DNA of 64,000 nucleotides. Source: Bacteriovoracia bacterium (GTDB lineage: Bacteria; Bdellovibrionota; Bacteriovoracia; Bacteriovoracales; Bacteriovoracaceae). The stretch is taken from positions 32,001-96,000 of the forward strand of contig JBKHVI010000003.1 in NCBI GenBank assembly GCA_046570105.1, in the 5' to 3' direction. The position numbers were made by a program, and so were the translations under genes. The notes below the pieces were generated by a model that ran no database searches, was not told the origin of the DNA, and was given only the letters and a program-made list of their open reading frames with translations. The stretch's first letter is position 1. Each line of letters begins with the position of its first letter. Positions 1-64,000 of this stretch are shown here, piece by piece.

Positions 1-527
1 TCTTGATCACTACCTGCTAATACTCCTGGAACATTGCCGGCGCCTGCCACAATCACACTCGCCAAGATGCGCGGCTCAGATCCCGCCACATAACTTGAAA
101 GCATGCCACCTAAACTCATGCCTAAGATGCCAAACTTGCCATTAAATCTTGGATCGTTTTCCATCGCGCTGATTAATTGACGAACACCACCAAGCGCTCG
201 CTCATAAGACTCATCATGCACTCGCAGATCATTGATCTCTCGCTCCTGCGAATTTTCTTTAACGACCTGAATAACGTAAGCGGCCATGCCACTTGCACAG
301 AATTTGCTCGCAACACGACGATCTAGCACCGTCTCCCCTACAATCGGTGGCAATACAAAAATGACGGGTCCACCTTTTTTGGCCGGCAAATACTCTTTGG
401 TTCGAATCTCCCAGCTTGATTGATCAATCGGATCGATCCCCTGAAAGCTGCGCTCGCTGCCGGTGCATTGAGCGATAGCTGTTAAAGGAAGTGAAAATAA
501 TGAAGCGAGTAGAATAATGTTTTTCAT
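1..527 (-). CDS. Secreted alpha/beta hydrolase (partial, runs off the left edge)
   Basis: Not in the ORF track. ATG at 527 on the minus strand reads MKNIILLASLFSLPLTAIA (signal peptide) ... FGILGMSLGG (GxSxG nucleophile elbow); frame open to position 1. Confidence 0.75.
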   Translation of the reverse strand, partial: MKNIILLASLFSLPLTAIAQCTGSERSFQGIDPIDQSSWEIRTKEYLPAKKGGPVIFVLPPIVGETVLDRRVASKFCASGMAAYVIQVVKENSQEREINDLRVHDESYERALGGVRQLISAMENDPRFNGKFGILGMSLGGMLSSYVAGSEPRILASVIVAGAGNVPGVLAGSDQ

Positions 528-637
528 AGGGGTTCTTCTAGCAACGGAGTCTTGGCAATTATAGCAACAACACCTAGACGGCCTTATGTTTGAAAATTTA
601 CCTGACACTTAAGTCTTATCGCGCTAAAAATTCCTCT

Positions 638-1417
638 ATGGAAAGACCCACTCCTTCGGCCGAAGTATTGCAGCAGTATCAAGGGCTTAAGCTCTCTGAT
701 GCGGGCAGTGACTTCTTTATCGCCGACTCTTCTCGCGTGGTGCTCAAGCTCTTAGCGTCGGACATCCCGGTCGAATCAATCTTAGCGACGGCCGAATGGT
801 ACGCTGAAAATCAGCACCAAATTTTTTTAAAACAAACACCCATCGCTTACCAGGTTCCCATTGAAGTTATGCAATCGATCGTGGGTTATAGTCTTCATCA
901 CGGTGTGATGGCGCGCGCTCGTCGTCCCCAAGATGCCAGTTTAGCCGACCTCTTAACCGGCCCCATTCTCGTCATGGACGGCATTGCTAAAACCGATAAC
1001 GTCGGCGCCATCATTCGTAACGCCGCCGCTTTTGGAATAACTAATATCCTGGTTGATCATCGCACTTGTCACCCTTTTCAGCGTCGCGCGGTTCGCACTT
1101 CCATGGGCAATGTCTATGGCATGAAAATTCATCAAACCAGAAACCTAGCAGCTGATCTTTTGTGGCTTAAGTCGCAAGGTGTGCAGGTGGTGGGCTTTGA
1201 AAATCGCCCCTCGGCAGTCAATCTAGGTGAGCTGCAATTCACTTCAAAAACAGCTTTAATCATCGGTTCAGAAGCCACTGGCATGTCCCCAGAAGTGATG
1301 GCGACAGTTAATCAGTTAGTTCGCATTCCTATCGACGAAGATGTCTACGCTCTCAATGCCGCTTGCGCCTCGGCAGTGGCCCTTTACGCCTTCAAAGAAA
1401 ACTTCAAACCAGCCTAG
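638..1417 (+). CDS. TrmH/SpoU family RNA 2'-O-methyltransferase
   Basis: [20 protein letters not shown] and [12 protein letters not shown] motifs; ATG 638 preferred over TTG 590. Confidence 0.9.
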
Positions 1418-1736
1418 CACCGTTAGGTGATAACTTGTCTGGTCGAACTAAAACGACCGCACCTGATTGGTCATAAATCCCAGTCACCAAAACCTCGGAA
1501 ATAAAATTGGCGATTTGTTTTGGTGCAAAATTACAAACACATAAAACCTGTGTGCCGATCAACGATTCTGGGGTGTAATGAGTGGTAATCTGAGCGCTCG
1601 ACTGCTTAATTCCCAGCTCACCTAAATCGATCCACAGTTTATAAGCAGGTTTTTTGGCCTGGTTAAAAACCTCCGCCTTTTGAATCGTGCCAATTCGCAG
1701 CTCTACCTGGCTAAAATCCTCCCAAGTTATCGACAT
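1404..1736 (-). CDS. csaA: tRNA-binding domain protein / export chaperone CsaA
   Basis: [40 protein letters not shown]. Confidence 0.9.
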
Positions 1737-1824
1737 TATAACCCCTTATGACCTGTAAAGAATACTCAGCATAACCGCAAAAGTGTCGCTTCCCCTTAAT
1801 ATACAAATATTAAAAGGGTTTATC

Positions 1825-2622
1825 ATGTTGCGCTTAACAATGCTGATTCTGCTGTGCCTTTCAGTGATTTCTTGCGGAAAAGAAAGCACCAAAAGTGCAC
1901 GTAAAAAGATCACACTGACTGAAGCCGATATGGAAGCCTTGATGGCCCAGCAGAGTATTTCATGCCCCAGCCAAGACTGCCCTGATGCCATCGCTCGTTT
2001 GTTTATTATCAATTTCAATGATGCAGAAAATAGCTCGCTGTGCACCGGCTCTCTCGTTGGACCTCGTCTACTTATGACTAACTCTCATTGCATCGAAAAC
2101 GGCAACCTCCAACAAGTGTGTGAAGGCTTCTATGCTGTTTTCAATTCGCAATTTGGTGGTCACGAAGTGGCACGCTGTTCACAAGTTCTCTTTCGCCATA
2201 ATCACTCTACCAATCGTTCAGGACTCTCATCACAGGACTATGCTCTCATCCAACTAGATCGTGATGTGATGGCGACACCACTCACAATTGAGCGCCAAGG
2301 CTTTAAACCGGGCGACACAGTTCACCCTTACGTGATTGATCATATAAGCGGCGCCAGTGCGCGCATCGTAAAGCTAGAATGCACAGTAAGCTCAGACACC
2401 AACAACGGTCGTGATCTTGTGCTCAATCGCTGCCCTGCGATTGGTGGTAACTCAGGCGCACCTATTCTTCTCACTAATGGATTGGTGGGTGGAGTGCTTT
2501 ACGCAGCTCAAGACACTTCCGTAAATGAAATCACTGAGCTTCCAGAACGCCAAACCGCCAATACCATCTCAGTTGGTTTTCCCATGAATGAAATCTTGGA
2601 AGATCTAGATCGCTGGTTATAA
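1825..2622 (+). CDS. Trypsin-like (S1) serine protease, lipoprotein
   Basis: Lipobox VISC; TNSHC (His), QDYAL (Asp), GGNSG (Ser). Confidence 0.8.
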   Translation: MLRLTMLILLCLSVISCGKESTKSARKKITLTEADMEALMAQQSISCPSQDCPDAIARLFIINFNDAENSSLCTGSLVGPRLLMTNSHCIENGNLQQVCEGFYAVFNSQFGGHEVARCSQVLFRHNHSTNRSGLSSQDYALIQLDRDVMATPLTIERQGFKPGDTVHPYVIDHISGASARIVKLECTVSSDTNNGRDLVLNRCPAIGGNSGAPILLTNGLVGGVLYAAQDTSVNEITELPERQTANTISVGFPMNEILEDLDRWL

Positions 2623-2724
2623 GTTGTAAGCATTTTCATCCCTCAAAGTGCCAGTTTGTCCCTATCCTGCCTGTCTTTTCTCTTGATACGAGTTCTATAG
2701 GACTTAAATCTTAGGAGAAAGAAT

Positions 2725-3312
2725 ATGCGTCTCTTTATCGCTGTGTTTTTATTTTGTGTGACCGCTGAAGCTGTTCACGCTCAACGCGTTGACACTATTA
2801 TCAATGGCCGTCGTTATACTTGTCATCCAGCTGATAACGGTCCTCTTCCTCCACCACCGCCACGCGATCCTAGCCTCTGCGCCAATACTGCTTACGCGGG
2901 TCCTTTCTCGCGCGATGAATCTCTTCGTTTATGTGAAGGTGCCTATGATGATTCACCTGCACGTTGTGCGATCAAAGCTTATGCAGGTCCCTTCAGCAAA
3001 GATGAATCTATTAACCTCTGCACACGTGCTTACTCAGTAGGTCCAGCCGACTGTGCGATCAAGGCCTACGCCGGCCCATTCAGCAAAGCTGAGAGCCTTC
3101 AGCTATGTGGTAGCCCTTACGCAGACGTAGCAACAGCAGATTGCGCTATACGTGCTTACCAAGGCCCCTACTCGCGCGAAGAAAGCATTCGTATGTGTTC
3201 TGGTCGCAGTTCGTTGAAGTCTGCACCAAGCTTGTTAGCCAAGAGTGAGCTAGAAAATCTACTCATCTTAGCGAATGAAAAAGCTGTGTTGGAAGGAAGC
3301 TATAAGAGATAA
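2725..3312 (+). CDS. Secreted Cys-rich tandem-repeat protein
   Basis: AGGAGA RBS, signal peptide, Pro linker, four CAxxAYxGPxSxxESxxxC repeats. Confidence 0.8.
   Translation: MRLFIAVFLFCVTAEAVHAQRVDTIINGRRYTCHPADNGPLPPPPPRDPSLCANTAYAGPFSRDESLRLCEGAYDDSPARCAIKAYAGPFSKDESINLCTRAYSVGPADCAIKAYAGPFSKAESLQLCGSPYADVATADCAIRAYQGPYSREESIRMCSGRSSLKSAPSLLAKSELENLLILANEKAVLEGSYKR
2878..3198 (+). repeat. Four 29-30 aa coding tandem repeats (last one partial)
   Basis: CANTAYAGPFSRDESLRLC / CAIKAYAGPFSKDESINLC / CAIKAYAGPFSKAESLQLC / CAIRAYQGPYSREESIRMC. Confidence 0.9.
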
Positions 3313-3314
3313 TG

Positions 3315-3344
3315 AAAAAGGCCCCGAAAGGGGCCTTCTTTTTT
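3315..3344. terminator. Bidirectional intrinsic terminator
   Basis: AAGGCCCC-gaaa-GGGGCCTT (3318-3337) flanked by A and T runs, between convergent genes. Confidence 0.85.
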
Positions 3345-3600
3345 AAAAGCCTAAAATATCTACGTAAGTTGTGCCCTTCGCCAGTGACGAAGAAGATTTC
3401 GCGCGCTGACCTTTGATCCAAATTTTCTTTTCATTAAAAAGATCTTTCAAGGCCGTGCGAGAGATCAATTTTAACTTCATATTCTCGTCCTGATCTCTCA
3501 GGGCATTTAATAAAGTATTGTCCATGCGCGACTCTGGATTCTCCAAAGTGAGGGCAATACGAAAAGAATTGGGAACAGTTGCTGGCATCGAATCACTCAT
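3343..3600 (-). CDS. Small hypothetical protein (possibly S4-like RNA-binding fold)
   Basis: 85-aa ORF 7 bp downstream of the preceding gene; RMD..L...SRTALKDLF...KIWIKG pattern is reminiscent of S4 domains. Confidence 0.55.
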   Translation of the reverse strand: MSDSMPATVPNSFRIALTLENPESRMDNTLLNALRDQDENMKLKLISRTALKDLFNEKKIWIKGQRAKSSSSLAKGTTYVDILGF

Positions 3601-3607
3601 GGTCTAC

Positions 3608-4084
3608 CTATTTACGTTTAAAAGTTACTACTGTGTTACGAACTTCATGGTCAGTTGATTCTTCATCCCAACCAATAATTGTCATTCTTGCTGTTACGCT
3701 TTCATCCGAAACTGACAGAACCTCAAAGTAAGCGATTCCTTCATCTTGCGAGATACGGTAGCTTTCGCCGACCGACCAAGTGCTAGGATTTTCAGATGAG
3801 TCGTCGTTATCCCAGTAATACCAGGTATCGGCAACCGTCAAATCATCCTTACCTACATATTCGCAGACTTCAGAGATCATCCCGCCGTCTTTGCTCCAGG
3901 TATAAAAGCCCACAACAGCGTCTTTACTATTAGTTAAATAGTTAACTTCAGTAAAACCATCCTTGACCCAATCAGCGATTGAATCCTCGAGAGACACTAA
4001 CTGAGAGCTTGAGCAAGCCTTCAGCTCACGCGCCATTGCACTGAACGAAAGTGTTAGCATTAAACCAAAAATGAGAGTTTTCAT
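3608..4084 (-). CDS. Secreted hypothetical protein
   Basis: AAGGAG RBS, signal peptide MKTLIFGLMLTLSFSAMA, acidic mature region. Confidence 0.75.
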   Translation of the reverse strand: MKTLIFGLMLTLSFSAMARELKACSSSQLVSLEDSIADWVKDGFTEVNYLTNSKDAVVGFYTWSKDGGMISEVCEYVGKDDLTVADTWYYWDNDDSSENPSTWSVGESYRISQDEGIAYFEVLSVSDESVTARMTIIGWDEESTDHEVRNTVVTFKRK

Positions 4085-4273
4085 TGCGACTCCTTAATTA
4101 ACGACAATTCCTATCGTTTAACTTTTAGGTGTGCTTGTAGCAGTTTGGCCATGTAGGCCCTATGTGACTGGAAATAAATACAGCGTATTTTGCTTGATGG
4201 ATTTCACGCTCTTCACAAATTCTAAAAAGGAGATGTCTCACCTAACTTACTGAGAACACAGGACTTGCACTCC

Positions 4274-5275
4274 CTAAGGATATTTCTCAACTAGTTGAGC
4301 TGCTAGCTCCTCCGCATCGGAGCGAATCCCACGCAAGAAGCGAGAACGAAAGTCTTTGTTCCTGGGGGAACCTAGATAATAGACATTAGGGTGTGGAAGT
4401 GGGGCCATGTCTGAAAAAGAAAATCCAGTTGTAAAAATGAGCACATCACATTTTATAGGTGAACCATTTTTAAAAAAAACCTCATCACTGGATATTCTCT
4501 CAATTATTCCACGACAAACAATAGGCTTATGTTTGATCAATTTATTTACTGACTCATCCATCAGAACTGGAAAGTTCAAACGAGGCCACAATCTCGCGAC
4601 GAGTGCTTCAATGCCTATGCTAAACCAGACAGGCAATTTATGAATCCATGCTGGTGAGAAACGAATGGGACTGCGATGACTGATTATAAAACTGACTTTG
4701 CCTTTCGTTTTTAATTCAATCTCTTCAATAATTTGTCCCGCCGATAAACGGCTTCCAACTATGAGTACTTTTTTGTTGGTGAAATCAAACTTGTCTGTAG
4801 GGTTATCCACGAAATGAAAGACCGGGATGCTCGCCTGACTAATGATATCTTTTGAAAGTGAATAAGCAGGATTATTCCAGTACCCGGTAGCAAAGACTAC
4901 TGCCCGTGCCTTGATTGATTCGTTATCTGTTTGCAAAATTAGTTCGTTGCTTTTGGAATCGATCGTTAATACGGATTTATTATATTCGACAGAGAGATGA
5001 TGCTTGCGCGCGTACTCGGCAAAATAGCCATGTATTTCTTGCGCTGATAATTGCCTTTTGCTTGGAAAAAGTTCGCGATCTTCACTATCAAGATGATTCA
5101 TCGCCCAGGGTGTCAGAATTTTAAGAAATGAAGGCATCGCTTTAAAAGAACTCGCCGGCCCCTCTGCCTTCTCTAGCACTCGATGAGGAATATTTCTGCG
5201 TAAAAGTTCGCGCGAGAGCTTAAGCCCAGCTGGACCAGCTCCCACGATAACAATCTTGGCAACATCATGTGGCAC
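4274..5275 (-). CDS. FAD/NAD(P)-dependent oxidoreductase (flavin monooxygenase-like)
   Basis: GAGPAG FAD motif, FATGY, second dinucleotide motif IVGSRLSA, FTTGF; 5 bp from the upstream radical SAM gene. Confidence 0.8.
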   Translation of the reverse strand: MPHDVAKIVIVGAGPAGLKLSRELLRRNIPHRVLEKAEGPASSFKAMPSFLKILTPWAMNHLDSEDRELFPSKRQLSAQEIHGYFAEYARKHHLSVEYNKSVLTIDSKSNELILQTDNESIKARAVVFATGYWNNPAYSLSKDIISQASIPVFHFVDNPTDKFDFTNKKVLIVGSRLSAGQIIEEIELKTKGKVSFIISHRSPIRFSPAWIHKLPVWFSIGIEALVARLWPRLNFPVLMDESVNKLIKHKPIVCRGIIERISSDEVFFKNGSPIKCDVLIFTTGFSFSDMAPLPHPNVYYLGSPRNKDFRSRFLRGIRSDAEELAAQLVEKYP

Positions 5276-5280
5276 TTTGA

Positions 5281-6780
5281 TTAAGCAAAAGTCGTAAGCT
5301 TAACTCGCTCAGGTTCATTCACACCTTCAAGATCCAAGCGCTTATCTTTGAAGCGATGGATATTGTTATAAGCACAGCCAGGCATCAATCGACCATCAGG
5401 TAGAGCATAGTGGGTACAACATTTGCGAATACGTGAGACCTCAAAGTCAAACTCGTCCATAAACGCATGAATGAAAATCGCTTTAACTTTAGTTTCAGAA
5501 AGCTTCCAAAGCTGCTCTTGTCCAAGAGTGCCAGCGCCCTGATATTCGTTCAAAATCGACTTCAATGATTGCAGCACCTGCTCTGTATCAACCGTGACAC
5601 TTTGTGCACTCCAGAGATTATAGATGGCATCTTGAATGAGCTGTTGGGCTTTATCATCGGCTTCTAAGATTGCTCGATTGGTAAGCATGTTGAGATAAAC
5701 GGCTACGTCACCAAAGTGAGTCAAAGGAACGAATTTACCGTTGTCCAACTTCAAAACGTAACAAGCGGTATAACAAGAAGGATGCGAGCATGGGATAGGG
5801 AGAAAATCTTCTTTTTTGAGCCAATCAGTTTGCTTCTCAAGTAACTGATGAATATCCACTTGTGTAAGACGTCCCATTGGATCTTGTGGGAATGAGGTTC
5901 CGCCGGCACCAGTATACGCTGCTGGCTGAATAGTCACCGAGGTAACAAAGTCATGCTTAAGCGCAAAGTCGATAACTTCACCTAATTCATGATCGTTGAA
6001 GCCGCGGGCAACTGTTGGAACGAAGATCGTGGGAATATTATATTTCTCACACATCTCGAGCGTTTTCATTTTTGTTTCAAGTAATGAGGCACCACGAAGT
6101 TTTTTGTAATTCTCGTTGTTCAAAGAATCGAACTGCAATGAAAGATAAAGACCCATATCCTTAAAGCGTTTGGCAAATTCTTCGTCCTGAGCAATTTTAA
6201 TACCGTGAGATGAAACCAAAACACGCTTAATATCTTTTTGCTTACAGGCGTATTCCGCTAATTCAAAAAACTGTGGATGAAGTGTCGGCTCTCCACCCGA
6301 AAGTAACATCAACTCAAGACTTCCTTCTTTACGCAGAAGTCCGTCAGTGATGTTTTTAAATTCCTGCAAAGACATATTATAATTGTTCTGATTCCAAACA
6401 ATACAGATGGGGCACTTAAGATCACAGGCATTACTAATTTCAACAATGGGAGAACATGTATGCTGTTCATGTTCTTCACAGAGCCCACAATCATCAGGGC
6501 AGCCATCTTTAAAATGGGTAGAGAATTCTTTCGGCTTAGTTCCAGGTTTGGTGTAAGTCAGACTTTTAACCCAATAATCAACATCAGATGAGAGAAGTGC
6601 TTCAAACTCACCATGGTGAAAACAGCGTTTCGTAAGAATAACTTTATTGTCGCGAAAAATAATTTTGGCCTGAATAGTTTTGCGACATTTGGGGCAGATT
6701 GACTGTGTCGCTGAAAAGAATGAGCCTTTACGGTCTTCTTTATCCTTAAACGTATTAGTTCCGCAGCATCCTACATCCAT
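5281..6780 (-). CDS. Radical SAM protein, Tes/MJ0619 (tetraether synthase / GDGT-MAS)-like family
   Basis: C29xxC32-x20-C53xxH56, CPDDCGLCEEH, radical SAM motif CDLKCPIC, SGGEPTLHP, PCSHPSC and C-terminal KCCTHYALPDGRLMPGCAYN; AGGAGA RBS. Confidence 0.85.
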   Translation of the reverse strand: MDVGCCGTNTFKDKEDRKGSFFSATQSICPKCRKTIQAKIIFRDNKVILTKRCFHHGEFEALLSSDVDYWVKSLTYTKPGTKPKEFSTHFKDGCPDDCGLCEEHEQHTCSPIVEISNACDLKCPICIVWNQNNYNMSLQEFKNITDGLLRKEGSLELMLLSGGEPTLHPQFFELAEYACKQKDIKRVLVSSHGIKIAQDEEFAKRFKDMGLYLSLQFDSLNNENYKKLRGASLLETKMKTLEMCEKYNIPTIFVPTVARGFNDHELGEVIDFALKHDFVTSVTIQPAAYTGAGGTSFPQDPMGRLTQVDIHQLLEKQTDWLKKEDFLPIPCSHPSCYTACYVLKLDNGKFVPLTHFGDVAVYLNMLTNRAILEADDKAQQLIQDAIYNLWSAQSVTVDTEQVLQSLKSILNEYQGAGTLGQEQLWKLSETKVKAIFIHAFMDEFDFEVSRIRKCCTHYALPDGRLMPGCAYNNIHRFKDKRLDLEGVNEPERVKLTTFA

Positions 6781-6880
6781 AGATTCTCCTGGTGAGGAAA
6801 CACCCTACCATAAGGCCAATTTTAGATACAAGTTCCGAATAACCGAGCTTTTTTTTTGCTTTTTTGTCAGAATAGCAACC

Positions 6881-9049
6881 ATGTGGTCACGACTAAACTT
6901 TTTACGCTCACCGCTATCGGTGCTAGCGGTCTTTATAGGCTTTCTGGGCCTTAGTTTTTCTCAACTAAAAAATCTTCGTACCGAGCTACAAATTTATCAC
7001 CTGGACGATACACGCTTTAAAACGGCGCAAGATTTTCAGCGTGTCCGCAAAAGTTTTGCTGACCCTGCTTCGTTTCAATTGCACTGGTCGAAGCAAAATG
7101 GGCCTTTCACCATGGTTGAAGTATGCCAGATAGAAAAGCTTGTAAGAAATCTCAAAAAACTTACTCCTATCAAGGGAACTTTCATTGCCAGCATCAGCTC
7201 TCCGCTTGATCTGCGCACCTTTGAACTGACTGGCAGTCGCCTGTGGTTTCCCCGACTCCTCAGTGTGCAGTGCCAAAATCCCACAACGGAACCCGTCGAC
7301 CTCACTCCGCTCTATAATTTTCCGCTCTATCTTCAGCCGCTCACAACTGCTGCCATTCTTTCTTACAACCTGAAGCTCGCAACTGAATCCGACAAGGCAG
7401 AAAATGCTCAGCCTGACATTATCGGTGAAGCGTATGTAAAAGCTTTGCAACTACAAAAGGAAATACCAGGTCTTGAGCTTCACATTGCAGGCCGCGGGGC
7501 GACTCCTTGGCATATGCAAAAAATGATGATGAGTGATGCTCCGATTAATCTATTGGTCTTTCTCTTCATTTTGATTTTCTTTCGTCTTTTTCACGGGTCT
7601 TGGACAAGTGGCTTTCTGCTGACCGGCTCCCTTGTGACGACTCTCACCATTTCACTCGGTGTGATGGCTTATCTTGATATTCCAATCGACGCTCTCACTA
7701 ATACCCTATTTATCCTGGTTATTATTTCTGGAGTTGAAGACTACATCTTTCTCGTGGAAGAGAAGCGAAAAAATCCTCAGACGCAAGTAAACCAACCCTT
7801 TATTAAATTGCGAGCTCCCAGCTTTTTCACCTCTCTTACGACTATCATAGGGTTCGGAGTATTAGTTTTTTCTAGAATAGAAATCATCCAACGCTTTGGA
7901 GCGATCGCCGCTTTTTCCGCTTTGATTGAATGGTTTATTTTACTCTTCGCACTTCCCGCACTGCTGACACTTTTCCCAGCACTTGCTAACAAGTGGCTGC
8001 GAATAGACAAAGCTTGGGCACCTCGCTGGCTAGATAGTCTGGCGACATTGCGCCCCTCCTTCATAGTAAGTGTCATTATGGTTGCCATTTCTTTGGCAGG
8101 ATTTTTAGCATTCTCACACTTGAAATATAATGATTCTCCGAGGGAAAATTTCCCAATTCATCATCCTGCTCATAAAGCCTATGCTTTTTTAACACAGCAG
8201 TTCGGCTCTGAAGGATCACTGGAGATCGTCTTCCCGGCGAAGCATGCAAAACCTAAAAACTTTGAAGAAAAAATTTCTTCCATCTCTGGTGTCGTCAAAA
8301 TCCATTCACTGCCTGCTCTGTTTCATGCTATTCCACAAGACCTACCCCAAGAAGTCACTGAAGATATTAAACGCCATATTATGCAGACTGATCTCGCCCA
8401 ACATTATCAAAATGATGAGTGGGAAAGATGGGTCGTGTATGTTCAATCGATAGATCAAGAATCTTTGAAGAAAATGATTATTCAGATTCAAGCGATTTGT
8501 CAGGATACCTGTTTCCCGAGTGGCGAACTCGTTGTCTACGCAGACTTCGCAGATGAAGTCGCGAGCACACTTTTTAAAGGACTTGATCTCTCACTTTTAT
8601 TAGTGGGACTCACAGTCATCTTCTTGTGTTGGTGGAGAAAGATCAAACCCCTCTGGCCGGTACTCTTTAGTCTATTTTGGTGCCCACTAATGCTGTTGTT
8701 GGTGCTAGTGGTATTTAATGTTCCCATCAATCTGATGACTTGTTTAATAGGAGCCATTTTTGTGGGGCTCTCGGGTGATAACTCTATTCAGTATTTATTT
8801 GCCAGCAAGAATCTTGAGGATGGAGCGCTTGAGCGCTCACGTGCCACTGTTGTATTAACCATACTCTCAATGTGCTTATGTGGCTTCTTATGGGGATTTA
8901 CCCTTCGGCCGCTGCACACCGTAGGAACATTGCTGGCCGTCGGATTTGCTTTTATTCTGATTGGTGATCTGTGGGTATTACGAGGTTTACTTCATAAAGC
9001 GAATCGTGGGGCCAACACGCGCACCAAAGATTCAATTGAAACAAACTGA
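6881..9049 (+). CDS. MMPL/RND family transporter
   Basis: Two repeats of a periplasmic domain plus TM bundle, with GVEDYIF and GLSGDNSIQY motifs; ATG 6881 avoids overlap with the divergent gene. Confidence 0.85.
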   Translation: MWSRLNFLRSPLSVLAVFIGFLGLSFSQLKNLRTELQIYHLDDTRFKTAQDFQRVRKSFADPASFQLHWSKQNGPFTMVEVCQIEKLVRNLKKLTPIKGTFIASISSPLDLRTFELTGSRLWFPRLLSVQCQNPTTEPVDLTPLYNFPLYLQPLTTAAILSYNLKLATESDKAENAQPDIIGEAYVKALQLQKEIPGLELHIAGRGATPWHMQKMMMSDAPINLLVFLFILIFFRLFHGSWTSGFLLTGSLVTTLTISLGVMAYLDIPIDALTNTLFILVIISGVEDYIFLVEEKRKNPQTQVNQPFIKLRAPSFFTSLTTIIGFGVLVFSRIEIIQRFGAIAAFSALIEWFILLFALPALLTLFPALANKWLRIDKAWAPRWLDSLATLRPSFIVSVIMVAISLAGFLAFSHLKYNDSPRENFPIHHPAHKAYAFLTQQFGSEGSLEIVFPAKHAKPKNFEEKISSISGVVKIHSLPALFHAIPQDLPQEVTEDIKRHIMQTDLAQHYQNDEWERWVVYVQSIDQESLKKMIIQIQAICQDTCFPSGELVVYADFADEVASTLFKGLDLSLLLVGLTVIFLCWWRKIKPLWPVLFSLFWCPLMLLLVLVVFNVPINLMTCLIGAIFVGLSGDNSIQYLFASKNLEDGALERSRATVVLTILSMCLCGFLWGFTLRPLHTVGTLLAVGFAFILIGDLWVLRGLLHKANRGANTRTKDSIETN

Positions 9050-9372
9050 GCCAAGTCTTTGGGCGCTAAGTTATCCGCTGGATTCAACCCTGGAAGTAAG
9101 GGTGCTAAGCGTTTTTTTGCTTCATCACTTAAGATATCATTTTGAACGGCTTCTTCACGACTGAGTCCAGTGCGCTTAAGGAAATCAAAATCATTTTTTT
9201 CTAATTGAATATTGAGGTCACCTTCAAGTTGGAAAATGATATCCATAAAATCCAACGAGTCAGCACCCAGATCAGTCATGATCTTGGTATCAAGAGTCAA
9301 GTCTGCTTCTGATCGCGCCATACTACGGGCGACACAGGCAATAACATTTTTTTCAAGTTCTGAGCGATTCAT
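8992..9372 (-). CDS. Acyl carrier protein with internal insertion (126 aa)
   Basis: DLGADSLDFMDI phosphopantetheine site; GAGGA RBS; last gene of the fab operon. Confidence 0.85.
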   Translation of the reverse strand: MNRSELEKNVIACVARSMARSEADLTLDTKIMTDLGADSLDFMDIIFQLEGDLNIQLEKNDFDFLKRTGLSREEAVQNDILSDEAKKRLAPLLPGLNPADNLAPKDLAQFVSIESLVRVLAPRFAL

Positions 9373-9384
9373 AGAATTTTCCTC

Positions 9385-10083
9385 TTACCATAAACTATAG
9401 CCACCATCGACTGGAAGTACTACTCCAGTTATCGCTGATGCATCATTAGATAACAAAAAACTGCAAGTTTTTGCAATCTCTTCAGCACGAATTAAGCGCC
9501 CCATCGGTACCATTTCAGCAGGATCAACTCCATTTTCTTCCTTAGATTGGCGCAACATTGCCGAATCAACGGGTCCTGGTAAAACGATATTGATTCGCAC
9601 ATTACGCTTGGCCATTTCGCTGGCAAGAGCTTTGGTTAATCCTTCTAGTCCTGCTTTAGTAGCAGAATACACCGCATGACCACGAGTCATACGATGAGCA
9701 GAAACACTTCCCATTAAGACAATACTGCCGGCACGTTTTTTAGAAAATAAAGGCAGAAGCAGTTGTAAAAACTTAGTGGGTGCAAGCATGTTGGTTTGAA
9801 ACATTTCATTCAAATGCTCTTCAGCTAATCCCATCAAAGGCCCACTGTGATGGATCCCCGTGCAATCAACATAACCGACCAAATCTTCTTGGCTCACTTT
9901 CATGATAAGATTTTTGCAAAGTTCAGGATTATTAACGTCCAATTCAAACCAATCAATGGGTACAGCTGGGTTTTTCTCGCGTCGAAAAGTTCCAATAACA
10001 TTAAAACCGCGACTCACTAAATCTTGCGCTACAGCGAGACCAATCGCGCCCGATGCACCAGTCACAAGGATAGTTTTTTTCAT
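9385..10083 (-). CDS. 3-oxoacyl-ACP reductase-like SDR
   Basis: TGASGAIG, GSVS, YSATK; ATGA overlap with fabF stop. Confidence 0.85.
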   Translation of the reverse strand: MKKTILVTGASGAIGLAVAQDLVSRGFNVIGTFRREKNPAVPIDWFELDVNNPELCKNLIMKVSQEDLVGYVDCTGIHHSGPLMGLAEEHLNEMFQTNMLAPTKFLQLLLPLFSKKRAGSIVLMGSVSAHRMTRGHAVYSATKAGLEGLTKALASEMAKRNVRINIVLPGPVDSAMLRQSKEENGVDPAEMVPMGRLIRAEEIAKTCSFLLSNDASAITGVVLPVDGGYSLW

Positions 10084-11294
10084 TCTGCACTTCCTAGGAT
10101 TAAACAAGAGTTATGGCCACCAAAGGCAAATGAGTTCTTAAGTACAATTGAAAAATGCCCCTTGCGTGGCTGACCTAGTACGTGATCAAGCTGGCATGAC
10201 GGATCAATCTCCGTGGTGTTAATCGTCGGATGTAAACTCTGCTGCTTCATACATAGAAGAGCACCCACTGTTTCAAGTGCCCCACCCGCAGCAATTAAAT
10301 GGCCTGTCATAGATTTGGTAGCAAAAACAGGAACACTCATTGCTCGGACACCTAACAACGTTTGGATGGCCTTCGTTTCCATCACATCGTTTTTTGGTGT
10401 TGATGTTCCATGTGCATTCACAGCACTAATATCATTCGCCGTGATCCGTGCATCAGCTAATGCATGTTTCATCGCTCGCAGTGCGCCTTCTCCGTCTGGA
10501 TGAGGATCACTGGGACTATATGCATCCATACTGTGGCCATGGCCTAGAATGAATCCTTGAATGTCAGCACCTCGCTTTTTGGCATTCTCTTCACGCTCTA
10601 ACACCATGAAAGCTGCTCCCTCACCAAGCACAAAACCATCACGATTTTTATCAAAAGGCCTAGAAGCTTTTGTAGGTTCATCATTACGTGCACTCAGCGC
10701 ACCTAATAGACAAAATCCACCCAGTCCCATGGGATTCACCATAGAATCTGTCCCTCCGGCAACAACCACATCTACCTCGCCCGAACGTAAGAGCTCGAGG
10801 GCTGTTCCTATCGCATCAGTACTCGCCACACACGCAGAGAGATGAAGTCGCGGAGGTGAGTGCAAGGAGAATTCGTGAGAGATCAAGTGAACCACTCGTT
10901 CTGCAGGATAATTTAGAAAAGCGAATTTATCTTCATCTGTTACCGCCGGGTAACGGTTTTTTTGCCAATCAATTAAGTCCGGGACGTGAAAAAGTTCAAG
11001 ACCCAAACCTAAACTTAAAGCACATTTCTTAGGAGCATAATGTCCATTTAACTGCGCCATAGCCATCGCTTCTCGGGCAGCTAAAATGGCAAACGACATT
11101 TTCACATCACGCTGATCCAAGACGATGGCAGAATCATCGACTTCTCCGGCAATTTGGGTCTGGTACCCACTTGGATCAAAGCGAGTGATGCGTTTAATTC
11201 CCGACTCACCTTTTTGTAATGCCTGATAAAATGCTTCACAGCCAATACCATTTGGAGAAACAACTCCCATCCCTGTGACAGCGATGCGTTTCAT
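10080..11294 (-). CDS. fabF: Beta-ketoacyl-ACP synthase II (FabF-like)
   Basis: Cys-His-His triad in SACVAS, NAHGTST, KSMTGH; C-terminal NSFAFGGHN. Confidence 0.9.
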   Translation of the reverse strand: MKRIAVTGMGVVSPNGIGCEAFYQALQKGESGIKRITRFDPSGYQTQIAGEVDDSAIVLDQRDVKMSFAILAAREAMAMAQLNGHYAPKKCALSLGLGLELFHVPDLIDWQKNRYPAVTDEDKFAFLNYPAERVVHLISHEFSLHSPPRLHLSACVASTDAIGTALELLRSGEVDVVVAGGTDSMVNPMGLGGFCLLGALSARNDEPTKASRPFDKNRDGFVLGEGAAFMVLEREENAKKRGADIQGFILGHGHSMDAYSPSDPHPDGEGALRAMKHALADARITANDISAVNAHGTSTPKNDVMETKAIQTLLGVRAMSVPVFATKSMTGHLIAAGGALETVGALLCMKQQSLHPTINTTEIDPSCQLDHVLGQPRKGHFSIVLKNSFAFGGHNSCLILGSAE

Positions 11295-12145
11295 AAAGTC
11301 GCTCCCATCGAAAAATGGTAGCGATAGTAATCATTTTTATAAGAAAAATGGATGACTTCTTTTTTCAGACGTTTCTGTTGAAGTGTATAAAGATCTTGCA
11401 CTGGCCCCAGATGTTGATCAATCTCAGTTTTAAAGCCGATCTCTTGAACTCCACCTGGTGGATGATATTGCATTTCAATTGGACTAACCAATCTGCAGTT
11501 CTGGTGGGTACCCTTACGTGCTAAAAGCCACATGCCTCCACAGTCAGGAGTTAAGACATTTTCAGGAAGACCCATCTTGCGGTTATAATTTTTTACCAAC
11601 GGATTTTGCTGATGAGTCGCCGCTCCCACGAGGGCATAGTCTACCCGGCCTCGACGCAAATCATGCATGGCTGCTGCCAACGCCTGGCCCCACTGATAGC
11701 GATCAGGATATGTCACGAGATAAGCTTCTTTGAGGCCGTAGTTATGAGATAGATGAAAGGCGGCCATATTGGGTAGACACTTAAATGTTGTCAGTGGATT
11801 AAGCGAAGGCATCGCTTTGGTCACAAAGTTCTCTTGTGAAAACTCTCCTTCAATTTGAGATTTCTCACCAAGAATACGAAGCTCTCGTTCTTCAAATGGC
11901 AGAACACCTACACACAAATAAAGTCCGGTACGCTGATTTCGTGTTTCTTGATCAAGTGGATACTGCTCAAGCACCTGGTGACAGGCTTCCATCGCAAGCA
12001 TATCCATCTTTGACATGAATTTAAGATTTTTGGGTTGCACTAAACAGCGACGTACATCAAGACTCACTTCTTGATTCGCACCACCTTGCAAGATGTCGGG
12101 CCCCACAAAAGATGAGGCTAGGAGAACTATCTCAGAATTGGACAC
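11291..12145 (-). CDS. Truncated ketosynthase-like protein (chain-length-factor-like, probably non-catalytic)
   Basis: KS N-terminal motifs KFMSKMD, RTGLYL, LKCLPNMAAFHLS-like (TFKCLPNMAAFHLS), GRVDYALVGA; no AC active-site motif and no HGTST; GTG 12145 is a tentative start. Confidence 0.75.
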   Translation of the reverse strand: MSNSEIVLLASSFVGPDILQGGANQEVSLDVRRCLVQPKNLKFMSKMDMLAMEACHQVLEQYPLDQETRNQRTGLYLCVGVLPFEERELRILGEKSQIEGEFSQENFVTKAMPSLNPLTTFKCLPNMAAFHLSHNYGLKEAYLVTYPDRYQWGQALAAAMHDLRRGRVDYALVGAATHQQNPLVKNYNRKMGLPENVLTPDCGGMWLLARKGTHQNCRLVSPIEMQYHPPGGVQEIGFKTEIDQHLGPVQDLYTLQQKRLKKEVIHFSYKNDYYRYHFSMGATL

Positions 12146-12606
12146 GGCTGAAGCTCCCGGCTCCAAATTTTATAAATCTGCAGACGCTGTGCTGTTAGCG
12201 CATTGGACTCCACTTCTAATAGAGTCATCATCAATCTCCCCTGAACTCGAATCTCATCCCCACAACGTGCTTCCACACTCAGCATAGCTGTCTCATCAAT
12301 GAGAGAATCAATTTTGGCAAAATAATCAAGTGCATCGCCTGGCCGACTCGGAATCTTGAATTTCATTTTATCAACAGTAGAAAGCACTGCCCTTCTGACG
12401 GGGCGAGAGGCATCTTGATTATGAGTTGTTTCCAATAAAAATCCTGCCACTTGTGCCAGCCCCTCTATAATCAGCGCACCGGGGAAAATTGGAATATCGG
12501 GAAAATGATCGTGGAGGACTTCGTCAGTCAAAGTCACGCACTTGCGAGCTTTAATTGTTTCACCTAATTTAAGCTCTTTAATGACATCAAAAAGAAAATA
12601 TCTCAT
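12127..12606 (-). CDS. 3-hydroxyacyl-ACP dehydratase (FabZ/FabA-like)
   Basis: DHFPDIPIFPGALIIEGLAQ hotdog catalytic His/Glu motif. Confidence 0.9.
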   Translation of the reverse strand: MRYFLFDVIKELKLGETIKARKCVTLTDEVLHDHFPDIPIFPGALIIEGLAQVAGFLLETTHNQDASRPVRRAVLSTVDKMKFKIPSRPGDALDYFAKIDSLIDETAMLSVEARCGDEIRVQGRLMMTLLEVESNALTAQRLQIYKIWSRELQPCPILR

Positions 12607-13298
12607 AGGGCCCCATCGGCGACGACTGACTCGCCAGTTATATACGTATTATAGGTAAGCATTCCATGCACTAGCTCTGCCACTTCATTTGGTTTCATAT
12701 ATCTGCCGAGCGAACAGTGTTTTAAATATTTATCTTTCAAACCTCGTGGAAGTTGCTGCGATACTTTCCCTTCAACAATTCCCATACAAAGTTGGTTCAC
12801 CAGAATTCCATGCTCTCCCAACTCGTGGGCGGCAGATTCCACAAGACCTTTCAGTGAGGCTTGGCATTGCGAATAAAAAACCGGAGCGGTTTGAGTCTTC
12901 ACTCCATCGAGAGTATTAAGAAAAAGTATTTGTCCTTTTTCATTCAAAAGCCGCTTTGCTTCTTTAATCAGTAGAAAGGGAGCTTCCACTCTTATTTTGT
13001 AAAGCTCATGCATAAACTCTGGGGTTGTTTCTTCCGCGGTTTTAAAAGCAGGATAATCACTTTTGAGAAGTTGCTTAAAATCAATTTGAGCGGCGTAAAC
13101 GATGGCATCATGGCCCGCTTTCAAATCCCAAGGTTTCAAAAGATTAAGTTCAAATCCTTTGGCACCGAGTGCCTCGAGATTTCTTGCTTCTTCGCGATTG
13201 CGACAAAATGAAAAGGCGACTTCGTGGTGCTCTAAGCGCAAATGCTTAACCAATTCACGGCCAATTTCTCCTGTGCCCCCAATAACAAGTATTTTCAC
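12603..13298 (-). CDS. Atypical SDR (FabG-like, YxxxK lysine lost)
   Basis: GGTGEIG; YSQCQ in place of YxxxK; YITGESVVADG. Confidence 0.8.
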   Translation of the reverse strand: MKILVIGGTGEIGRELVKHLRLEHHEVAFSFCRNREEARNLEALGAKGFELNLLKPWDLKAGHDAIVYAAQIDFKQLLKSDYPAFKTAEETTPEFMHELYKIRVEAPFLLIKEAKRLLNEKGQILFLNTLDGVKTQTAPVFYSQCQASLKGLVESAAHELGEHGILVNQLCMGIVEGKVSQQLPRGLKDKYLKHCSLGRYMKPNEVAELVHGMLTYNTYITGESVVADGAL

Positions 13299-14023
13299 TA
13301 AAAACCTCCATCCATCAAAACGGTGGAGCCAGTCATATAGCTATTCTTTTCTGAGATCATAAAAGCAGCGAATTTTGCGACTTCATCAAATTCGCCCACT
13401 CTCCTAAGTGCCACATGGTTTTCATAATCTTTCACCATATTGTCAGGAAGATTACGTGCAACCCCTTCTTTGAGCAGTCCAGGTGCCAAGTTCAATACTC
13501 TCACTCCATAGCGACCCACTTCTTTTGCAAGTGTAGCTGTAAAGCCATGCAGAGCCGCTTTGCTAGTTGCATAGTGCACGGGAGCGGCCAGCATTTTCTC
13601 TCCCGCTAGAGAGCCGATATTGAGCACGACACCTTTTTTACGACGAATCATGGGTGGTAAAAATACTTGCGTCACATGAAAAAGACTCTTGGTGTTGCCA
13701 TAAACGACTCGATCCCAGTCTTGTTCATCCTGTAGTGGAAAAGGCATCGCCTGAGAAACGCCGGCATTGTTCACTAAAATATCAATAGTCACATTCTTCT
13801 CATCCAAGTTTTTTTTGAGAGTTTCCATATCCGAACGCTTGAGCGCGTCGGCACGAAAATACTCACCACAACCCATCTGGCGTTGTGTTTCCTGCGCTCC
13901 AGCTTCATCGCTTAGATACGTGAAGAAGACGTTTGCTCCCTGCCTTTTAAATTCCAGACAGAAAGCGCGCCCTAAACCTTTTGAGCCACCTGTCACCAAT
14001 ATGTTTTTTCCTTGCAACAACAT
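13298..14023 (-). CDS. fabG: 3-oxoacyl-ACP reductase
   Basis: TGGSKGLG, NNAG, NIGS, YATSK. Confidence 0.85.
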   Translation of the reverse strand: MLLQGKNILVTGGSKGLGRAFCLEFKRQGANVFFTYLSDEAGAQETQRQMGCGEYFRADALKRSDMETLKKNLDEKNVTIDILVNNAGVSQAMPFPLQDEQDWDRVVYGNTKSLFHVTQVFLPPMIRRKKGVVLNIGSLAGEKMLAAPVHYATSKAALHGFTATLAKEVGRYGVRVLNLAPGLLKEGVARNLPDNMVKDYENHVALRRVGEFDEVAKFAAFMISEKNSYMTGSTVLMDGGF

Positions 14024-14785
14024 TTAAGCTCCCACCACATGCAGGCCACCATCAACAAACTGCACAGTACCGGTGACATGCTTTGAGAGCTCACTTGCGA
14101 GATAAACAGCTGTAAGTCCTACATCGTTGCCATTCGTATTTTGGCGCAGTGGAGCTTTCTCTTTGGCCATCAAGTAATGGGCATCAAATCCCTCTACACC
14201 CATCGCCGACATCGTTCTGACGGGTCCAGCAGAAATGGCATTTACTCTTACTCCTTGTGGTCCAAGTTCATGTGCCAAGTAACGCACACTACTCTCTAGT
14301 GCGGCTTTCGCCATTCCCATCATGCCATAGCCTGGTATCACGCGCTCACTGCCGATATTAGTCAGCGCCAGAAGACTTGCTCCCGGATTTAGGTAAGGCT
14401 GTACAAGTTGAGCTAAACGGACAAACGAAAAGGCACTGACTTCTAATGTTTCTTGCAACCCCTTGAGACTGGTGCCCATCAGTCCGCTGGCCAACTCTGA
14501 CGGCGGAGCAAATGCCATGGAATGCACGACAATATCTATTTTTCCCCACGCCTGAAGCGAAGAAGTTAAATTCTTCCAATGATTCTCATCGCGCACATCT
14601 AAAAGTTGGCAAAAACTTGCTGACAATTTTTCTGCCAACGGAACAGCTCTCTTCTCACTACTAGCAATTCCATACGTGAGTGCAATCGATGCGCCTTGGG
14701 CATGGAGACTTTCTGCGATCGACCAGGCCAGGCTTCGATCATTGGCCAATCCAAGAATCAAGGCCTTTTTATTTTGCACTAGCAT
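14024..14785 (-). CDS. fabI: Enoyl-ACP reductase
   Basis: GLANDRSLAWSIA, HSMAFAP, YGMMGMAK, ISAGPVRT; ATG 14785 with AAGGA upstream. Confidence 0.9.
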   Translation of the reverse strand: MLVQNKKALILGLANDRSLAWSIAESLHAQGASIALTYGIASSEKRAVPLAEKLSASFCQLLDVRDENHWKNLTSSLQAWGKIDIVVHSMAFAPPSELASGLMGTSLKGLQETLEVSAFSFVRLAQLVQPYLNPGASLLALTNIGSERVIPGYGMMGMAKAALESSVRYLAHELGPQGVRVNAISAGPVRTMSAMGVEGFDAHYLMAKEKAPLRQNTNGNDVGLTAVYLASELSKHVTGTVQFVDGGLHVVGA

Positions 14786-14814
14786 TTTCTTTCCTTGTTG
14801 CGGATGATCGATCC

Positions 14815-15771
14815 ATGTCCAAAAACCTTCTTTCACGCTGGTTCGAAGTTTATCAAGAACTCGGTCAGCCCATTGGAATTCATACTTTTCGCGTTGATAA
14901 GCGCGACGGCCAAATTGAGCACCAAGAACACTCACATATCGAGTGGGATGGTTTCAGTCTGGCGGTCTATAAGCTTCGCCAATTAGGATGGGTCATTCAA
15001 CCCCCACGTCGGCTAAAATCATTTTCCCTTTCTTTTTTAGCTAAAGTGAAAGCCTTTTTTCATTATTTAATTTGGGCGCGAGTGAGAGATGTAAGATGGA
15101 AAAAATTTGATGCACAGCGTACTGGTCATAACCCTCCTCAAATTCATGTATTTGAACAAGAAATGACAGAAAAATGGCTTAGAGATTTAGCACAACAAAA
15201 TCTATCACCTAATGCTTGGCTGCTTCACCGTCTGAACAAGCTCACTGCACCGTTAATTCACAGTTCAGAGGGTATTTGGTGGATTCCGGTCGACTATCGT
15301 CCCTACTCAGACTTTTCTTGGGATGAACCTAATGTCGTGTCTCATATAGCTGTATCAATCAACACGTCGCAAAATCCAAGATTGATAGAAACTTTTATTC
15401 AGAAGAACTTAATAGATGGTGCACCTTGGGCGGCCTGGAAATGGATGCAATTGATTGCTAAATTTGGGAAAACAACAATGAAAGGCATCCTGCAATCACA
15501 GCTCAAAAAAAATCGCTGGTGCGGCACAATGACTTATTTGGGACGCTGGCCGAATCGTTTTGCGACTGCTCCAGTGGACACACCCTATCGGCTAGTAGGT
15601 GCACCGCCACCGATGCTGGGACACCCTATCTCGATGGGCGTGAGTCTTATGTGCGATCAACTCTGTGTTGCCTTTACCAGTCATTGTTCCCTTTTTTCTG
15701 AAACTGAATCGCAAATGTTCTTTCATGATTTTTTAGATGAAGTATCAAATGGAATGAAAGGACAAGTATGA
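14815..15771 (+). CDS. Putative acyltransferase (condensation/CAT-like fold)
   Basis: HIEWDG matches HxxxDG; PVDYR..N and TYLGRW segments typical of this fold; start uncertain. Confidence 0.6.
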   Translation: MSKNLLSRWFEVYQELGQPIGIHTFRVDKRDGQIEHQEHSHIEWDGFSLAVYKLRQLGWVIQPPRRLKSFSLSFLAKVKAFFHYLIWARVRDVRWKKFDAQRTGHNPPQIHVFEQEMTEKWLRDLAQQNLSPNAWLLHRLNKLTAPLIHSSEGIWWIPVDYRPYSDFSWDEPNVVSHIAVSINTSQNPRLIETFIQKNLIDGAPWAAWKWMQLIAKFGKTTMKGILQSQLKKNRWCGTMTYLGRWPNRFATAPVDTPYRLVGAPPPMLGHPISMGVSLMCDQLCVAFTSHCSLFSETESQMFFHDFLDEVSNGMKGQV

Positions 15772-16814
15772 GTAAATTTAAATTCATTCTCTCATTTATA
15801 TTTTTTATCGCACTGACTGCTTGTGGAATTTTTGCAGCAGCGATGCAAACAGAGCAGAAAAATTTTAGCTTTGACTTGATTGCCAGTCTTCCTTGGACTG
15901 TTGTCTCTGCATTGATAATTTCTTCCATCTGCATTTATCTAGTTGATATCCTCCGCTTCTTCATTTTCTCTCATATGATTGGAGTACGACTCCAGTTTCT
16001 TCATGCGCTAGAAGCAGCCATCGTAAATTTATTTTTTGGATGGGTAACACCAGGGGCTGCCATGGGTGCACCGGCGGCTGTTTATACTTTAGGCAAGAGA
16101 GGTATCCCGTGGGATGCCTCATTAATTATCTGTTTTGGAAAATCACTAACAGGTTTTGGAACAATTTTATTATTAGCATTTGTTATGATTGCCATGGGTC
16201 TGGGCCCACAAATTGATAATATTTTTATTTATGGGATCTTGTGGAGCGCATCTTTTATTGCCTTCTTTTTTATCGCTCTGCCCATTGTAGGTAGCTTTTA
16301 TTCGGCGTCGACTCACCGATCGTTAGATCGTATTGAACAGAAACTTTTTTCCAAAAATCCTAAGATCAAGCTTCGTGCGAACAAGATATTTAAAGTACTA
16401 AAAGATATGATTGAACGTCTGCGGTTGTTACATAACCAAAGAAAGTTTCTATTTCTCATCGCGCTTGTTTCACAATTACTTTATTTCGCAGCTTTCATTG
16501 CACCCGCCGTTATCGTTTGTCATTATTTCGGAGGAGAGATTAGCAAGGCCATACCCCACTCACTCATTTACACTGCCCTTGCCTATTCTGCGCCGACCCC
16601 TGGTGGAGCTGGTATCTCTGAAGCATCCTCAGTCATTTTCTTTAATACAATTGTGCCAGCGATGAGCGCGGCTTATGTCGGAGTCATCTTCCGAGGATTT
16701 ACTTTCTATTTCCAAATTCTTATGGGGATACTTTATTTCCTTTTTTTTGGTGGGGGGTCTGCCATTCTTAATAGTAAAAATGCATTAGCTGGGAAATCAC
16801 ATGAGCCCAGTTGA
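15768..16814 (+). CDS. Lysylphosphatidylglycerol synthase TM-domain / flippase-like protein (UPF0104)
   Basis: Multi-TM protein with FGWVTPGAAMG, PTPGGAGISE, FRGFTFY motifs. Confidence 0.8.
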   Translation: MSKFKFILSFIFFIALTACGIFAAAMQTEQKNFSFDLIASLPWTVVSALIISSICIYLVDILRFFIFSHMIGVRLQFLHALEAAIVNLFFGWVTPGAAMGAPAAVYTLGKRGIPWDASLIICFGKSLTGFGTILLLAFVMIAMGLGPQIDNIFIYGILWSASFIAFFFIALPIVGSFYSASTHRSLDRIEQKLFSKNPKIKLRANKIFKVLKDMIERLRLLHNQRKFLFLIALVSQLLYFAAFIAPAVIVCHYFGGEISKAIPHSLIYTALAYSAPTPGGAGISEASSVIFFNTIVPAMSAAYVGVIFRGFTFYFQILMGILYFLFFGGGSAILNSKNALAGKSHEPS

Positions 16815-17461
16815 ATGTAAACTATTTAGATTTTTTTGACCTTAAACTGATTAAGGAACTGAGAAACAAAATCAAAAGAAAAGAATCACATTTCAAACCT
16901 ATCGAAGCCAAATTTGGCTTCAACCTTCCACTAAGTTTATTAAACGGTATTGAAATTCGAAAAAACTTTCCAGAAATCGTTTCGTTTGCTGAAACGAATA
17001 TCAAGGAATTAGTTGAACGCGAAGTAGGGACGCCAATCAACCTGATGAGAGATAATCTGCGCTCAATTCGTATCCAGCGCTATACTTCTCCCAAAGAGGG
17101 TTTCCTCTGGCATATTGATGGAGCCGACTACACTGTCTTTATCACCTTAAGTAACACTCTCAAAGGTGGAACAGAGTACATCTCTTTTAAACGCAGTTTG
17201 CTGCTAAAACCCTTGGTGTATTTCTATCCTTTTCTCGTGCTATTTAATCGATGCTCCTGGGCCATTCGTCCCTTCGCTCCACGAAGGATGCTGGGCGAAC
17301 CAGGTGATCTTATTCTGTTACAAGGAGGAAAATCGGCCCATAGAACTTATTGTGAGAGTGAGAGCGGCGAGAGACAGATTCTGGCCATAAGCTTTGATCG
17401 AGTGACAAAACCTAAAAACCCTATCTGGGATTTTATTGCGCAAAAGCTTGTGCACCAGTAG
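16811..17461 (+). CDS. 2OG-Fe(II) oxygenase
   Basis: WHID (HxD), KGGT, GDLILL, distal H (SAHRT) and Arg (ERQIL); TTG start overlaps the upstream stop. Confidence 0.7.
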   Translation: MNVNYLDFFDLKLIKELRNKIKRKESHFKPIEAKFGFNLPLSLLNGIEIRKNFPEIVSFAETNIKELVEREVGTPINLMRDNLRSIRIQRYTSPKEGFLWHIDGADYTVFITLSNTLKGGTEYISFKRSLLLKPLVYFYPFLVLFNRCSWAIRPFAPRRMLGEPGDLILLQGGKSAHRTYCESESGERQILAISFDRVTKPKNPIWDFIAQKLVHQ

Positions 17462-18857
17462 ATTTATCTTTAGACACTTTGCTGACATCTTTCGGTACCT
17501 CATTGCCTGCACCGAAATAGACAGGCACGATGCCGCGACGAACTTTGTACATATAATAAAGATTCGACAGCAGATGGTAGTGCTTTAATTTATACTTCCC
17601 TCTCCAAAGTCGAAGTAAAATTGATCGCAGAGAATAGAAGCGACGAAGCGCTCGCCAATAGCCACGCTGAATCTCATCCGCCGACATATGGGGATGCTTA
17701 AAGACCACATAAGACTCTCGAAAATGGCTCAAATCTTTATCGACGATCATTCCGCTATCAAATACTTTCTTTCCGAGAGGAGTCTTAGGATAAGGCGTAT
17801 AAAGAAAGAATTCAGCAATAGACACACCCATCTTCTCTAACCATTCAACAGTCTCATCAAAAGTTTCCTGAGTATCCTCTGGAAATCCGAAAACAATCAA
17901 TGCATGGACAGCAATTCCACTTGCATGAATTTTCTGAATAGCTTTTTCAAAATCGCTAACACGATTAAACCCCTTAGCGACTTGATTCAAATTCTTTTGC
18001 GAGAGCGATTCAAAACCGACGGCAACAAAAACACAGCCGGCCTCTTTCGCAAGCTGTAATAATTCTGGATCTTTGGCAATGTTGACTGTGCACTGTGTTC
18101 CCCAGCCCACCTTAAGATCTTTCATCGCTCGAAAGAGTTCTTTAGAATAGACGACGTCTTCCATTAGATTATCGTCAACGAATGAAAGCTGTCGCGACTT
18201 ACTGGCCTTAATATCTCTTACGACATCGGCAACTGGACGTAAGCGATAGCGCTTTTGATAAAACTCAATGATCGAACAATATTCACAAACGAAAGGACAT
18301 CCGCGAGTTGCCTGGACAGGTAGCACGGCCATGCGACTTTTGTCTGCCAGGTCATAGCGAGGCACCGGAAGATCTTCGAGGGGAAAAGGTTTGTCCTGTT
18401 GGTAGCTTTTTTTGAGTTGCCCATGCTCTATATCGTGAAGCATCTGAAGCCACACTCCTTCCGCTTCACCAACACAATAGGCATCGACATAATCTTCAAT
18501 TAATTCCGGGTGCATGGTAGGAAGGAAGCCTCCCATGATGACAATCTTTCCTCGTTTCTTAAACTCTTTGGCTATCTCTTGAGCGCGTTTGAGCTGCATA
18601 ACCTGGGCATGAATCCCTATGACATCCGCATCTGTGTTAAAATCGACATCTTGGAAATATTCTTCAATCTTTTCTACTTTGATATGACTGGGTGTCATCG
18701 CTGCTAAAATAAGCAAACCCAACTTCTCCACGTTGACTGTCGTCAGACGATTCCACCATCCCTTGGATTGAACGAGTCTGCCCTTGTCGTCATAATGGGC
18801 ACTGTGAATAAACAGTACCTTTTTGATTTTAGGATGAGCTGTCACAGGTTGATTCAT
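17433..18857 (-). CDS. Cobalamin-binding radical SAM protein (BchE/HpnP/Grs superfamily)
   Basis: N-terminal B12-binding domain (LGLLILAAMTP, IMGGFLPT, VGEAE), TRGCPFVCEYC, FVDDN, GFES, TPYPKTPL. Confidence 0.9.
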   Translation of the reverse strand: MNQPVTAHPKIKKVLFIHSAHYDDKGRLVQSKGWWNRLTTVNVEKLGLLILAAMTPSHIKVEKIEEYFQDVDFNTDADVIGIHAQVMQLKRAQEIAKEFKKRGKIVIMGGFLPTMHPELIEDYVDAYCVGEAEGVWLQMLHDIEHGQLKKSYQQDKPFPLEDLPVPRYDLADKSRMAVLPVQATRGCPFVCEYCSIIEFYQKRYRLRPVADVVRDIKASKSRQLSFVDDNLMEDVVYSKELFRAMKDLKVGWGTQCTVNIAKDPELLQLAKEAGCVFVAVGFESLSQKNLNQVAKGFNRVSDFEKAIQKIHASGIAVHALIVFGFPEDTQETFDETVEWLEKMGVSIAEFFLYTPYPKTPLGKKVFDSGMIVDKDLSHFRESYVVFKHPHMSADEIQRGYWRALRRFYSLRSILLRLWRGKYKLKHYHLLSNLYYMYKVRRGIVPVYFGAGNEVPKDVSKVSKDKSTGAQAFAQ

Positions 18858-19810
18858 TTACTTAAATCTTCGCTTGGAAAAGTTATCTCAAATCTCAGCC
18901 CACCTAGCGAGGACTGTCCTAACTTGAGCTCTCCTCGATGTTCATCCAAGCATGCTTTTACCGAGATAAGCCCTAGCCCCGTCCCAGTAGACTTAGTCGT
19001 ATAGAAAGGCTCAAAGATTTGATCGTACTTTTCTGGTGGAATACCTTTGCCATTGTCCTCGATAGAAAACTTTATCGCTTCAGCCTTATCTTGAGCCAAA
19101 GTGATTCTTATCTCAGGATTTACAGTATGAGCATTAGCCGCTTCAGCTGCATTCAAAATGAGATTCAATATCATTTGATGTATTAAAACGGAGCGACCTT
19201 TAAAACTGAAAGAGCCCGCTGATACCTCAGTGTCAAGCTTGCATCTCATCAGTGCCTTATGATGAGATGCGATCTCGACACATTCGCTCAGTACAGAAGA
19301 AAAATTGAAACTCTCAATGCGCCCCATTTCGGAATTACTGGCGGTTTTTAACTTTTTCATCATTTCGATGAGACGATCTGTAGAGGCGCGCAGTTTAACT
19401 AGCGCATCTTGTGTCTCAGTACTATGGCCATTTAAGCTCAGCACATGCTCCACACGCAGCGTGATGATACTTAAAAGATTATTCGCATCATGGGCCAGAC
19501 ATGAAGCCAGCATCCCCGCAGCGGCCTTGCTCTCGGACTTGAGTAATGCCTCTCTCTCGCGCATAAGACGAAGGCCATCTTGGAAAATCTTTTGAAAAAG
19601 GATGTAGCAGAAAATAAAAAGACCTAAAGAGGAAAAGAACATGAAGCCTAGTCCCTTATACATCTCTAACTTTTCAAGCACCTCTTTAGTAGGCGCCATG
19701 CTGGCAACAATCTTTCCAGAAGTCAGAATATAAAGAGAAGCGAGGATGAAATATCCCACTGAGATGAACACAGTATATTTTAGGGGCTTACTCATGGCTA
19801 AATTCTTCAC
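18854..19810 (-). CDS. Membrane sensor histidine kinase
   Basis: Two TMs, H-box AHDANNLL, NLILNAAEA, DNGKG, FYTTK, GTGLGL. Confidence 0.9.
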   Translation of the reverse strand: MKNLAMSKPLKYTVFISVGYFILASLYILTSGKIVASMAPTKEVLEKLEMYKGLGFMFFSSLGLFIFCYILFQKIFQDGLRLMREREALLKSESKAAAGMLASCLAHDANNLLSIITLRVEHVLSLNGHSTETQDALVKLRASTDRLIEMMKKLKTASNSEMGRIESFNFSSVLSECVEIASHHKALMRCKLDTEVSAGSFSFKGRSVLIHQMILNLILNAAEAANAHTVNPEIRITLAQDKAEAIKFSIEDNGKGIPPEKYDQIFEPFYTTKSTGTGLGLISVKACLDEHRGELKLGQSSLGGLRFEITFPSEDLSK

Positions 19811-19859
19811 CGCACAAGCTTAGTTCATGAATGTGGATGGAGACAATTAAAGGTCAGCG

Positions 19860-19892
19860 CAAAAAAAAAGCTCCCTGGTGAAGGGAGCTTTT
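19860..19892 (-). terminator. Intrinsic terminator downstream of tRNA-Leu
   Basis: Minus strand AAAAGCTCCCT-tcacc-AGGGAGCTTTTTTTTTT. Confidence 0.85.
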
Positions 19893-19929
19893 CATTTTAA
19901 CAATCGCCAGAGGCGATTAAATTAAAAAG

Positions 19930-20012
19930 TGGTGCCCGGTGAGGGACTCGAACCCCCACGATCACTCACCAGATCCTAAGTCTGGCGTGTCTACCAATTC
20001 CACCAACCGGGC
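19930..20012 (-). tRNA. tRNA-Leu(TAG)
   Basis: Acceptor stem GCCCGGT/ACCGGGC, anticodon arm CCAGA-CTTAGGA-TCTGG, GGTTCGAGTCC T-arm, encoded CCA. Confidence 0.97.
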
Positions 20013-20065
20013 AATTAGGGAGCCAGAATAAAGGGAAGATGAGATTTAGGCAAGAGTAAGGCGCT

Positions 20066-23000
20066 TTAAGCTGCTTTTTTGCCCGGAGCAGCAGGCTTCG
20101 CTTTGGCCTTTTCCATGTCTTTTTTAAGCTTTTCCAGCATGTTTTTGAGGGCGGTATTCTCCGCGCGGGCCTTGTTAATCTCTTTTTTAGCTTCACCCAA
20201 CTGATTGGTTGCTGCAGCAAAATCAGCAGAAAGCTTTTTAACTGTCGCATCCATTTGGGCCATTTTGCCTTTGGTGGCCTGGTCACCTGCACCACCACCT
20301 GCTGCCGACTTGGCCAGCATGCCTGTGAGTTCAGCTACTTTTTGCTCTAACTCTTTAATGTTTAACTCGTACTTACCGGCCTTCTGAGTTTGTTGCTTCA
20401 AATCTTCCTGCAAACCGGCAATCGCCTTCTCATGGGCATCGTTCTTAGCGATTGGTGTCGCCATCACTGGACCAGTTGTCGAGAGAGCAGATTTGAGGGC
20501 CTCTTCAAGTCGTTTTCTTTCTCCGCGCAAGCGTGCAAGCTCAGCTTGATCAAGATCAATCCGACTCTTCATCTTAGTCATTTCTTTTTGAGTTGTCTGC
20601 AAAGCGACTTCAGCACGCTGTTTCTCCAGCATGACTTTTCTCACATCTTCATCTTTTTTAGGATTAGCGCCACCGTTTTGCTTTTCTAGGTTTGTCGCCA
20701 TCGACGTGAGTTTGTTCTTATAGACTTCAACTAAGCGAGTAAGCGATTGCTTCTCTTGCTCAAGAGCACGAAGTTTTTGTGCTTGAGTAGCTTGTTGTGT
20801 ATTGGCCTGTGAACCAATCAAATCGGAAATCTTCGTATTTAGATCTTTGATCTCTTTGTCTTTTTTGACCAAGATTATAGAAAGACCATCTTTGGCTTTT
20901 TGCACAACTAGATCACGAGATTTAAGTGCACGATTGGCCTTCTCAATTTCTTGGGCAAAGAAAGCATCTTTCTTCTGCATTTCAATTTTAGCTTTCTTGA
21001 TATCTTGTTCTGCTTGCTTGGCAGCTGTGATGATTTTTTGTTCACGCTCAAGAGCCTCTTTCAAGCGTTCGGTATCGCGAGGATCAATTTCTTTTCCGCT
21101 GGCAAGATCTTGGATGATCTGAATTTTTTCTGCAACCGGAATAATCTCTACTTCTGGTACCACCGCTGATTCGGCCATTTCTTTAGCTTCAATACGCGCT
21201 GATTCCTGGGCTTTCTGCTCCAATTGATGGACTTGAATTCGAGAGTCTTTGAGCACTCTGATTTCCGTTTTCGCCGCTTCTAACTGTCCCTTAGTCGCAT
21301 TGAAATCTGCTTCTACTTGACGTAATTTCTGGATTAAAATGGCATTGGCCGCATCGTTTTGCACCACTTGCTCTTCACCTGCTTGCGGCGCTGGAGCAAC
21401 AAACAAGCGCTGAATAACTTGCTCCCCTTCCATCTTCTTCACTTCTTCATGTGAGCTATGAAGGATCGTTTTAACTTCTTCTTCACTTTCATGCAGTGTA
21501 TGTGACAGGGCCTTGATAAGGCTTTCCTCTCCTACGCCTGAATTATTTTGCACTGCTGAGCGCACTGATTCTTTCACAACAGTTCTAAGTAATTTTTCTT
21601 GTTCCTCAGGAGTGATTATTCCTGCCACTTCATCAGGAGTTTTCCCCGGGAACATGGTGGCCATTTTCGTCTTGAGTGACTCTTGGAAATTTGCTCTGAA
21701 CTGATAATCGGGCAGCTCAGGTAAAACCGTTTCCGGAATAACAAATGCCTCATCAACGGTTACAAAATCTGCAATAACTTTTGGTAATTCTGTTTGACTG
21801 AAAAGTTGCAAATCACTCGATGTGAGTCGATCAAGAGTTTGACCCATCTTGCTAGCAAATCTCTCGAGGCTATGTTTAATTTTATCAGGAGCGGCATTTT
21901 GCACGAGACCCGTTTTGACTTTCCAGTCACCCTTAACTTCTTCTCCGATACCTTGACTCACACGCATGATGAAGTCATTAGCACTCATGGGTGATCCCTT
22001 AATCACCTGATCGCCCACTTCTTCTTCAATACCACCTGTTACACGTTGAATAAGTTCATCGCGAGCAGCTGCTCCTTTGACCATGATGGCAGCTTCGTCT
22101 TCACCCTCTCCACCACCCACGACAACTGGTACATCAGGAGCTTCGACTCCACCTTTAACCAATTGAGCAAGATCGGCTTCATCTAAGCTGCCTGAGATTT
22201 TCTCGGCTACTTTTTCTGCAAAGCTATCACTCAGTTTCTTTTGGAAATCATCGTCATGTTTGAGATCACCACGGACTCTTTCAATTTGCTGTTCATAGGC
22301 TTTTGAAACGTTATTTTTTCTGACTCGATCAATGACGTGTTGAATGTCACTCTCTACGAGATTCGCAATTTGTTCAGAGTCATAAAACTCAGTCAGCAGA
22401 TCCATCATCTGGTTTTCTGAGACTTCAGCAATTTCTTTTTCAGGATAGCGAACTTTCCATTGATCAATTACAAATCCAACCAATTGTTTAGCCAAATCTG
22501 GATGATCTTTTAGATAGCCCTCATGTCCTGTTTCAGGCATGACCATTTCAAGCAAATGTCCTGGTAATGGCTTATCTTTAATTTGCTCAGCATTGAGTTC
22601 CATCCCCGCGACAGTTTCACGTGGGACTTGGTGCAATTGATACTCAATTTGGCGCTCGATCTGGGCAGTGGTCTGAATATGATTCATCATGAGGCCACTA
22701 AATCTCAGAGTGCGAACACCTTTGCGATTTTGCCAAAGACCAGTGATGACCAGCTTAGATGCCGTCTGAATATATTGGATTTCAGTAAAGTCAGCGCTGT
22801 GCATACAGATTGCCAAGAGATAGCGCAATGGATCCTGTCCATTAGGTTGTCCGAAACTGTCCATCAAGTACTCGGCCACGTAGTTTTTAACCGGCAAATG
22901 AATTTGCACAATTGTTTCATGGCCTGTGTGTCCACAATCGACTTCAAACGGGGCCCCAGCAATGCCGGCCTGTTTTAAATACACTAGATAATAAATAGCA

Positions 23001-23494
23001 TGATCAATAAAGGTACGAACGTTTACGACCGCTCCATCCCGAGAATGAACGAAATGAGCTAAGCGATCCAGCTCTGAGCCAATACGCATATGATTGGTAA
23101 TCTTGCAGCTCATGCCCTCTTTGATACTTGGGAAATTCTCTGCAAGCTGAACACTCGCTTGTCCTTGGAAGAATTTCTCCAAGGTCACCTGGCCCATCTT
23201 TTCAGTCAGCCATTTCTGATCCAAAACGAAACGGCCATTGTTGGTAATAAAAGAAGGAAGATCCTTAACTGCTGTTAGGGCGATGATCTTGATGTCATTT
23301 TCAAGAGTATTAAACATGCGATTCATGGCATGGAAATCTTGATCGCCTGAAGCACAAATATGTGTGATCTCCATATTCATTTCAAATTCAGCAAGACCAA
23401 CCGTTTTGGCGTTAATTTTCTCAAAGAACTCCATGAGTTCCCCAGAGGCTTCACCCGAATGGAGGAGAACGATTAGTGGACGCGTGACGCTCAT
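20066..23494 (-). CDS. Large hypothetical protein with C-terminal coiled coil
   Basis: 1142 aa from ATG 23494 (ATGA overlap, GGAGG RBS); globular N-terminus, short V-K-G repeats, long heptad-rich C-terminal part. Confidence 0.75.
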   Translation of the reverse strand: MSVTRPLIVLLHSGEASGELMEFFEKINAKTVGLAEFEMNMEITHICASGDQDFHAMNRMFNTLENDIKIIALTAVKDLPSFITNNGRFVLDQKWLTEKMGQVTLEKFFQGQASVQLAENFPSIKEGMSCKITNHMRIGSELDRLAHFVHSRDGAVVNVRTFIDHAIYYLVYLKQAGIAGAPFEVDCGHTGHETIVQIHLPVKNYVAEYLMDSFGQPNGQDPLRYLLAICMHSADFTEIQYIQTASKLVITGLWQNRKGVRTLRFSGLMMNHIQTTAQIERQIEYQLHQVPRETVAGMELNAEQIKDKPLPGHLLEMVMPETGHEGYLKDHPDLAKQLVGFVIDQWKVRYPEKEIAEVSENQMMDLLTEFYDSEQIANLVESDIQHVIDRVRKNNVSKAYEQQIERVRGDLKHDDDFQKKLSDSFAEKVAEKISGSLDEADLAQLVKGGVEAPDVPVVVGGGEGEDEAAIMVKGAAARDELIQRVTGGIEEEVGDQVIKGSPMSANDFIMRVSQGIGEEVKGDWKVKTGLVQNAAPDKIKHSLERFASKMGQTLDRLTSSDLQLFSQTELPKVIADFVTVDEAFVIPETVLPELPDYQFRANFQESLKTKMATMFPGKTPDEVAGIITPEEQEKLLRTVVKESVRSAVQNNSGVGEESLIKALSHTLHESEEEVKTILHSSHEEVKKMEGEQVIQRLFVAPAPQAGEEQVVQNDAANAILIQKLRQVEADFNATKGQLEAAKTEIRVLKDSRIQVHQLEQKAQESARIEAKEMAESAVVPEVEIIPVAEKIQIIQDLASGKEIDPRDTERLKEALEREQKIITAAKQAEQDIKKAKIEMQKKDAFFAQEIEKANRALKSRDLVVQKAKDGLSIILVKKDKEIKDLNTKISDLIGSQANTQQATQAQKLRALEQEKQSLTRLVEVYKNKLTSMATNLEKQNGGANPKKDEDVRKVMLEKQRAEVALQTTQKEMTKMKSRIDLDQAELARLRGERKRLEEALKSALSTTGPVMATPIAKNDAHEKAIAGLQEDLKQQTQKAGKYELNIKELEQKVAELTGMLAKSAAGGGAGDQATKGKMAQMDATVKKLSADFAAATNQLGEAKKEINKARAENTALKNMLEKLKKDMEKAKAKPAAPGKKAA

Positions 23495-24531
23495 GCCGCC
23501 ACCTCCACTGCTTTGGGAATTCTGAACCAAAGTTTAATTTTCGCAAGAATACCTTTCACCGGTAGATTCTCAACAGGCTTAGCTTGATAACGGGCCCAAA
23601 GATGACCAAAGCTCTGACTTAAATCCTTTTCAAGAACTTCTTCTTGGTAATCCACCATATTGTCGGCCAACATCATTAATGTCTGCCAATCTGAGAGCAC
23701 CGAGAATGTCATGCCTTCAGGAAAACCAGTTCCATCAGCTTTTTCATGATGATGAAGGATGCTGGTAATGAGTTCAGGAAAAATATACTGAGCTTCAAAT
23801 TGCTCTCTGACTCGATCGTAACCCATACGCGGATGTTCTAAGAAAAGTTCAACTTCCTCTTTGCCCGCATTTTTCTCTTTTAACAAAAGATCACCTGCGC
23901 CAGGAGAGAACTTCTCTGCTTGGCAAGCAAGTGCAACCCAATAGCTAAAATGCTCACTCAGTAAGCCAATATCTAATAGCCAGCCCGTGAGATAAATATC
24001 TTTCAAAAACTGTGTATCTTCATAACCAGCAGCGATACTTACCAACACTGCCAAAGAAGAAACCATCAAGCCACGACGATAGAGCACCACATGGCCCGCT
24101 TGAAATTCTTCAATAATATTTTGATCAACAGGGAAAAGAGAATAACAAGCAAAAGCCCAATCGAGCATGCACAGCCCACCATCAGGACGCAGACCTAGCC
24201 GAAGAGATGAAATAAATTGTTCGCGCTTATGTTCAATCTCGTTTGGATCTTGAGCAAGATCCCACTGATTGAATAGTTCTTTAAGATTTTCAACTGCCGC
24301 AAGATTGATCAGTGGTTTCCAGAGCAGATTTGCTGAAGTGGCAAACTTCTTTTTCCAATTCTCTTCTAAAACATCCCCAGCACGTTTAAGTCGAAGAGTT
24401 TTTCCTGAATGTGTTTTTAAAAATATATCTCCGGGCGCAATTTTCCATTGCGACAACACTGCACCCTCAATCGGATGCAACGAACTTTCATTTACTGAAA
24501 GCTGAGTTTGATTTTTAGTTGAGGTCGACAC
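23491..24531 (-). CDS. Degenerate HD-GYP domain protein
   Basis: HHHEKADGTGFPEG and LADNM retained; HD replaced by LD (WLLDIG); GTG 24531 preceded by GAAGGAGG. Confidence 0.75.
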   Translation of the reverse strand: MSTSTKNQTQLSVNESSLHPIEGAVLSQWKIAPGDIFLKTHSGKTLRLKRAGDVLEENWKKKFATSANLLWKPLINLAAVENLKELFNQWDLAQDPNEIEHKREQFISSLRLGLRPDGGLCMLDWAFACYSLFPVDQNIIEEFQAGHVVLYRRGLMVSSLAVLVSIAAGYEDTQFLKDIYLTGWLLDIGLLSEHFSYWVALACQAEKFSPGAGDLLLKEKNAGKEEVELFLEHPRMGYDRVREQFEAQYIFPELITSILHHHEKADGTGFPEGMTFSVLSDWQTLMMLADNMVDYQEEVLEKDLSQSFGHLWARYQAKPVENLPVKGILAKIKLWFRIPKAVEVAA

Positions 24532-24691
24532 AGTGCCTGACCCTCCTTCACTCAAAGCTTTTCGGTAAAAAACCTAATAAAATCGAGGAAAACTTAACTC
24601 TTGAGTAGACAGCTACAGTATGTGTGTTTGTGAATAGACGAGTGAGTCCCTGAGATTTATCATTAGCAAAACGCTAACCTTTAAGGCCTCG

Positions 24692-26122
24692 ATGACTCCT
24701 TTAGATTCGCTTATTATAGCCGCTTATATCTCTCTGATTTTCTATATGGCCTGGCGAGTGGGACGCGGAAATCATAAATCAACGAGCACTGCCGAGTCTC
24801 AGTATCTGGCGAATCGAAGCCTCAGCTTTACCGAATCAATTTGCTCCATTATTGCTACCGAGGTTTCTGCTCTGACATTTTTAGGCATTCCCGCCTTCGC
24901 TTTTAATCAAAATTTCAGCTTTGTTCAGATTTATTTTGGCGCGATTGCAGGACGCCTACTCGTGGCGCTTTTCTTTCTACCTAAGATTTACGGCAAGGGA
25001 CTGACGATTTATGAAGTGATGGCACAGGGTACACAAGGAGCCACCGGCCGACGTGTGGTGGGAATTTTCTATGCTATCAGCAAAGTTTTTTCTGTCGGTG
25101 TTCGCCTCTTCTCCGGCTCAATCTTAGTCTCTACATTTATGGGAGTGAACGTTTATATCGGACTTGCTGCTGTTACGTTTATTACTTTTTTCTACACACT
25201 GATTGGCGGACTTAAAGCAGTCGTACGAACTGATATTTTACAGATGTCTTTATTCATTCTCGGTGGCATCGCGGCTCACTATTTGATTCCCAATGTCGCC
25301 AATCAATCTTGGGGTGAGATGATGTCGCTTGCCCATGCTGCTGGCAAAACAACAATATTTGATATCACTCAGCCATGGAGTATTGTAGCGGGCCTTTTAG
25401 GTGGTATTTTGTTTGATATGTCGACTCATGGTGTGGATCAGGACTTTGCTCAACGCCTCACCGCCAATGCTTCTCTTAAGCGTGGTCAGCAAGCCATCTT
25501 CTTCTCATCATTTATTTCTATCAGTGTGGGTTTATTATTCTTAGGTGTGGGAGCTTTGTTATGGAGCTACTACCAAACTCATCCCTTCCCTAGTGATATT
25601 CCCAATGCCGATCATTTATTCGCGCATTTTATTGTGAATTATTTTCCTCAAGGCATGAAAGGCCTGATGGTCGCAGGTGTCTTGGCCGCCACCATGAGTA
25701 CTCTTGATTCAACTATCAACGCACTCTGTGCCACGCTTTATAATGATATTTTGCCTAAGCGCTCTAAGCTCTCTATTGGCCAATATTTTATGATCGATAA
25801 TATTGCTATCACATTATTGCTCTTTAGCGTTGCTGTCGTAGCTTCTCAAAATGATGGTCTCTTAATGCTCGGTCTTAAAATTCAATCTTGGACTGCCGGC
25901 GCTCTTTTAAGTCTCTTTATGTCTTATGTGATTTTCAAGCGTCATTTCCACTCTCCGTTTGATAGCGGCACAGTCGTTCTCGCTTATGTTTTTGGCGTCG
26001 GGGGCGTGGCACTCAATACCATGGTGATCCAAGGTAACTGGAACTGGAATACGTACTATGGTTGTGGTTTTGGCATGCTGGCGCTCTTTCTTTTAGGAAA
26101 GCTGCGCCAGCAAAAAAATTAA
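24692..26122 (+). CDS. Sodium:solute symporter (SSS) family transporter
   Basis: [42 protein letters not shown]. Confidence 0.92.
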
Positions 26123-27843
26123 GATAGGAATGACTCGAGATTTTTCGGAAGGCCCTTAGGGATCGCTCCCAAAAGAGTCTTGGTGTATTCTTCGCGAGGT
26201 TGGCGATAGATACGATCGGCATTACCCATCTCAACCAAACGACCACCGTTCATCACGCCCACTTCATCAGAAATGAAATTCACCACACCGAGATCGTGAG
26301 AGATGAAAATATATGTGAGCTTGAACTCTTGCTGAAGATCCAAAAGAAGATTCAACACTTGCGCCTGAATCGACACATCAAGAGCAGAAACTGACTCATC
26401 ACAGATAACAAATTCCGGACGAAGCATCAGGGCACGAGCAATACAGATACGCTGACGTTGACCACCTGAGAACTCATGAGGATAACGATTAAGTTGGTTG
26501 GCCTTAAGACCCACTTTCTCCATCAACTCTTTCGCTGCTGAGAGGCGCTCTGATTTTCCACCACCCAAACCGTGAACCACCAAGGGCTCAGTCAAAATCT
26601 CACCCACTGTCATACGAGGATTGAGCGATGAGTAAGGATCTTGGAAAATGATTTGCATCTTACGACGCAACAAACGCATTTCTTCATGCGTCGCTTTAGT
26701 AATATCTTTGCCGTCATAAACGATGCTGCCAGAAGTTGGCTCCACCAGACGAAGAATGGTGCGACCCAAAGTTGTTTTTCCACAACCTGACTCACCCACG
26801 AGACCCAAAGTCTTGCCGCGCTTTAATTGGAAGCTGACTCCGTTAACCGCCTTCACTTCGCCCACCTGACGACCTAAGAGGCCACCCTTAATAGGGAAAT
26901 GCGTGTGAATATCTTTAACTTCTAAAAGAATTGGATTGTTGTTTTTGGCTTCGTAGTCTTTTTCGAACACCTGAACGCGCTCACGAGTCACTTTAAGACC
27001 GTTGCCTTCTTCATCCATAAAATCACTAACAGTCAAAAGACGCTTAGGATTGGCCCCAAGATCCGGACGGCAAGCGATTAGGCCCTTTGTGTAAGGATGA
27101 TGAGAGCTCTCAAAGATAGAGCGAGTTTTATCTTTCTCCACCATTTTTGAGCGATACATCACAACCACATCATCCGCGATATCAGCGATAACGCCGAGAT
27201 CGTGAGTAATGAAGAGCATGCTCATTTTGTGTTTTTCTTGCAGGTTTTTGAGAAGCTCAAGCACTTGCTTTTGAATGGTCACATCCAAAGCAGTCGTTGG
27301 CTCATCACAAATCAAAAGTTTTGGATCACAGGCGATCGCCATGGCAATCATCACGCGTTGTTTTTGACCGCCACTCATTTCATGAGGGTAAGCCATCACT
27401 TTTTGAGATGGATTAGGAATTCCGACTTCATTGAAGAGATCGATGGCTTTTTCCCAAGCGACTTTTTTATTCATCCCACGGTGAAGCATAAGAGTTTCTG
27501 CCACTTGAGCACCTGTTCTAAAAACTGGATTCAAGCTGGTCATCGGCTCTTGGAAAATCATGGCGATTTTATCACCACGGATTTTTCTCATAGCATCGTC
27601 TGAGAGATTGAGAAGATTAGTGCCATCAAACAGGATCTCGCCACTGATACGCGCTGGTGGCTGGGGCAAGAGGCGCATGACTGCAAGCGAGGTCACACTC
27701 TTTCCAGAGCCCGACTCTCCCACGATCCCCACGGTTTTACCCATCGGAACGTCGAAACTTATATTATCAACTGCACGCATCTGATTATCAGGCGTGATGA
27801 AGTCAACAGTGAGGTTCTTAATCGATAGTAAAGGACGGTCCAT
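26119..27843 (-). CDS. Oligopeptide/dipeptide ABC transporter, fused double ATP-binding subunit
   Basis: Two Walker A motifs ([16 protein letters not shown]), two SGGQ signatures. Confidence 0.95.
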
Positions 27844-27844
27844 G

Positions 27845-28705
27845 TCACTTCCCTTTGAGTTTCGGATCAAGGGCATCGCGTAGAGCGTCCCCTAGAATGT
27901 TAAAGGCCAAAACAACTACAAACATCGCCGCCGTTGCACCGGCGAGCTGCCACCAAACTCCGCGTGCGAGTTCCATACGAGCATCATCAATCATGGTGCC
28001 CCAGCTTGGCTCACCCTGAACGCCCAAACCTAAATACGAAAGAATGACTTCCGACTTAATCGCAGTTTGGAATTGCAAACTGGTGTTAATAATCACCAAG
28101 TGAGTGACGTTAGGAAGAATGTGAATAAAGAGCTTACGGAAGTGACCGCCGCCAATAGCATCGGCCGCTTGGACATACTCGCGCTCTTTGTGCTTCATAA
28201 CTTCACCACGAATCAAGCGCGCCAGCCCCACCCAACCAGTCATCCCGAGAGCGAGATAGACTGAAGTAAGACCTTTACCCAGGATCAAAGTGATCGAGAT
28301 CAAAAGCATGATATTGGGAATTGAAGAAAATGTTGTAATGAACCAAGTGATAAGATCATCGACCACACCACCGAAGTAGCCCGCCACAGCGCCAAGACAA
28401 ACACCAATAGGAATCGCAATAAGAGAAGTCACAAGACCCACACTCATAGCAATCTTCGTTCCGTGAATAACCTTAGCTAAAACATCACGGCCGAAAAGAT
28501 CTGTTCCGAACCAAAACTGACCACTCGGTGGTAAGTACTCTACGCCTTGGCTGGAATGCCAATCTGGAACACCAATACCGAATGTTGCTAAGACAGCAAC
28601 GAGAGCATAGGTAACCACTATTACGAGAGAGATGAGTGCCCAACGATCTTTTACCAATCGGCTAAAAGCATCGGCCCACAGTGATTTTGTGTCTTGTCCT
28701 TGCAT
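27845..28705 (-). CDS. oppC: Peptide ABC transporter permease (OppC/DppC)
   Basis: [24 protein letters not shown]. Confidence 0.9.
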
Positions 28706-28712
28706 GATATTC

Positions 28713-29648
28713 CTACTTCAACTTTACGCGTGGATCAGCGAGTGTATAGAGCACATCAGTTAACAGTGAGAAAAGGATATAGGCGACTGATGAAAGTACC
28801 GCCATCGCTTTAATCACCGGGAAATCTGACGAGTTCAGAGCGTTAAGAGTAATTCCACCAAGACCTGGGATTGAGAAAAAACTCTCCAAGAGGAGCGCAC
28901 CCAAAATCAAAAACGGAATTTGAATCACAACATAAGTAATAATCGGAATCATGGCGTTGCGAAGAACGTGCTTTAACAACACCGTCACTTCTCCAAGACC
29001 TTTGGCGCGAGCCGTACGAACATAGTCCTGATAGATCTCGTCCAAGATCACCGTACGGAAGAATCGCACATCAGGGCCTAAGCTCAAGACAATCCAGATA
29101 ATCCCCGGAAGCGCGACATAACTAAAGAAGATAGGAAACTCCGGCTCATAGCCGCTAATTTCAAACCATCCCATTTTGTAAGCAAAGAAATATTGAAAGA
29201 ACAAAATATAAGCCACTGAAGAAATCGACATACCGGCGATACAGAGGAAGCGAATAAATAAGTCGATTCCTTTGCCACGGTAGAATGCCACCACGAGGGA
29301 GAGCAAAATCGACAGTACTGTTGAGATAGCAAAAGCAGGAATAGTAAGAGTTAATGAAGGCCAAGCTCCCTGGCGGATCATCTCAAAAATATCTTGGCGA
29401 GTCGCCCACGAACGACCGAAGTCGAGCGTGAAAGAACTTTTCACAACATCTAGATATTGCGCAAACAGTGGTTTATTCAAACCAAGTTGTTCGCGAAGCT
29501 CATGAATCTGTTGAACTGTCGCATGTTTGCCCAAAAGCAGCGGGGCCGGATCACCTGCCACCACGTTGAACAAGACAAAGATAATAAAGCTCACCCCGAA
29601 GATTACGGGGATGAGATATAAGAGCCTACGGAGGATGTAATTCGTCAT
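28713..29648 (-). CDS. oppB: Peptide ABC transporter permease (OppB/DppB)
   Basis: YILRRLL, GDPA, DYVRTARAKGL, DPRV. Confidence 0.9.
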   Translation of the reverse strand: MTNYILRRLLYLIPVIFGVSFIIFVLFNVVAGDPAPLLLGKHATVQQIHELREQLGLNKPLFAQYLDVVKSSFTLDFGRSWATRQDIFEMIRQGAWPSLTLTIPAFAISTVLSILLSLVVAFYRGKGIDLFIRFLCIAGMSISSVAYILFFQYFFAYKMGWFEISGYEPEFPIFFSYVALPGIIWIVLSLGPDVRFFRTVILDEIYQDYVRTARAKGLGEVTVLLKHVLRNAMIPIITYVVIQIPFLILGALLLESFFSIPGLGGITLNALNSSDFPVIKAMAVLSSVAYILFSLLTDVLYTLADPRVKLK

Positions 29649-29660
29649 CCTGATCCTTCT

Positions 29661-31421
29661 TTAGAACTTCTTCAGTAATTCTTTTTTAGCTTCCAAATCA
29701 ACATTCAAATACTGAGGTTGAGAGTTATCGAACTCAGTGTACTTGTAGTTTTTCATCCAGCCGTGAGACACAGAAACTGTTGTACGGTGAAGACCATAAA
29801 TCCATGGAACATCATCGCCTACCATTTCATAAAGCTTCTCATAGAGAGCGGTACGCTCAGGGCCGTCTTGCATAATCGCTGCTTGAGCAAAAATTTTATC
29901 AAACGCCGCATTCTTGTAGTTTGAAGAGTTCGAACCTGGAGCTCCGTTTGGACCGTACATCAAACCAAGGAAGTTTTCTGCATCTGGATAGTCCGCGCCC
30001 CACGCCATACCAAACAACTGAGCTGTTTTAGTATTCGTCTTCTTCACGAGTTCAGGCCAGGTGTTGGTGCTGATTTTGATTTTGACACCAATCGCAGTCA
30101 TATACTTAGCGAAAGCTTCTGCCATCTGACGAGAAACCGTTGAACCAAGTGTTTCGTAAGTAAGTTCTGGAAGACCTTTGCCTTCTGGGTAACCAGCTTC
30201 AGCAAGAAGTTTTTTGGCGAGTTCAATATTACGACCGACGTAAGGATTTTTGTAATCCTTCTTGTGGCCAGCAATACCCGGTGGAACGACTGAGTGAGCG
30301 ACTTTACCAGTATTGTTATAGAACAACTTGTTCGACTCTTCATGATCGTAGGCCAGAGACATCGCTTGGCGAAGTTTCAAATTATTTTTGAAGAGAGGAT
30401 CTTCGTGGTTAAACGCTACATAAGTTACGTCAAGAGCAGGAACCATAGAAAGACGAATACCTTTCTTTTCCATGTCTGGAGCAAGCTTGCCGTTAACAAT
30501 CGCTTGATCGAAGTTATCTTTTGGAATGCTCATCAAATCCGCAGCACCCTTCTGGAAGTTCAACCATTGAGGTTGAGACTCGATGATAATGTTCACGATG
30601 ATCTTATCAACCAAAGGAAGCTTCTTGCCGGCATCAGCGAGTAAACCCAATGCCTCATCTCCTTCCTCGCCTTCTGTCGGATAGAATTTGTCGCGGAAAG
30701 TTGGGTTGCGAGTGTAAACGATACGGTTTGAGTTATCGAAGTAAGGAAGAATGAACGGGCCTGTTCCAACCGGATTGTTTTGGAATTCTTGGCCAAAAGT
30801 TTCCACAGCTTCTTTCGCAACGACGAAAGTGAAAGGCATCGCTAAAGCGTAAAGGAACTGAGGGAAAGGCTTCACCAATTTAAATTGAACAGTGTAGTCG
30901 TCAATTTTCTTGAGGCCTTCGATCGCATCGTCGTAGTTCACTTTATCAGCAGAAGCATATTTATCGCGCCATTCATTGAGGCCTGCGATTTTACCATCCA
31001 TCAACCACCAGCCTGTCGACTGAAGTTTTGGATCGGCTAAACGACGAAGTGAATAAACCACATCATCAGCTTTCATCTCGCGGCCTTTGCCATTCGGGAA
31101 AGCTTTACTGTCGTGGAAAACCACGCCCTTTCTTAATTTAAAAGTATAAGTAAGACCGTCTTTAGAAACTTCCGGCAAACTTTCTGCAAGATTTGGTGTG
31201 AGTTCATAAGGACGCTTGAGATAGTGGAACTCCAATAGACCTTCGTAAATTTTACTAATTTCACGAGAGGCATAGAGATCGGCTGCGAAGATAGGATCAA
31301 AGCCTTTGATTTTTGCCGTACCAACTTGGTTGAGTACTTTTTCATCAAAGTTTTGTTCGCGTGTGCAACCAATCATGGTTAGGGCGAAAGCAAGAACACT
31401 AATTAATAAACGCATGGACAT
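29661..31421 (-). CDS. oppA: Peptide ABC transporter substrate-binding lipoprotein (family 5)
   Basis: Lipobox MIGC, YTFKLRKGVVFHD, PVGTGPF, WGADYPD. Confidence 0.9.
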   Translation of the reverse strand: MSMRLLISVLAFALTMIGCTREQNFDEKVLNQVGTAKIKGFDPIFAADLYASREISKIYEGLLEFHYLKRPYELTPNLAESLPEVSKDGLTYTFKLRKGVVFHDSKAFPNGKGREMKADDVVYSLRRLADPKLQSTGWWLMDGKIAGLNEWRDKYASADKVNYDDAIEGLKKIDDYTVQFKLVKPFPQFLYALAMPFTFVVAKEAVETFGQEFQNNPVGTGPFILPYFDNSNRIVYTRNPTFRDKFYPTEGEEGDEALGLLADAGKKLPLVDKIIVNIIIESQPQWLNFQKGAADLMSIPKDNFDQAIVNGKLAPDMEKKGIRLSMVPALDVTYVAFNHEDPLFKNNLKLRQAMSLAYDHEESNKLFYNNTGKVAHSVVPPGIAGHKKDYKNPYVGRNIELAKKLLAEAGYPEGKGLPELTYETLGSTVSRQMAEAFAKYMTAIGVKIKISTNTWPELVKKTNTKTAQLFGMAWGADYPDAENFLGLMYGPNGAPGSNSSNYKNAAFDKIFAQAAIMQDGPERTALYEKLYEMVGDDVPWIYGLHRTTVSVSHGWMKNYKYTEFDNSQPQYLNVDLEAKKELLKKF

Positions 31422-31553
31422 AGTCCGCTCCTCTCAAGGTTACGAATTGATCGTATTGAAATCGCTCTATTTTATGAGCTGTTGTGCTAACTGACTATAA
31501 AAAGAACGACATCGCGACAAGAGGTGCAGTTTGGCACTCTGAGCTATTGAGGC

Positions 31554-32216
31554 TTAGCGAAAAAAGAACTCTTGGCGCATTTCAACAAACTGCTTTGACT
31601 CGCTTTCTCGAATGATCTCGAGAGTGACGCGTTTGAAATTTTGGTCTGTAAGATTTTTAAACACGACGCGCATAAGCCACTTGGGACGTAAAATAAATTC
31701 ACCTGTGAACTCTTCTTTGCGCTCATTCCATGTCCAAGAAGAGTTCAACTTATCCCACCGACAGGCCCATTGGTGCGTTGATACTGCGTCGCAGCTTCGA
31801 ATTAGGCCCCACTTTTCAGCGTTCGACCAGCGCAAGATATGGTGAAGGTGGTAAACAAAATCTTGGCCGAGTTGGGGATAATGCAACTTTCTTTCTGCCG
31901 AAGCGGCTCGAAGTGATTGCACCACTCTCCAGCGAAAATCATCCGCCGCAGGTACGACTTCAGCTTGGGGTTTATCCAGACCCGGAAAACTAAAAACCTC
32001 TTCACCATGAAGAGGAATCGTAATCGCCGTCACCCAATCATTGTTTTTAAGTTCTGCTTCAAAGGAAAAAACCCAACTCTCAGGCGGGACTTCTAAGCGC
32101 GCCTTACCCTTTCCTTGCATTGAGACTTTTTGCCACAGCTCAGAGAACTGAGCATCTTTAATGGGCTTCGTCGCGCAAGCCGCCAAAAATAGAAGTGCTA
32201 AAAAACGAAACCCCAT
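31554..32216 (-). CDS. Lipoprotein, possibly a distant LolB-like protein
   Basis: Lipobox LAAC; beta-rich sequence; lies directly downstream of a TPR gene. Confidence 0.6.
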   Translation of the reverse strand: MGFRFLALLFLAACATKPIKDAQFSELWQKVSMQGKGKARLEVPPESWVFSFEAELKNNDWVTAITIPLHGEEVFSFPGLDKPQAEVVPAADDFRWRVVQSLRAASAERKLHYPQLGQDFVYHLHHILRWSNAEKWGLIRSCDAVSTHQWACRWDKLNSSWTWNERKEEFTGEFILRPKWLMRVVFKNLTDQNFKRVTLEIIRESESKQFVEMRQEFFFR

Positions 32217-32234
32217 GATGATCAATCATGGGGT
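32201..32234 (-). terminator. Terminator-like hairpin overlapping the start of the downstream lipoprotein gene
   Basis: Minus strand ACCCCATGAT-tgatc-ATCATGGGGT followed by TTCGTTTTT. Confidence 0.5.
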
Positions 32235-32260
32235 GCTTTGGGGCCTTGGGCAAGTAGAAA

Positions 32261-34120
32261 TCAGTCTTGAGTTACTGGAAATGACGCCGGGATACGTTCG
32301 CCATCTAAAAGATCAAGCACCGTTTTAATTTCTTTTTTCTCTGAATTCATACGTGCGTGCTTGAGAGCATGTTGCAGATAGGTGCGCGCTTTAGCGTAAT
32401 TTTTCATGTCTTTATGTATCAGCGCCAAATGTTTTGCGATGACCACATCATCAGGCACTTTCTTGAAAGCGTAAGTGAGTTCAGTGAGCGCTTCTTTCAC
32501 GCGGCCAGTTTTAAAATAATACCAGCCCAACGAATCACGGATGTAACCATCGTCAGGAGAGATTGCCAAAGCCTTCTCTATATAAGGAAGGGCCTCAGCT
32601 GGAGCGTGGCCGCGCTCAAGAAGTGAGTAGCCCATAAAGTTCCAGGCGTGAGCGTTTTTAGGATCTTTATCCAAGATCGCCATGATTATCGCTGTAGAGC
32701 CTTCGTAGTCTTTAATCTTCTCTAAGAGACCTGCCAGATAGTATTGGTGCTGCAAACCGAAATTCTTTTCTTTCTCAATCGACTGCAAACTCTTAGCAGC
32801 CATAGCATCTCTTTCAGAAGCTTCAAAAAAGCCGGCTTCAAGAACACGCAGCTCTACTTTCAGATCTGGAATCTCTTTAACCTTTGTCTCAACCAATTTT
32901 AAAAAGCGTGCCGACACTTCTCCATCACGGCCCGTTTGCGCGTGCTCTAACTGGGCCAGGGCCCCGAGCATATTCGCCATCTGAAAACTCGAGTCCTGAT
33001 AAAGACCGCTGGAAGTAGGAATGCGGGCAAAATAATCAATCGCAGATTCAAATTTTTCTAACTCTTGGTGAATAGCACCTAGATAATAGAGGATTTTATC
33101 TGACTGAGGCGCTTGTTCTAAAAGCTCACGAAAAACCGAAATGGCTTTGTCGTAATCCTTAGCATCCGTATAAAGGATACCCAGCTTCACGCGCATATTA
33201 AGATCTTCAGGATCCAAATCCACTAAGCGCTCAGCATAAGGAATCACTTCAGCAAATTTTTCTTTTAAAAAGAGTGCTTGAACCAAGCGACTCAAAATCG
33301 CTGGATCGTGCGGTCTCTTAGCAAGATGTCTTTGATAAACTTCAATCGCTTTGTCCGACTTTTCCCACTGCTCATAGATAAGTCCAAGTGCCGCAGCTGC
33401 TTGAGTCGAACTTGGATCACGCTTGTGAGCTTCTTCAAATGCACCGACAGCACTTTTGAGATCTCCGCGATCAACATACATTTTGCCGAGATAATAAGAG
33501 AAAATTCCGTTTTTCTGATGATGACGCTGGCAAGTGTTCAACTGCATCTCTGCTTCTTTCCACTTGTGCTCAACCGCCAGGGATTTACCTAAAAATAAAC
33601 AGGCTTCTTCTTGCTTGGGATTTTTAACTAAAATTTGTCGATAGACCTTTCGTGCTTCAATTGGTTTTTCGAGACCGGCGTAAACTCCTGCCAAAATCAG
33701 CGCCACACCTTCGTCCTGCCCTTTGCCGTCTTGGTAAAGACGTTGCAAAACATTCTTGGCCTCTTCCATCTCTCCAATACGAATGAGCGCGACAGCATAT
33801 TTTTTATGAACAAACGGATCTTCCGTCATTGTTGCAAGGTGCTTAAACAAAACAGCACCAGTGACATAGTCACCTTCCATCAATGAAGAGTTACCTTTCA
33901 AAAACAATCCAGTTGAAAGGTATTGCACTGACGCGGGGCCTTGTTTTTTTGACTCTTCCACCAGCAACTCAAGTCGCTTGGATGCCAACTCCAAAGCCTC
34001 TTTGTTGAGACGCTCTGTTTGTTCTTCAGTGAGAATTATTTGATCGACTTTTTGATGTGCGCAGCTCGCAAATAAACAGGCCAAAACAATAAGAGGAATT
34101 GTGCGCAATGAGTGTTTCAT
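32261..34120 (-). CDS. TPR-repeat lipoprotein
   Basis: Lipobox FASC, many TPRs, C-terminal NFMGYSL...IRDSLGWYYF motif. Confidence 0.9.
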   Translation of the reverse strand: MKHSLRTIPLIVLACLFASCAHQKVDQIILTEEQTERLNKEALELASKRLELLVEESKKQGPASVQYLSTGLFLKGNSSLMEGDYVTGAVLFKHLATMTEDPFVHKKYAVALIRIGEMEEAKNVLQRLYQDGKGQDEGVALILAGVYAGLEKPIEARKVYRQILVKNPKQEEACLFLGKSLAVEHKWKEAEMQLNTCQRHHQKNGIFSYYLGKMYVDRGDLKSAVGAFEEAHKRDPSSTQAAAALGLIYEQWEKSDKAIEVYQRHLAKRPHDPAILSRLVQALFLKEKFAEVIPYAERLVDLDPEDLNMRVKLGILYTDAKDYDKAISVFRELLEQAPQSDKILYYLGAIHQELEKFESAIDYFARIPTSSGLYQDSSFQMANMLGALAQLEHAQTGRDGEVSARFLKLVETKVKEIPDLKVELRVLEAGFFEASERDAMAAKSLQSIEKEKNFGLQHQYYLAGLLEKIKDYEGSTAIIMAILDKDPKNAHAWNFMGYSLLERGHAPAEALPYIEKALAISPDDGYIRDSLGWYYFKTGRVKEALTELTYAFKKVPDDVVIAKHLALIHKDMKNYAKARTYLQHALKHARMNSEKKEIKTVLDLLDGERIPASFPVTQD

Positions 34121-34171
34121 CCGTTAGACGTCCTTGGCCTTAAGAGGTCATCCGGTGACCCCTATAAATGC

Positions 34172-34199
34172 TTGTCGGACGAAAAAGAGTGAAATTTTA
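34172..34199 (-). promoter_or_regulatory. Putative sigma28 (FliA)-type promoter of the TPR gene
   Basis: TAAA-N16-TCCGACAA on the minus strand. Confidence 0.5.
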
Positions 34200-34545
34200 A
34201 GGCTTCTTATATTTGTAGGGGCTTATTTCAAACCCAGCATAAGTCACTGTTTTTTGAGGAAATGGGTGGCATTTTTTGCCTTCACTCAAAGTTTTTTTGC
34301 TAATTAGGCCTTTTTTTTGACGGACCATGTTGACAGTATTCCGACGCGTTTAGTATCTATGCCCACGATTAACGTTTTTGACTGACCCGTTCACTGCGTC
34401 ACTTCCGTAGCTTCGATCTTGCGGAAAGATTTAGACTCAGTTGGCCGAAAGCCGGGAAAAGCCGTTAGACAAAATACAACTTATTGACAATAGTACCTCG
34501 GTCTTTATCGACAGGTAGGAAACCAAATCAGATAGGGGAAACGAC

Positions 34546-34929
34546 ATGAAAGAAGTTCGCATCATCAAGCGCTACCAGAACCGCAAGCTGTACGACACGT
34601 TTCAGTCTTGCTACGTGACCCTCGAGGAAATCGCTCAGATCATCCGTGAAGGCCATGAAATCCAAGTGATCGACAACAAGTCTAAGAACGACATCACTTA
34701 CATGACTCAGATCCAACTTTTGTTTGATCAAGAGCGTAAAGCTTTGAAGCCAGGTGACACTGAGCTCTTGAAGCGCGTTATCCGTTCTGAAGAAGGCACA
34801 TTGACTGGCTACATCAAGACCCTCGAAGGGAAACTTGGTATGGAAGTTTCTGTTGCCGTTGAAGAAGAGTTCAAGCCTTTCGCGGCTTCTATGACTTCTT
34901 CAGTTGAGAACACAGCTACTTTGAACTAA
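34546..34929 (+). CDS. phaR: PhaR-type (PHA synthesis regulator) DNA-binding domain protein
   Basis: IIKRYQNRKLYDT...YVTLEEI...V.D.KS..DIT...Q motif. Confidence 0.8.
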   Translation: MKEVRIIKRYQNRKLYDTFQSCYVTLEEIAQIIREGHEIQVIDNKSKNDITYMTQIQLLFDQERKALKPGDTELLKRVIRSEEGTLTGYIKTLEGKLGMEVSVAVEEEFKPFAASMTSSVENTATLN

Positions 34930-34939
34930 TATCCTCTTC

Positions 34940-35662
34940 ATGAGGAATCCGATTCAATTGAAAGTCGCGGCTTCGGTCGCGACTTTTCTTTTTTCAGCAT
35001 CATTATTGGCCCAAACCCAACAGAAGCCTTTTGCGCCGAAGATACAAACACCTTCGACCAAAGAGGAATTGGTAACCAAAGAGCCTGCCAAGGTTGAAGC
35101 AGAAGTGAAAGCTCCTGCCAAAGAAGCTAAAGCCGAAACTGAAAGCAGTTCTGCCCCAGCACCACGCAGACTTCAACTCCACACTTTCGGTGTGGGTCTC
35201 GGTGAAACTTTCCTCATGGGCAACTACGCAAAGCACGGCGAAGACAAGATCACGATGGATCTCTTCTACGCCTACGCCGCCAGCTATTCATTTGATGTGT
35301 TGGTGAATGCTCACTGGAGTACTCACGAAGACAAGCGTGAGCGAATGAGAGTGGCGGGACTCAATGCTGCTATCAAGAGCCGACTCTTCGAATTTGATAA
35401 TTTCTCACCCTTTGTGATGGGTGGACTTGGTTTCTACGTTCCGCGCGCTAAGCGATTTGTTGGCGGGGATCTAAAAAAATCAGAACAGAAAATTACTTTT
35501 GGACCAAACTTTGGTGGTGGCGCCGATTTGCGCCTGAATGACCAATGGACGATTGGTGCTCTTGGACAACTACACTGGCCGTTTAGTATTAAACAAGACG
35601 ATCAGTCAGATCTTAAAGGCTACTACTTTAAGCTTCTTCTTACTCTCGCCTACTCTATTTGA
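34940..35662 (+). CDS. Outer-membrane beta-barrel protein (OmpA/OmpW-like small barrel)
   Basis: Signal peptide, charged linker, alternating beta strands (SPFVMGGLGFY, FGGGADLRL), C-terminal LAYSI. Confidence 0.7.
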   Translation: MRNPIQLKVAASVATFLFSASLLAQTQQKPFAPKIQTPSTKEELVTKEPAKVEAEVKAPAKEAKAETESSSAPAPRRLQLHTFGVGLGETFLMGNYAKHGEDKITMDLFYAYAASYSFDVLVNAHWSTHEDKRERMRVAGLNAAIKSRLFEFDNFSPFVMGGLGFYVPRAKRFVGGDLKKSEQKITFGPNFGGGADLRLNDQWTIGALGQLHWPFSIKQDDQSDLKGYYFKLLLTLAYSI

Positions 35663-35669
35663 GGGACCT

Positions 35670-36491
35670 ATGGGTTCTCTTCCCAAGCGTCTCTATATTT
35701 TTACGGGTAAAGGTGGTGTTGGTAAAACATCACTCGCTCTAGCGTTTACTCGCTATCTCAAAGAGCAAGGTCATCACGCAAAATACGTCTCACTCTCACA
35801 ACAATCTCTCAATGAAGAAGAAGTAAAATCGGACCAACTTCCTAAGGGCTGGGATGATATTCCCCATCTTCATCTCGAACTAGAAGACTGTGCTCATGGC
35901 TACATCACCAAAAAGATGGGCTCACAAATGATCGCCAAATGGGTGGTCGGAACAGCTTATTTCCGAGCGCTAGTGAATATGTTGCCCGGCTTTGGATATG
36001 TCATTTCCATGGGGAAAATGCTTGAGCTTTTGCACGAAGACCCAAAACTTATTTTGGTACTTGATGCTCCCGCTTCGGGGCACGCTCTTACCATGATGGA
36101 AGCGACCAGTAATTTTCGTGAGATTTTTCAATCTGGTCTCGTGTTTGAAGACACTGAAAAGATGCTTTCGAAACTTTATGATCGTCAGCACACCGGCATT
36201 CGCATCATGACGCTCCCGACGGTGTTGGCAATGCAAGAAGCACTTGAACTTAAAGCGGCTCTCGAAAAACTCTCCAATTTTGATACGACTATTTCACTGA
36301 ATCACTCACTCCAAAAATGGCAAAAAACTATCGCTGAAGCTCCCCTCGCGCTTCAACAAAAGCTCAGCTTGGAAAATGAAGTTCAGCTGCTACATCCTCA
36401 AGATGTCAAAACGAGCTTTGCTTTTTCCGCGGCTCAAAATGTGAATGAATTCTATCAAGATCTACTCCCGCAACTACCGGAGCTCGTCTAA
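35670..36491 (+). CDS. ArsA/Get3-family ATPase, subunit 1
   Basis: TGKGGVGKT, LPG, DAPASGH; ATG 35670 with GAGG RBS. Confidence 0.85.
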   Translation: MGSLPKRLYIFTGKGGVGKTSLALAFTRYLKEQGHHAKYVSLSQQSLNEEEVKSDQLPKGWDDIPHLHLELEDCAHGYITKKMGSQMIAKWVVGTAYFRALVNMLPGFGYVISMGKMLELLHEDPKLILVLDAPASGHALTMMEATSNFREIFQSGLVFEDTEKMLSKLYDRQHTGIRIMTLPTVLAMQEALELKAALEKLSNFDTTISLNHSLQKWQKTIAEAPLALQQKLSLENEVQLLHPQDVKTSFAFSAAQNVNEFYQDLLPQLPELV

Positions 36492-37558
36492 TGAGTCTCC
36501 CATTAAAATCATTTGACCTCTTTTTTGGCACTGGTGGTGTGGGTAAAACGACTCTTGCCACGGCACGCGCGATTGATCTCGCTCGACAAGGCCATCGTGT
36601 ACTCTTGATGACGATTGATCCGGCCAAAAGACTCAAAGATATTTTAGGACTCGATGATGCGGCCGCTGGATCGGTTAAGGCCATCCATTCGCTTCCTGAA
36701 GTAGGAGATTTACCTACTCCACTGCATGCACTGCTGATGTCGCCCACACACACTATTCAACGAATGGGCGAAGCCGTCGGTGTTAAAGAATTATCGCAGA
36801 ATAGAATCGTGGCGATTTTAGCGAAACCCAATGGCGGAATGAATGAAATACTCGCGCTGATTGAATTACAAATGCGTATGAATGAAGGCAAATACGATTG
36901 CGTAGTGCTTGATACGCCTCCTGGCCCTCATTTTCTCGACTTCCTCGAGGGGCTCGACAAGATTCGTAAGTTTTTTGATCAACGTTTTGTGGAAATTTTC
37001 ACATCACTCGGTCGCAAAGCGATGGATAACACCCAAAAAACTTTAGTCAAAAATCTCTTTGATAAAGTCGTCAATGCTGGCGTGAATAAGCTTTTGTCCT
37101 ACTTGCAGAAAGTGACAGGTGAGCATTTTGTTGAGGACTTCCTTGAGGCGCTCGAAGTGATTTATCGTTCACGCTCGTCTTTCATGCAGGGTCTAGCGAT
37201 GGAATCAAAACTCTCTGATCCGGCAGCGGCGAATTGGTTTTTAGTGACTTCTGTTGAGCAAGGGAAGTTCCATGAGGCCCTTGAGATTCAACGGATGGCC
37301 AACAAACTTAGAAAACGTGAAATGTTCTTGGTTTTAAATAAGACCTTGGGCCATGAACTCGATTCTTGGCAACCGGCCCCTCAAAGTGAGGGCGAAAAAC
37401 TGAAAAATGCTTTCGTGCAAAAAGAAAAAAACCTTCTTGAAAAGACTAAGCCTCACTTCTTAGCGATCTATGCTTTTCCGGAAGTCTTTGCTTCATCACC
37501 ACTTAAACATGTCACAGCATTGGCTGCGACCTGGAGAAAACATGTCGATTCAAACTAA
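36491..37558 (+). CDS. ArsA/Get3-family ATPase, subunit 2
   Basis: GTGGVGKTT, TIDPAKRL, DTPP; TAATG coupling to subunit 1. Confidence 0.85.
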   Translation: MSLPLKSFDLFFGTGGVGKTTLATARAIDLARQGHRVLLMTIDPAKRLKDILGLDDAAAGSVKAIHSLPEVGDLPTPLHALLMSPTHTIQRMGEAVGVKELSQNRIVAILAKPNGGMNEILALIELQMRMNEGKYDCVVLDTPPGPHFLDFLEGLDKIRKFFDQRFVEIFTSLGRKAMDNTQKTLVKNLFDKVVNAGVNKLLSYLQKVTGEHFVEDFLEALEVIYRSRSSFMQGLAMESKLSDPAAANWFLVTSVEQGKFHEALEIQRMANKLRKREMFLVLNKTLGHELDSWQPAPQSEGEKLKNAFVQKEKNLLEKTKPHFLAIYAFPEVFASSPLKHVTALAATWRKHVDSN

Positions 37559-38759
37559 GCAACAACTTGAAGAGTTTGTGAGCAAAAATTGGGAGACGAT
37601 CAATCGTCAGCTCGATGAATGGCAAAATGAACTGGTTCAACCAATTTATTCAAGCGTAGATATCCGCGAGAGTTCGCACAAATACGCACCGGTTGATCAT
37701 AATCTTTATCCGGCAGGCTTTAATAATATTTGCCAAAAAGATCTCAAACGCGCCTCTCAGTTGTTCAAAGATGCACTTGATAAAATTGCGCCAGGTACAA
37801 AGCGCGTCGCCCTTCTGCCTGAGTCACATACAAAGAACAAGTGGTATCTCGATAATGTTTATCACTTACGCCATACCCTAGAAGTGGCGGGCTTTGCCGT
37901 TGATGTCGTATCTCCTGACAAATCCCTCTTTGAAGAAGGACCTCTTTTAAAACTCGAATCTCAATCTGGACATGCCATTGAACTCATTCAAATTGAGGTA
38001 AGTGGTGATCAAGTGAAACGTGTCGACGGTGGTGTCACCGGATACGGTGCTATTATTCTTAATCACGATCAATCCATTCCTTTGAATATCGATTGGAAAA
38101 ACGTTGCGATTCCTGTCATGCCATCACCATTTGCTGGCTGGACTCGCCGTCAAAAGAACAGTCACTTTAGTCACTACCAAAAAGTCGCTAATGCCTTTTG
38201 CGCCAAGTTTGATATTAACCCGGATCTCATTCAAGCGCGCTTTCGAGCGGTCGACGGGGTGGACTTTGAAACGAAAGAAGGAGTCGACAAGTTGGCTTCC
38301 GAAGTAGGAAGCCTGTTGGCCGAGTTACCAGCTGGCTCAAGTGTTTTTGCTAAGGCTTCTCAGGGAACTTACGGCATGGGGATTTCAGTCTTCACCAGTA
38401 AAGACGAAGTGCTGGCGATGAATCGCAAGACACGCAATAAAATGGACATCGGGAAAAACAACATTAAATTTACCAGCGTACTAGTGCAGGAAGGTGTTGA
38501 AACGATCATTAAAGTTGAAGATGCACCAGCTGAGATCACCATGTATCTCATCAATGGTCGCGGCATGGGTGGATTCATGCGCTACAACCCCCAGCGCGGT
38601 ACCAATGCTAATCTCAACTCACAGGGCATGCTCTATCAGAAATTCTGTATCAGTGATATTTGCCAAGACACCGACACTCATTGCAAAGAAGCGGTCTATT
38701 GTATGATCGCTCGCTTGTCTGTGTTAGCGGCTTCTAAAGAACTCAAAGAATTGCATTAA
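37542..38759 (+). CDS. gshA: Glutamate-cysteine ligase (ATP-grasp type)
   Basis: YSSVDIR, APVDHNLYPAGFNN, LPESHT, GTYGMG, QEGV, GGFMR, NLNS. Confidence 0.8.
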   Translation: MSIQTKQQLEEFVSKNWETINRQLDEWQNELVQPIYSSVDIRESSHKYAPVDHNLYPAGFNNICQKDLKRASQLFKDALDKIAPGTKRVALLPESHTKNKWYLDNVYHLRHTLEVAGFAVDVVSPDKSLFEEGPLLKLESQSGHAIELIQIEVSGDQVKRVDGGVTGYGAIILNHDQSIPLNIDWKNVAIPVMPSPFAGWTRRQKNSHFSHYQKVANAFCAKFDINPDLIQARFRAVDGVDFETKEGVDKLASEVGSLLAELPAGSSVFAKASQGTYGMGISVFTSKDEVLAMNRKTRNKMDIGKNNIKFTSVLVQEGVETIIKVEDAPAEITMYLINGRGMGGFMRYNPQRGTNANLNSQGMLYQKFCISDICQDTDTHCKEAVYCMIARLSVLAASKELKELH

Positions 38760-38771
38760 CAAGGAAATTTT

Positions 38772-39935
38772 ATGGCCAAGAAAACTAAACCAGCTGCTTT
38801 TTCAACTCGCGCGATTCATGTTGGCGGAGAACCTGATCCAACAACAGGCGCAATCATGCCGCCTATCTATCAAACATCTACCTATGTTCAAAGTTCTCCA
38901 GGTGAACACAAAGGTTACGAATACACTCGTACGCATAACCCGACTCGTACACGCTTAGAAGAATGCTTGGCCTCTCTCGAAGGTGCTGACCATTGCTTAG
39001 TCGCTTCTTCAGGTCTTGCGGCTTCAACTCTCATCATGCACGCTCTTCCTGCCAAGAGTAAGATTCTCTGCGGTGATGATGTGTATGGTGGAACTTATCG
39101 TTTGTTCACCAAGGTTTTCCAAGACATTCATCAAATTGAATTTGCCGATACTACCGATCTTAAATCTCTCGGTGCAAAAATTCTTAAATTCAAACCAGCT
39201 CTCGTATGGCTTGAAACACCCACAAATCCAATGTTGAAAATTTCAGACATTGCTGCTGTGGTGAAACTTGCCAAAAAAGTGAAGGCGCTCGTCGTTGTCG
39301 ATAACACCTTCATGAGCCCTTACTTTCAAAACCCCATCGCTCTCGGTGCAGATATTGTGGTTCACTCCATGACCAAATATATCAATGGTCACTCTGATGT
39401 GGTGGGTGGAGCTTTGATGATTAACAAAGGCGCCTTCTATGAACGTTTGCGCTTCTTGCAAAATGCCGCCGGCCCATGCTTGGCCCCGTTTGATTCTTGG
39501 CTCGTGCTACGTGGAGTTAAAACCCTTGCGGTGAGAATGGAAGCGACCGCTAAGAACGCGCAGAAAGTCGCCGAGTACCTTGAGAAACATCCGAAAGTGA
39601 AAAGCGTTATCTACCCCGGCCTCAAATCTCATCCGCAACATGCTATTGCTAAAAAACAAGCCAGTGGCTTTGGCGGGATGATTACTTTCTTCATTGACGG
39701 TGGCATCAAAGAATCGCGCGCGTTTTTAGAAAATGTAAAATTGTTTGCCTTGGCAGAAAGCTTGGGTGGTGTTGAAAGTCTCGTCGAACATCCGGCCATC
39801 ATGACTCATGCTTCGATTCCCGCCAATATCCGCAAGCAGCTAGGGATCCATGATAATTTGATTCGTTTGAGTGTAGGTATTGAGCATATCGATGATTTGC
39901 TCAATGACCTCGATGTGGCATTTAAGAAAGTTTAA
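38772..39935 (+). CDS. Cystathionine gamma-synthase/lyase (PLP transsulfuration enzyme)
   Basis: PIYQTSTY, YEYTR..NPTR, ETPTNP, HSMTKYINGHSD, AESLGGVESL. Confidence 0.93.
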   Translation: MAKKTKPAAFSTRAIHVGGEPDPTTGAIMPPIYQTSTYVQSSPGEHKGYEYTRTHNPTRTRLEECLASLEGADHCLVASSGLAASTLIMHALPAKSKILCGDDVYGGTYRLFTKVFQDIHQIEFADTTDLKSLGAKILKFKPALVWLETPTNPMLKISDIAAVVKLAKKVKALVVVDNTFMSPYFQNPIALGADIVVHSMTKYINGHSDVVGGALMINKGAFYERLRFLQNAAGPCLAPFDSWLVLRGVKTLAVRMEATAKNAQKVAEYLEKHPKVKSVIYPGLKSHPQHAIAKKQASGFGGMITFFIDGGIKESRAFLENVKLFALAESLGGVESLVEHPAIMTHASIPANIRKQLGIHDNLIRLSVGIEHIDDLLNDLDVAFKKV

Positions 39936-40561
39936 GGCGTTTTAGTTTCTACAGCAGTGCCTGGCGCAACAACCGGTGTAACCGGAGCGACAGGTGCTGC
40001 TTTTTCCACTTCCACAACAGCTTCTTTGCCACCCTTCTCGAAGATATTGGCAACCTGAGTGTAGCGACTGAACATGATCTCATCAGTGAGATAGCGCTCA
40101 AGTAACAAGTAAGAGCAGTAGATACGGCCATGCGGAGTCCCGAGGCTATCACGATCACCTTCAGCAAAAATCAAACCATCGTCTTGCAGCACATCGACGA
40201 GATCAAAGTATTGGCCACAGAAGTTAGACGTATTTTTTGATTTATCCGGCTTCACGCAGCTATCAGTTTTTTTAGCGACGTCTGTTCCAGTAGCAGAGGC
40301 GACCTTAATGTGTACAGGCTCGCGACAAACATCAATCGTCCATTCTTTCGGAAGATAGCGACGATACTGAATATTTATCAGACAGCCTTTTTTCTCAATG
40401 GTGAGTTCGTGAGGCAAAAGACCAAATAAAGGTCCTCGGTGAGAAATTTTTGTTTTGTAATTTGCGTCCAAGCAAGATTTTGGCATGAAGCGAGTAAGCG
40501 CCTCAGCCGAAGTCGACACCATCAAAACCAGAAACAGAAAACTAAACTTGCTGAATAGCAT
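39932..40561 (-). CDS. Secreted hypothetical protein
   Basis: Signal peptide, six Cys, Pro/Ala tail; overlaps the upstream stop. Confidence 0.65.
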   Translation of the reverse strand: MLFSKFSFLFLVLMVSTSAEALTRFMPKSCLDANYKTKISHRGPLFGLLPHELTIEKKGCLINIQYRRYLPKEWTIDVCREPVHIKVASATGTDVAKKTDSCVKPDKSKNTSNFCGQYFDLVDVLQDDGLIFAEGDRDSLGTPHGRIYCSYLLLERYLTDEIMFSRYTQVANIFEKGGKEAVVEVEKAAPVAPVTPVVAPGTAVETKTP

Positions 40562-41711
40562 GACGGTGAACCTCCATCATCACGGCCGTCGCATCTTTTG
40601 CGAGGAAATCTCCGGATGACTCTTTTTTCAATTGAAAGAACAATTCCATTAACAGCTCAGACCCAGGCAAGGATTTTTGAGACTCAATAAAAGCCCCTCG
40701 CTCGACCGCAGTATGTGCCTCATTCCAATTAAATATGAAGCCAGGAGAGAAAACAACGACTTTCTCCCCTCGATTGAGTCGAAAGCTAAAGCGAGACTCT
40801 TCTAAACGATTAATATCAAATCCATTCAAGCGAGGCAGCGCATAGAGACCATTTTCCTGACTGAACAGCTCGAACGTCCCAAAGGCAAATCCTTCACATT
40901 GCAGAGTATGCTGCTCAATCTTCAAGAGCATAATCTGTACATCGACCTGTTTCTTTTTATTTGCATTGATAGCACTGATTTCTAGCGCAGCTTCCTGAAT
41001 AAAGAGCTGAGCATCAAAGCCAGCTGGACCGCCCTTGTACTTGTTCAGAAGGCCCATCAAACAGCTTGAAGCCAGGTAAGACGAGGTGTGAACAAAGATC
41101 AGATGGGCCTGGGTCTGCCCTCTTATGACATCGAAATACTCTGAACCAGGTCCCTCACCCACCGCATACTTACTTAAAAGCTGCATCGCCTTGAAGTCTT
41201 CAATTCTTTTAGGAATGACTCCCTCATGAATCTTTTTCGCCTTCATCATCTCAGACTGAGCGCCACGAATAAGCTCATCCATTTCCTGACTAAAGCGCAC
41301 CATCTGTTCTTTGAAGCTGATACGCTCTTGGCGTTGACGCCAAAAATAGAGCAATTGATTGCGCAGTAAACCCCACTGAGCGGGCGCCATGGAAAGTGTT
41401 TGTACGGAAATGACTTTATCTGAGAGCGCTAAAACTTTTTGCAGCCACTCTTCCCAATCCTTTTGCACCAACGCAGGCATGAACATAATCACAGCGCTAT
41501 GAGTGTTAAGCAGGGACAAAAAATCATCATTCACAGCAATTTGGCTCATTGAAGGTACATCAATTAACAATGCATCCGATCTTCCTTCGAGAGGAGACTT
41601 CATAAATGCATCAGGAGTAATCACTTCGAGATGAGGAAAGAACTCCTCAAGATCAAGTTTATGTTGCTGCATGGCCGGCAGCAGTCGGTTGTGTAAATCA
41701 ATAATTCTCAT
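40542..41711 (-). CDS. Degenerate PP2C/SpoIIE-like domain protein
   Basis: Coiled-coil linker ending AKKIHEGVIP, then GSEYFDV, GEKVVVFSPGF and KDATAVMM matching the SpoIIE fold without catalytic Asp residues. Confidence 0.65.
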   Translation of the reverse strand: MRIIDLHNRLLPAMQQHKLDLEEFFPHLEVITPDAFMKSPLEGRSDALLIDVPSMSQIAVNDDFLSLLNTHSAVIMFMPALVQKDWEEWLQKVLALSDKVISVQTLSMAPAQWGLLRNQLLYFWRQRQERISFKEQMVRFSQEMDELIRGAQSEMMKAKKIHEGVIPKRIEDFKAMQLLSKYAVGEGPGSEYFDVIRGQTQAHLIFVHTSSYLASSCLMGLLNKYKGGPAGFDAQLFIQEAALEISAINANKKKQVDVQIMLLKIEQHTLQCEGFAFGTFELFSQENGLYALPRLNGFDINRLEESRFSFRLNRGEKVVVFSPGFIFNWNEAHTAVERGAFIESQKSLPGSELLMELFFQLKKESSGDFLAKDATAVMMEVHRHAIQQV

Positions 41712-41718
41712 GGCTAAC

Positions 41719-41745
41719 TTTTCGGGTGTTTAACCAATTACCTTA
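41719..41745 (-). promoter_or_regulatory. Putative sigma28-type promoter (possibly leaderless mRNA)
   Basis: TAAG-N15-CCCGAAAA ending 7 nt before ATG 41711. Confidence 0.5.
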
Positions 41746-41772
41746 GCATTTTCAGATACTTATCTTTAGTAC

Positions 41773-41799
41773 TCAATTTTTAATCCCAACCGCCGACAA
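41773..41799 (+). promoter_or_regulatory. Putative sigma28-type promoter of the HD-GYP gene
   Basis: TCAA-N15-GCCGACAA. Confidence 0.55.
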
Positions 41800-41856
41800 G
41801 TCCTTCTACATGGGGACATATGTGGCCCCTCTCATGTTGATTTTGGGAATTACGTA

Positions 41857-42582
41857 ATGAAGAAAACCAACAACGTCTTTCAAATACCGAGCTTCACAAC
41901 GGCACAAGCTATTCTTACGCTTGCAGCTGAAGGCGAAAGACTTAAGGTTGAAAATCAGAAGATGGCCGAAATGATGGCCAGAACTATTCTTAAAGCTCTC
42001 GACTGCAAAGATCACTATACTTTCGGGCACAGCATGCGTGTGGCCTATTTCTCTCTTGTCACTGGCAAGGAGCTAGGTTTGTCGGACGAAGAAATGAAGG
42101 AACTAGAACTTTCAGCTATCTTCCACGACATTGGAAAGATTGGAACCCCAGATCAGGTGCTCAACAAACCGAGTCGCCTAACAGAAGAAGAGTTCTTGGT
42201 GATGAAACAACACCCAGAACAGTCTTATGAAATTCTGAAGGAATATCCCATCTTTGAAAAGATCGCACTCAATGCTCGCTATCATCACGAACGTTACGAC
42301 GGTCGTGGTTACCCGGAAGGGATGAAAGGCGAGGAGATTCCACTCTTCGCCCGCATCATTCTGATTGCTGATACTTTCGATGCGATGACTTCGACTCGTC
42401 CTTACCGCAAAGGTTTGGACTATAGTGTCGCCTATGAAGAATTGAATCAATTCTCAGGAACACAATTTGATCCAAAATGTGTCAAAGCTTTCATTGCGGG
42501 AATGGCGAAAGAAGCCACCAAAGGTGAAGAGGAATTTTTCATTCCCCTTCTCGATCGCAAATTCACTAAGAATGCAGCTTAG
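41857..42582 (+). CDS. HD-GYP cyclic dinucleotide phosphodiesterase
   Basis: GHSMRV, HDIGK, HHERYDGRGYP, ADTFDAMT..RPYR all intact. Confidence 0.93.
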   Translation: MKKTNNVFQIPSFTTAQAILTLAAEGERLKVENQKMAEMMARTILKALDCKDHYTFGHSMRVAYFSLVTGKELGLSDEEMKELELSAIFHDIGKIGTPDQVLNKPSRLTEEEFLVMKQHPEQSYEILKEYPIFEKIALNARYHHERYDGRGYPEGMKGEEIPLFARIILIADTFDAMTSTRPYRKGLDYSVAYEELNQFSGTQFDPKCVKAFIAGMAKEATKGEEEFFIPLLDRKFTKNAA

Positions 42583-42585
42583 ATT

Positions 42586-43791
42586 TTACTGACAGAAACC
42601 GGTTTTGGTACCGGCAGTGATTCTTTCTTTTTGCATCCAAATACAAGCTTTATCCGTCTGGAACACGCTATCAGGATAACATTCCTTAGGCTTGGTCGTT
42701 CCTTTCAGTGAGCTATAGTTTTGTTCGCAAACGCGATAGCTCGCTCCATCCACACAGGCCCAATGTTTACCGCGACAGTTATAAACAAGACCGCGCCCGA
42801 AGTTTTCATATTCAGGTGGTTCAATATAGGCCGCCCCAGTGGCAGGTACACTGTCTTTTTTATCCTGAATTTGCTTCTCTAAATCTTTCAAGATCTGTTC
42901 AGTCATATCTGGATTGTCAGTCGCAGGTTGCCCATCAGTCACTTGATCTGTTCCTGAAGCTTCTTCTCCACCCACTTTCGGCTCAGTATTCTCTGGCGGA
43001 ATTAAATCTGGTGCCGGCTCGACAAAATTATCTGGAGCGGTGGCTTCGATAGGAGCCGAGTCTTCAGAAATCGGCGTCTCATCTCCAATCGGTTCAACAG
43101 GGATATCCACACTCTCCACTGGAGGTGGGACTTGTTCTGGTGGAGCGTCTACCACCGGCTCAACTGGCGGAGGAGGAGTATCAGTAGGTGCAGCAACTGT
43201 CGGCTCAGTTGGAGGTGTCACAGCTGGATCAACCGGTGCCGGTTCTACTGGCGCGGTATCAACTGGTGCCGCTACAACAGGATCAGTGGGTGCTGTAGGA
43301 TCAACCGGAGCCGCTCCTTCTGCTGGTGGAGCTGCATCTGGTGAAGCGGAAGCAGCCTCCCCCGGAGGAGGACGTTTTTTCTTATTTTTCTTCACTGGTG
43401 GATCAACCGGAAGCTCTTCAGCGACCTCAGTGGGTTCTTCTGTTGGATTCAAATAATCGTAAGCAAAATAAAGTGCGCCCAAGACCAATGCAATACGAAT
43501 TATTTTTTGGCGCTGATCATTTGCGCCGGGCGCTTTCACTCCAATATCCGTCTTATCACCAGACGATGCAGCTTTGGCTGAAGGCTTGTTGAGAACTTTT
43601 GCTAAGAACGGTAACTGTTTAGCGAGAGCTTGTTTCCATTTTGGCTGATCTGCTTCAGCAAGCTCATCAACTTCTTCTATGCCTGTTGAATCTTCATCAG
43701 AAGAAACTTCTTCCGATTCTTCAACTTCTTCATCAGTTTCTTCTTCATTATTTTTGGCAGAACGAGACAAGAAAGGAATCTTTCCCTTCAA
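42586..43791 (-). CDS. Single-TM protein with Pro/acidic low-complexity linker and small Cys-containing C-terminal domain
   Basis: TM IALVLGALYFAY, Pro-rich region, GRGLVYNC..KHWACVD domain with six Cys. Confidence 0.7.
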   Translation of the reverse strand: MKGKIPFLSRSAKNNEEETDEEVEESEEVSSDEDSTGIEEVDELAEADQPKWKQALAKQLPFLAKVLNKPSAKAASSGDKTDIGVKAPGANDQRQKIIRIALVLGALYFAYDYLNPTEEPTEVAEELPVDPPVKKNKKKRPPPGEAASASPDAAPPAEGAAPVDPTAPTDPVVAAPVDTAPVEPAPVDPAVTPPTEPTVAAPTDTPPPPVEPVVDAPPEQVPPPVESVDIPVEPIGDETPISEDSAPIEATAPDNFVEPAPDLIPPENTEPKVGGEEASGTDQVTDGQPATDNPDMTEQILKDLEKQIQDKKDSVPATGAAYIEPPEYENFGRGLVYNCRGKHWACVDGASYRVCEQNYSSLKGTTKPKECYPDSVFQTDKACIWMQKERITAGTKTGFCQ

Positions 43792-43887
43792 TTGTTCAAG
43801 CTGCTCTTTGAGTTTATCGATGATAACTCACCCCAAGTTTGCTCTTTCTTATTATATCACCTAGACTTAAGTATAAGGGAGGATGTC

Positions 43888-44583
43888 ATGATGCTCAATG
43901 CAAACGCGTCTTTAGATGTCCTTCACCCCCCAATAATTAATGCTGAAAAGGCGATTCCTGTGATGGACGATGGGGTCACCAAGTTCAAACTTACCCTAAA
44001 AAGGGCCCCGGCCCCCCAGGCCACTGAGGTCATTCCCCTCGAGAAATGGCGTGCTATCCTCTGGCGATTACGTATGGTCGGTGAGTATCCGAATGAAAAG
44101 ATCGGTTACGGAAATCTCTCAGTGAGGCTGCCCCTATCTAAAGGTGGATTTTTGATTACCGGGACCCAGACCGGCAACAAACCCCATCTTCGACGGGAAC
44201 ATTATGCCCGGGTCGTGGGTTGTGACCCACAAAAAAATATCGTCAAAGCCGAAGGTGCCATTGGCCCTTCGAGCGAGAGCCTTACTCATTTTGCAATCTA
44301 TGAATCTAATCCGCAGATTGGCGCGATCTTTCATATTCATCACCAAGTTATTTGGCAAAAAATGATCGATCAGAAAGCTGAATCAATTGATGAAACAATA
44401 GCCTACGGCACGAAAGAAATGGCGGAAGCAGCTCGCGAAACCATTCAAGGTAAAGAACAAGGCGTGTTTGTGATGAAGGGCCATCAAGACGGCATCATTG
44501 CCTATGGTGCCAACCCTGAAGCGGCTGGAAAAATTCTACTTAAACTCTATCGCGAGCTGGGGCCACAAGGGGAAGTGCTTTAA
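43888..44583 (+). CDS. Class II aldolase/adducin family protein
   Basis: GNLSVR, FLITGTQ, PSSESLTH, FHIH, MKGH; GGGAGG RBS before ATG 43888. Confidence 0.8.
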   Translation: MMLNANASLDVLHPPIINAEKAIPVMDDGVTKFKLTLKRAPAPQATEVIPLEKWRAILWRLRMVGEYPNEKIGYGNLSVRLPLSKGGFLITGTQTGNKPHLRREHYARVVGCDPQKNIVKAEGAIGPSSESLTHFAIYESNPQIGAIFHIHHQVIWQKMIDQKAESIDETIAYGTKEMAEAARETIQGKEQGVFVMKGHQDGIIAYGANPEAAGKILLKLYRELGPQGEVL

Positions 44584-45621
44584 ACTGCCCCCTTATAATG
44601 GTGTTAACTCAGGGGGCAGTAGCCTCTGATTATAAAACCACGCGAAAATTTCCAAATGGTCTTTTAGCCTATCTACTCTTTTAGTTGTATTCCATGTTTT
44701 ACGTATCAATCGACTTACATTTGCACGCAACATAGCGCATGAATGGTTCACCGTGAAGATCGGATCAAAGCCTCCTTTTTTTAGTTCACCTTGTCCTGCC
44801 ACTGTTGCACGTTCACTTTTGTAAGTTAGATGTTTCGCCTGTGGCAGATGCTTTCTAATCACAGCACCATAGCGCTGATGTTCATCACTTTTTATCACTG
44901 CGTGTGAATGTATGAACGGCGCCATTTCCTTGAACATTCGTTCAAGAGAATCCGGATGCTCATCTGCTCGCTTACCATATTTTTTTACCGCTAATTTCGC
45001 TAAATGCCCAAATGCTGGAATTCTTGCAACCTCTAACGCCAGAATTCTCCTTGTTCCACTTTCAACCATCATCGTCACCGCCAGCGGCTTAAGCTTGGAG
45101 TTTTCTTTCGTGATCAAATCATCAAGCTGCACTTCTCTAATGGTACCTCGCCTTCTTTCGCAGTAACGACGATTTAGGCGTCCATATTTTTTGCCAAGAA
45201 ACGCCAGCTTGCGCTCAACAGTCTTACGGTTCACGCGCAAGATCCAGGCACTTCGCCGCAAAGACACATTCGACGAAAGAAGCTTTGCTAGAGGTGAGTT
45301 GATTCGCCGCTTTTTCTGTCGATAAGTAGGTGTATTTGTCGCGAGAGAAAAGCGCGCCCCACATGAACGACAGCGAAGCCGTTGGATGAGTTTGCTATCC
45401 TCCTGTCGTTTGAAATATCCATCGCGAATGATATTTCCAGGGCAACCGTTGAGATGATTAGGACATGTGTATTTCATGCCAAGTTAGTTGCAAGAAGTTG
45501 GGTAAATTTTTGAAAGTTAATCTCTTGAAATTAAAAGGTTCGTTTCTCAACATCTGGAGAAAATTTCCATCAAAATGGAAAAAAACTCCCACAGGCAACA
45601 CCACTCAAGTCGGGCAGTTTA
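44581..45621. mobile_element. Insertion sequence, 1041 bp, with 25-bp imperfect TIRs and 9-bp TSD
   Basis: TAAACTGCCC at 44581-44590 and GGGCAGTTTA at 45612-45621; TIRs match 19/25; GAAGTGCTT duplicated at 44572-44580 and 45622-45630. Confidence 0.88.
44593..45477 (-). CDS. Transposase (IS1/IS1595-like: zinc ribbon, HTH, DDE-like core)
   Basis: CPN..C and CRSC, SLRRSAWILRVNRKTV HTH, QLDD, KSDE, LRANVSRLIRKT. Confidence 0.8.
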   Translation of the reverse strand: MKYTCPNHLNGCPGNIIRDGYFKRQEDSKLIQRLRCRSCGARFSLATNTPTYRQKKRRINSPLAKLLSSNVSLRRSAWILRVNRKTVERKLAFLGKKYGRLNRRYCERRRGTIREVQLDDLITKENSKLKPLAVTMMVESGTRRILALEVARIPAFGHLAKLAVKKYGKRADEHPDSLERMFKEMAPFIHSHAVIKSDEHQRYGAVIRKHLPQAKHLTYKSERATVAGQGELKKGGFDPIFTVNHSCAMLRANVSRLIRKTWNTTKRVDRLKDHLEIFAWFYNQRLLPPELTPL

Positions 45622-46612
45622 GAAGTGCTTTAAGAAAGTCCGCCTCTCTCTTCTGCAATTCCTCAATATTTGATCCCGTAACAAAATACCAAACGAACAT
45701 ATTATCTTCTGGAGATAACAGACGGGCAGATGAAGATTGACTCACTCTCATCCAATCTTCACTTTTTAAAACACAGGGATGCATCGCCAGCTTAAAAAAC
45801 TGAGTTTTTTCTTTTTTCCATAGCTGGTAAGCGAGCCAGCCCATGGTTTTGCGTGGATTCATTTCAGAGCCGGGATGAAAAACTCGCTGGCCATCTTTCA
45901 TATAGAAAAAAGCATCGACACTAAAAGAACCCTGATAACCACGGGCAAAAATATCTTTTTGCAAATCGCTTAAATTTTCACTCCAGCTACCAGTCCCCTC
46001 AGGCACCTTATTAAAGGTAGCCGAATTAAGTATTGAGCCTCGCCACTGAAAACGTTGATCAATGATATTTTGATAATAAATATAGCGAGATTCCTCAGCT
46101 ATCCACAAGGCACTCACATCTGCAACGCGATCATAGAGTGGCTCAACCACAACGGGTGTCTTCCAATCAAGACGCGAAACAGCAGTTAAATCATCACGCT
46201 TTATTTTGATGTGCCCGCGGCCCGACATCCCATCACTCTTCTTAATGAGATACCACCCCTCGCCTATCGCTTTCTCAAGCATCTGAGGACTCTCACAAAC
46301 TGCGGCTTCTAAGGGCCAGCGCTTGAGCCACCATTTAAGAAACTCAGTCTTACTACTTAACTCACGCATGAGAGAAAGATTCGCAGTCTCTCCCCACCAA
46401 TCTATGGCGGCATCATTTTTAGTGATTTCAATTTTATGATCAGTGAGAGCAGAGACATATTCCAGATAGCGCGAAGAATAGTCACGATGGACTAGCACTC
46501 GCTCATGGGTGACCCAAAAAGCAAAAAATTCGAGTGTAGCGATCAGATGAGGACGGGGTGGTTTGCCGCTTAAGACTTCTTCAAAATCGACATTGAATCT
46601 AAGACTCGGCAT
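45605..46612 (-). CDS. ATP-grasp-fold-like protein
   Basis: SSK, IKKSDGMSGRG, VVEP, D.S, GSFSVDAF, SEMNPRKTMG. Confidence 0.65.
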   Translation of the reverse strand: MPSLRFNVDFEEVLSGKPPRPHLIATLEFFAFWVTHERVLVHRDYSSRYLEYVSALTDHKIEITKNDAAIDWWGETANLSLMRELSSKTEFLKWWLKRWPLEAAVCESPQMLEKAIGEGWYLIKKSDGMSGRGHIKIKRDDLTAVSRLDWKTPVVVEPLYDRVADVSALWIAEESRYIYYQNIIDQRFQWRGSILNSATFNKVPEGTGSWSENLSDLQKDIFARGYQGSFSVDAFFYMKDGQRVFHPGSEMNPRKTMGWLAYQLWKKEKTQFFKLAMHPCVLKSEDWMRVSQSSSARLLSPEDNMFVWYFVTGSNIEELQKREADFLKALLNCPT

Positions 46613-47435
46613 GCTCTTTCCAAGCTTTGCGATTTGTTATGCGAAAATCATCTTGGAACTCACCTAATTTCTCGACCCATTGAGGCTCAAGCCCCGCTGC
46701 CAATCTCGTCTCTGGAAGATAATTAGCACCTTTGGCGCGAGCGGGAGTGAGGGGCATCGGAAGTACTGAGCGATAATAATCCCACAGGTCTTGTTGACCC
46801 TTCCACTGGCCTAACCAGTGCGCACCTAAAGCGACATGACTGATTTCATCATCAAAAACCGTTTTAAGCACATCGGCGGTTTCAATATCTCCGACAGAGC
46901 GGAAGATTTTTTCGTACTCAAAAGCAAAGTCTAAGTTCGCTGACTCAAAGGTAAGGGCCATGAGAGCAAAAAAAGAAGATGGCGTTTTAAGTTTCTCCAT
47001 CTGGCGCCAGAAGAAATCATTTAAAGCATAATCACCAAATTGCACGCCAAAAGATTTCATGCGCTGAACATAGAGGGCCAAGTGCTTTTGTTCGTCTCGA
47101 ATCGCCGCCACAATTCCGCGCTTCATACGAATACTGGCGTCATCATTATGAGGATAAACCAAGAGGGCCGCCGCCATCATCTCAATGGCCAAGAGTTCAT
47201 GATTGGCAAAGCTATGAATGGCAATGCCACGACTTTGGGGATTAACCAGTGAACCGCGCTTAGGAAATTTAATTTGGCGATCAGAAAATTGCAGCTTGTC
47301 CTCACGTCCAGGTCGCGTTGGAAGAACAAAATCCTGCCACTCTCCCATGGGAGCGGTGAGACTGACTGAGAGTAATTTATCTGCGTAGTGAGGTGACAAG
47401 AGAAGAGTCTTGGCCCATTCCATGATGGTCATCAT
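46599..47435 (-). CDS. DUF455 ferritin-like diiron protein
   Basis: HSFANHELLAIE, DEQKH, FESANLD, DEISHV..G..W. Confidence 0.85.
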   Translation of the reverse strand: MMTIMEWAKTLLLSPHYADKLLSVSLTAPMGEWQDFVLPTRPGREDKLQFSDRQIKFPKRGSLVNPQSRGIAIHSFANHELLAIEMMAAALLVYPHNDDASIRMKRGIVAAIRDEQKHLALYVQRMKSFGVQFGDYALNDFFWRQMEKLKTPSSFFALMALTFESANLDFAFEYEKIFRSVGDIETADVLKTVFDDEISHVALGAHWLGQWKGQQDLWDYYRSVLPMPLTPARAKGANYLPETRLAAGLEPQWVEKLGEFQDDFRITNRKAWKEHAES

Positions 47436-47437
47436 GA

Positions 47438-50359
47438 CTAACCTTTTTTGGGACCAAAACCTGGGCCGCCTGATCCACCCCCGCCGCTTTTTTTGCGACG
47501 ACGTTTCCCACCTGCAGGACCTCCGCCGACACCCGTAAAGGCGGCTGCGGCACGAGAGCCACCCGACTTAGGTCTGCGACTGCTGCCGCCGGAAGCCGCT
47601 GCTCTGAGTGCACGCAAATCCATACCACTGCCTTCGGGGCGACGAATTCCTTCACCACCACCGGCCGCAGCGGGTGCTTTTTGTTCCGGGCGAGGAGGCC
47701 TGCGATCATTGCGGTCATCTCTCTTAGGCCCGCGTTCTTCGCGTGGCGGACGCCGATCATTCCGATCATCACGAGGAGCACGGTCATTTCTGGCCGGACG
47801 ATCATCACGCCCGCGGCTATCACTGCGAGGTGGACCTCTGCGAGAGTTTCGACGAGCGGTGAAACAATTATCACAAATAGCAAAACGAGAACTCATCGAG
47901 AGTTTGCAACCACAAGACGAGCACGTTTTTGTTGTTTTCTCAGAGAGGAGACTATTCAATTTTTCAACCGCACGGGCCTTATTCTCTAAAAGCTGAGCTT
48001 CGATAAAATTAAAATTCTTGCCATCAAAGTGACGAGCGAGCCATTGATAAAGCTCAACACACTTAATCGATGTCTCGAGATAATCAATATCATCACTACT
48101 GTAATCTATATTTTCATTCAGAATCGGTGCGCTATCGACGTAGTGCTTAAGAATCCATAGGAAGTATTGCACGTGCTCAACCAAACCTAGGTTAACTGGC
48201 GCACAGGAGAATCCGAAAATTTCTGTCGGTAAGAGCTTCACATGCTCATCCGTCTGCTCAACCATTTCGGTAATCTCAATCATCTCTTTCAAATCAGTAC
48301 AGTAGAAAGGACGCTGGAAAGTCATGGTATTAAACAGACGCAAGAACTCTGAAAGAGTCAGGACCGGCAGACCATTAATATCGAGAGCACTATTCACGCT
48401 CTTAAAGATCTCAAGATCGGGACCGACCATCGCCTTATCACTTTGTCCAAGCGTGTGATCGAGTGCTTCTTGCAAACGATCAAGGCCTGCTTCTACCCGA
48501 TTAAGCGTAGTCGTGTAGCCGATCGGAAAGCGACCAAAGCGCCCGGCGCGACCAGCAATCTGCTTGATCTCACTCATCGTGAGGGGATGCTCTTTGTTAT
48601 CAATAAATTTTGAAAGCGCTGAGAAGACAATCCGTTGCACCGGAAGGTTCATCCCCATGGCAATGGCATCGGTCGAAACAATAATATCAGTTTCACCGAA
48701 ATCAAATTTACGGGCCTGTTCGCGACGAACCTCTGGTGAGAGACGACCGTAAACAATAGAGACCTTGAAATCAAGGTTTTCGAGATCGGCTTTAAACTTC
48801 AGAGCATTTCTGCGACTGAAAACAATCAAAGCATCACCACGTTCAAGCTCTGCTAAAGTGATCGTGCGATCCATCACCTGTAGTTCAGTCATGCGCTTAT
48901 ACTCACGTACCTCGAGTGTATCACCGGTGAGTTTAAGAATTTGTTTCACGAGTTCTAAGACTGAAGCATCACCACACAGATGCACTTCATCGGCCTGCAA
49001 ATTAACTAGTGCTCGTGTCCATGCCCATCCACGTTGAGGATCAGTGAGCATTTGGATCTCATCAATGACAGCGCAATCAAAGCGCTCATTGAGGCGTGCC
49101 ATTTCAATCGTCGAAGAAAAGTGCGTTGAACCCGGAATCTCAATCACCTCTTCGCCCGTCAGAAGCGTCGTGATCGCTCCTTTCTGGTTCATGGTATCGA
49201 AGAGTTCAGCCGCCAAGAGACGCAAAGGTGCGAGGTAGCAGCCACGCTTAGATTTAACCAAGGCTTCAATGGCATGATAAGTCTTACCTGAGTTGGTGGG
49301 CCCCATATGGTAAATAATCTTGCGATTAATTTTACGGGCCTCAGCATGCACCCAGAACTGACCCAAGTAATCTCTTAGAATCGTGCTGGAAATATCTTTA
49401 CGCTTTAAGAGCAAAACTGAGCGAGTGAATTTTTCGAATTCTTTCTTTAAGAATCCTTCTGGCTTCCAAATGCCTGTCTCTTGCTGCAAGAAGAAGCGCT
49501 CATACTCACCTGGGGTGATAATCTCAGGCTTTAAACCTTGTTCAACTAAGCAGGTGTTAAAAAACACCATCAACTTCTCGCGATAGAGTTTACCCAAAGG
49601 AGAAGTGCCCGAGAACTTGGCGCGAAAGACAGCTTTAACTTCACTCTCAATTTTATTCAGAGAGCTGCGCTTAAATTTATTACGAACCTGATTTATCCCG
49701 CGCTCCATATTTTTGCGCAGATTAAAGACATAATTTGAAACATCAGTGATCGAGCGAGAAAGAACCATATCAAACAGACGCTCTTCGGCGTCGTTGATCA
49801 TCTTCTCTTGCTGCTCCATCACTTCTTCACGCAGCTTGGTGCGATAATCCGCCAAACACTGCGTACACTGACAGGTAAGATCGCTGGTGGCGAGTTTTAG
49901 ATCAAAGCGCTCTTTCAGTTGCTCTTGAGTTTTTTGGTGGAAGCTGAGAGCTTCCTTGCACCATTCTCTGAACCCCTCACGATAACCTTCTACCATTTCA
50001 CGGTTGAAGCTCTCACCCACCGTCAAAGGCCATTGATCCGTGCGGGGAAAGAGATACTCATCTAACAGGGCCACTTCAAAAATGGCTTCGCGGTCATTGA
50101 GTTCTCTCACCGGACCGAAATATTTCTCGAAAACAGAATCGAGCGTGGGAGCGGCCGCTAGAAGTTTTGCCATTTCGCCATACACCACTTCAAGTGTACC
50201 GAGTACAACAGTGGCATCTTCCAGCGAGCGAATAGAATCCGGTGAGTCACCGGATAGGCTCGTTGATACAAAAGCTTTGCGGGATAATTCGAGATTTTGT
50301 AACAGATCCCCGAACATGGCCCGAGGATCTATTAAGAGAGAAGTCTGTGTGTCGTTCAT
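47438..50359 (-). CDS. SUV3-like SF2 RNA helicase with Arg/Gly-rich tail
   Basis: GPTNSGKT, APLRLLA, DEIQM, RGWAWT, TDAIAMGMNL, QIAGRAGR. Confidence 0.92.
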   Translation of the reverse strand: MNDTQTSLLIDPRAMFGDLLQNLELSRKAFVSTSLSGDSPDSIRSLEDATVVLGTLEVVYGEMAKLLAAAPTLDSVFEKYFGPVRELNDREAIFEVALLDEYLFPRTDQWPLTVGESFNREMVEGYREGFREWCKEALSFHQKTQEQLKERFDLKLATSDLTCQCTQCLADYRTKLREEVMEQQEKMINDAEERLFDMVLSRSITDVSNYVFNLRKNMERGINQVRNKFKRSSLNKIESEVKAVFRAKFSGTSPLGKLYREKLMVFFNTCLVEQGLKPEIITPGEYERFFLQQETGIWKPEGFLKKEFEKFTRSVLLLKRKDISSTILRDYLGQFWVHAEARKINRKIIYHMGPTNSGKTYHAIEALVKSKRGCYLAPLRLLAAELFDTMNQKGAITTLLTGEEVIEIPGSTHFSSTIEMARLNERFDCAVIDEIQMLTDPQRGWAWTRALVNLQADEVHLCGDASVLELVKQILKLTGDTLEVREYKRMTELQVMDRTITLAELERGDALIVFSRRNALKFKADLENLDFKVSIVYGRLSPEVRREQARKFDFGETDIIVSTDAIAMGMNLPVQRIVFSALSKFIDNKEHPLTMSEIKQIAGRAGRFGRFPIGYTTTLNRVEAGLDRLQEALDHTLGQSDKAMVGPDLEIFKSVNSALDINGLPVLTLSEFLRLFNTMTFQRPFYCTDLKEMIEITEMVEQTDEHVKLLPTEIFGFSCAPVNLGLVEHVQYFLWILKHYVDSAPILNENIDYSSDDIDYLETSIKCVELYQWLARHFDGKNFNFIEAQLLENKARAVEKLNSLLSEKTTKTCSSCGCKLSMSSRFAICDNCFTARRNSRRGPPRSDSRGRDDRPARNDRAPRDDRNDRRPPREERGPKRDDRNDRRPPRPEQKAPAAAGGGEGIRRPEGSGMDLRALRAAASGGSSRRPKSGGSRAAAAFTGVGGGPAGGKRRRKKSGGGGSGGPGFGPKKG

Positions 50360-51552
50360 CAGTTCGCTAACTCTACCATATAGGCGAGCGCGAGTTTAGC
50401 AAATTTTGCAGCATGCTGAGCATTCCCACCGGCCGTCTCAATCGTGTCTTTGTCCGAATGGATAGCGCGGTTACGATCACCCATGTCGGATTCAAAGGGA
50501 ATTGACGCAGGGAAACCGGCATTCGTCCAAGAGGCATGGTCACTGCAACCATAGCCACACTTCGAATAACCCCATGGAACCTTAACGTACTCATCAATCA
50601 ATTTACCCAAAAACGCGTTCTGAGTAGCGTTAGTGAAGTCCGACATCAAGACGATATCGCGATTAGCAGTACCCTTCTTGAGCGTCATATCGAATTGAAT
50701 TTTACCAATCACCTTCTTACCTTGCGTCTTGTAGGCGTTAGCAATGTCTTTTGAACCCAACAAGCCGACTTCCTCAGCGGCATAGGCCATCAACTGAACC
50801 GTGCGCTTGGGACGAAAGTTATTGGCGACAGCAATACGAAGGGCCTCAGTAATAGTCGCGATTCCTGAAGCGTTATCATCTGCTCCTGGAGCACGCGAGC
50901 GCTCACCGCCAAACCAGCCACCACCGATTGAGTCAGCGTGGCCGCCTAAAACAACGATCTCGCCATTTGAGTCAGATCCTTCGATGGTCAAAACAACCGA
51001 AGGTTGAGGCCAGCCATTGTGTTTGTAAAGTTCAACCTTGATATCACTGCGGTCTTTTGCGATCGCTTTCCACGTCTCCAAAATATAATTTTGTGACTCA
51101 ACTCCAGTTGGCGCCTTGTAATAGCGATTATGGAAAGCCGACATACCACGAATGACTTCTTCGATCTTAGTCGCTTCTACCTGTTGAATCATCGCTGGCA
51201 GAATCGCCTGCTGATCAATCGTGTAATCAGAGAAAATCCCTTTCATACTGTAGAACATTTCACCATTCGGTTCAAAGGCGGCTTCCGCCTCATCAAAAGA
51301 ATCGTGCGCCATAAATCCGCCACAGCGATGAAGCTCATGGTGAATAGCGTGGGAGAGCTGCTCAATCTGCGCTTCCTCAAGTTGAATAAGAGAAACACCG
51401 TTGGCTTCTTTTTCAACCATCAAGGCTTTTTGCATCGGAGCGAGAGAACCCAGAATTTTAGAATCGATGGTAACCCATCGTAGTGGACTTGCTGCTTGTG
51501 CCTCCATGGCCAACACAGCTAATGCGATAATTAGCTTTTTCAACTTTTCCAT
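50359..51552 (-). CDS. Secreted M28 leucyl aminopeptidase
   Basis: CGGF propeptide motif, GGHADS, GADDNASG, AAEEVGL, FDM, CSDHASW, IHS; start uncertain. Confidence 0.9.
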   Translation of the reverse strand: MEKLKKLIIALAVLAMEAQAASPLRWVTIDSKILGSLAPMQKALMVEKEANGVSLIQLEEAQIEQLSHAIHHELHRCGGFMAHDSFDEAEAAFEPNGEMFYSMKGIFSDYTIDQQAILPAMIQQVEATKIEEVIRGMSAFHNRYYKAPTGVESQNYILETWKAIAKDRSDIKVELYKHNGWPQPSVVLTIEGSDSNGEIVVLGGHADSIGGGWFGGERSRAPGADDNASGIATITEALRIAVANNFRPKRTVQLMAYAAEEVGLLGSKDIANAYKTQGKKVIGKIQFDMTLKKGTANRDIVLMSDFTNATQNAFLGKLIDEYVKVPWGYSKCGYGCSDHASWTNAGFPASIPFESDMGDRNRAIHSDKDTIETAGGNAQHAAKFAKLALAYMVELAN

Positions 51553-51685
51553 CCTTGTGAAAGTTGTTTTGACTATTAGCCCACGTCCGAAACGCCTTGC
51601 CAAGAAGAGTGAGATTAAGTCAGACATTCGTAATTTCTCAATCTAACTATGCGCAGCAACCACAGAAGAGAATTATAATAAGCAC

Positions 51686-52675
51686 ATGAAAACATCTCTT
51701 ACTAAAATGCTTGGAATTGAACACCCTATTATCATGGCACCCATGTTCTTGGTGACCACACCCGAAATGGTGATTGCTGCAGGAAACGCTGGCATCACCG
51801 GCTGCATTCCCGCTCTTAATTGGCGAACGATTGAAGAGCTCGAAGCAGGCATTAAACACATCAAAGCCAATTCTAAAGCTCCTATGGGCGTAAATTTGAT
51901 CGTGAATAAATCAAACCCGCTCTACAAAAAACAACTCCACAAGTGTCTTGATCTGGGCGTCGATTATTTCATCACATCGCTCGGCTCTCCTGATGAAGTC
52001 ATCAAAGAATCTCACAAGCAAAACTGCAAAGTTTTTTGTGACGTGATCGATGGTGAATATGCACGAAAGGTAGAAGACCAAGGTGCGGATGCTCATATTG
52101 CTGTGAACTCAGGTGCGGGCGGACATCTTGGCAACATCCCCGCCTCTATTCTCGTCCCTATGCTTAAAGCGCAAAGTAAAATTCCCGTCATCGCTGCCGG
52201 TGGTGTCGGTGAAGGCCATGGCCTCTTCTCCATGCTCGCCCTTGGAGCAGACGGACTCTCGATCGGCTCCCCTTTTATTGCCACTAAAGAAGCCAAGGTG
52301 AGTGAAGGCTATAAGAAGGCCTGTGTGGATTACAAAGCGCGCGACATTGTCGTCACCACCAAACTCTCTGGCAGCCGCTGTACCGTCATCAACACTCCTT
52401 ATGTAAAAAAAATCGGCACCGATCAAAACTTAGTAGAAGGTTTTCTAAACAAGAACAAACAATTAAAAAAATACGCCAAGATGGTGACTTTCTGGAAAGG
52501 CATGAAGCTCTTAGAAAAAGCCGCCTTCTCTGCGAGCTACAAATCGGTCTGGTGTGCCGGTAGCTCAATTGAATTCACAGAAGACATCACGAGCGTTCAA
52601 GAAGTCGTGACTAAATTCACCACAGGTTACGAAGACGCCGTCAAAGAATTCGAAGCCAGAAGGAATGCAACATGA
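51686..52675 (+). CDS. Nitronate monooxygenase / FabK-like flavoprotein
   Basis: HPIIMAPM, AGGH, VIAAGGV. Confidence 0.88.
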   Translation: MKTSLTKMLGIEHPIIMAPMFLVTTPEMVIAAGNAGITGCIPALNWRTIEELEAGIKHIKANSKAPMGVNLIVNKSNPLYKKQLHKCLDLGVDYFITSLGSPDEVIKESHKQNCKVFCDVIDGEYARKVEDQGADAHIAVNSGAGGHLGNIPASILVPMLKAQSKIPVIAAGGVGEGHGLFSMLALGADGLSIGSPFIATKEAKVSEGYKKACVDYKARDIVVTTKLSGSRCTVINTPYVKKIGTDQNLVEGFLNKNKQLKKYAKMVTFWKGMKLLEKAAFSASYKSVWCAGSSIEFTEDITSVQEVVTKFTTGYEDAVKEFEARRNAT

Positions 52676-53181
52676 AAAAAGGTGCCGCACTCGTCAACAT
52701 GCTCTTAAAGCGCCAAGACAAGCTCTCACTTATTGCGCTTGATAATGTCATGCGCGTCGCGATTCCTTTCAACGCTCCTCACGGCTTCAGCTTCAAAAAA
52801 ATTACCGACGAAGAAGTGCAGATCTCACTTCCCAATTTTAAACTCAACCACAACCACCTCTCCGGCATGCACGCTTGCGCCATCGCCACCTTAGGTGAAT
52901 TCTGTGCCGGCATGACACTCGTAAAACACTTCGGCATGACTCAGTACCGCTATATCCTTTCCGAGCTTTCAGTGAAATATCATCTCCAAGGCCGCACAGG
53001 CCTTGTCGGCATCGCCAAACTCGACAGTGAGCGCGTCGCTTCCATCAAAGAGCAACTCACCCAACAAGAAAAAGTCTTAGTCGACCACAACACCGAAATC
53101 ATGAACCGCCACGGCGAAAAAATCGCCGACGTTCGAACAGTGTGGCAGATGAAGGATTGGAATAAGGTGCAGTTGAAATAA
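52672..53181 (+). CDS. Hotdog-fold thioesterase-like protein (PaaI/DUF4442)
   Basis: NHNHLSGMHACAIATLGE; ATGA overlap. Confidence 0.8.
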   Translation: MKKGAALVNMLLKRQDKLSLIALDNVMRVAIPFNAPHGFSFKKITDEEVQISLPNFKLNHNHLSGMHACAIATLGEFCAGMTLVKHFGMTQYRYILSELSVKYHLQGRTGLVGIAKLDSERVASIKEQLTQQEKVLVDHNTEIMNRHGEKIADVRTVWQMKDWNKVQLK

Positions 53182-53203
53182 AAAAGGCCCCATTCGGGGC
53201 CTT
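53180..53203. terminator. Intrinsic terminator hairpin between convergent genes
   Basis: AAGGCCCC-attc-GGGGCCTT (53184-53203); the A-run on the left gives a U tract for the minus strand. Confidence 0.8.
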
Positions 53204-53223
53204 CAAATTTTGGGGAATAGATC

Positions 53224-54096
53224 TTAGCGCAAGGTCTGAAGAGCTTTTATATTTGTGATATACGTTACGTCCTCACCGCTGCCACCGTCGTTACTTACTA
53301 CATTCGACACCCGACAATTGTCTGGGCCAGCCACATAGTCTTCATCGCCGCGAACAAGAATTCCCTCAACTTCTAATGTATTTGCATTGAAAACGGCCGA
53401 ACCTGAGTTACCGCCGTAGGTATCTAGGTTGCCGACAAAAAAGCGCTCATCGAGCGTGCGCACGTTGGCGCCGCCAGCGATCTTAGTGGGTAGACCTGAT
53501 GGATGGCCGATGACTAAGATGGGAGCGTTTTGTTCGATTTTTCCTTGAGTGCGAAACTTTAATGGATTGCGATCGAGCACCGGGCGATCAAGTTCGATCA
53601 AAGCGTAGTCTTCTTGCGTTTCATCGTTGAGTTCTTGCTCGATGATGCGCTTACAGTGATAGATGTTGGTTTTCTTCAACGTCACACTTGATTGGTTATT
53701 GGTTTCAGCTTTGTAATCAAAGGCCCACTGAAAGTTGGCGCAGTCGGCTTCGGTTTGCACGCAGTGACCGGCAGTGACGAGCCAGCGATCAGAGACTAAG
53801 AAACCTGAACAGTAAGCTGCTGTTGGTTGTTTAGCGAAGCGCTCTGTAGAACAGATACCCTGACTCTCCAGCGAAGGGCCTGTTACCTGGATAGTTTGAT
53901 TTCCACCGCCGCCTTTTTTGTTGGCGTCTTGAATTTCAGAAACTGAAATCATGGCGGCCGTTGAGTGGGCCAGTTTGATCCAAGCTGGTTCAGTCGTCAT
54001 GGCGACATCATTACGGTTGTCATCACCGTAGATAATCTTAGGAGCTTGAATGGAAGCCCAAGAACTGGCGGTTAAAGCTAAAGCAACAAACAACAT
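53224..54096 (-). CDS. Secreted trypsin/V8-like serine protease
   Basis: IIYGDDNR, TAGHC, DYAL, GHPSG, GGNSGS. Confidence 0.9.
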   Translation of the reverse strand: MLFVALALTASSWASIQAPKIIYGDDNRNDVAMTTEPAWIKLAHSTAAMISVSEIQDANKKGGGGNQTIQVTGPSLESQGICSTERFAKQPTAAYCSGFLVSDRWLVTAGHCVQTEADCANFQWAFDYKAETNNQSSVTLKKTNIYHCKRIIEQELNDETQEDYALIELDRPVLDRNPLKFRTQGKIEQNAPILVIGHPSGLPTKIAGGANVRTLDERFFVGNLDTYGGNSGSAVFNANTLEVEGILVRGDEDYVAGPDNCRVSNVVSNDGGSGEDVTYITNIKALQTLR

Positions 54097-54104
54097 AGGA
54101 ACTC

Positions 54105-54974
54105 CTACAGGTTTTGAATCTCAAGAACGTTAGTTATCGCGGTCACAGCTTCTGTTGCGCGATCTACGCTGACAACATTAGAGCGTAAACAGCCTGATGA
54201 AGTTTCCACATAATCACGAGCGCCGCGCACGAGAATACCTTCTACTTCAAGTGTCTCAGCGTTGAATACTGCTGAACCTGAGTTGCCACCGTAGGTATCA
54301 AGATTGGTGCGGAAAAAGATATCGTTATTGTATTCCATGACTCTGGCACCGCCGGCAACCTTAGTCGGAAGACCAGACGGGTGGCCGATTACGACCAAAG
54401 GAGCTTCGAGCTGTATTTTGCCCGTTTTGCGGAAGTTAAGGGGACGGCGACCCGTCACCGGGCGATCAAGTTCCACCACAGCGTAATCGTTACGAGTCAT
54501 TTCATCGAGCACTGAGCGAACAACGCGAGCACAACGGTAAACGTTTTCAGGTTTTAAAGAGATGCGATCGTTTAGCGGACTAGAGAGATTGTAATCAAAC
54601 ACCCAGTAGTTCTCACTGCAACCAGCAATTTCATTAATACAGTGACCAGCGGTTACGATAGTTTTCTCACCGACTAAGAAGCCTGAACAATTGGCGACGG
54701 CCGGCTGTTGAGCAAAGCGCTCGTCAGAACAAACATTCATGCTCCCTTTCAGGCTAAGCATACTGAGAATGCCTGAAGAGACGTTTTGGCGCTGAAAATA
54801 ACCCACTTTCCAAGTAGGAATCATGGCAGCTGTTGAAGCAGCCACTTCTAAAAGGGCGGCCTCTCTCACATCGTAAATGTCTAAACGATTGTCTTCACCA
54901 TAAATGATTTTTTCGGACGCAATAGCAGTAGCGATAGAAGCAACCACAAGTGTTGCAGCGATAGATTTTTTCAA
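54105..54974 (-). CDS. Secreted trypsin/V8-like serine protease (tandem paralog)
   Basis: IIYGEDNR, TAGHC, DYAV, GHPSG, GGNSGS. Confidence 0.9.
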   Translation of the reverse strand: MKKSIAATLVVASIATAIASEKIIYGEDNRLDIYDVREAALLEVAASTAAMIPTWKVGYFQRQNVSSGILSMLSLKGSMNVCSDERFAQQPAVANCSGFLVGEKTIVTAGHCINEIAGCSENYWVFDYNLSSPLNDRISLKPENVYRCARVVRSVLDEMTRNDYAVVELDRPVTGRRPLNFRKTGKIQLEAPLVVIGHPSGLPTKVAGGARVMEYNNDIFFRTNLDTYGGNSGSAVFNAETLEVEGILVRGARDYVETSSGCLRSNVVSVDRATEAVTAITNVLEIQNL

Positions 54975-55063
54975 TGGCCCCCCAGGTCATTTTTAATTTG
55001 TGTCACCGTAAACACTGGCGTGCGTTCTGAAAACAAAGGGGTCTTGAGTGTGTAAAAATTTAC

Positions 55064-56902
55064 TTATTTAAGTAGCTGAAAAGTGAGGAAAGCCATTATC
55101 CAAGCGAGTGCTAGAGTATAAATCGTCATAACAACAGGCGTTAAATAGCCGCCCGATTCTCGTCTCATAACGGCGAAAGTTGAGATGCATTGAGGAGCAA
55201 AAACAAACCACACAATCAGGGCCGCTAAGGTCGCTAAGGAATACTGGCGAGCGAGGATGGTTGTGAGAGTTTCTGCTTGTTGATCCTCGTCACCTTCCAC
55301 GGCATACACGGTCGCAAGGGAGGCCACTAAAACTTCACGGGCACCAAAAGCTGGAATCAAAGCGGTATTGATTCTCCAATCAAATCCTAAGGGAGAAAAA
55401 ATCGGCTCGAAGGTTCGGCCAATCATCGCAGCGTAAGAATTTTCAACCGTCGAGAGCTCACCACTCTCCTGGCGCGGAAAAGACACCAGCGCCCAAATCA
55501 CAATTGATAAAACCAAAATGACTTTACCGGCCTTACGCAAGAATATTTGCGCTTTATTCATCAGGCTGCGCGAGATGTGTTTAATCGTCGGCCAGCGATA
55601 AGGAGGAAGCTCCATCAAGAGCATGGAAGGTGCTTCGTGAGGCAATACTTTACGCAAGACGGCCGCTACTAAAATGGCGGCGATCATAGGAAAGACGTAG
55701 AGTGCCATCATCATGAGACCTTGCATGGAAAAAGGTCCGACTTTTTGATCAGCGGAAATAAGGGCGGCGACCAAGAGAGTGAAGACCGGCAAGCGCGCTG
55801 AGCATGTCGTAAGAGGAATAACCAGCATAGAGATGAGTCGCTCGCGACGATCTTCTAGAATTCTAGTCGCCAGAATTCCGGGAATGGCACAGGCATGACT
55901 TGATAAGAGCGGAATCATCGCTTTCCCTGGAAGACCAAGCTTTCTCATAAAGCCATCCATCAAGAAAGCGGCACGGCCGAGATAACCCACGTCTTCAAGA
56001 ATCTGGATGAATAAAAAGAGCATGAGGATTTGCGGAAGAAATACCACGACACCGCCGACTCCCCCAATCACTCCATCAACGATAAGACTTTGGAGCATCG
56101 GTTGAGTGATGAATTGTTTGACGGTTTCACCTAAGAAACCACAGCCCGCTTCGATTAAATCTTGTAGTGGACCCGCCCAACTGAAGAGTGCTTGAAACAT
56201 GAGGAGCAAGAGCGCAAATAAAACGACAAAACCCCAGACAGGATGAAGAGCGACGCGATCAAGCTTTTGTGTCAGAGTATCTGGCTTGAGTGGTGATTCA
56301 ACTATTTCCTTGAGCCAACGATCAATCGTCGAGAATTTCTCACGCACATAATCGGGAGCTTTGATTTTCTTCTGATAATTCTCAGGGAGTACAACGGCAC
56401 GAGGCTGATGAGCGCTTAGCTCTTGTTCGATAACTGCTTTGAGTTTATCCATCCCATCGCCCGTAACGGCCGAAACCGGCACGACTTTACATTCTGAAAG
56501 ACGGGCAAAAGCGTCGATGGATAATTTCTGTCCCCGGCGAGTGGATTGATCCATTTGAGTCAGAGCAATCAAAGGCCTATGACCCAACTCTAAAATTTGT
56601 AATAGCAGGTAGAGTGATTTTTGTAAGTGAGTGGCATCCAGTACAAGAATGAGTGGTCCTGCTTCAGTTTTTTTTCCCGTGAGCCAATCTCGGGCGACTT
56701 TTTCATCGAGTGTTGCCACATCTAAGGAATACAAACCCGGCAGGTCTATCAGTTCACAAGTCGAATTGCTAAGAATCATGCGCGCTGATTTTTTTTCGAC
56801 CGTGACACCGGGAAAGTTGGCGACTTTTTGAAAACTGCCAGTCAGAGCGTTAAAGAGTGCAGTTTTTCCAACGTTAGGTGTACCGACCAAAGCGAAGTTC
56901 AT
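55064..56902 (-). CDS. feoB: Ferrous iron transporter B
   Basis: GTPNVGKT, VANFPGVTVE, DLPG, EDVGYLGRAA, CSARLP, PQC. Confidence 0.95.
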   Translation of the reverse strand: MNFALVGTPNVGKTALFNALTGSFQKVANFPGVTVEKKSARMILSNSTCELIDLPGLYSLDVATLDEKVARDWLTGKKTEAGPLILVLDATHLQKSLYLLLQILELGHRPLIALTQMDQSTRRGQKLSIDAFARLSECKVVPVSAVTGDGMDKLKAVIEQELSAHQPRAVVLPENYQKKIKAPDYVREKFSTIDRWLKEIVESPLKPDTLTQKLDRVALHPVWGFVVLFALLLLMFQALFSWAGPLQDLIEAGCGFLGETVKQFITQPMLQSLIVDGVIGGVGGVVVFLPQILMLFLFIQILEDVGYLGRAAFLMDGFMRKLGLPGKAMIPLLSSHACAIPGILATRILEDRRERLISMLVIPLTTCSARLPVFTLLVAALISADQKVGPFSMQGLMMMALYVFPMIAAILVAAVLRKVLPHEAPSMLLMELPPYRWPTIKHISRSLMNKAQIFLRKAGKVILVLSIVIWALVSFPRQESGELSTVENSYAAMIGRTFEPIFSPLGFDWRINTALIPAFGAREVLVASLATVYAVEGDEDQQAETLTTILARQYSLATLAALIVWFVFAPQCISTFAVMRRESGGYLTPVVMTIYTLALAWIMAFLTFQLLK

Positions 56903-57138
56903 TTTTGCGCCTGCTCAATTTGAATCTGCTGCGCTTCATGCTTAGCAAGCGCGATACTGAGCCCTCTGATGCGAACCAAGTAGGGATTTTTCACTAGTGG
57001 GGCCACGGCAACACATTCAAATTCAATTCCAGAAACAAAACCTAATTGGCGCAAACGTGACGCGATGACGGAGTCTTCATCGGCGATCAGTTCTACGATG
57101 CGGTATGAATTTGTAGGGATAACATCGGCTAAAGTCAT
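56899..57138 (-). CDS. feoA: Ferrous iron transport protein A
   Basis: RLRQLGF..G, APL..P motifs; coupled to feoB. Confidence 0.88.
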   Translation of the reverse strand: MTLADVIPTNSYRIVELIADEDSVIASRLRQLGFVSGIEFECVAVAPLVKNPYLVRIRGLSIALAKHEAQQIQIEQAQK

Positions 57139-57257
57139 GATGTTTGGTATACCAAACGCGATGCTGCTCGGCAATCGGATGCTAACGAAATCTTGACCTG
57201 GCCATTACGCTTAACCTCTTGTTATCACCTTGCAAACCCTCATGCCTGGAGCTTTCC

Positions 57258-58787
57258 ATGTTACGTTCCCTGCTGCTTTTATTGCTCATAGTTTCTTGCG
57301 CGACCCCTTATCAAGCGGACAAGACTTATCAGCTCACGCTACTTCACACCAACGATCATCATGGCCGTTTTTGGTCAAATAGAGATGGCGAGTGGGGCCT
57401 GCCGGCACGTCTTACATTGATTAATCAACTTCGTTCAGAGAGCAAGAAAGCCAATCGTGAAGTGCTCTTGCTTGATGCTGGCGACGTCAACACGGGCATT
57501 CCTCAATCCGATATGCTAAAAGCTGAGCCCGACTTTAAGGGCATGGCAAAAATTGGTTACGACGCCATGGCGGTCGGTAATCACGAATTCGACAACACGC
57601 TTGAAACTATTCGCAAGCAAGAGTCTTGGGCAGGTTTTCCTTTTCTTTCGGCCAATATTTATAAAAACGGCAAAAGATTATTCCGTCCCTACATCATCAA
57701 AAATGTCGGTGGACTTAAAATTGCTATTCTTGGTTTAACGACTAAAGACACTCCACTTAAATCAAAGATGGAAGGTCACCAAGGAACTGATTTCCGCGAT
57801 CCGGTTGAAGAAGCAAAACTCATTGTTCCAGAATTAAAGAAGAAAGTGCATATCGTGATTGCCGTCACACACATGGGCCACTACCCCAATGAAAAACATG
57901 GGGCTGATTCTCCGGGTGACGTGACACTTGCCCGCCAAGTTCCAGGCATCAATGTCATCATCGGCGGTCACACCCAATTGCCACTCTTTAAACCTGATGT
58001 GCAAAATGGCACGATCATTGTGCAGGCCCACGAGTGGGGTAAATATGTCGGAAAAATCGATCTCTCGGTCAAAGGTGGAGTCGTTACACTTAACGATTAC
58101 AAATTGATTCCGGTTAATCATAAAGACCAGAAAGAAAAAATCGCAGAAGACGAAACGCTTAAAAGCTTTCTCGCTCCCTTCAAAGCTTTGGGTGATAAGA
58201 CTTTACTCGTTGATGTGGGTTATACCGAAGAGAGACTCGAAGGTGATCGTAACGTGATTCGAAATAAAGAAACCAATCTTGGTAATTTAATCACGGAAGC
58301 CTACCGCGCAAAATTTAATGCTGATATCGGCATTTCAAACTCAGGTGGTATTCGCGATAGCATTCAACCTGGCAAAATTAACTACGAAAGCGTTCTCACG
58401 ATTCTTCCGTTTGGTAACGATGTCGTAACCGTGAAACTTTCAGGCGCTGAACTAAAAAAATATCTGACTCGCCTACTCTCAGAAATGCGACCTGGCAGTG
58501 GAAGTTTTCCTCAGTTCTCGGGGCTCTCTGCGCAATTTAATGCCAAGACTAAAAGCTTTTCAAAGTTAGTGGTTGCTAACAAACCGCTTGATAACAAGAA
58601 GCTTTATACCATCGCCCTCCCAAGTTTCATCGCTGGCGGTGGAGATAAGTGGCCGGATCTACGAGGCTATACCATGCAAAACTACGGCTTTGTTGATGCC
58701 GATATTTTACGTGAGTACCTGACTCAAATAGGCTTAATTAAAAAAGGACAGTTTGGTCCCTTTGGAGCTGTGAAAGCTACCTACTAA
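57258..58787 (+). CDS. ushA: 5'-nucleotidase / UDP-sugar hydrolase lipoprotein
   Basis: HTNDHHG, DAGD, GNHEFD, THMG, GGHT, NSGGIR; lipobox IVSC. Confidence 0.9.
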   Translation: MLRSLLLLLLIVSCATPYQADKTYQLTLLHTNDHHGRFWSNRDGEWGLPARLTLINQLRSESKKANREVLLLDAGDVNTGIPQSDMLKAEPDFKGMAKIGYDAMAVGNHEFDNTLETIRKQESWAGFPFLSANIYKNGKRLFRPYIIKNVGGLKIAILGLTTKDTPLKSKMEGHQGTDFRDPVEEAKLIVPELKKKVHIVIAVTHMGHYPNEKHGADSPGDVTLARQVPGINVIIGGHTQLPLFKPDVQNGTIIVQAHEWGKYVGKIDLSVKGGVVTLNDYKLIPVNHKDQKEKIAEDETLKSFLAPFKALGDKTLLVDVGYTEERLEGDRNVIRNKETNLGNLITEAYRAKFNADIGISNSGGIRDSIQPGKINYESVLTILPFGNDVVTVKLSGAELKKYLTRLLSEMRPGSGSFPQFSGLSAQFNAKTKSFSKLVVANKPLDNKKLYTIALPSFIAGGGDKWPDLRGYTMQNYGFVDADILREYLTQIGLIKKGQFGPFGAVKATY

Positions 58788-58868
58788 TTTAGGTTAAGAT
58801 TTGATCGGCAAGCTAGACGAAGTTCACTGGAAAAAGAGAGCATTAATGAAAGCCAAGGAAGGTTTTCC

Positions 58869-59621
58869 ATGCTCAAAATTTTACTCTTCTTCATCCCCTC
58901 AATTGTTTGGGCACAGATCTGGCTTCCCACTGAACGCACCCCTTCCGAAATAGTCCGTCACAGCGCTATCACCATCGGATATAACGAATGGCACGAAACA
59001 CCTCAATGGGTCGGTCATGTGCTTCGTCGTGAACATCTGCAAGACTGTGTCGGACGATCGAATAGTTTTAAAATTGATCCGCTTCTTCGCACAGGCAGTG
59101 CTACACCTGAAGATTATAAAAGTTCTGGATACGACCGAGGCCACTTAGCTCCTGCCGGAGATATGAAATGGTCGAAGGCCGCCATGCGCGAATCATTTTA
59201 TATGAGTAATATTACTCCTCAGAGCGGCACCATGAATCGCGGCCGTTGGGCGCAACTCGAAACCCTGGTGCGTGCTTGGGCCAAAGAAGCCGATGAAACG
59301 ATTATTTTTTCGGGGCCCATTCTCAAAGAGGGTCTTCCTCGTATTGGAGAGACCGGTGTCTCGGTTCCAGAAGAACATTTCAAAGTCATTCTGAGATCAC
59401 GCGCTGGAAAACTTAAGGCGATCGCTTTCTTAATGAGTAAAACACCGGCTACGCAAGGGCTTGAAAGCTACGCTCTTCCCGTCCGAGAAATCGAGCGTCG
59501 CACAGGACTTAATTTTTTCCCTCATCTAAGCCGCTCTACTCAAGACAGTGTGGAGAGAGATATTGATTGGAGTGCTTGGAACTTTAAAGCGAAGTTTGCC
59601 TATGATCGCTGCTCAATTTAG
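58869..59621 (+). CDS. Secreted DNA/RNA non-specific endonuclease
   Basis: YDRGHLAP, SFYMSNITPQ, NRGRW..LE. Confidence 0.93.
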   Translation: MLKILLFFIPSIVWAQIWLPTERTPSEIVRHSAITIGYNEWHETPQWVGHVLRREHLQDCVGRSNSFKIDPLLRTGSATPEDYKSSGYDRGHLAPAGDMKWSKAAMRESFYMSNITPQSGTMNRGRWAQLETLVRAWAKEADETIIFSGPILKEGLPRIGETGVSVPEEHFKVILRSRAGKLKAIAFLMSKTPATQGLESYALPVREIERRTGLNFFPHLSRSTQDSVERDIDWSAWNFKAKFAYDRCSI

Positions 59622-61226
59622 TGGCAGCTCGATGACCATCGTGGTGTTGCGGCTATTCGTATCGAGAAATAATCGCCCGTTGTGAGTTTCCAAAATCTTC
59701 TTAGAGATACTTAAGCCCAAACCAGTCCCCTGACCGATATCTTTAGTTGTGAAAAAAGGCTGAAAGATCTTTTCTCTAATATTGATTGGAATTCCAGGAC
59801 CAGAGTCAATCACCCGTAATTCGAGCGTCTTAGCTTTTCTTTCAAGTTCAATTTTAACCCAAGCACCTTTCCCGTCCACCACAGCATAAAAAGCGTTAGT
59901 GAGAAGATTTAGCAGGACTTGCGATATTTCAACAGGACGACAATTAACTTGAACATCATTCTTCAAACGAAGAACTTCTAAGTTAAGGCCTTTATCACGA
60001 AACTTTTCTTGGATGAAATCCAACGCATCATCGACTAAACCATTAGCACTATGAAGAGTGAGTGATTCGTTAGATGAATTTCTCGATATGCGCTTCATCG
60101 TCATGATAATGCGTGAAATACGAGAAATCGTAGCCGAAGAGCGCTCTAAATATTGTTCAAAAGTTTTCAAATCAATTTGCCCACGACGAACACTCTTCTG
60201 CATAAGATCGATAAAACCCTTCATGATACTTAAAGGATTATTGATCTCATGAGCGATACCGCCGGCCATTTCACCTAAAGCGGTCAGTTTTGTGGCATGA
60301 CTTAGTTTTAACTCCGCTTCTTTTCGATAAGTAATGTCCTCACAAAGAATCACAACACCTGCAATCTCTCCTTGCAAATTTTGCCAAGGAACAAGTTTCC
60401 ACGAGATCCAAACATCTTCGCCATTAGGTCCTTTGACACATTCTTCATCCATGCCTTGAACGAAACCTTCTTGCGCTTTGAGAACTCGCACTTTCCATTC
60501 TTCGATATAGTTCGGATGACAGTCCCAGACTTTTTTTCCAAAAGGCTCGGGTTCAGTAAAGGTGTATTGCTCAATCCATGCATCCGACATCGCGAGATAA
60601 CATGAATCTTTGTCGAGCATCGCAATGGGTGTAGGCAAGGCGGTCAAAAGCGCTTTGAGTTGCGATTCACCCATTTTGAGATTTTCAATTTCAAGAAGTG
60701 CAGCTAACTCACGGCGCTTTTCTGCTTCAATCACACGTCCCACAAAATCTGCGATCATGAGTGCAAAAAATTTATCTTCAGAACTCCACAAGCGGTTACT
60801 GCCAACCACTTCACAACAAATGATACCCACCATCTCGCCGTCGATTAAAACGGGGACATCAACTAGAGAGCGGATATCGAGCGGAATACTATAATTATCT
60901 TTGAATTCAGCTGTGTAAGGACTCGTGAAACAGTCTTCAACGGCGAGAACTCTTTCCTCGTTAATAACGGAAAAATAAACAGGGGCATTCTTTTTTTCTA
61001 AGACCGCACCATCTTCCCAACTATCCGACTTGCGATTGTAATTGGCCTCAACAGTCACTTTAGTTCTCTGTCTGTCAAAGGCCCAGAAACCAATATAATC
61101 TACCTGCATTGCCAACGCCGCTTCACGTGTAAGCGCCCTCATGGCCTCTTTGCGCTTACCTTTCGAGATCACCGGATGACGACTGATATTCGCTAAGAGT
61201 TGCTGGTAATGGGTAAAATTGCGCAT
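59613..61226 (-). CDS. GAF-PAS sensor histidine kinase
   Basis: N-terminal GAF, PAS, IAHEINNPL, NLLTNA, DSGPG, GTGLGL. Confidence 0.92.
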   Translation of the reverse strand: MRNFTHYQQLLANISRHPVISKGKRKEAMRALTREAALAMQVDYIGFWAFDRQRTKVTVEANYNRKSDSWEDGAVLEKKNAPVYFSVINEERVLAVEDCFTSPYTAEFKDNYSIPLDIRSLVDVPVLIDGEMVGIICCEVVGSNRLWSSEDKFFALMIADFVGRVIEAEKRRELAALLEIENLKMGESQLKALLTALPTPIAMLDKDSCYLAMSDAWIEQYTFTEPEPFGKKVWDCHPNYIEEWKVRVLKAQEGFVQGMDEECVKGPNGEDVWISWKLVPWQNLQGEIAGVVILCEDITYRKEAELKLSHATKLTALGEMAGGIAHEINNPLSIMKGFIDLMQKSVRRGQIDLKTFEQYLERSSATISRISRIIMTMKRISRNSSNESLTLHSANGLVDDALDFIQEKFRDKGLNLEVLRLKNDVQVNCRPVEISQVLLNLLTNAFYAVVDGKGAWVKIELERKAKTLELRVIDSGPGIPINIREKIFQPFFTTKDIGQGTGLGLSISKKILETHNGRLFLDTNSRNTTMVIELPLN

Positions 61227-61227
61227 A

Positions 61228-63258
61228 CTAGCTCAATAGACCAGCTCTTCGTAAAAGAGCGTCGACTGAAGGCTCTTTGCCACGGAATTTTTTGTAAAGT
61301 TCCATCGGATGTTCGGTTCCGCCCTTCTCAAGTACGTTCTCACGGAATTTTAATGCGACAGTGGCATCGAAAATTCCCTTCTCTTTAAAATACTCAAAGG
61401 CATCAGCATCAAGCACCTCGGCCCACTTGTAACTGTAGTAACCTGCAGAGTAACCGCCGGCAAAAATATGTGAGAATGAGCACGACATGTTTGTGCCAGG
61501 CACGACCGGCAAGATCGTCATGGGAGCCGTCACTTTATTTTCAAATTCAACAACATCTTGAATTCCACTTGGATTAGCCGAATGCCAGGCCATATCAAGT
61601 GTGGCAAAGGTCACTTGGCGCATCGTCGCCGTTCCTTCTAAGAAGTTGCCCGCTTTTTTAATTTGCTCAACCAATTCCGCTGGAATTTTAGCTCCTGTCT
61701 CGTAATGCTTGGCAAATAAATCAAGACACTCTTTCTCTTGAACCCAGTTCTCCATAATCTGAGAAGGAAGTTCGACGAAATCCCAATAAACATTCGTGCC
61801 AGACAATGCAGTATAGCGACACTGTGATAAGAGACCATGAAGGGCATGACCAAACTCATGGAAGAGAGTAGTCACTTCATTCAAAGTTAGTAGCGATGGC
61901 TTGGTCTTCGTTGGCTTGGTGAAATTACATACAATCGCCACATGGGGACGACGGACTTCACCTCGGATGAGACCTTGGTCTGAAAAACTAGTCATCCAGG
62001 CGCCACCACGTTTTGTTTCACGTGGAAAGAAGTCCATATAGAACAAACCAATAAAGCCGCGCTTATCATCAGCTACTTCAAAGACGCGGACATCTTCATG
62101 GTAAACCGGAAGATCTTTCACTTCTTTAAAACTCAAACCAAATAAGCGTTGAGCAACGGCAAAGACCCCATCAACCACTTTTTCAAGTTGGAAGTAAGGA
62201 CGCAAAATCTCTTCATCAAGACCAATCTCACGCTGCTTAAGAATCTCAGCGTAATAAGCACTATCCCAGCGTTGAAGCTGATCATCGATCCCATCGAGCT
62301 CTTTGGCGAGAGCAGCGATGCGCTCCATCTCTTTAGCGGCTTGGGGTTTGGCCTTCGTCTGTAACTCTCCTAGGAAAGCATTCACTTTTTCTGGTGTGGC
62401 GGCCATACGCTCTTCAAGAACGTAATGGGCGTGTGTGGTGTAACCCAATACATTGGCGCGCTCATGGCGCATTTTTGCTAGAGTGAGAACATGAGCACGG
62501 TTATCTAGCTCGCCAGCAATGGCCTTAGAGGAATTCGCCAAAAATACTTCACGACGAAGCTCGCGGTTTTTTGCGTAAGTGAGGAATGGAATCACCATAG
62601 GATAATCGAGTGTCACAACCCATGAGCCCTTTTTGCCTTTCTTCTCGGCCATCTCAGCTGAGGCTTCGATGAATGAATCAGGCAAACCGGCTAAGTCTTC
62701 TTTTTTAGTGATAACGAGTTCGTAACTATTAGTCGCCTTCAAAACATTTTGTGAGAACTGCAAACTGGTCTTGGCGAGTGTCTCGTCGATTTCACGCAAT
62801 CTCTCTTTGGCTTTTCCATCCAAGAGAGCGCCATTACGAACAAACCCACGGTAAGTTTTCTCCAAAATCATTTGCTCTTCGGTCGTGAGCTTTTGTTGAT
62901 CGCGTTTTTCCCAGCATTCTTTCACGCGAGCAAAAACAACCGGATCAAGTGTCACATCATTACTAAATTTAGTCAGACGTGATGACATCTCAGGAGCGAT
63001 TTTTTCCATCTCTTCCGGGCAATGGGCGGAGTGAAGATTATAAAAAATACCACTGACTTGTCCGACCGCTTCGCGAAGATCATCCAGTTTCACCAAGACT
63101 TCTTCAAAACTAGATCCGGTTTCTTTTTTCCAAATTTCCAAATCTGCACGCGCTTTCTCTAACGCTTTATCGAGAGCTGGCAAAAAGTCAGCGATTTGAA
63201 CTTGATCAAAAGCAATCGCACCATGGCGCAATTTTGATGGTTGTAGAAGTGCTTGCAT
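61228..63258 (-). CDS. M3 family metallopeptidase (Dcp/oligopeptidase A)
   Basis: FHEFGHALH, DFVELPSQ, FSHIFAGGYSAGYYSYKW. Confidence 0.95.
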   Translation of the reverse strand: MQALLQPSKLRHGAIAFDQVQIADFLPALDKALEKARADLEIWKKETGSSFEEVLVKLDDLREAVGQVSGIFYNLHSAHCPEEMEKIAPEMSSRLTKFSNDVTLDPVVFARVKECWEKRDQQKLTTEEQMILEKTYRGFVRNGALLDGKAKERLREIDETLAKTSLQFSQNVLKATNSYELVITKKEDLAGLPDSFIEASAEMAEKKGKKGSWVVTLDYPMVIPFLTYAKNRELRREVFLANSSKAIAGELDNRAHVLTLAKMRHERANVLGYTTHAHYVLEERMAATPEKVNAFLGELQTKAKPQAAKEMERIAALAKELDGIDDQLQRWDSAYYAEILKQREIGLDEEILRPYFQLEKVVDGVFAVAQRLFGLSFKEVKDLPVYHEDVRVFEVADDKRGFIGLFYMDFFPRETKRGGAWMTSFSDQGLIRGEVRRPHVAIVCNFTKPTKTKPSLLTLNEVTTLFHEFGHALHGLLSQCRYTALSGTNVYWDFVELPSQIMENWVQEKECLDLFAKHYETGAKIPAELVEQIKKAGNFLEGTATMRQVTFATLDMAWHSANPSGIQDVVEFENKVTAPMTILPVVPGTNMSCSFSHIFAGGYSAGYYSYKWAEVLDADAFEYFKEKGIFDATVALKFRENVLEKGGTEHPMELYKKFRGKEPSVDALLRRAGLLS

Positions 63259-63267
63259 AAAAACCTC

Positions 63268-64000
63268 TCAGTGATGAAAAATTCGACGGTATTGATTAAA
63301 GGTTAAGAATACGAGGGCGAGCCAGATAACAAGAGCGCCAATCATAACCCCGATAAGCATCGCTTCTGACTGAAAATAAATCAAGACGCCGGCCATAGCG
63401 GCCTTAGACGCACGATAGACCAACATATCAGTAAAGTACTTGGCCCCATATTTCTGCACTGGAGTGAGAGGATGGTAGAGCAATTCTTTACCTGCGCTAA
63501 AGAATGAGTAATCACTGGCCTTGAGATAGGTATAAAAAACGGCACTGGCCATCAAAGCGCCTGAATTAAGACCAAAAACCAGACAAAGAAGGTAGGACAG
63601 AGGAATCAATAAATGCAGCGTACGCTCTTTGAGACGTTTGAGCATGAGCGGTAAAATGACGATTTGCAAAACGAAAGTAAGTGCATTGGTTGCGGTATAA
63701 ATCTCACCTAAATAAGCGGTTCGCTTGTTGGTTTCTTCAATCGCCGCTTCAAACAAGATTCCAAATTGAAAATCGGCAATATTAATCACGATCTGACTGA
63801 GCGCTACGATCGCGGCCACATACATCACATACCGTTTAATCTCAGGACTCGAGAGTGATTTGAGTGGCGACATATTGTCGCTGTAGGTGGCTTCAGTGCC
63901 ATCAATTTTATCTAGAAAAAGCGCGATGAGTGCCGGCAAGAAAATAAAAATTTGTCCCACCATCAAAGTAGCGCCCGTGCCTTCAGTGCGAGCGAGCCAT
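63268..64000 (-). CDS. Npt1/Npt2 (TLC) family nucleotide transporter-like protein (partial, 5' end outside the window)
   Basis: DFQF, KASDYSFF..GKELLY.PL...KYGAKYFTDMLVYR.SK; frame open to 64000. Confidence 0.7.
   Translation of the reverse strand, partial: WLARTEGTGATLMVGQIFIFLPALIALFLDKIDGTEATYSDNMSPLKSLSSPEIKRYVMYVAAIVALSQIVINIADFQFGILFEAAIEETNKRTAYLGEIYTATNALTFVLQIVILPLMLKRLKERTLHLLIPLSYLLCLVFGLNSGALMASAVFYTYLKASDYSFFSAGKELLYHPLTPVQKYGAKYFTDMLVYRASKAAMAGVLIYFQSEAMLIGVMIGALVIWLALVFLTFNQYRRIFHH

Follow-up and report, generated by a model that had tools for sequence, protein, structure and literature searches.

A gene cluster in a Bacteriovoracia bacterium that pairs a fatty acid synthase-like set with a tetraether-synthase-superfamily radical SAM enzyme: a candidate pathway for a remodelled lipid

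In a run of 16 genes from a Bacteriovoracia bacterium, a radical SAM enzyme of the tetraether synthase superfamily is encoded together with a small type II FAS/PKS-like set; the run belongs to a cluster family that is widespread but uncharacterised. We consider it highly probable that the run is a single cluster whose product is a lipid tailored by radical chemistry. The best explanation that we can offer is a single biosynthetic cluster for a specialised lipid that acts by the mechanism proposed below, to which we assign a probability of about one half. As clusters with this pairing recur in soil bacteria, the product is probably an undescribed, radically remodelled envelope lipid. The window, by which we mean the whole stretch of DNA analysed, comprises 64,000 nucleotides (contig JBKHVI010000003.1, positions 32,001 to 96,000).

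Gene content of the cluster

All 16 genes listed in an earlier note on the window were confirmed at positions 4274–19810 (Table 1). Pfam and NCBIfam profiles place them in the families named there, and motif and structural evidence supports the two genes that carry no annotation. The genes are tightly packed, with many 4 nt overlaps or gaps of 0–12 nt. Start sites were corrected for the MMPL, FabI and acyltransferase genes. The MMPL open reading frame opens at 6680, antisense across the 5′ end of the Tes-like gene, and its likely start is M68, at 6881. Because the FabI domain begins at about residue 51, M51 (14785) is a likelier start than that of the open reading frame (14935). For the acyltransferase the most likely start is M46 (14815). 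SDR1 is likely to start at 10083, which makes an ATGA overlap with the KS gene.

Table 1. Genes of the cluster, with positions in the window, strand and supporting evidence.
Feature	Position	Strand	Evidence
FAD/NAD(P)-binding flavoprotein	4274..5275	-	Pfam Pyr_redox_3 7.5e-23
Tes-like radical SAM enzyme	5281..6780	-	Radical_SAM + HMPTM zinc ribbon
MMPL/HAE3-type RND transporter	6881..9049	+	MMPL 7.7e-8, Sterol-sensing 7.1e-8, TIGR00921 HAE3 1.7e-18
ACP, 126 aa	8992..9372	-	PP-binding 5.5e-8
FabG-like ketoreductase (SDR1)	9385..10107	-	adh_short_C2 3.2e-46
FabF-like KS	10080..11294	-	TIGR03150 393 bits vs cut-off 493.75
Truncated Cys-less KS partner	11291..12166	-	ketoacyl-synt N-terminal match, weak, 5.1e-7
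FabZ-like 3-hydroxyacyl-ACP dehydratase	12127..12606	-	FabA domain 1.4e-14; TIGR01750 88.8 bits vs 155
Atypical SDR (SDR2)	12603..13298	-	adh_short_C2 3.5e-21
FabG-like ketoreductase (SDR3)	13298..14023	-	adh_short_C2 7e-49; TIGR01830 182 bits vs 298
FabI-type enoyl-ACP reductase	14024..14785	-	NF005717 FabI 270 bits vs 337
Putative PapA5/condensation-superfamily acyltransferase, HxxxDG	14815..15771	+	no Pfam match; motif + structure models
Flippase-like membrane protein (MprF transmembrane-region family)	15768..16814	+	LPG_synthase_TM 6.8e-25
Putative Fe(II)/2OG oxygenase, BesD/HalD fold	16811..17461	+	no Pfam match; HxD...H + structure models
B12-binding-domain radical SAM enzyme	17433..18857	-	Radical_SAM 6.8e-20, B12-binding 4e-7
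Membrane histidine kinase	18854..19810	-	HATPase_c 1.7e-23

A third branch of the Tes superfamily

The Tes-like protein matches GDGT-MAS (7TOL) over its full length (residues 23–478, E = 4.7e-70). It carries a rubredoxin motif (C29-x2-C32-x20-C53-x2-H56), the ligands of an N-terminal cluster (C94, C98, C101 and H104), the radical SAM motif (C119-x3-C123-x2-C126) and four C-terminal cysteines (C336, C454, C455 and C469). These cofactor motifs are invariant across 20 relatives and match those of GDGT-MAS in the accessible text of Lloyd et al. The original description of the enzyme as Tes-like is therefore sound for fold and cofactor motifs, but the protein is no orthologue of Tes, with a score of 303 bits where the curated cut-off is 450 (for TrsS, 295 where it is 490). 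A phylogeny, as had been suggested, places it apart from both clades, on a third branch that has no name. By sequence it is thus a Tes/GDGT-MAS superfamily member of a clade distinct from Tes and from TrsS. The enzyme has two additional invariant cysteines (C109 and C331), and an invariant histidine (His438) occupies the position of the labile Met439 of GDGT-MAS. Given the score below the Tes cut-off and the placement outside the Tes and TrsS side of the tree, the enzyme may catalyse a different reaction. The chemistry of the clade is predicted from homology at approximately 35–40% identity, and we propose C–C coupling of alkyl carbons for this step tentatively, at somewhat less than even odds.

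A dedicated fatty acid synthase-like set

The ACP of the cluster has a conserved C-terminal extension of about 50 aa, and Ser39 and Leu81, 89, 93 and 107 are invariant in 16 cluster ACPs representing every cluster type sampled. This long ACP is specific to the cluster and common to all of its types. The FabF-like KS retains an intact Cys-His-His triad, has FabF (1J3N, 7.6e-87) as its best PDB match, and is predicted to be an elongating ketosynthase. Its partner, which in alignments is without the catalytic Cys and the His-His region and which gave no PDB sequence match at E ≤ 1, is conserved in six related loci (L001, L002, L005, L006, L082 and L086) and is chain-length-factor-like. Among the reductases, SDR1 has the YxxxK motif and scores 167 bits for the FabG subfamily, below the cut-off. 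The usual Lys of this motif is replaced in SDR2 (Y-x3-Q), homologues of which (27–35% identity) occur in most related loci. SDR3 is the most widely conserved neighbour, second to the Tes-like gene itself, and most soil loci have an SDR directly upstream of the Tes-like gene.

Separate paralogues of FabF (contig C16, 36% identity) and FabI (contig C4, 45% identity) lie elsewhere in the genome, so the cluster constitutes an additional, dedicated set, as the earlier note had supposed. Among the loci mapped, FabI homologues were found only in the window, in L005/L009 and in L007. The enoyl reductase is thus outside the conserved core, and the ancestral chain may have been unsaturated. The substrate chains of GDGT-MAS are described as fully saturated in the accessible text of Lloyd et al., and the cluster's own FabI was likewise counted in favour of the pathway proposed below.

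Tailoring, transfer, export and regulation

In the candidate acyltransferase, His41, Asp45 and Gly46 are invariant in six homologues. The top Foldseek matches are condensation domains, PapA5 (1Q9J) and a wax synthase (7NXG), with E values of 1.6e-5 to 1e-3. The AF2 model is of low confidence (pLDDT 62.7; Foldseek TM 0.36–0.45), and an Atlas model gave TM 0.80 to PapA5/condensation clusters. These models point to a PapA5/condensation-type acyltransferase with an invariant HxxxDG motif. The candidate oxygenase has His101, Asp103, His177 and Arg178 invariant in 14 homologues, and its AF2 model (pLDDT 82) matches HalB (7U6J), BesD (6NIE) and a hydroxylase (7JSD) at E of about 1e-10 and TM 0.68–0.76; an Atlas result likewise supports this identity. 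It is modelled as a 2OG hydroxylase of the BesD/HalD fold, with a hydroxylase-type HxD...H triad. Both calls had been made in the earlier note on genes without annotation, and the invariant motifs and structural matches uphold them.

The same note set the B12 radical SAM enzyme beside GrsA/B, HpnP and the clusters proposed for ladderanes. Scores for HpnJ (107 versus 578 bits), BchE (98 versus 481) and TIGR04072 (93.5 versus 360), like that for HpnR, are far below the cut-offs; membership of the HpnJ, BchE, HpnR and ladderane-type families was therefore rejected, and by sequence the enzyme fits no curated family. Its gene immediately follows the Tes-like gene in L001, L002, L003, L006, L007, L008, L011 and soil type A, is adjacent to the acyltransferase gene in L001, L002 and L007, and forms a single 761-aa open reading frame with it in L006. 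Fifty of the 84 related loci lack the enzyme, though many of those fifty are short.

The flippase-like protein passes the cut-off for TIGR00374 (85 versus 43.2 bits), and MMPL genes also adjoin the cluster in L006 and L007. The flavoprotein gene lies 5 nt downstream of the Tes-like gene. The best NCBIfam matches of its product, ArsO and YpdA, are both far under the cut-off, and 22 of the 84 related loci encode homologues of 22–27% identity; the sequence suggests either a class-B monooxygenase-like enzyme or a reductase. Between the 3′ end of the kinase gene and the start of the B12 radical SAM gene there is a 4 nt overlap, and in L001 and L002 a kinase 28% identical to it is encoded at the end of the cluster that carries the ACP. 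No response regulator was found beside the kinase gene.

Recurrence in other genomes

We assembled 84 distinct related loci from Bdellovibrionota MAGs and soil contigs. As all were retrieved via the Tes-like protein and many are close kin, the counts that follow overstate independent support. A FAS-type gene lies within the fetched flank in 73 of the 84 loci. Where at least 10 kb of flank was available (n = 31), a FabF-like KS is present in 29 loci and any FAS-type gene in 30. The earlier note had taken a lack of fab genes beside the Tes-like gene in other genomes as grounds for abandoning its proposal, and the recurrence of the same gene set there indicates instead that the grouping is not due to chance. 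Gene order varies by lineage and gene content is kept, with the B12 enzyme, 2OG oxygenase, acyltransferase, MMPL protein and kinase each missing from many related clusters. The Tes-like gene was found in 4 of the 401 Bdellovibrionota genomes searched and in none of three genomes of the same genus. A sister cluster type occurs at soil locus L063, on a contig whose GuaA is 85–92% identical to Pyrinomonadaceae/Acidobacteriota proteins. No characterised cluster of this type was found in the literature, in keeping with what the earlier note had said of predatory bacteria; the cluster is not specific to predators, however, since most relatives are on soil contigs and one is acidobacterial.

Proposed pathway and alternatives

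We infer a pathway in which a chain is built, cross-linked, cyclised or methylated, hydroxylated, transferred and exported. The cluster's ACP would carry a saturated acyl chain assembled by the KS together with its Cys-less partner, by the FabZ-like dehydratase, by two FabG-like reductases and, in the present genome, by the dedicated FabI. The Tes-like enzyme would then abstract hydrogen from an unactivated sp3 carbon of the chain to form a new C–C bond. Such a bond might link the tails of two chains, in which case the product would be a long α,ω-bifunctional ‘bola’ lipid, or it might be intramolecular and create a ring or macrocycle. The B12 radical SAM enzyme could carry out methylation or another radical step, and the 2OG hydroxylase could hydroxylate the chain, while the flavoprotein might either oxidise it or supply electrons to the rubredoxin-like domain of the Tes-like enzyme. 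The PapA5-like acyltransferase would esterify the product onto a hydroxyl acceptor, and the flippase-like protein and MMPL transporter would carry it to the cell envelope. The histidine kinase, whose translation is coupled to that of the B12 enzyme, is a possible regulator of the system.

An unlikely alternative is a ring-forming route of the ladderane or aryl-polyene type. Here the KS, its inactive partner, ketoreductase and dehydratase would make an unsaturated ACP-bound chain, which the two radical SAM enzymes would cyclise either through radical addition at double bonds or by closing or contracting a ring, to give a ring-containing lipid and no tail-to-tail dimer. Candidate ladderane clusters, as given in the accessible text of PMC10139942 and 10.64898/2026.05.19.726425, have a similar make-up, with a KS and its dead partner, an ACP of their own and a FabZ variant alongside a flavoprotein and a B12 radical SAM enzyme; comparable FASII and radical SAM clusters have been noted in Desulfotalea and Geobacter (PMC2649909). 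The position of the enoyl reductase outside the conserved core is consistent with such a chain, as are the best, though weak, matches of the B12 enzyme to HpnJ, BchE and the ladderane-type family, and GDGT-MAS itself also closes a macrocycle. The window has its own FabI, however, the TIGR04072 score is far too low, the B12 enzyme is missing from more than half of the related loci, many of them short, and the flavoprotein is of the Pyr_redox_3 rather than the phytoene-desaturase type. The KS partner is truncated here, whereas in the accessible text of 10.64898/2026.05.19.726425 the anammox partner is a homologue of FabF whose triad is mutated.

Somewhat less likely again is a role in making membrane-spanning core lipids, in which the enzyme would join the ends of two acyl chains across the bilayer in complete phospholipids; these, and not ACP-bound chains, are the substrates of Tes and bacterial Mss in the accessible descriptions, a point against the pathway proposed above. 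The FAS-like genes would merely supply a special chain and the B12 enzyme add mid-chain methyls, as many B12 radical SAM enzymes are C-methylases by their NCBIfam family names, and the products would be diabolic or iso-diabolic-acid-type lipids, possibly brGDGT precursors. A membrane-spanning role has been proposed for bacterial Tes homologues (Zeng et al., PMC8941075; Halamka et al., PMC10087280, in their accessible text), GDGT-MAS is described in part of its literature as binding ester-linked phospholipids, and the sister cluster at L063 is on an Acidobacteriota-like contig. Bulk phospholipids would nevertheless not need a tight, ancient linkage to a private ACP, KS, KR and DH, in the window Pfam reveals neither a glycerolipid acyltransferase nor any gene for ether formation, and the PapA5-type acyltransferase and MMPL exporter point to an exported envelope lipid. 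The Tes-like gene is also rare and patchy in the phylum, and the accessible text of PMC13159169 reports Tes homologues in only 3 of 14 iso-diabolic-acid-producing Acidobacteria. We regard it as very improbable that the genes form no single pathway but separate adjoining units (the Tes-like and flavoprotein genes; the FAS-like operon; the acyltransferase, flippase-like and oxygenase genes; the kinase and B12 enzyme genes; and MMPL). Five transcription directions and the variable accessory content among relatives would fit such units. Promoter-like and terminator-like sites are no commoner than in shuffled sequence, and so units are not defined by such sites. Against separation, the Tes-like, SDR, KS, DH and long ACP genes stay together despite rearrangement, from Bdellovibrionota MAGs to the contig placed in Acidobacteriota, the B12 enzyme and acyltransferase are fused in L006, and the B12 gene directly follows the Tes-like gene in seven Bdellovibrionota-type loci and in soil type A.

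Comparison with known systems

The locus shares with the candidate anammox ladderane cluster, and with its counterparts in Desulfotalea and Geobacter, an ACP of its own, a FabZ variant, a KS whose partner is dead, a flavoprotein and a B12 radical SAM enzyme. Their product chemistry is unproven as well, according to the accessible descriptions; those in PMC2649909, PMC10139942 and 10.64898/2026.05.19.726425 give no Tes-superfamily enzyme as a part. In contrast to those clusters, the B12 enzyme here is not ladderane-type, the flavoprotein is not phytoene-dehydrogenase-like and the partner KS is truncated. Aryl-polyene clusters include an RND/MMPL-type exporter and an acyltransferase, as does the locus here. 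Their type II PKS (ApeO-ApeC KS/CLF heterodimer), in the accessible text of PMC8358021, also has a FAS-like KS/CLF pair, KR, DH and ACP. Unlike them, the locus has FabI and two radical SAM enzymes, and Pfam reveals no adenylating starter enzyme, thioesterase, LolA-like protein or glycosyltransferase in it.

PapA5 is paired with MmpL7 in mycobacterial PDIM assembly. That system resembles the present one in encoding an HxxxDG condensation-superfamily acyltransferase with an MMPL exporter for a complex envelope lipid; the likeness to PapA5 (PDB 1Q9J) is confined to fold and motif (12% identity, TM 0.36), and the protein here is about 100 residues shorter. Mss of Thermotoga/Thermoanaerobacter, compared here by description alone, is a radical SAM enzyme joining two bacterial fatty-acyl tails, which is the reaction proposed here. 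In the accessible text of PMC13159169, however, its authors call it only remotely related to Tes, and they report membrane lipids as its substrates and no private FAS set beside it. GDGT-MAS (MJ0619; PDB 7TOL, 7TOM; NCBIfam NF045702) has the same domain order as the Tes-like enzyme, in which the rubredoxin-like CX2CX20CX2H, the N-terminal [4Fe-4S] Cys3His, the CX3CX2C motif and the C-terminal cluster cysteines are kept. The enzyme here differs in its separate major branch of the superfamily, its two extra invariant cysteines and the histidine at Met439. Whereas Tes is set among isoprenoid lipid genes, its relative here lies in an ACP/KS/KR/DH cluster, and its substrate is presumably a fatty-acyl rather than a phytanyl chain.

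Gene arrangement and genome setting

The 16 genes of the cluster are closely set, same-strand neighbours overlapping by 1–4 nt or standing 0–12 nt apart, and every one of them falls, by Pfam, NCBIfam and its translation, in the family to which the earlier note had assigned it from the sequence alone. Transcription runs in five directional blocks (see table). The MMPL ORF opens antisense over the 5′ end of the gene for the Tes-like enzyme, a radical SAM protein of the superfamily that includes GDGT-MAS, the archaeal tetraether synthase (PDB 7TOL). FabI and the acyltransferase have likely starts that diverge from a gap of just about 29 nt, so the promoters of these genes must sit inside the adjoining coding regions. 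A scan for promoters and terminators gave counts that were not above those of shuffled sequence (25 versus 28.1 and 19 versus 16.3), and operons are therefore not definable by this means. Among public sequencing runs, one DNA run of another study contains 0.79 of the sampled words, and no RNA run is listed.

Additional FabF-like (36% identity) and FabI (45% identity) genes lie on other contigs of this genome, which is an 88% complete assembly of 3.0 Mb in 131 contigs, so the cluster constitutes an extra, dedicated set of the fatty acid synthase (FAS) type. Its closest relatives are in records titled Bdellovibrionales, Bdellovibrio and Bacteriovoracaceae MAGs.

Several features flank the cluster. 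Just past two small ORFs without assigned function is a strong hairpin of 11 pairs, 6 of them GC, that resembles a bidirectional terminator; the ORFs may belong to the transcript of the flavoprotein and Tes-like genes, and the product of the larger has a hydrophobic N-terminus that looks by eye like a signal peptide. On the other side, a 1154 aa protein with no Pfam family and weak SMC/Rad50-like coiled-coil matches only, encoded in a region of strong AT skew, is probably unrelated to the cluster.

Features of the cluster, its flanks and related loci (L numbers denote loci fetched with the Tes-like protein)
Block	Feature	Coordinates	Strand	Remark
	Terminator-like hairpin	3315–3340		bidirectional
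	Small ORF	3343–3600	−
	Small ORF	3608–4084	−
1–5	Whole cluster	4274–19810		16 genes
1	Flavoprotein		−
1	Tes-like radical SAM	5281–6780	−	499 aa
2	MMPL		+	start probably 6881
3	Long ACP	8992–9372	−
3	SDR1	9385–10107	−
3	FabF-like ketosynthase (KS)		−
3	KS partner		−	291 aa
3	FabZ-like		−
3	SDR2	12603–13298	−
3	SDR3	13298–14023	−
3	FabI		−	start probably 14785
	Interval between starts	14786–14814
4	Acyltransferase	14815–15771	+	318 aa; start probable
4	Flippase-like protein		+
4	2OG oxygenase	16811–17461	+	216 aa
5	B12 radical SAM		−	with 2OG oxygenase in 16811–18857
5	Histidine kinase		−
	AT skew of −0.24	20001–22000
	1154 aa protein	20066–23530	−
	B12 radical SAM/acyltransferase ORF	L006:11365–13650		761 aa; record also L012
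	Soil second KS	L020:7647–9041
	Soil second KS	L063:7478–8938
	Soil second KS	L074:18892–20340
	Tandem Tes-like genes	L082:8430–11503		example from L082–L086

The Tes-like enzyme

Residues 23–478 of the Tes-like protein align with GDGT-MAS (7TOL; E = 4.7e-70). Motif conservation was read from an alignment of 20 relatives and compared with the description of GDGT-MAS by Lloyd et al., whose account of its motifs includes a rubredoxin-like CX2CX20CX2H. The rubredoxin-like iron site is present (C29-x2-C32-x20-C53-x2-H56) and invariant in the 20 sequences, as are the radical SAM CX3CX2C (C119, C123, C126) and the N-terminal Cys3His site for an auxiliary [4Fe-4S] cluster (C94, C98, C101, H104), which aligns with C73, C77, C80 and the His of GDGT-MAS. 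Cysteines C336, C454, C455 and C469 near the C-terminus, putative ligands of a C-terminal auxiliary cluster, are likewise invariant among the 20 relatives. The enzyme differs from GDGT-MAS in that an invariant His438 aligns with the position of Met439, the labile ligand of that cluster in GDGT-MAS, and in two added invariant cysteines, C109 and C331.

The protein falls below the equivalog cut-off for Tes (NF045702; 303.2 bits versus 450), with which a whole-genome search agrees, and below that for the radical SAM (seleno)protein TrsS (NF045646; 295.2 versus 490), a second curated family near Tes to which the pertinent part of PMC13188914 ascribes no known function. A search of 1.84 billion cluster representatives returned 6646 proteins at E ≤ 0.001, 490 of them at E ≤ 1e-30. 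From the 150 best matches, 101 of 430–580 aa were taken and scored against NCBIfam: the cut-off for Tes is passed by 16 and that for TrsS by 12, and 73 pass neither. Together with the window protein and six cluster-linked relatives these gave a FastTree phylogeny of 108 rows, a single quick method with a midpoint root, on a sample selected by similarity to the query, in which Tes and TrsS labels reflect curated cut-offs and no row is a named archaeal Tes. One side of the tree, with 63 rows, holds all 16 Tes and 12 TrsS sequences; the opposite side (45 rows; SH-like support 97) holds the window protein and its six cluster-linked relatives. There Bdellovibrionota and soil sequences form a group with the window protein (support 100), close to a Sorangium/Polyangiaceae pair. 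Homologues labelled Sorangium and Polyangiaceae are 46–47% identical to it.

Judged by its sequence, the enzyme is a superfamily member that keeps the predicted cofactor set and is not orthologous to either Tes or TrsS. The earlier label ‘tetraether-synthase-like’ is thus apt for superfamily and cofactor motifs and wrong if taken to mean a Tes orthologue, given the failed cut-off and the position outside that clade. A predicted complex of the enzyme with the cluster ACP, both supplied as alignments, scored 0.00 against a mark of 0.32, a value with no bearing on binding either way.

Linkage to FAS-type genes

We compared six genome and 80 metagenome loci with the window proteins by tblastn, the latter being the best 80 of 428 stretches, out of 470 candidates, that encode relatives. 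Dropping duplicates (L010 = L001, L012 = L006) left 84 distinct loci. A FabF-like KS is found in 46 of the 84, and in 29 of the 31 whose flank reaches 10 kb or more; for any FAS-type gene the fractions are 73/84 and 30/31. These counts measure linkage rather than frequency, as the loci were all found through the Tes-like protein and kin are not independent. The sole long-flank locus without an FAS-type count, L007, begins at the Tes-like gene and nonetheless has the B12 enzyme, acyltransferase, MMPL and FabI. The 11 loci without an FAS-type match have a total flank of just 1–10 kb. Co-occurrence of the Tes-like and fab genes in other genomes, whose absence the earlier note would have taken to refute its candidate lipid pathway, therefore holds. 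Of that proposal as a whole the observation stands and the interpretation is supported in part, the chemistry remaining conjectural.

Gene content is kept between lineages and gene order varies. Several arrangements emerged when 66 ORFs of four long soil loci were annotated with Pfam. Type A comprises a KS-like protein (Cys-Gln-His), SDR, Tes-like enzyme, B12 radical SAM, KS, ketoreductase, long ACP, dehydratase, a protein of unknown family and a flavoprotein; type C has two 2OG oxygenases and a flavoprotein upstream and no B12 enzyme; type D opens with a tandem pair of Tes-like genes, after which come SDRs, FabZ-like, truncated KS partner, KS, SDR and ACP. In L082–L086, tandem Tes-like genes whose products are 31–34% and 46–47% identical to the window protein precede a block of SDR, FabZ, KS partner, KS and ACP. 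The type A contig L063 also encodes a GuaA 85–92% identical to 120 proteins among the matches listed, whose organism labels are all Pyrinomonadaceae or Acidobacteriota. Among Bdellovibrionota the Tes-like gene is rare: a search of 401 genomes located it in four, one of which is the window's own, and in none of three genomes of the organism's genus.

The cluster family is widespread and unstudied, and this locus is a variant of it from Bdellovibrionota. Distinctive in the locus are the PapA5-like acyltransferase, MMPL, flippase-like protein and FabI, and that it has a 2OG hydroxylase as well as a B12 radical SAM enzyme. Accessory genes recur elsewhere: L007 has both MMPL and a GDSL lipase, L006 has MMPL and L005 a GDSL lipase; L001 and L002 have a kinase, and the flavoprotein is shared by L011 and many soil loci.

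Carrier protein and ketosynthases

Cluster ACPs of all types, 126–147 aa long, have in common a conserved C-terminal extension that contains invariant leucines; they form a distinct long subfamily, the window ACP among them. The window KS keeps an intact Cys-His-His triad and scores 393 bits against the 493.75 cut-off of TIGR03150 (FabF); it is a diverged FabF paralogue, not the housekeeping FabF. Its partner is truncated and lacks the whole triad, and no PDB sequence matches it at E ≤ 1; Bdellovibrionota homologues are truncated too. The second KS of soil loci is full-length, with Cys-Gln-His in place of Cys-His-His, and differs from the Bdellovibrionota-type partner, which is truncated and Cys-less. 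SDR2, as read in its sequence, is without the usual YxxxK lysine.

Acyl transfer and tailoring enzymes

The acyltransferase has no Pfam match, and its HxxxDG motif is invariant in homologues. An Atlas model reaches TM 0.80 to PapA5/condensation clusters; our own model is weak (pLDDT 62.7), and its Foldseek matches at E ≤ 0.001 are all of condensation, PapA5, wax-synthase or BAHD type. The homologue search returned two proteins, one of them the query, so the alignment behind the model is shallow. Motif and predicted two-lobed CAT-like fold agree in placing the protein with the condensation/PapA5/WS-DGAT enzymes. Profile comparison with both of the unassigned proteins in soil locus L063 showed no relation (probabilities 0.5 and 0.1), and the acyltransferase is specific to the Bdellovibrionota-type cluster.

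The 2OG oxygenase has invariant H101-x-D103 and H177-R178. Its model (pLDDT 82) matches HalB, BesD, HalD and a BesD-like hydroxylase in Foldseek (E about 1e-10, TM 0.68–0.76), a predicted double-stranded β-helix fold of the BesD/HalD kind. Because Asp103 is retained where halogenases have HxG/A, the site is of hydroxylase and not of halogenase type.

The B12 radical SAM enzyme, by its scores, belongs to no curated NCBIfam family: it falls below the cut-offs for HpnJ (107 bits versus 578), BchE (98 versus 481), HpnR (45 versus 650) and ladderane-type TIGR04072 (93.5 versus 360). Soil type A and seven Bdellovibrionota-type loci have its gene directly after the Tes-like gene. In L006 the B12 radical SAM and PapA5-like acyltransferase share one ORF with no intervening stop, a fusion that is either natural or a product of misassembly; the single ORF links the two steps. 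Across the 84 related loci the B12 enzyme (34 loci) and the 2OG oxygenase (nine) never occur together, a weak pattern given that many loci are short. We considered the two as anaerobic and aerobic substitutes at one gene position and rejected the idea, as their positions differ and both are present in the window.

Proposed pathway and alternatives

Starting from the observed gene families, cofactor motifs, conserved linkage and private ACP, we propose that a saturated chain would be assembled on the cluster ACP, with a dedicated FabI in the window genome. An unactivated carbon of the chain is where the Tes-like enzyme might then make a C–C bond; tailoring would fall to the B12 enzyme and the hydroxylase, esterification to the acyltransferase, and export of the product to the flippase-like protein and MMPL. 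The genes for the flavoprotein and the Tes-like enzyme are 5 nt apart; the flavoprotein may act as an oxygenase or, as we infer, donate electrons to the surface rubredoxin-like domain of that enzyme. The Tes-like substrate may be either ACP-bound or a finished lipid, and the new bond may be intermolecular or ring-closing, or there may be no C–C bond. In a further reading, to which we give roughly one chance in five, a third clade of the Tes superfamily joins tail to tail two acyl chains borne by the private long ACP. This would be an ACP-dependent bacterial route, independent of Mss (a synthase that makes membrane-spanning lipids), to long α,ω-bifunctional or membrane-spanning lipids in Acidobacteriota (Pyrinomonadaceae), Myxococcota and a few Bdellovibrionota, and could therefore be a missing soil source of diabolic-acid- or brGDGT-type skeletons.

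Tail joining competes with a ring-forming, ladderane-like route. FASII clusters with radical SAM genes occur in anammox bacteria, Desulfotalea and Geobacter (PMC10139942; PMC2649909; preprint 10.64898/2026.05.19.726425), and like ladderane-type clusters the window pairs a KS with an inactive KS partner, though one truncated to 291 aa. It differs from them in a B12 enzyme far below TIGR04072 (93.5 bits versus 360) and in a flavoprotein that by Pfam is Pyr_redox_3/Pyr_redox_2/FMO-like only, not phytoene-dehydrogenase-like. The product might instead be a membrane-spanning core lipid: bacterial Tes homologues, 456 in 13,919 genomes, have been proposed for brGDGT synthesis (Zeng et al., PMC8941075), and in diabolic-acid producers the pertinent passages of Sahonero-Canavesi et al. 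(PMC13159169) report Mss, not Tes. That the blocks are several unrelated units lying side by side would suit the five transcription directions and the differing accessory content of relatives; the ACP extension common to all cluster types argues for descent of the cluster as a whole and against repeated chance adjacency.

Comparison with known systems

Aryl-polyene clusters carry a starter-activating adenylation enzyme, a thioesterase and LolA-like or glycosyltransferase accessory genes, none of which Pfam detects among the 22 ORFs of 590–23530. Cispentacin-type polyketide synthases were also rejected, with AmcF at 227 bits (cut-off 325), AmcE at 29.7 (140) and AmcB at 20 (80).

Membrane-spanning and brGDGT lipids are used as palaeoclimate proxies, and the unrelated-looking Mss is the only proven bacterial tail-joining enzyme. 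Bacterial Tes homologues have been candidates for such lipids since 2022, none tested according to the relevant passages of a 2026 review and a 2026 brGDGT paper. Our full-text literature search returned no description of a Tes-superfamily enzyme within an ACP/KS cluster. Here the enzymes of one large and distinct clade prove to be firmly tied to a private assembly line of the fatty-acid type that has an unusual carrier protein of its own. The cluster is a clonable unit, predicted to yield long diacids, macrocycles or ring-bearing acyl chains, and genetics is feasible because cultured Sorangium strains have homologues of 46–47% identity. For fatty-acyl (non-isoprenoid) lipids, the 2026 review describes radical SAM tailoring as proposed to date only in the case of ladderanes and jawsamycin; a third system beside these two would widen radical SAM fatty-acyl chemistry.

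Follow-up and report, generated by a model that had tools for sequence, protein, structure and literature searches.

The gene at positions 5281..6780 (minus strand; ATG start, 499 residues) of the window, the 64,000-nucleotide stretch of Bacteriovoracia bacterium DNA analysed here, encodes a Tes-like radical SAM enzyme, TesL. Sequence comparisons place TesL in a distinct bacterial clade that is neither Tes (GDGT-MAS) nor TrsS, and this clade is genetically linked to a type II fatty-acid-synthase-like gene set of its own. Judged by homology and gene context, TesL is probably a lipid-chain-modifying radical SAM enzyme of a private fatty-acid-synthase (FAS) pathway. To our knowledge, no enzyme other than Tes/GDGT-MAS that joins two inert lipid carbons is understood at the structural level, and how, if at all, bacteria make use of relatives of Tes is the question that underlies the brGDGT palaeoclimate proxies. 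A large bacterial branch of the Tes family now appears to belong to a portable biosynthetic cluster that brings its own machinery for chain building, and not to be a stand-alone membrane enzyme.

TesL starts with a rubredoxin-like ribbon, followed by an N-terminal Cys3His [4Fe-4S] site, the radical SAM core and a C-terminal cluster domain. The Pfam models Zn_ribbon_HMPTM (PF23545; residues 22–65; E = 2.3e-17; 62.7 bits, cut-off 27) and Radical_SAM (PF04055; residues 113–273; E = 1.3e-23; 84.5 bits, cut-off 29.5) both match above their gathering scores and keep the order of the superfamily. An earlier note on this DNA had listed four GDGT-MAS metal-site motifs, and all of them were found in the open reading frame at the positions given there. 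The rubredoxin-like iron site, C29-x2-C32-x20-C53-x2-H56, has a spacing identical to that of C9X2C12X20C33X2H36 in the archaeal enzyme MJ0619, as described in the accessible text of Lloyd et al. (PMC9433317); across the TesL clade, its cysteines are kept in 44 of 44 members and its histidine in 37 of 44. The N-terminal auxiliary site, C94-x3-C98-x2-C101-x2-H104 (the CxxxCGLCxxH of the note), lines up with GCPxDCGLCxxH of 7TOL, is retained in all 44 clade members and corresponds to the N-terminal cluster of MJ0619, which is bound by C73, C77, C80 and a His (PMC9433317). The radical SAM cluster follows as C119-x3-C123-x2-C126. Towards the C-terminus, we located HPSC ending at C336, CC at 454–455, HY..PDGR and then C469-AYN. 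No member of the query clade (44/44) and none of the Tes (18/18) or TrsS (13/13) representatives departs from C336, C454 and C469, the predicted ligands of the C-terminal auxiliary cluster.

A phmmer search of the PDB matched TesL to GDGT-MAS (7TOL/7TOM; E = 4.7e-70; two stretches, residues 23–335 and 325–478), which, at the level of sequence, is far beyond chance; the identity to GDGT-MAS/Tes is 29–34%. In the 7TOL alignment, Arg229 and Gln285 line up with Arg210 and Gln268, the SAM-contact residues named for MJ0619 (PMC9433317). The AF2 model of TesL has a pLDDT of 91.9 and a pTM of 0.91, with a helical region of lower confidence at 359–431, as read from the secondary-structure string. Foldseek matched the model to 7TOL/7TOM with E = 6.5e-43 and a TM score of 0.76–0.77. 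With VIA-align, model residues 18–486 gave Z = 48.0 against 7TOM (r.m.s.d. 3.0 Å, 428 residues aligned), and the next entry after GDGT-MAS was MoaA with Z = 20.2. GDGT-MAS itself has two hydrophobic pockets that bind lipids, and one of them opens towards the 5'-dA site. The predicted model thus recovers the four-domain GDGT-MAS fold, and the alignment with MJ0619 retains the listed Cys/His ligand positions and the tyrosine (Y458), both of which the note had proposed to check. TesL and GDGT-MAS/Tes therefore have domain order, all Cys/His ligand positions, the Tyr459-position tyrosine and the fold of the whole chain in common, whereas their settings differ: archaeal isoprenoid-ether lipid genes on one side, a bacterial accessory island with a private FAS on the other.

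The NCBIfam models draw a line between TesL and both named families. TesL scores 303.2 bits against Tes (NF045702; cut-off 450) and 295.2 bits against TrsS (NF045646; cut-off 490). Of the 103 full-length representatives scored, the Tes cut-off is passed by 16 and the TrsS cut-off by 12. The other 75 reach neither, and they include every representative that matches the query with more than 250 bits. In the trees, Tes (membership here follows the NCBIfam cut-off and was not drawn from the tree), TrsS and the query clade each form one side of a branch with 99–100% support (99; 100/98–100). The TrsS-passing representatives are a clade of their own that adjoins Tes and stands apart from the query. 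Holding query and Tes together lowered lnL by 246 and was rejected by the AU test (p = 7.3e-6). TesL as a Tes orthologue was therefore discarded, as was TesL as a member of TrsS. Of the earlier reading, a bacterial GDGT-MAS/Tes homologue with the same domain order and fold stands, while a place within the MJ0619/Tes clade does not. Outside the Bdellovibrionota-like group, the closest relatives of TesL come from Acidobacteriota (Pyrinomonadaceae, Thermoanaerobaculia) with 50–52% identity; Sorangium proteins are 46–47% identical.

The clades also differ at the C-terminal cluster. In MJ0619, the labile fourth ligand of this cluster is Met439, reported as completely conserved in 1000 archaeal homologues (PMC9433317). 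The position aligns to His438 in TesL, a point absent from the note. Histidine occupies it in 42 of 44 query-clade members, and methionine in 15 of 18 Tes-clade rows (16 of the 18 pass the family cut-off) and in 13 of 13 TrsS-clade rows (12 pass). TrsS, a radical SAM (seleno)protein (PMC13188914), has the superfamily and the N-terminal and core motifs in common with TesL, and differs in keeping this methionine. The Met-to-His swap could reflect a different chemistry at the auxiliary cluster. Genome surveys can use it as a sequence marker to tell pathway enzymes apart from candidate brGDGT-type synthases. Tyr459 of MJ0619, near the substrate terminus, corresponds to Y458 in TesL (CCTHY), and tyrosine is found there in only 22 of 44 query-clade members.

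Evidence for a pathway role comes from the company that the clade keeps. In a 172-row tree, the query falls into a 65-row clade (support 98), and locus sequences were scored for FAS-type neighbours, with search patterns for related loci built from a 12-sequence alignment. Within the 65-row clade, 22 of 25 locus sequences have FAS-type neighbours. Two others lie on short contigs, and the one locus without such neighbours (L087) is cut at the contig end, yet has the genes for a B12 radical SAM enzyme, an HxxxDG protein and an enoyl reductase. Outside the clade, FAS-type neighbours occur in 1 of 63 locus sequences (54 without, 8 on short contigs), and this single locus, from Paenibacillus, has SDR matches only. 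The loci come from Acidobacteriota, Myxococcota, Planctomycetota, Burkholderiales, Bacillota, Actinomycetota and Riflebacteria. The acyl carrier protein (ACP) that the note had pointed out next to TesL is consequently no chance neighbour: it is part of a dedicated FAS-like set that follows the TesL clade across phyla. Accessory genes vary widely among clade members and include class-III aminotransferases, nitroreductases, fatty-acid hydroxylases and extra radical SAM enzymes, so the products of the clade are probably not all identical. Some related clusters contain two or three Tes-like paralogues or several more radical SAM enzymes. In close relatives, about 10 kb hold the FAS genes together with those for TesL, the B12 enzyme and the HxxxDG protein, and such compact, expressible clusters offer a route to the product.

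In the window, an ACP, a ketosynthase (KS), a KS-like protein, a dehydratase, three SDRs and an enoyl reductase are encoded within 8 kb, all on the minus strand. The ACP (8992..9372; 126 residues; PP-binding E = 5.5e-8) has a DSLD motif and a C-terminal extension of about 50 residues; motif and extension are aligned in 8 of 8 cluster ACPs, and the PDB matches span residues 2–69 only. It is followed by a FabG-like ketoreductase of the SDR family (9385..10107; 167.5 bits against the FabG subfamily model, cut-off 222) and a FabF-like ketosynthase (10080..11294; NCBIfam fabF 393 bits, cut-off 494; PDB FabF E = 7.6e-87), in whose translation a Cys-His-His triad was read by eye. The KS gene is overlapped by 4 bases by that of a short, chain-length-factor-like partner (11291..12166; 291 residues; Pfam ketoacyl-synt E = 5.1e-7), which has no Cys at the KS active-site position in an ungapped line-up by eye from the LRxGxVD motif. 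The partner had no PDB match, and BLASTP against the KS gave no significant alignment; homologues of it stand beside a KS in five related loci (L008, L046, L086, L088 and L089). Next come a FabZ-like 3-hydroxyacyl-ACP dehydratase (12127..12606), a divergent SDR reductase conserved in related clusters (12603..13298) and a second FabG-like ketoreductase (13298..14023). The latter is the most widely conserved neighbour of TesL, with tblastn matches in 16 of 80 genome-contig loci, all of them closer relatives save for two Paenibacillus loci (L040, L058). A FabI-like enoyl-ACP reductase (14024..14935; adh_short_C2 E = 3.9e-71; NCBIfam FabI 270 bits, cut-off 337) completes the set. TesL and the FAS genes form separate transcription units in the window, with a divergent MMPL gene between them.

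A B12-binding radical SAM enzyme (17433..18857, minus strand; 474 residues) matches Pfam Radical_SAM, and its B12-binding domain scores 30.3 bits (E = 4e-7), just below the cut-off of 32.1. Its best NCBIfam matches are HpnJ (107 bits), BchE (98) and rSAM_ladder_B12 (93.5), all far below cut-off. Homologues adjoin TesL in seven related loci (L086, L087, L088, L089, L091, L005 and L006) and are present in two more (L003, L007). In close relatives the gene directly follows TesL, whereas in the window the two are 10 kb apart. Its start is overlapped by 4 bases by the gene for a histidine-kinase-type ATPase protein (18854..19810, minus strand; HATPase_c E = 1.7e-23), a possible regulator with a weak homologue (26% identity) beside the ACP in L086.

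On the plus strand, positions 14815..15771 encode a protein with an HxxxDG motif that is invariant in 5 of 5 homologues. It had no Pfam or NCBIfam match at E ≤ 1, its profile found nothing in the PDB at E ≤ 10, and a word-indexed protein search found only two proteins. An AF2 model from five sequences reached a pLDDT of 49.5. Atlas feature matches of 0.94–0.96 pointed to clusters with AATase, PapA_C or WS_DGAT_C domains in a minority of their members. In L086 and L087 the gene for the HxxxDG protein comes after that of the B12 enzyme, and in L089 the two are fused. We treat it as a candidate, and as a lead only, for a CAT/WS-DGAT/PapA-type acyltransferase that would off-load the chain. Two further plus-strand genes follow: a flippase-like membrane protein with an LPG_synthase_TM domain (15768..16814; Pfam E = 6.8e-25; TIGR00374 85 bits, cut-off 43.2), which has no homologue in related loci, and a 216-residue reading frame (16811..17461) with no Pfam or NCBIfam match, also absent from related loci.

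Five bases downstream of TesL lies the gene for a Pyr_redox_3 flavoprotein (4274..5275, minus strand; 333 residues; Pfam E = 7.5e-23). Its best NCBIfam matches, ArsO and YpdA, are both below cut-off; its best PDB matches are flavin monooxygenases and the YpdA-family reductase Bdr, and homologues occur in four TesL clusters (L005, L006, L008 and L010). It may donate electrons from NAD(P)H or act as a chain oxidoreductase. Divergent from TesL, an MMPL/RND transporter of HAE3 type (6869..9049, plus strand; Pfam MMPL and Sterol-sensing; NCBIfam HAE3 and HpnN-like, below cut-off) is a candidate exporter of the product; among the related loci, only L089 has a homologue close to TesL, and a weak one.

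The cluster is an accessory island. TesL is present in one copy in the genome, and a second FAS-type set lies elsewhere (FabG and FabF on contig C16, a KS on C2 and a FabI-like gene on C4, the last 45% identical to the enoyl reductase of the window), so the FAS set in the window is additional to housekeeping synthesis. No TesL match at E ≤ 1e-20 was found in 200 other sampled genomes of the phylum. In a genome of the same genus (G178), protein synteny shows both flanks but no counterpart of any window gene from 1404 to 19810; at the DNA level, the comparison with the same-genus genome gave two short matches only. In line with the note, no isoprenoid-ether genes were found in the window. Nor did the 87.8%-complete genome yield a PcrB/GGGPS-family gene, so that the substrate of Tes in archaea, diether lipids whose chains it joins into biphytanyl chains, is unlikely to occur here.

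From these observations, we suggest the following scheme. The private ACP, the KS with its Cys-less partner, the dehydratase, the ketoreductases and the enoyl reductase would build a saturated or partly reduced acyl chain. TesL would reductively cleave SAM and abstract hydrogen from an unactivated sp3 carbon of this chain, and its C-terminal [4Fe-4S] cluster, with His438 in place of the labile Met, would lead to a new C–C bond. The B12 radical SAM enzyme might then add a methyl group or bring about a further rearrangement, the HxxxDG protein may pass the chain to an acceptor, and the MMPL transporter would export the lipid to the envelope. The parts of this scheme differ in strength, and substrate, reaction type and all accessory roles are our interpretation of homology and context. 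By analogy with GDGT-MAS, which forms Csp3–Csp3 bonds via a C–S intermediate on its C-terminal cluster (PMC9433317), C–C coupling by TesL has close to an even chance of being correct. An ACP-bound substrate, which the note had already considered, is a more tentative proposal. Predictions of a TesL–ACP complex (alignments A3 and A4) scored 0.00 and 0.00 and speak neither for nor against binding. The idea of fatty-acyl lipids as substrates for bacterial Tes homologues has already been published as a hypothesis (Zeng et al., 2022, PMC8941075). In the literature searched, from which most subscription journals fell outside, no Tes-like enzyme was described inside a KS/ACP cluster and no function was assigned to any bacterial Tes homologue. 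Several points speak against the scheme: the reaction type considered for TesL is borrowed from an enzyme of 29–34% identity in another clade, the Met-to-His swap and the uneven retention of the Tyr459-position tyrosine set the clade apart, accessory genes vary between its members, and in the window TesL is separated from the FAS unit and the B12 gene, in contrast to close relatives.

TesL might instead be a functional bacterial Tes that couples phospholipid tails into membrane-spanning lipids of the iso-diabolic-acid/brGDGT type, with the FAS genes only supplying or adjusting precursors. We regard this as unlikely. Its fold and metal sites are those of Tes, and GDGT-MAS, crystallised with E. 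coli phospholipids, binds bacterial lipids of this kind (PMC9433317). For bacterial Tes homologues, a role as brGDGT synthases has been put forward, with 456 of them in 13,919 genomes (Zeng et al., 2022, PMC8941075) and others in 281 MAGs of a Black Sea survey (PMC11868695), according to the accessible parts of both studies. The Acidobacteriota relatives with 50–52% identity adjoin a B12 radical SAM enzyme that could add extra methyl groups, and one member of the wider family (P0172) is fused to a phosphatidylglycerol-using LGT domain. However, TesL lies outside the Tes clade and below its cut-off, and action on bulk lipids needs no dedicated ACP, KS/CLF, dehydratase, ketoreductase and enoyl reductase, a set that accompanies the clade in 22 of 25 loci. 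The absence of the gene from the 200 sampled genomes of the phylum rules out a core membrane function here. Furthermore, the homologues from Terriglobia and other Acidobacteriota, the group best known for such lipids, fall into a different clade without FAS context, and Tes homologues occur in only 3 of 14 iso-diabolic-acid-producing Acidobacteria (PMC13159169).

It is likewise improbable that TesL modifies the private acyl chain without C–C coupling, be it by sulfur insertion from the auxiliary cluster, desaturation or a hydroxylation-type functionalisation. Such a role would agree with the C–S intermediate of GDGT-MAS, which releases a sulfur-containing lipid when SAM is limiting (PMC9433317). 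It would also agree with the clade-specific Met-to-His change at the very cluster involved, which the His may ligate, and the multiple Tes-like paralogues and radical SAM enzymes in related clusters suggest a series of different radical steps. Yet sulfur insertion is not known to be the final step in any family member, the three C-terminal cysteines and the overall architecture are unchanged, and the M439A variant of MJ0619 stays active (PMC9433317), so that a ligand change need not alter the chemistry. A role outside lipid chemistry is very improbable, whether TesL were to methylate a cofactor or pterin (as the old HMPTM annotation of MJ0619 has it), to resemble TrsS in function, or to modify peptides and lie near lipid genes without a link to them: the public name of close relatives ('7,8-dihydro-6-hydroxymethylpterin dimethyltransferase'), a TrsS score nearly equal to the Tes score (295 versus 303 bits) and wider-family fusions to methyltransferase, MobA-like or STAND NTPase domains would fit it, but Lloyd et al. 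were unable to confirm the pterin role of MJ0619 (PMC9433317), the query is outside the TrsS clade, and chance adjacency does not explain a clade-wide FAS association over at least seven phylum-level groups.

A private FAS pathway with radical SAM enzymes has parallels in known systems. The anammox 'Cluster I' (KustE3603–3608), which holds candidates for ladderane synthesis, also contains a special ACP, a FabZ-like dehydratase, a KS with a dead KS partner, a flavoprotein and a B12 radical SAM enzyme (bioRxiv 10.64898/2026.05.19.726425). The window resembles Cluster I in having ACP, FabZ-like dehydratase, KS and inactive KS partner in one cluster. The two differ in that Cluster I, in the accessible part of its description, is without a Tes-like enzyme, and its flavoprotein is of the phytoene-desaturase type, not the Pyr_redox_3 type. 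The B12 enzyme of the window reaches 93.5 bits against the ladderane-type model (TIGR04072 type), whose cut-off is 360. Among solved structures, the dehydratase and KS of the window are nearer to ordinary FabZ and FabF than to the PDB entries that, from their molecule names, we take to be anammox amxFabZ and amxFabF. A specific link to anammox by sequence was therefore dropped, since dehydratase, KS, ACP and B12 enzyme are not specifically close to the presumed anammox structures or the ladderane B12 model; the likeness is one of parts list only. The antiSMASH rule would presumably label the cluster in the window 'ladderane'. Look-alike clusters in non-anammox phyla are known orphans of the antiSMASH 'ladderane-type' (PMC9902471).

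A functional precedent for C–C coupling of ketoacyl lipids is Mss of Thermotoga and Thermoanaerobacter (Tmari_0825/WP_129545148.1), a bacterial radical SAM enzyme shown to couple two fatty-acyl tails and, according to its discoverers, not detectable as a Tes homologue by BLAST (PMC13159169). Returning to the private-pathway reading of TesL, we propose, as a speculation that we hold with considerable doubt, that the FAS-linked Tes-like clade makes an undescribed bacterial lipid class. A chain on the long-tailed private ACP would be cross-linked, dimerised or cyclised at unactivated carbons by the His-ligated Tes-type cluster and then alkylated by the B12 enzyme, and this would be the real chemistry of many orphan non-anammox 'ladderane-type' clusters.

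For surveys, this placement carries a warning: when 'bacterial Tes homologues' are simply counted by BLAST, three or more groups that differ in function are lumped together. BLAST screens such as those of Zeng et al. (2022) and the Black Sea survey would catch TesL, and the gene sce6491 of Sorangium cellulosum So ce 56 is in the supplementary tree list of the former (PMC8941075). In the accessible parts of these two studies, the FAS-linked clade, the His ligand and the gene cluster are not separated out, and the searchable supplements of Zeng et al. (2022) contain no Bdellovibrio or Bacteriovorax names.

A sequencing-run search listed no RNA runs carrying the DNA; part of it was found in seven metagenome rows (soil, biofilm, wastewater and groundwater), one of which is perhaps the source sample. 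Scans for promoters and terminators gave no excess over shuffled sequences (27 versus 28.4 and 19 versus 16.1). Between the flavoprotein gene and a terminator, two small open reading frames of 158 and 85 residues (3343..4084, minus strand), with no Pfam match and no homologues in related loci, are possibly the tail of the TesL transcription unit. The terminator itself, a strong bidirectional hairpin of 11 pairs at 3315–3340, is the only element that stands out in these scans.

The gene for the Tes-like radical SAM enzyme (TesL; positions 5281–6780, minus strand) is real and intact, with an ATG start and 499 residues. Its product carries the motifs C29-x2-C32-x20-C53-x2-H56 and C94-x3-C98-x2-C101-x2-H104, the radical SAM triad C119/C123/C126 and, in the C-terminal part, C336 (in HPSC), C454-C455 followed by HY..PDGR, and C469. 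Pfam assigns an HMPTM-type zinc ribbon to residues 22–65 and the radical SAM core to residues 113–273. The closest solved relative is MJ0619, the GDGT-MAS of Methanocaldococcus jannaschii (PDB 7TOL/7TOM; E = 4.7e-70), which aligns in two stretches spanning residues 23–478 and, in the accessible text of its description (PMC9433317), has the same ribbon spacing and the same Cys3-His N-terminal site. An AlphaFold2 model built from a 126-sequence input (pLDDT 91.9, pTM 0.91) matched 7TOL/7TOM over the whole chain with Foldseek TM scores of 0.76–0.77; VIA-align gave Z = 48.0 and an r.m.s.d. of 3.0 Å over 428 residues, with MoaA as runner-up (Z = 20.2). All metal-site motifs claimed in an earlier note are thus present in the sequence, and Pfam, PDB match and model fold agree with them. 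This shows TesL to be intact, sharing both fold and cofactor sites with a radical SAM enzyme that forms C–C bonds in lipids.

The earlier note had tied its claim beforehand to membership of the Tes clade; both the trees and the AU test place TesL outside it. TesL scored nearly equally against the NCBIfam models Tes (NF045702; 303 bits, cut-off 450) and TrsS (NF045646; 295 bits, cut-off 490), below both cut-offs. Searched exhaustively, 1.84 billion cluster representatives yielded 490 relatives at E ≤ 1e-30. Among the best 150 of these, 103 full-length sequences were scanned: 16 passed the Tes cut-off, 12 the TrsS cut-off and 75 neither, and every nearest relative of TesL falls among the 75. In a 108-row tree, the Tes-passing and TrsS-passing sequences each lie on one side of a branch (support 99), and TesL sits inside a separate 44-row clade (support 99). 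A more careful 51-row tree gave the same placement with support of 100/98 to 100/100, and an AU test rejected holding the query and the Tes group together (lnL 246 lower, p = 7.3e-6), both under LG+G4 without mixture and with a bootstrap that was not fully settled.

The metal ligands are kept in all three clades. The labile Met439 of MJ0619 is described as completely conserved across 1000 archaeal homologues in the accessible text of Lloyd et al., 2022 (PMC9433317), which also reports that Met439 and Tyr459 are both dispensable in vitro. At the Met439 position, 15 of the 18 Tes-clade rows (16 of the 18 pass the cut-off) and all 13 TrsS-clade rows (12 passing) have Met; in the query clade the residue is His in 42 of 44 rows, H438 in TesL. 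The Tyr459 position is Y458 in TesL, with Tyr in only 22 of the 44 query-clade members. Clade placement and residue comparison therefore put TesL in the GDGT-MAS superfamily yet outside the Tes clade. The label 'Tes' is too narrow for it, and TesL is a new variant inside a known enzyme family.

Elsewhere in the superfamily, the archaeal-labelled homologue of a Thaumarchaeota MAG contig (L026) groups with bacterial sequences that lack fatty-acid-synthase-like (FAS) neighbours, as sister to the library homologue P0127 (support 100), and not with Tes-passing sequences. Six longer members (P0172, P0214, P0218, P0263, P0257 and P0270) combine a Tes-like module with other domains, namely LGT (a phosphatidylglycerol-using transferase), class I methyltransferase, MobA-like NTP transferase, DUF5714 and STAND NTPase.

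The neighbours of TesL form a lipid-type gene cluster. From 14935 downward on the minus strand lie, in order, a FabI-like enoyl reductase, a FabG-like reductase, a divergent SDR, a FabZ-like dehydratase (DH), a 291-aa ketosynthase-like (KS-like) protein, a FabF-like ketosynthase (KS), a second FabG-like reductase and an acyl carrier protein (ACP; 8992–9372, 126 aa), with overlaps of 1 to 40 bases between several of these genes. Inspection by eye found Cys-His-His in the FabF-like KS; its KS-like partner lacks a Cys at the active-site position in an ungapped line-up made by eye from a shared motif. An MMPL/RND transporter (6869–9049, plus strand) stands divergently between the ACP and TesL, and a Pyr_redox_3 flavoprotein resembling YpdA- and flavin-monooxygenase-type enzymes, with no CxxC pair visible by eye, starts 5 bases downstream of TesL. 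To the right of the reductases, three plus-strand ORFs encode a conserved HxxxDG protein, a membrane protein resembling flippases and an unknown product; beyond them, the minus strand carries genes for a radical SAM enzyme of the B12-binding kind and for a protein of the histidine-kinase type. The ACPs of the window and of seven related loci (L086, L088, L089, L015, L025, L046 and L008) are 126–139 aa long; in 8 of 8 a C-terminal extension of about 50 residues aligns, in which an L..LP motif is conserved and the tail is hydrophobic, and no solved ACP spans it. Since ordinary fatty-acid synthesis genes lie elsewhere in the genome (FabG and FabF on contig C16, a KS on C2, a FabI-like gene on C4), the FAS genes of the TesL cluster are an extra set. 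Isoprenoid-ether genes, of which the earlier note had seen none nearby, are absent from the window; PcrB/GGGPS was likewise not found in the genome, which is 87.8% complete.

To test whether the association is genuine, 80 loci from species-representative genomes and 6 from metagenomes were searched with the window proteins. In close relatives (63–79% identity), first the B12 enzyme and then the HxxxDG protein come directly after TesL, and FabG, SDR, DH, KS-like, KS and ACP genes adjoin them. The B12 and HxxxDG proteins are encoded by a single 761-aa frame in the metagenome contig L089 (11365–13650); in L086 and L087 their genes overlap but are separate. The next relatives (50–52% identity), from Acidobacteriota (Pyrinomonadaceae, Thermoanaerobaculia) and a Myxococcota-type MAG, have B12 enzyme, KS, DH and reductases, with the flavoprotein in two loci. 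Distant members (Planctomycetaceae, Burkholderiales, Myxococcales, Syntrophomonadaceae, Acidimicrobiaceae and a Riflebacteria MAG) retain KS/KS-like, DH, reductases and the long ACP, often with a second Tes-like paralogue in place of the B12 enzyme. This second gene, of a different subclade, is a complete ORF in L008, L010 and L025; in L046 it is a tblastn match truncated where the contig stops. Its product seems to be an alternative to the B12 enzyme.

Loci were labelled FAS if tblastn (E ≤ 1e-5) matched KS, DH, KS-like or ACP, or both the FabG-like neighbour FabG2 and SDR. In a 172-row FastTree (fragment L066 left out), 22 locus sequences of the query clade (65 rows, support 98) have FAS-type neighbours, 1 has none (L087, where the contig ends) and 2 lie on short contigs. 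Outside it, 1 has such neighbours (a Paenibacillus locus with SDR matches only), 54 do not and 8 are on short contigs; homologues from Chloroflexota, Terriglobia, Bacteroidota, Fischerella and Paenibacillus have no KS/DH/ACP-type context. FastTree support is less trustworthy than that of the 51-row tree, and the split is identical in the 108-row and 51-row trees. These results demonstrate that the query clade co-inherits a private chain-building system. Its accessory genes vary: class-III aminotransferases (L010, L015, L046), nitroreductases (L088, L025, L046), fatty-acid hydroxylases (L088, L015), further radical SAM enzymes, and LolA-like and methyltransferase genes. This variation suggests that the clade makes a family of related compounds rather than one. 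The recurrent aminotransferase, nitroreductase and hydroxylase genes, absent from the window, are a hint that the chains of other members bear amino or hydroxy substituents.

The cluster is an accessory island, an orphan and horizontally mobile set of lipid genes. TesL is single-copy in its genome, and 200 other sampled genomes of the phylum (166 of them at least 90% complete) gave no match at E ≤ 1e-20; the source names of close homologues indicate Bdellovibrionota MAGs. Genome G178, of the same genus, retains the SpoU methylase and the 1154-aa protein of the two flanks in the same relative order, with none of the window genes from 1404 to 19810 between them and a flank-to-flank distance of about 12.8 kb, compared with about 18.6 kb here. 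In base composition the island is not distinct from its surroundings. The 1154-aa ORF itself (20066–23530, minus strand) has no Pfam match, lies in a region of strongly negative AT skew (−0.24 at 20–22 kb) and is 36% identical to its G178 homologue.

The gene context supports fatty-acyl chains as a plausible predicted substrate of TesL. The private FAS would build a chain on the long-tailed ACP; TesL would remove hydrogen at one of the chain's inert carbons, possibly while the chain is ACP-bound, and its C-terminal cluster would then form a C–C bond, on the model of GDGT-MAS, for which the accessible text of PMC9433317 describes passage through a C–S intermediate. The B12 enzyme may methylate or rearrange the chain, the HxxxDG protein may off-load it and the MMPL protein may export the product. 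One idea is that the flavoprotein could pass electrons to the surface rubredoxin domain of TesL, or oxidise the chain.

A fatty-acyl hypothesis for bacterial Tes homologues is already in print and is not new. Zeng, 2022 (PMC8941075) counted 456 such homologues and a Black Sea survey (PMC11868695) found them in 281 MAGs; in the accessible parts of both, they are proposed as brGDGT synthases, with experimental confirmation for none. Mss, a proven bacterial tail-coupling enzyme, is reported to be undetectable as a Tes homologue (PMC13159169). The parts list of anammox Cluster I is similar but, in the available text of its preprint (bioRxiv 10.64898/2026.05.19.726425), includes no Tes-like gene; by sequence, the B12 enzyme here has no specific kinship to the anammox ladderane-type B12 model, nor the DH and KS to solved entries assumed to be anammox proteins. 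The 'ladderane-type' clusters of non-anammox phyla are known orphans (PMC9902471). Our literature search found no description of a FAS-linked Tes-like clade or of its putative His ligand. The supplementary tables of Zeng, 2022, the sole survey whose supplements were searched, name Sorangium sce6491 and, in their searchable part, no Bdellovibrio; those of other surveys might list clade members.

Three further features of the window were recorded. A GC-rich hairpin of 11 pairs without mismatch, with T-runs on either strand (3315–3340), lies between convergent genes and is the clearest terminator-like site within the 18 kb scanned. Beside it, 2725–3312 (plus strand) encodes a secreted-looking 195-aa protein with four or five tandem units of about 35 residues (C..AYAGPFS.-ES..LC), whose sole family signal is a weak sub-stretch Pfam match to ANKLE2_3rd. 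Trypsin-like serine protease genes lie at 1783–2622 and, in tandem, at 53224–54096 and 54105–54974; with a non-specific endonuclease and M3/M28 peptidases also in the window, they are consistent with a predatory or scavenging lifestyle.
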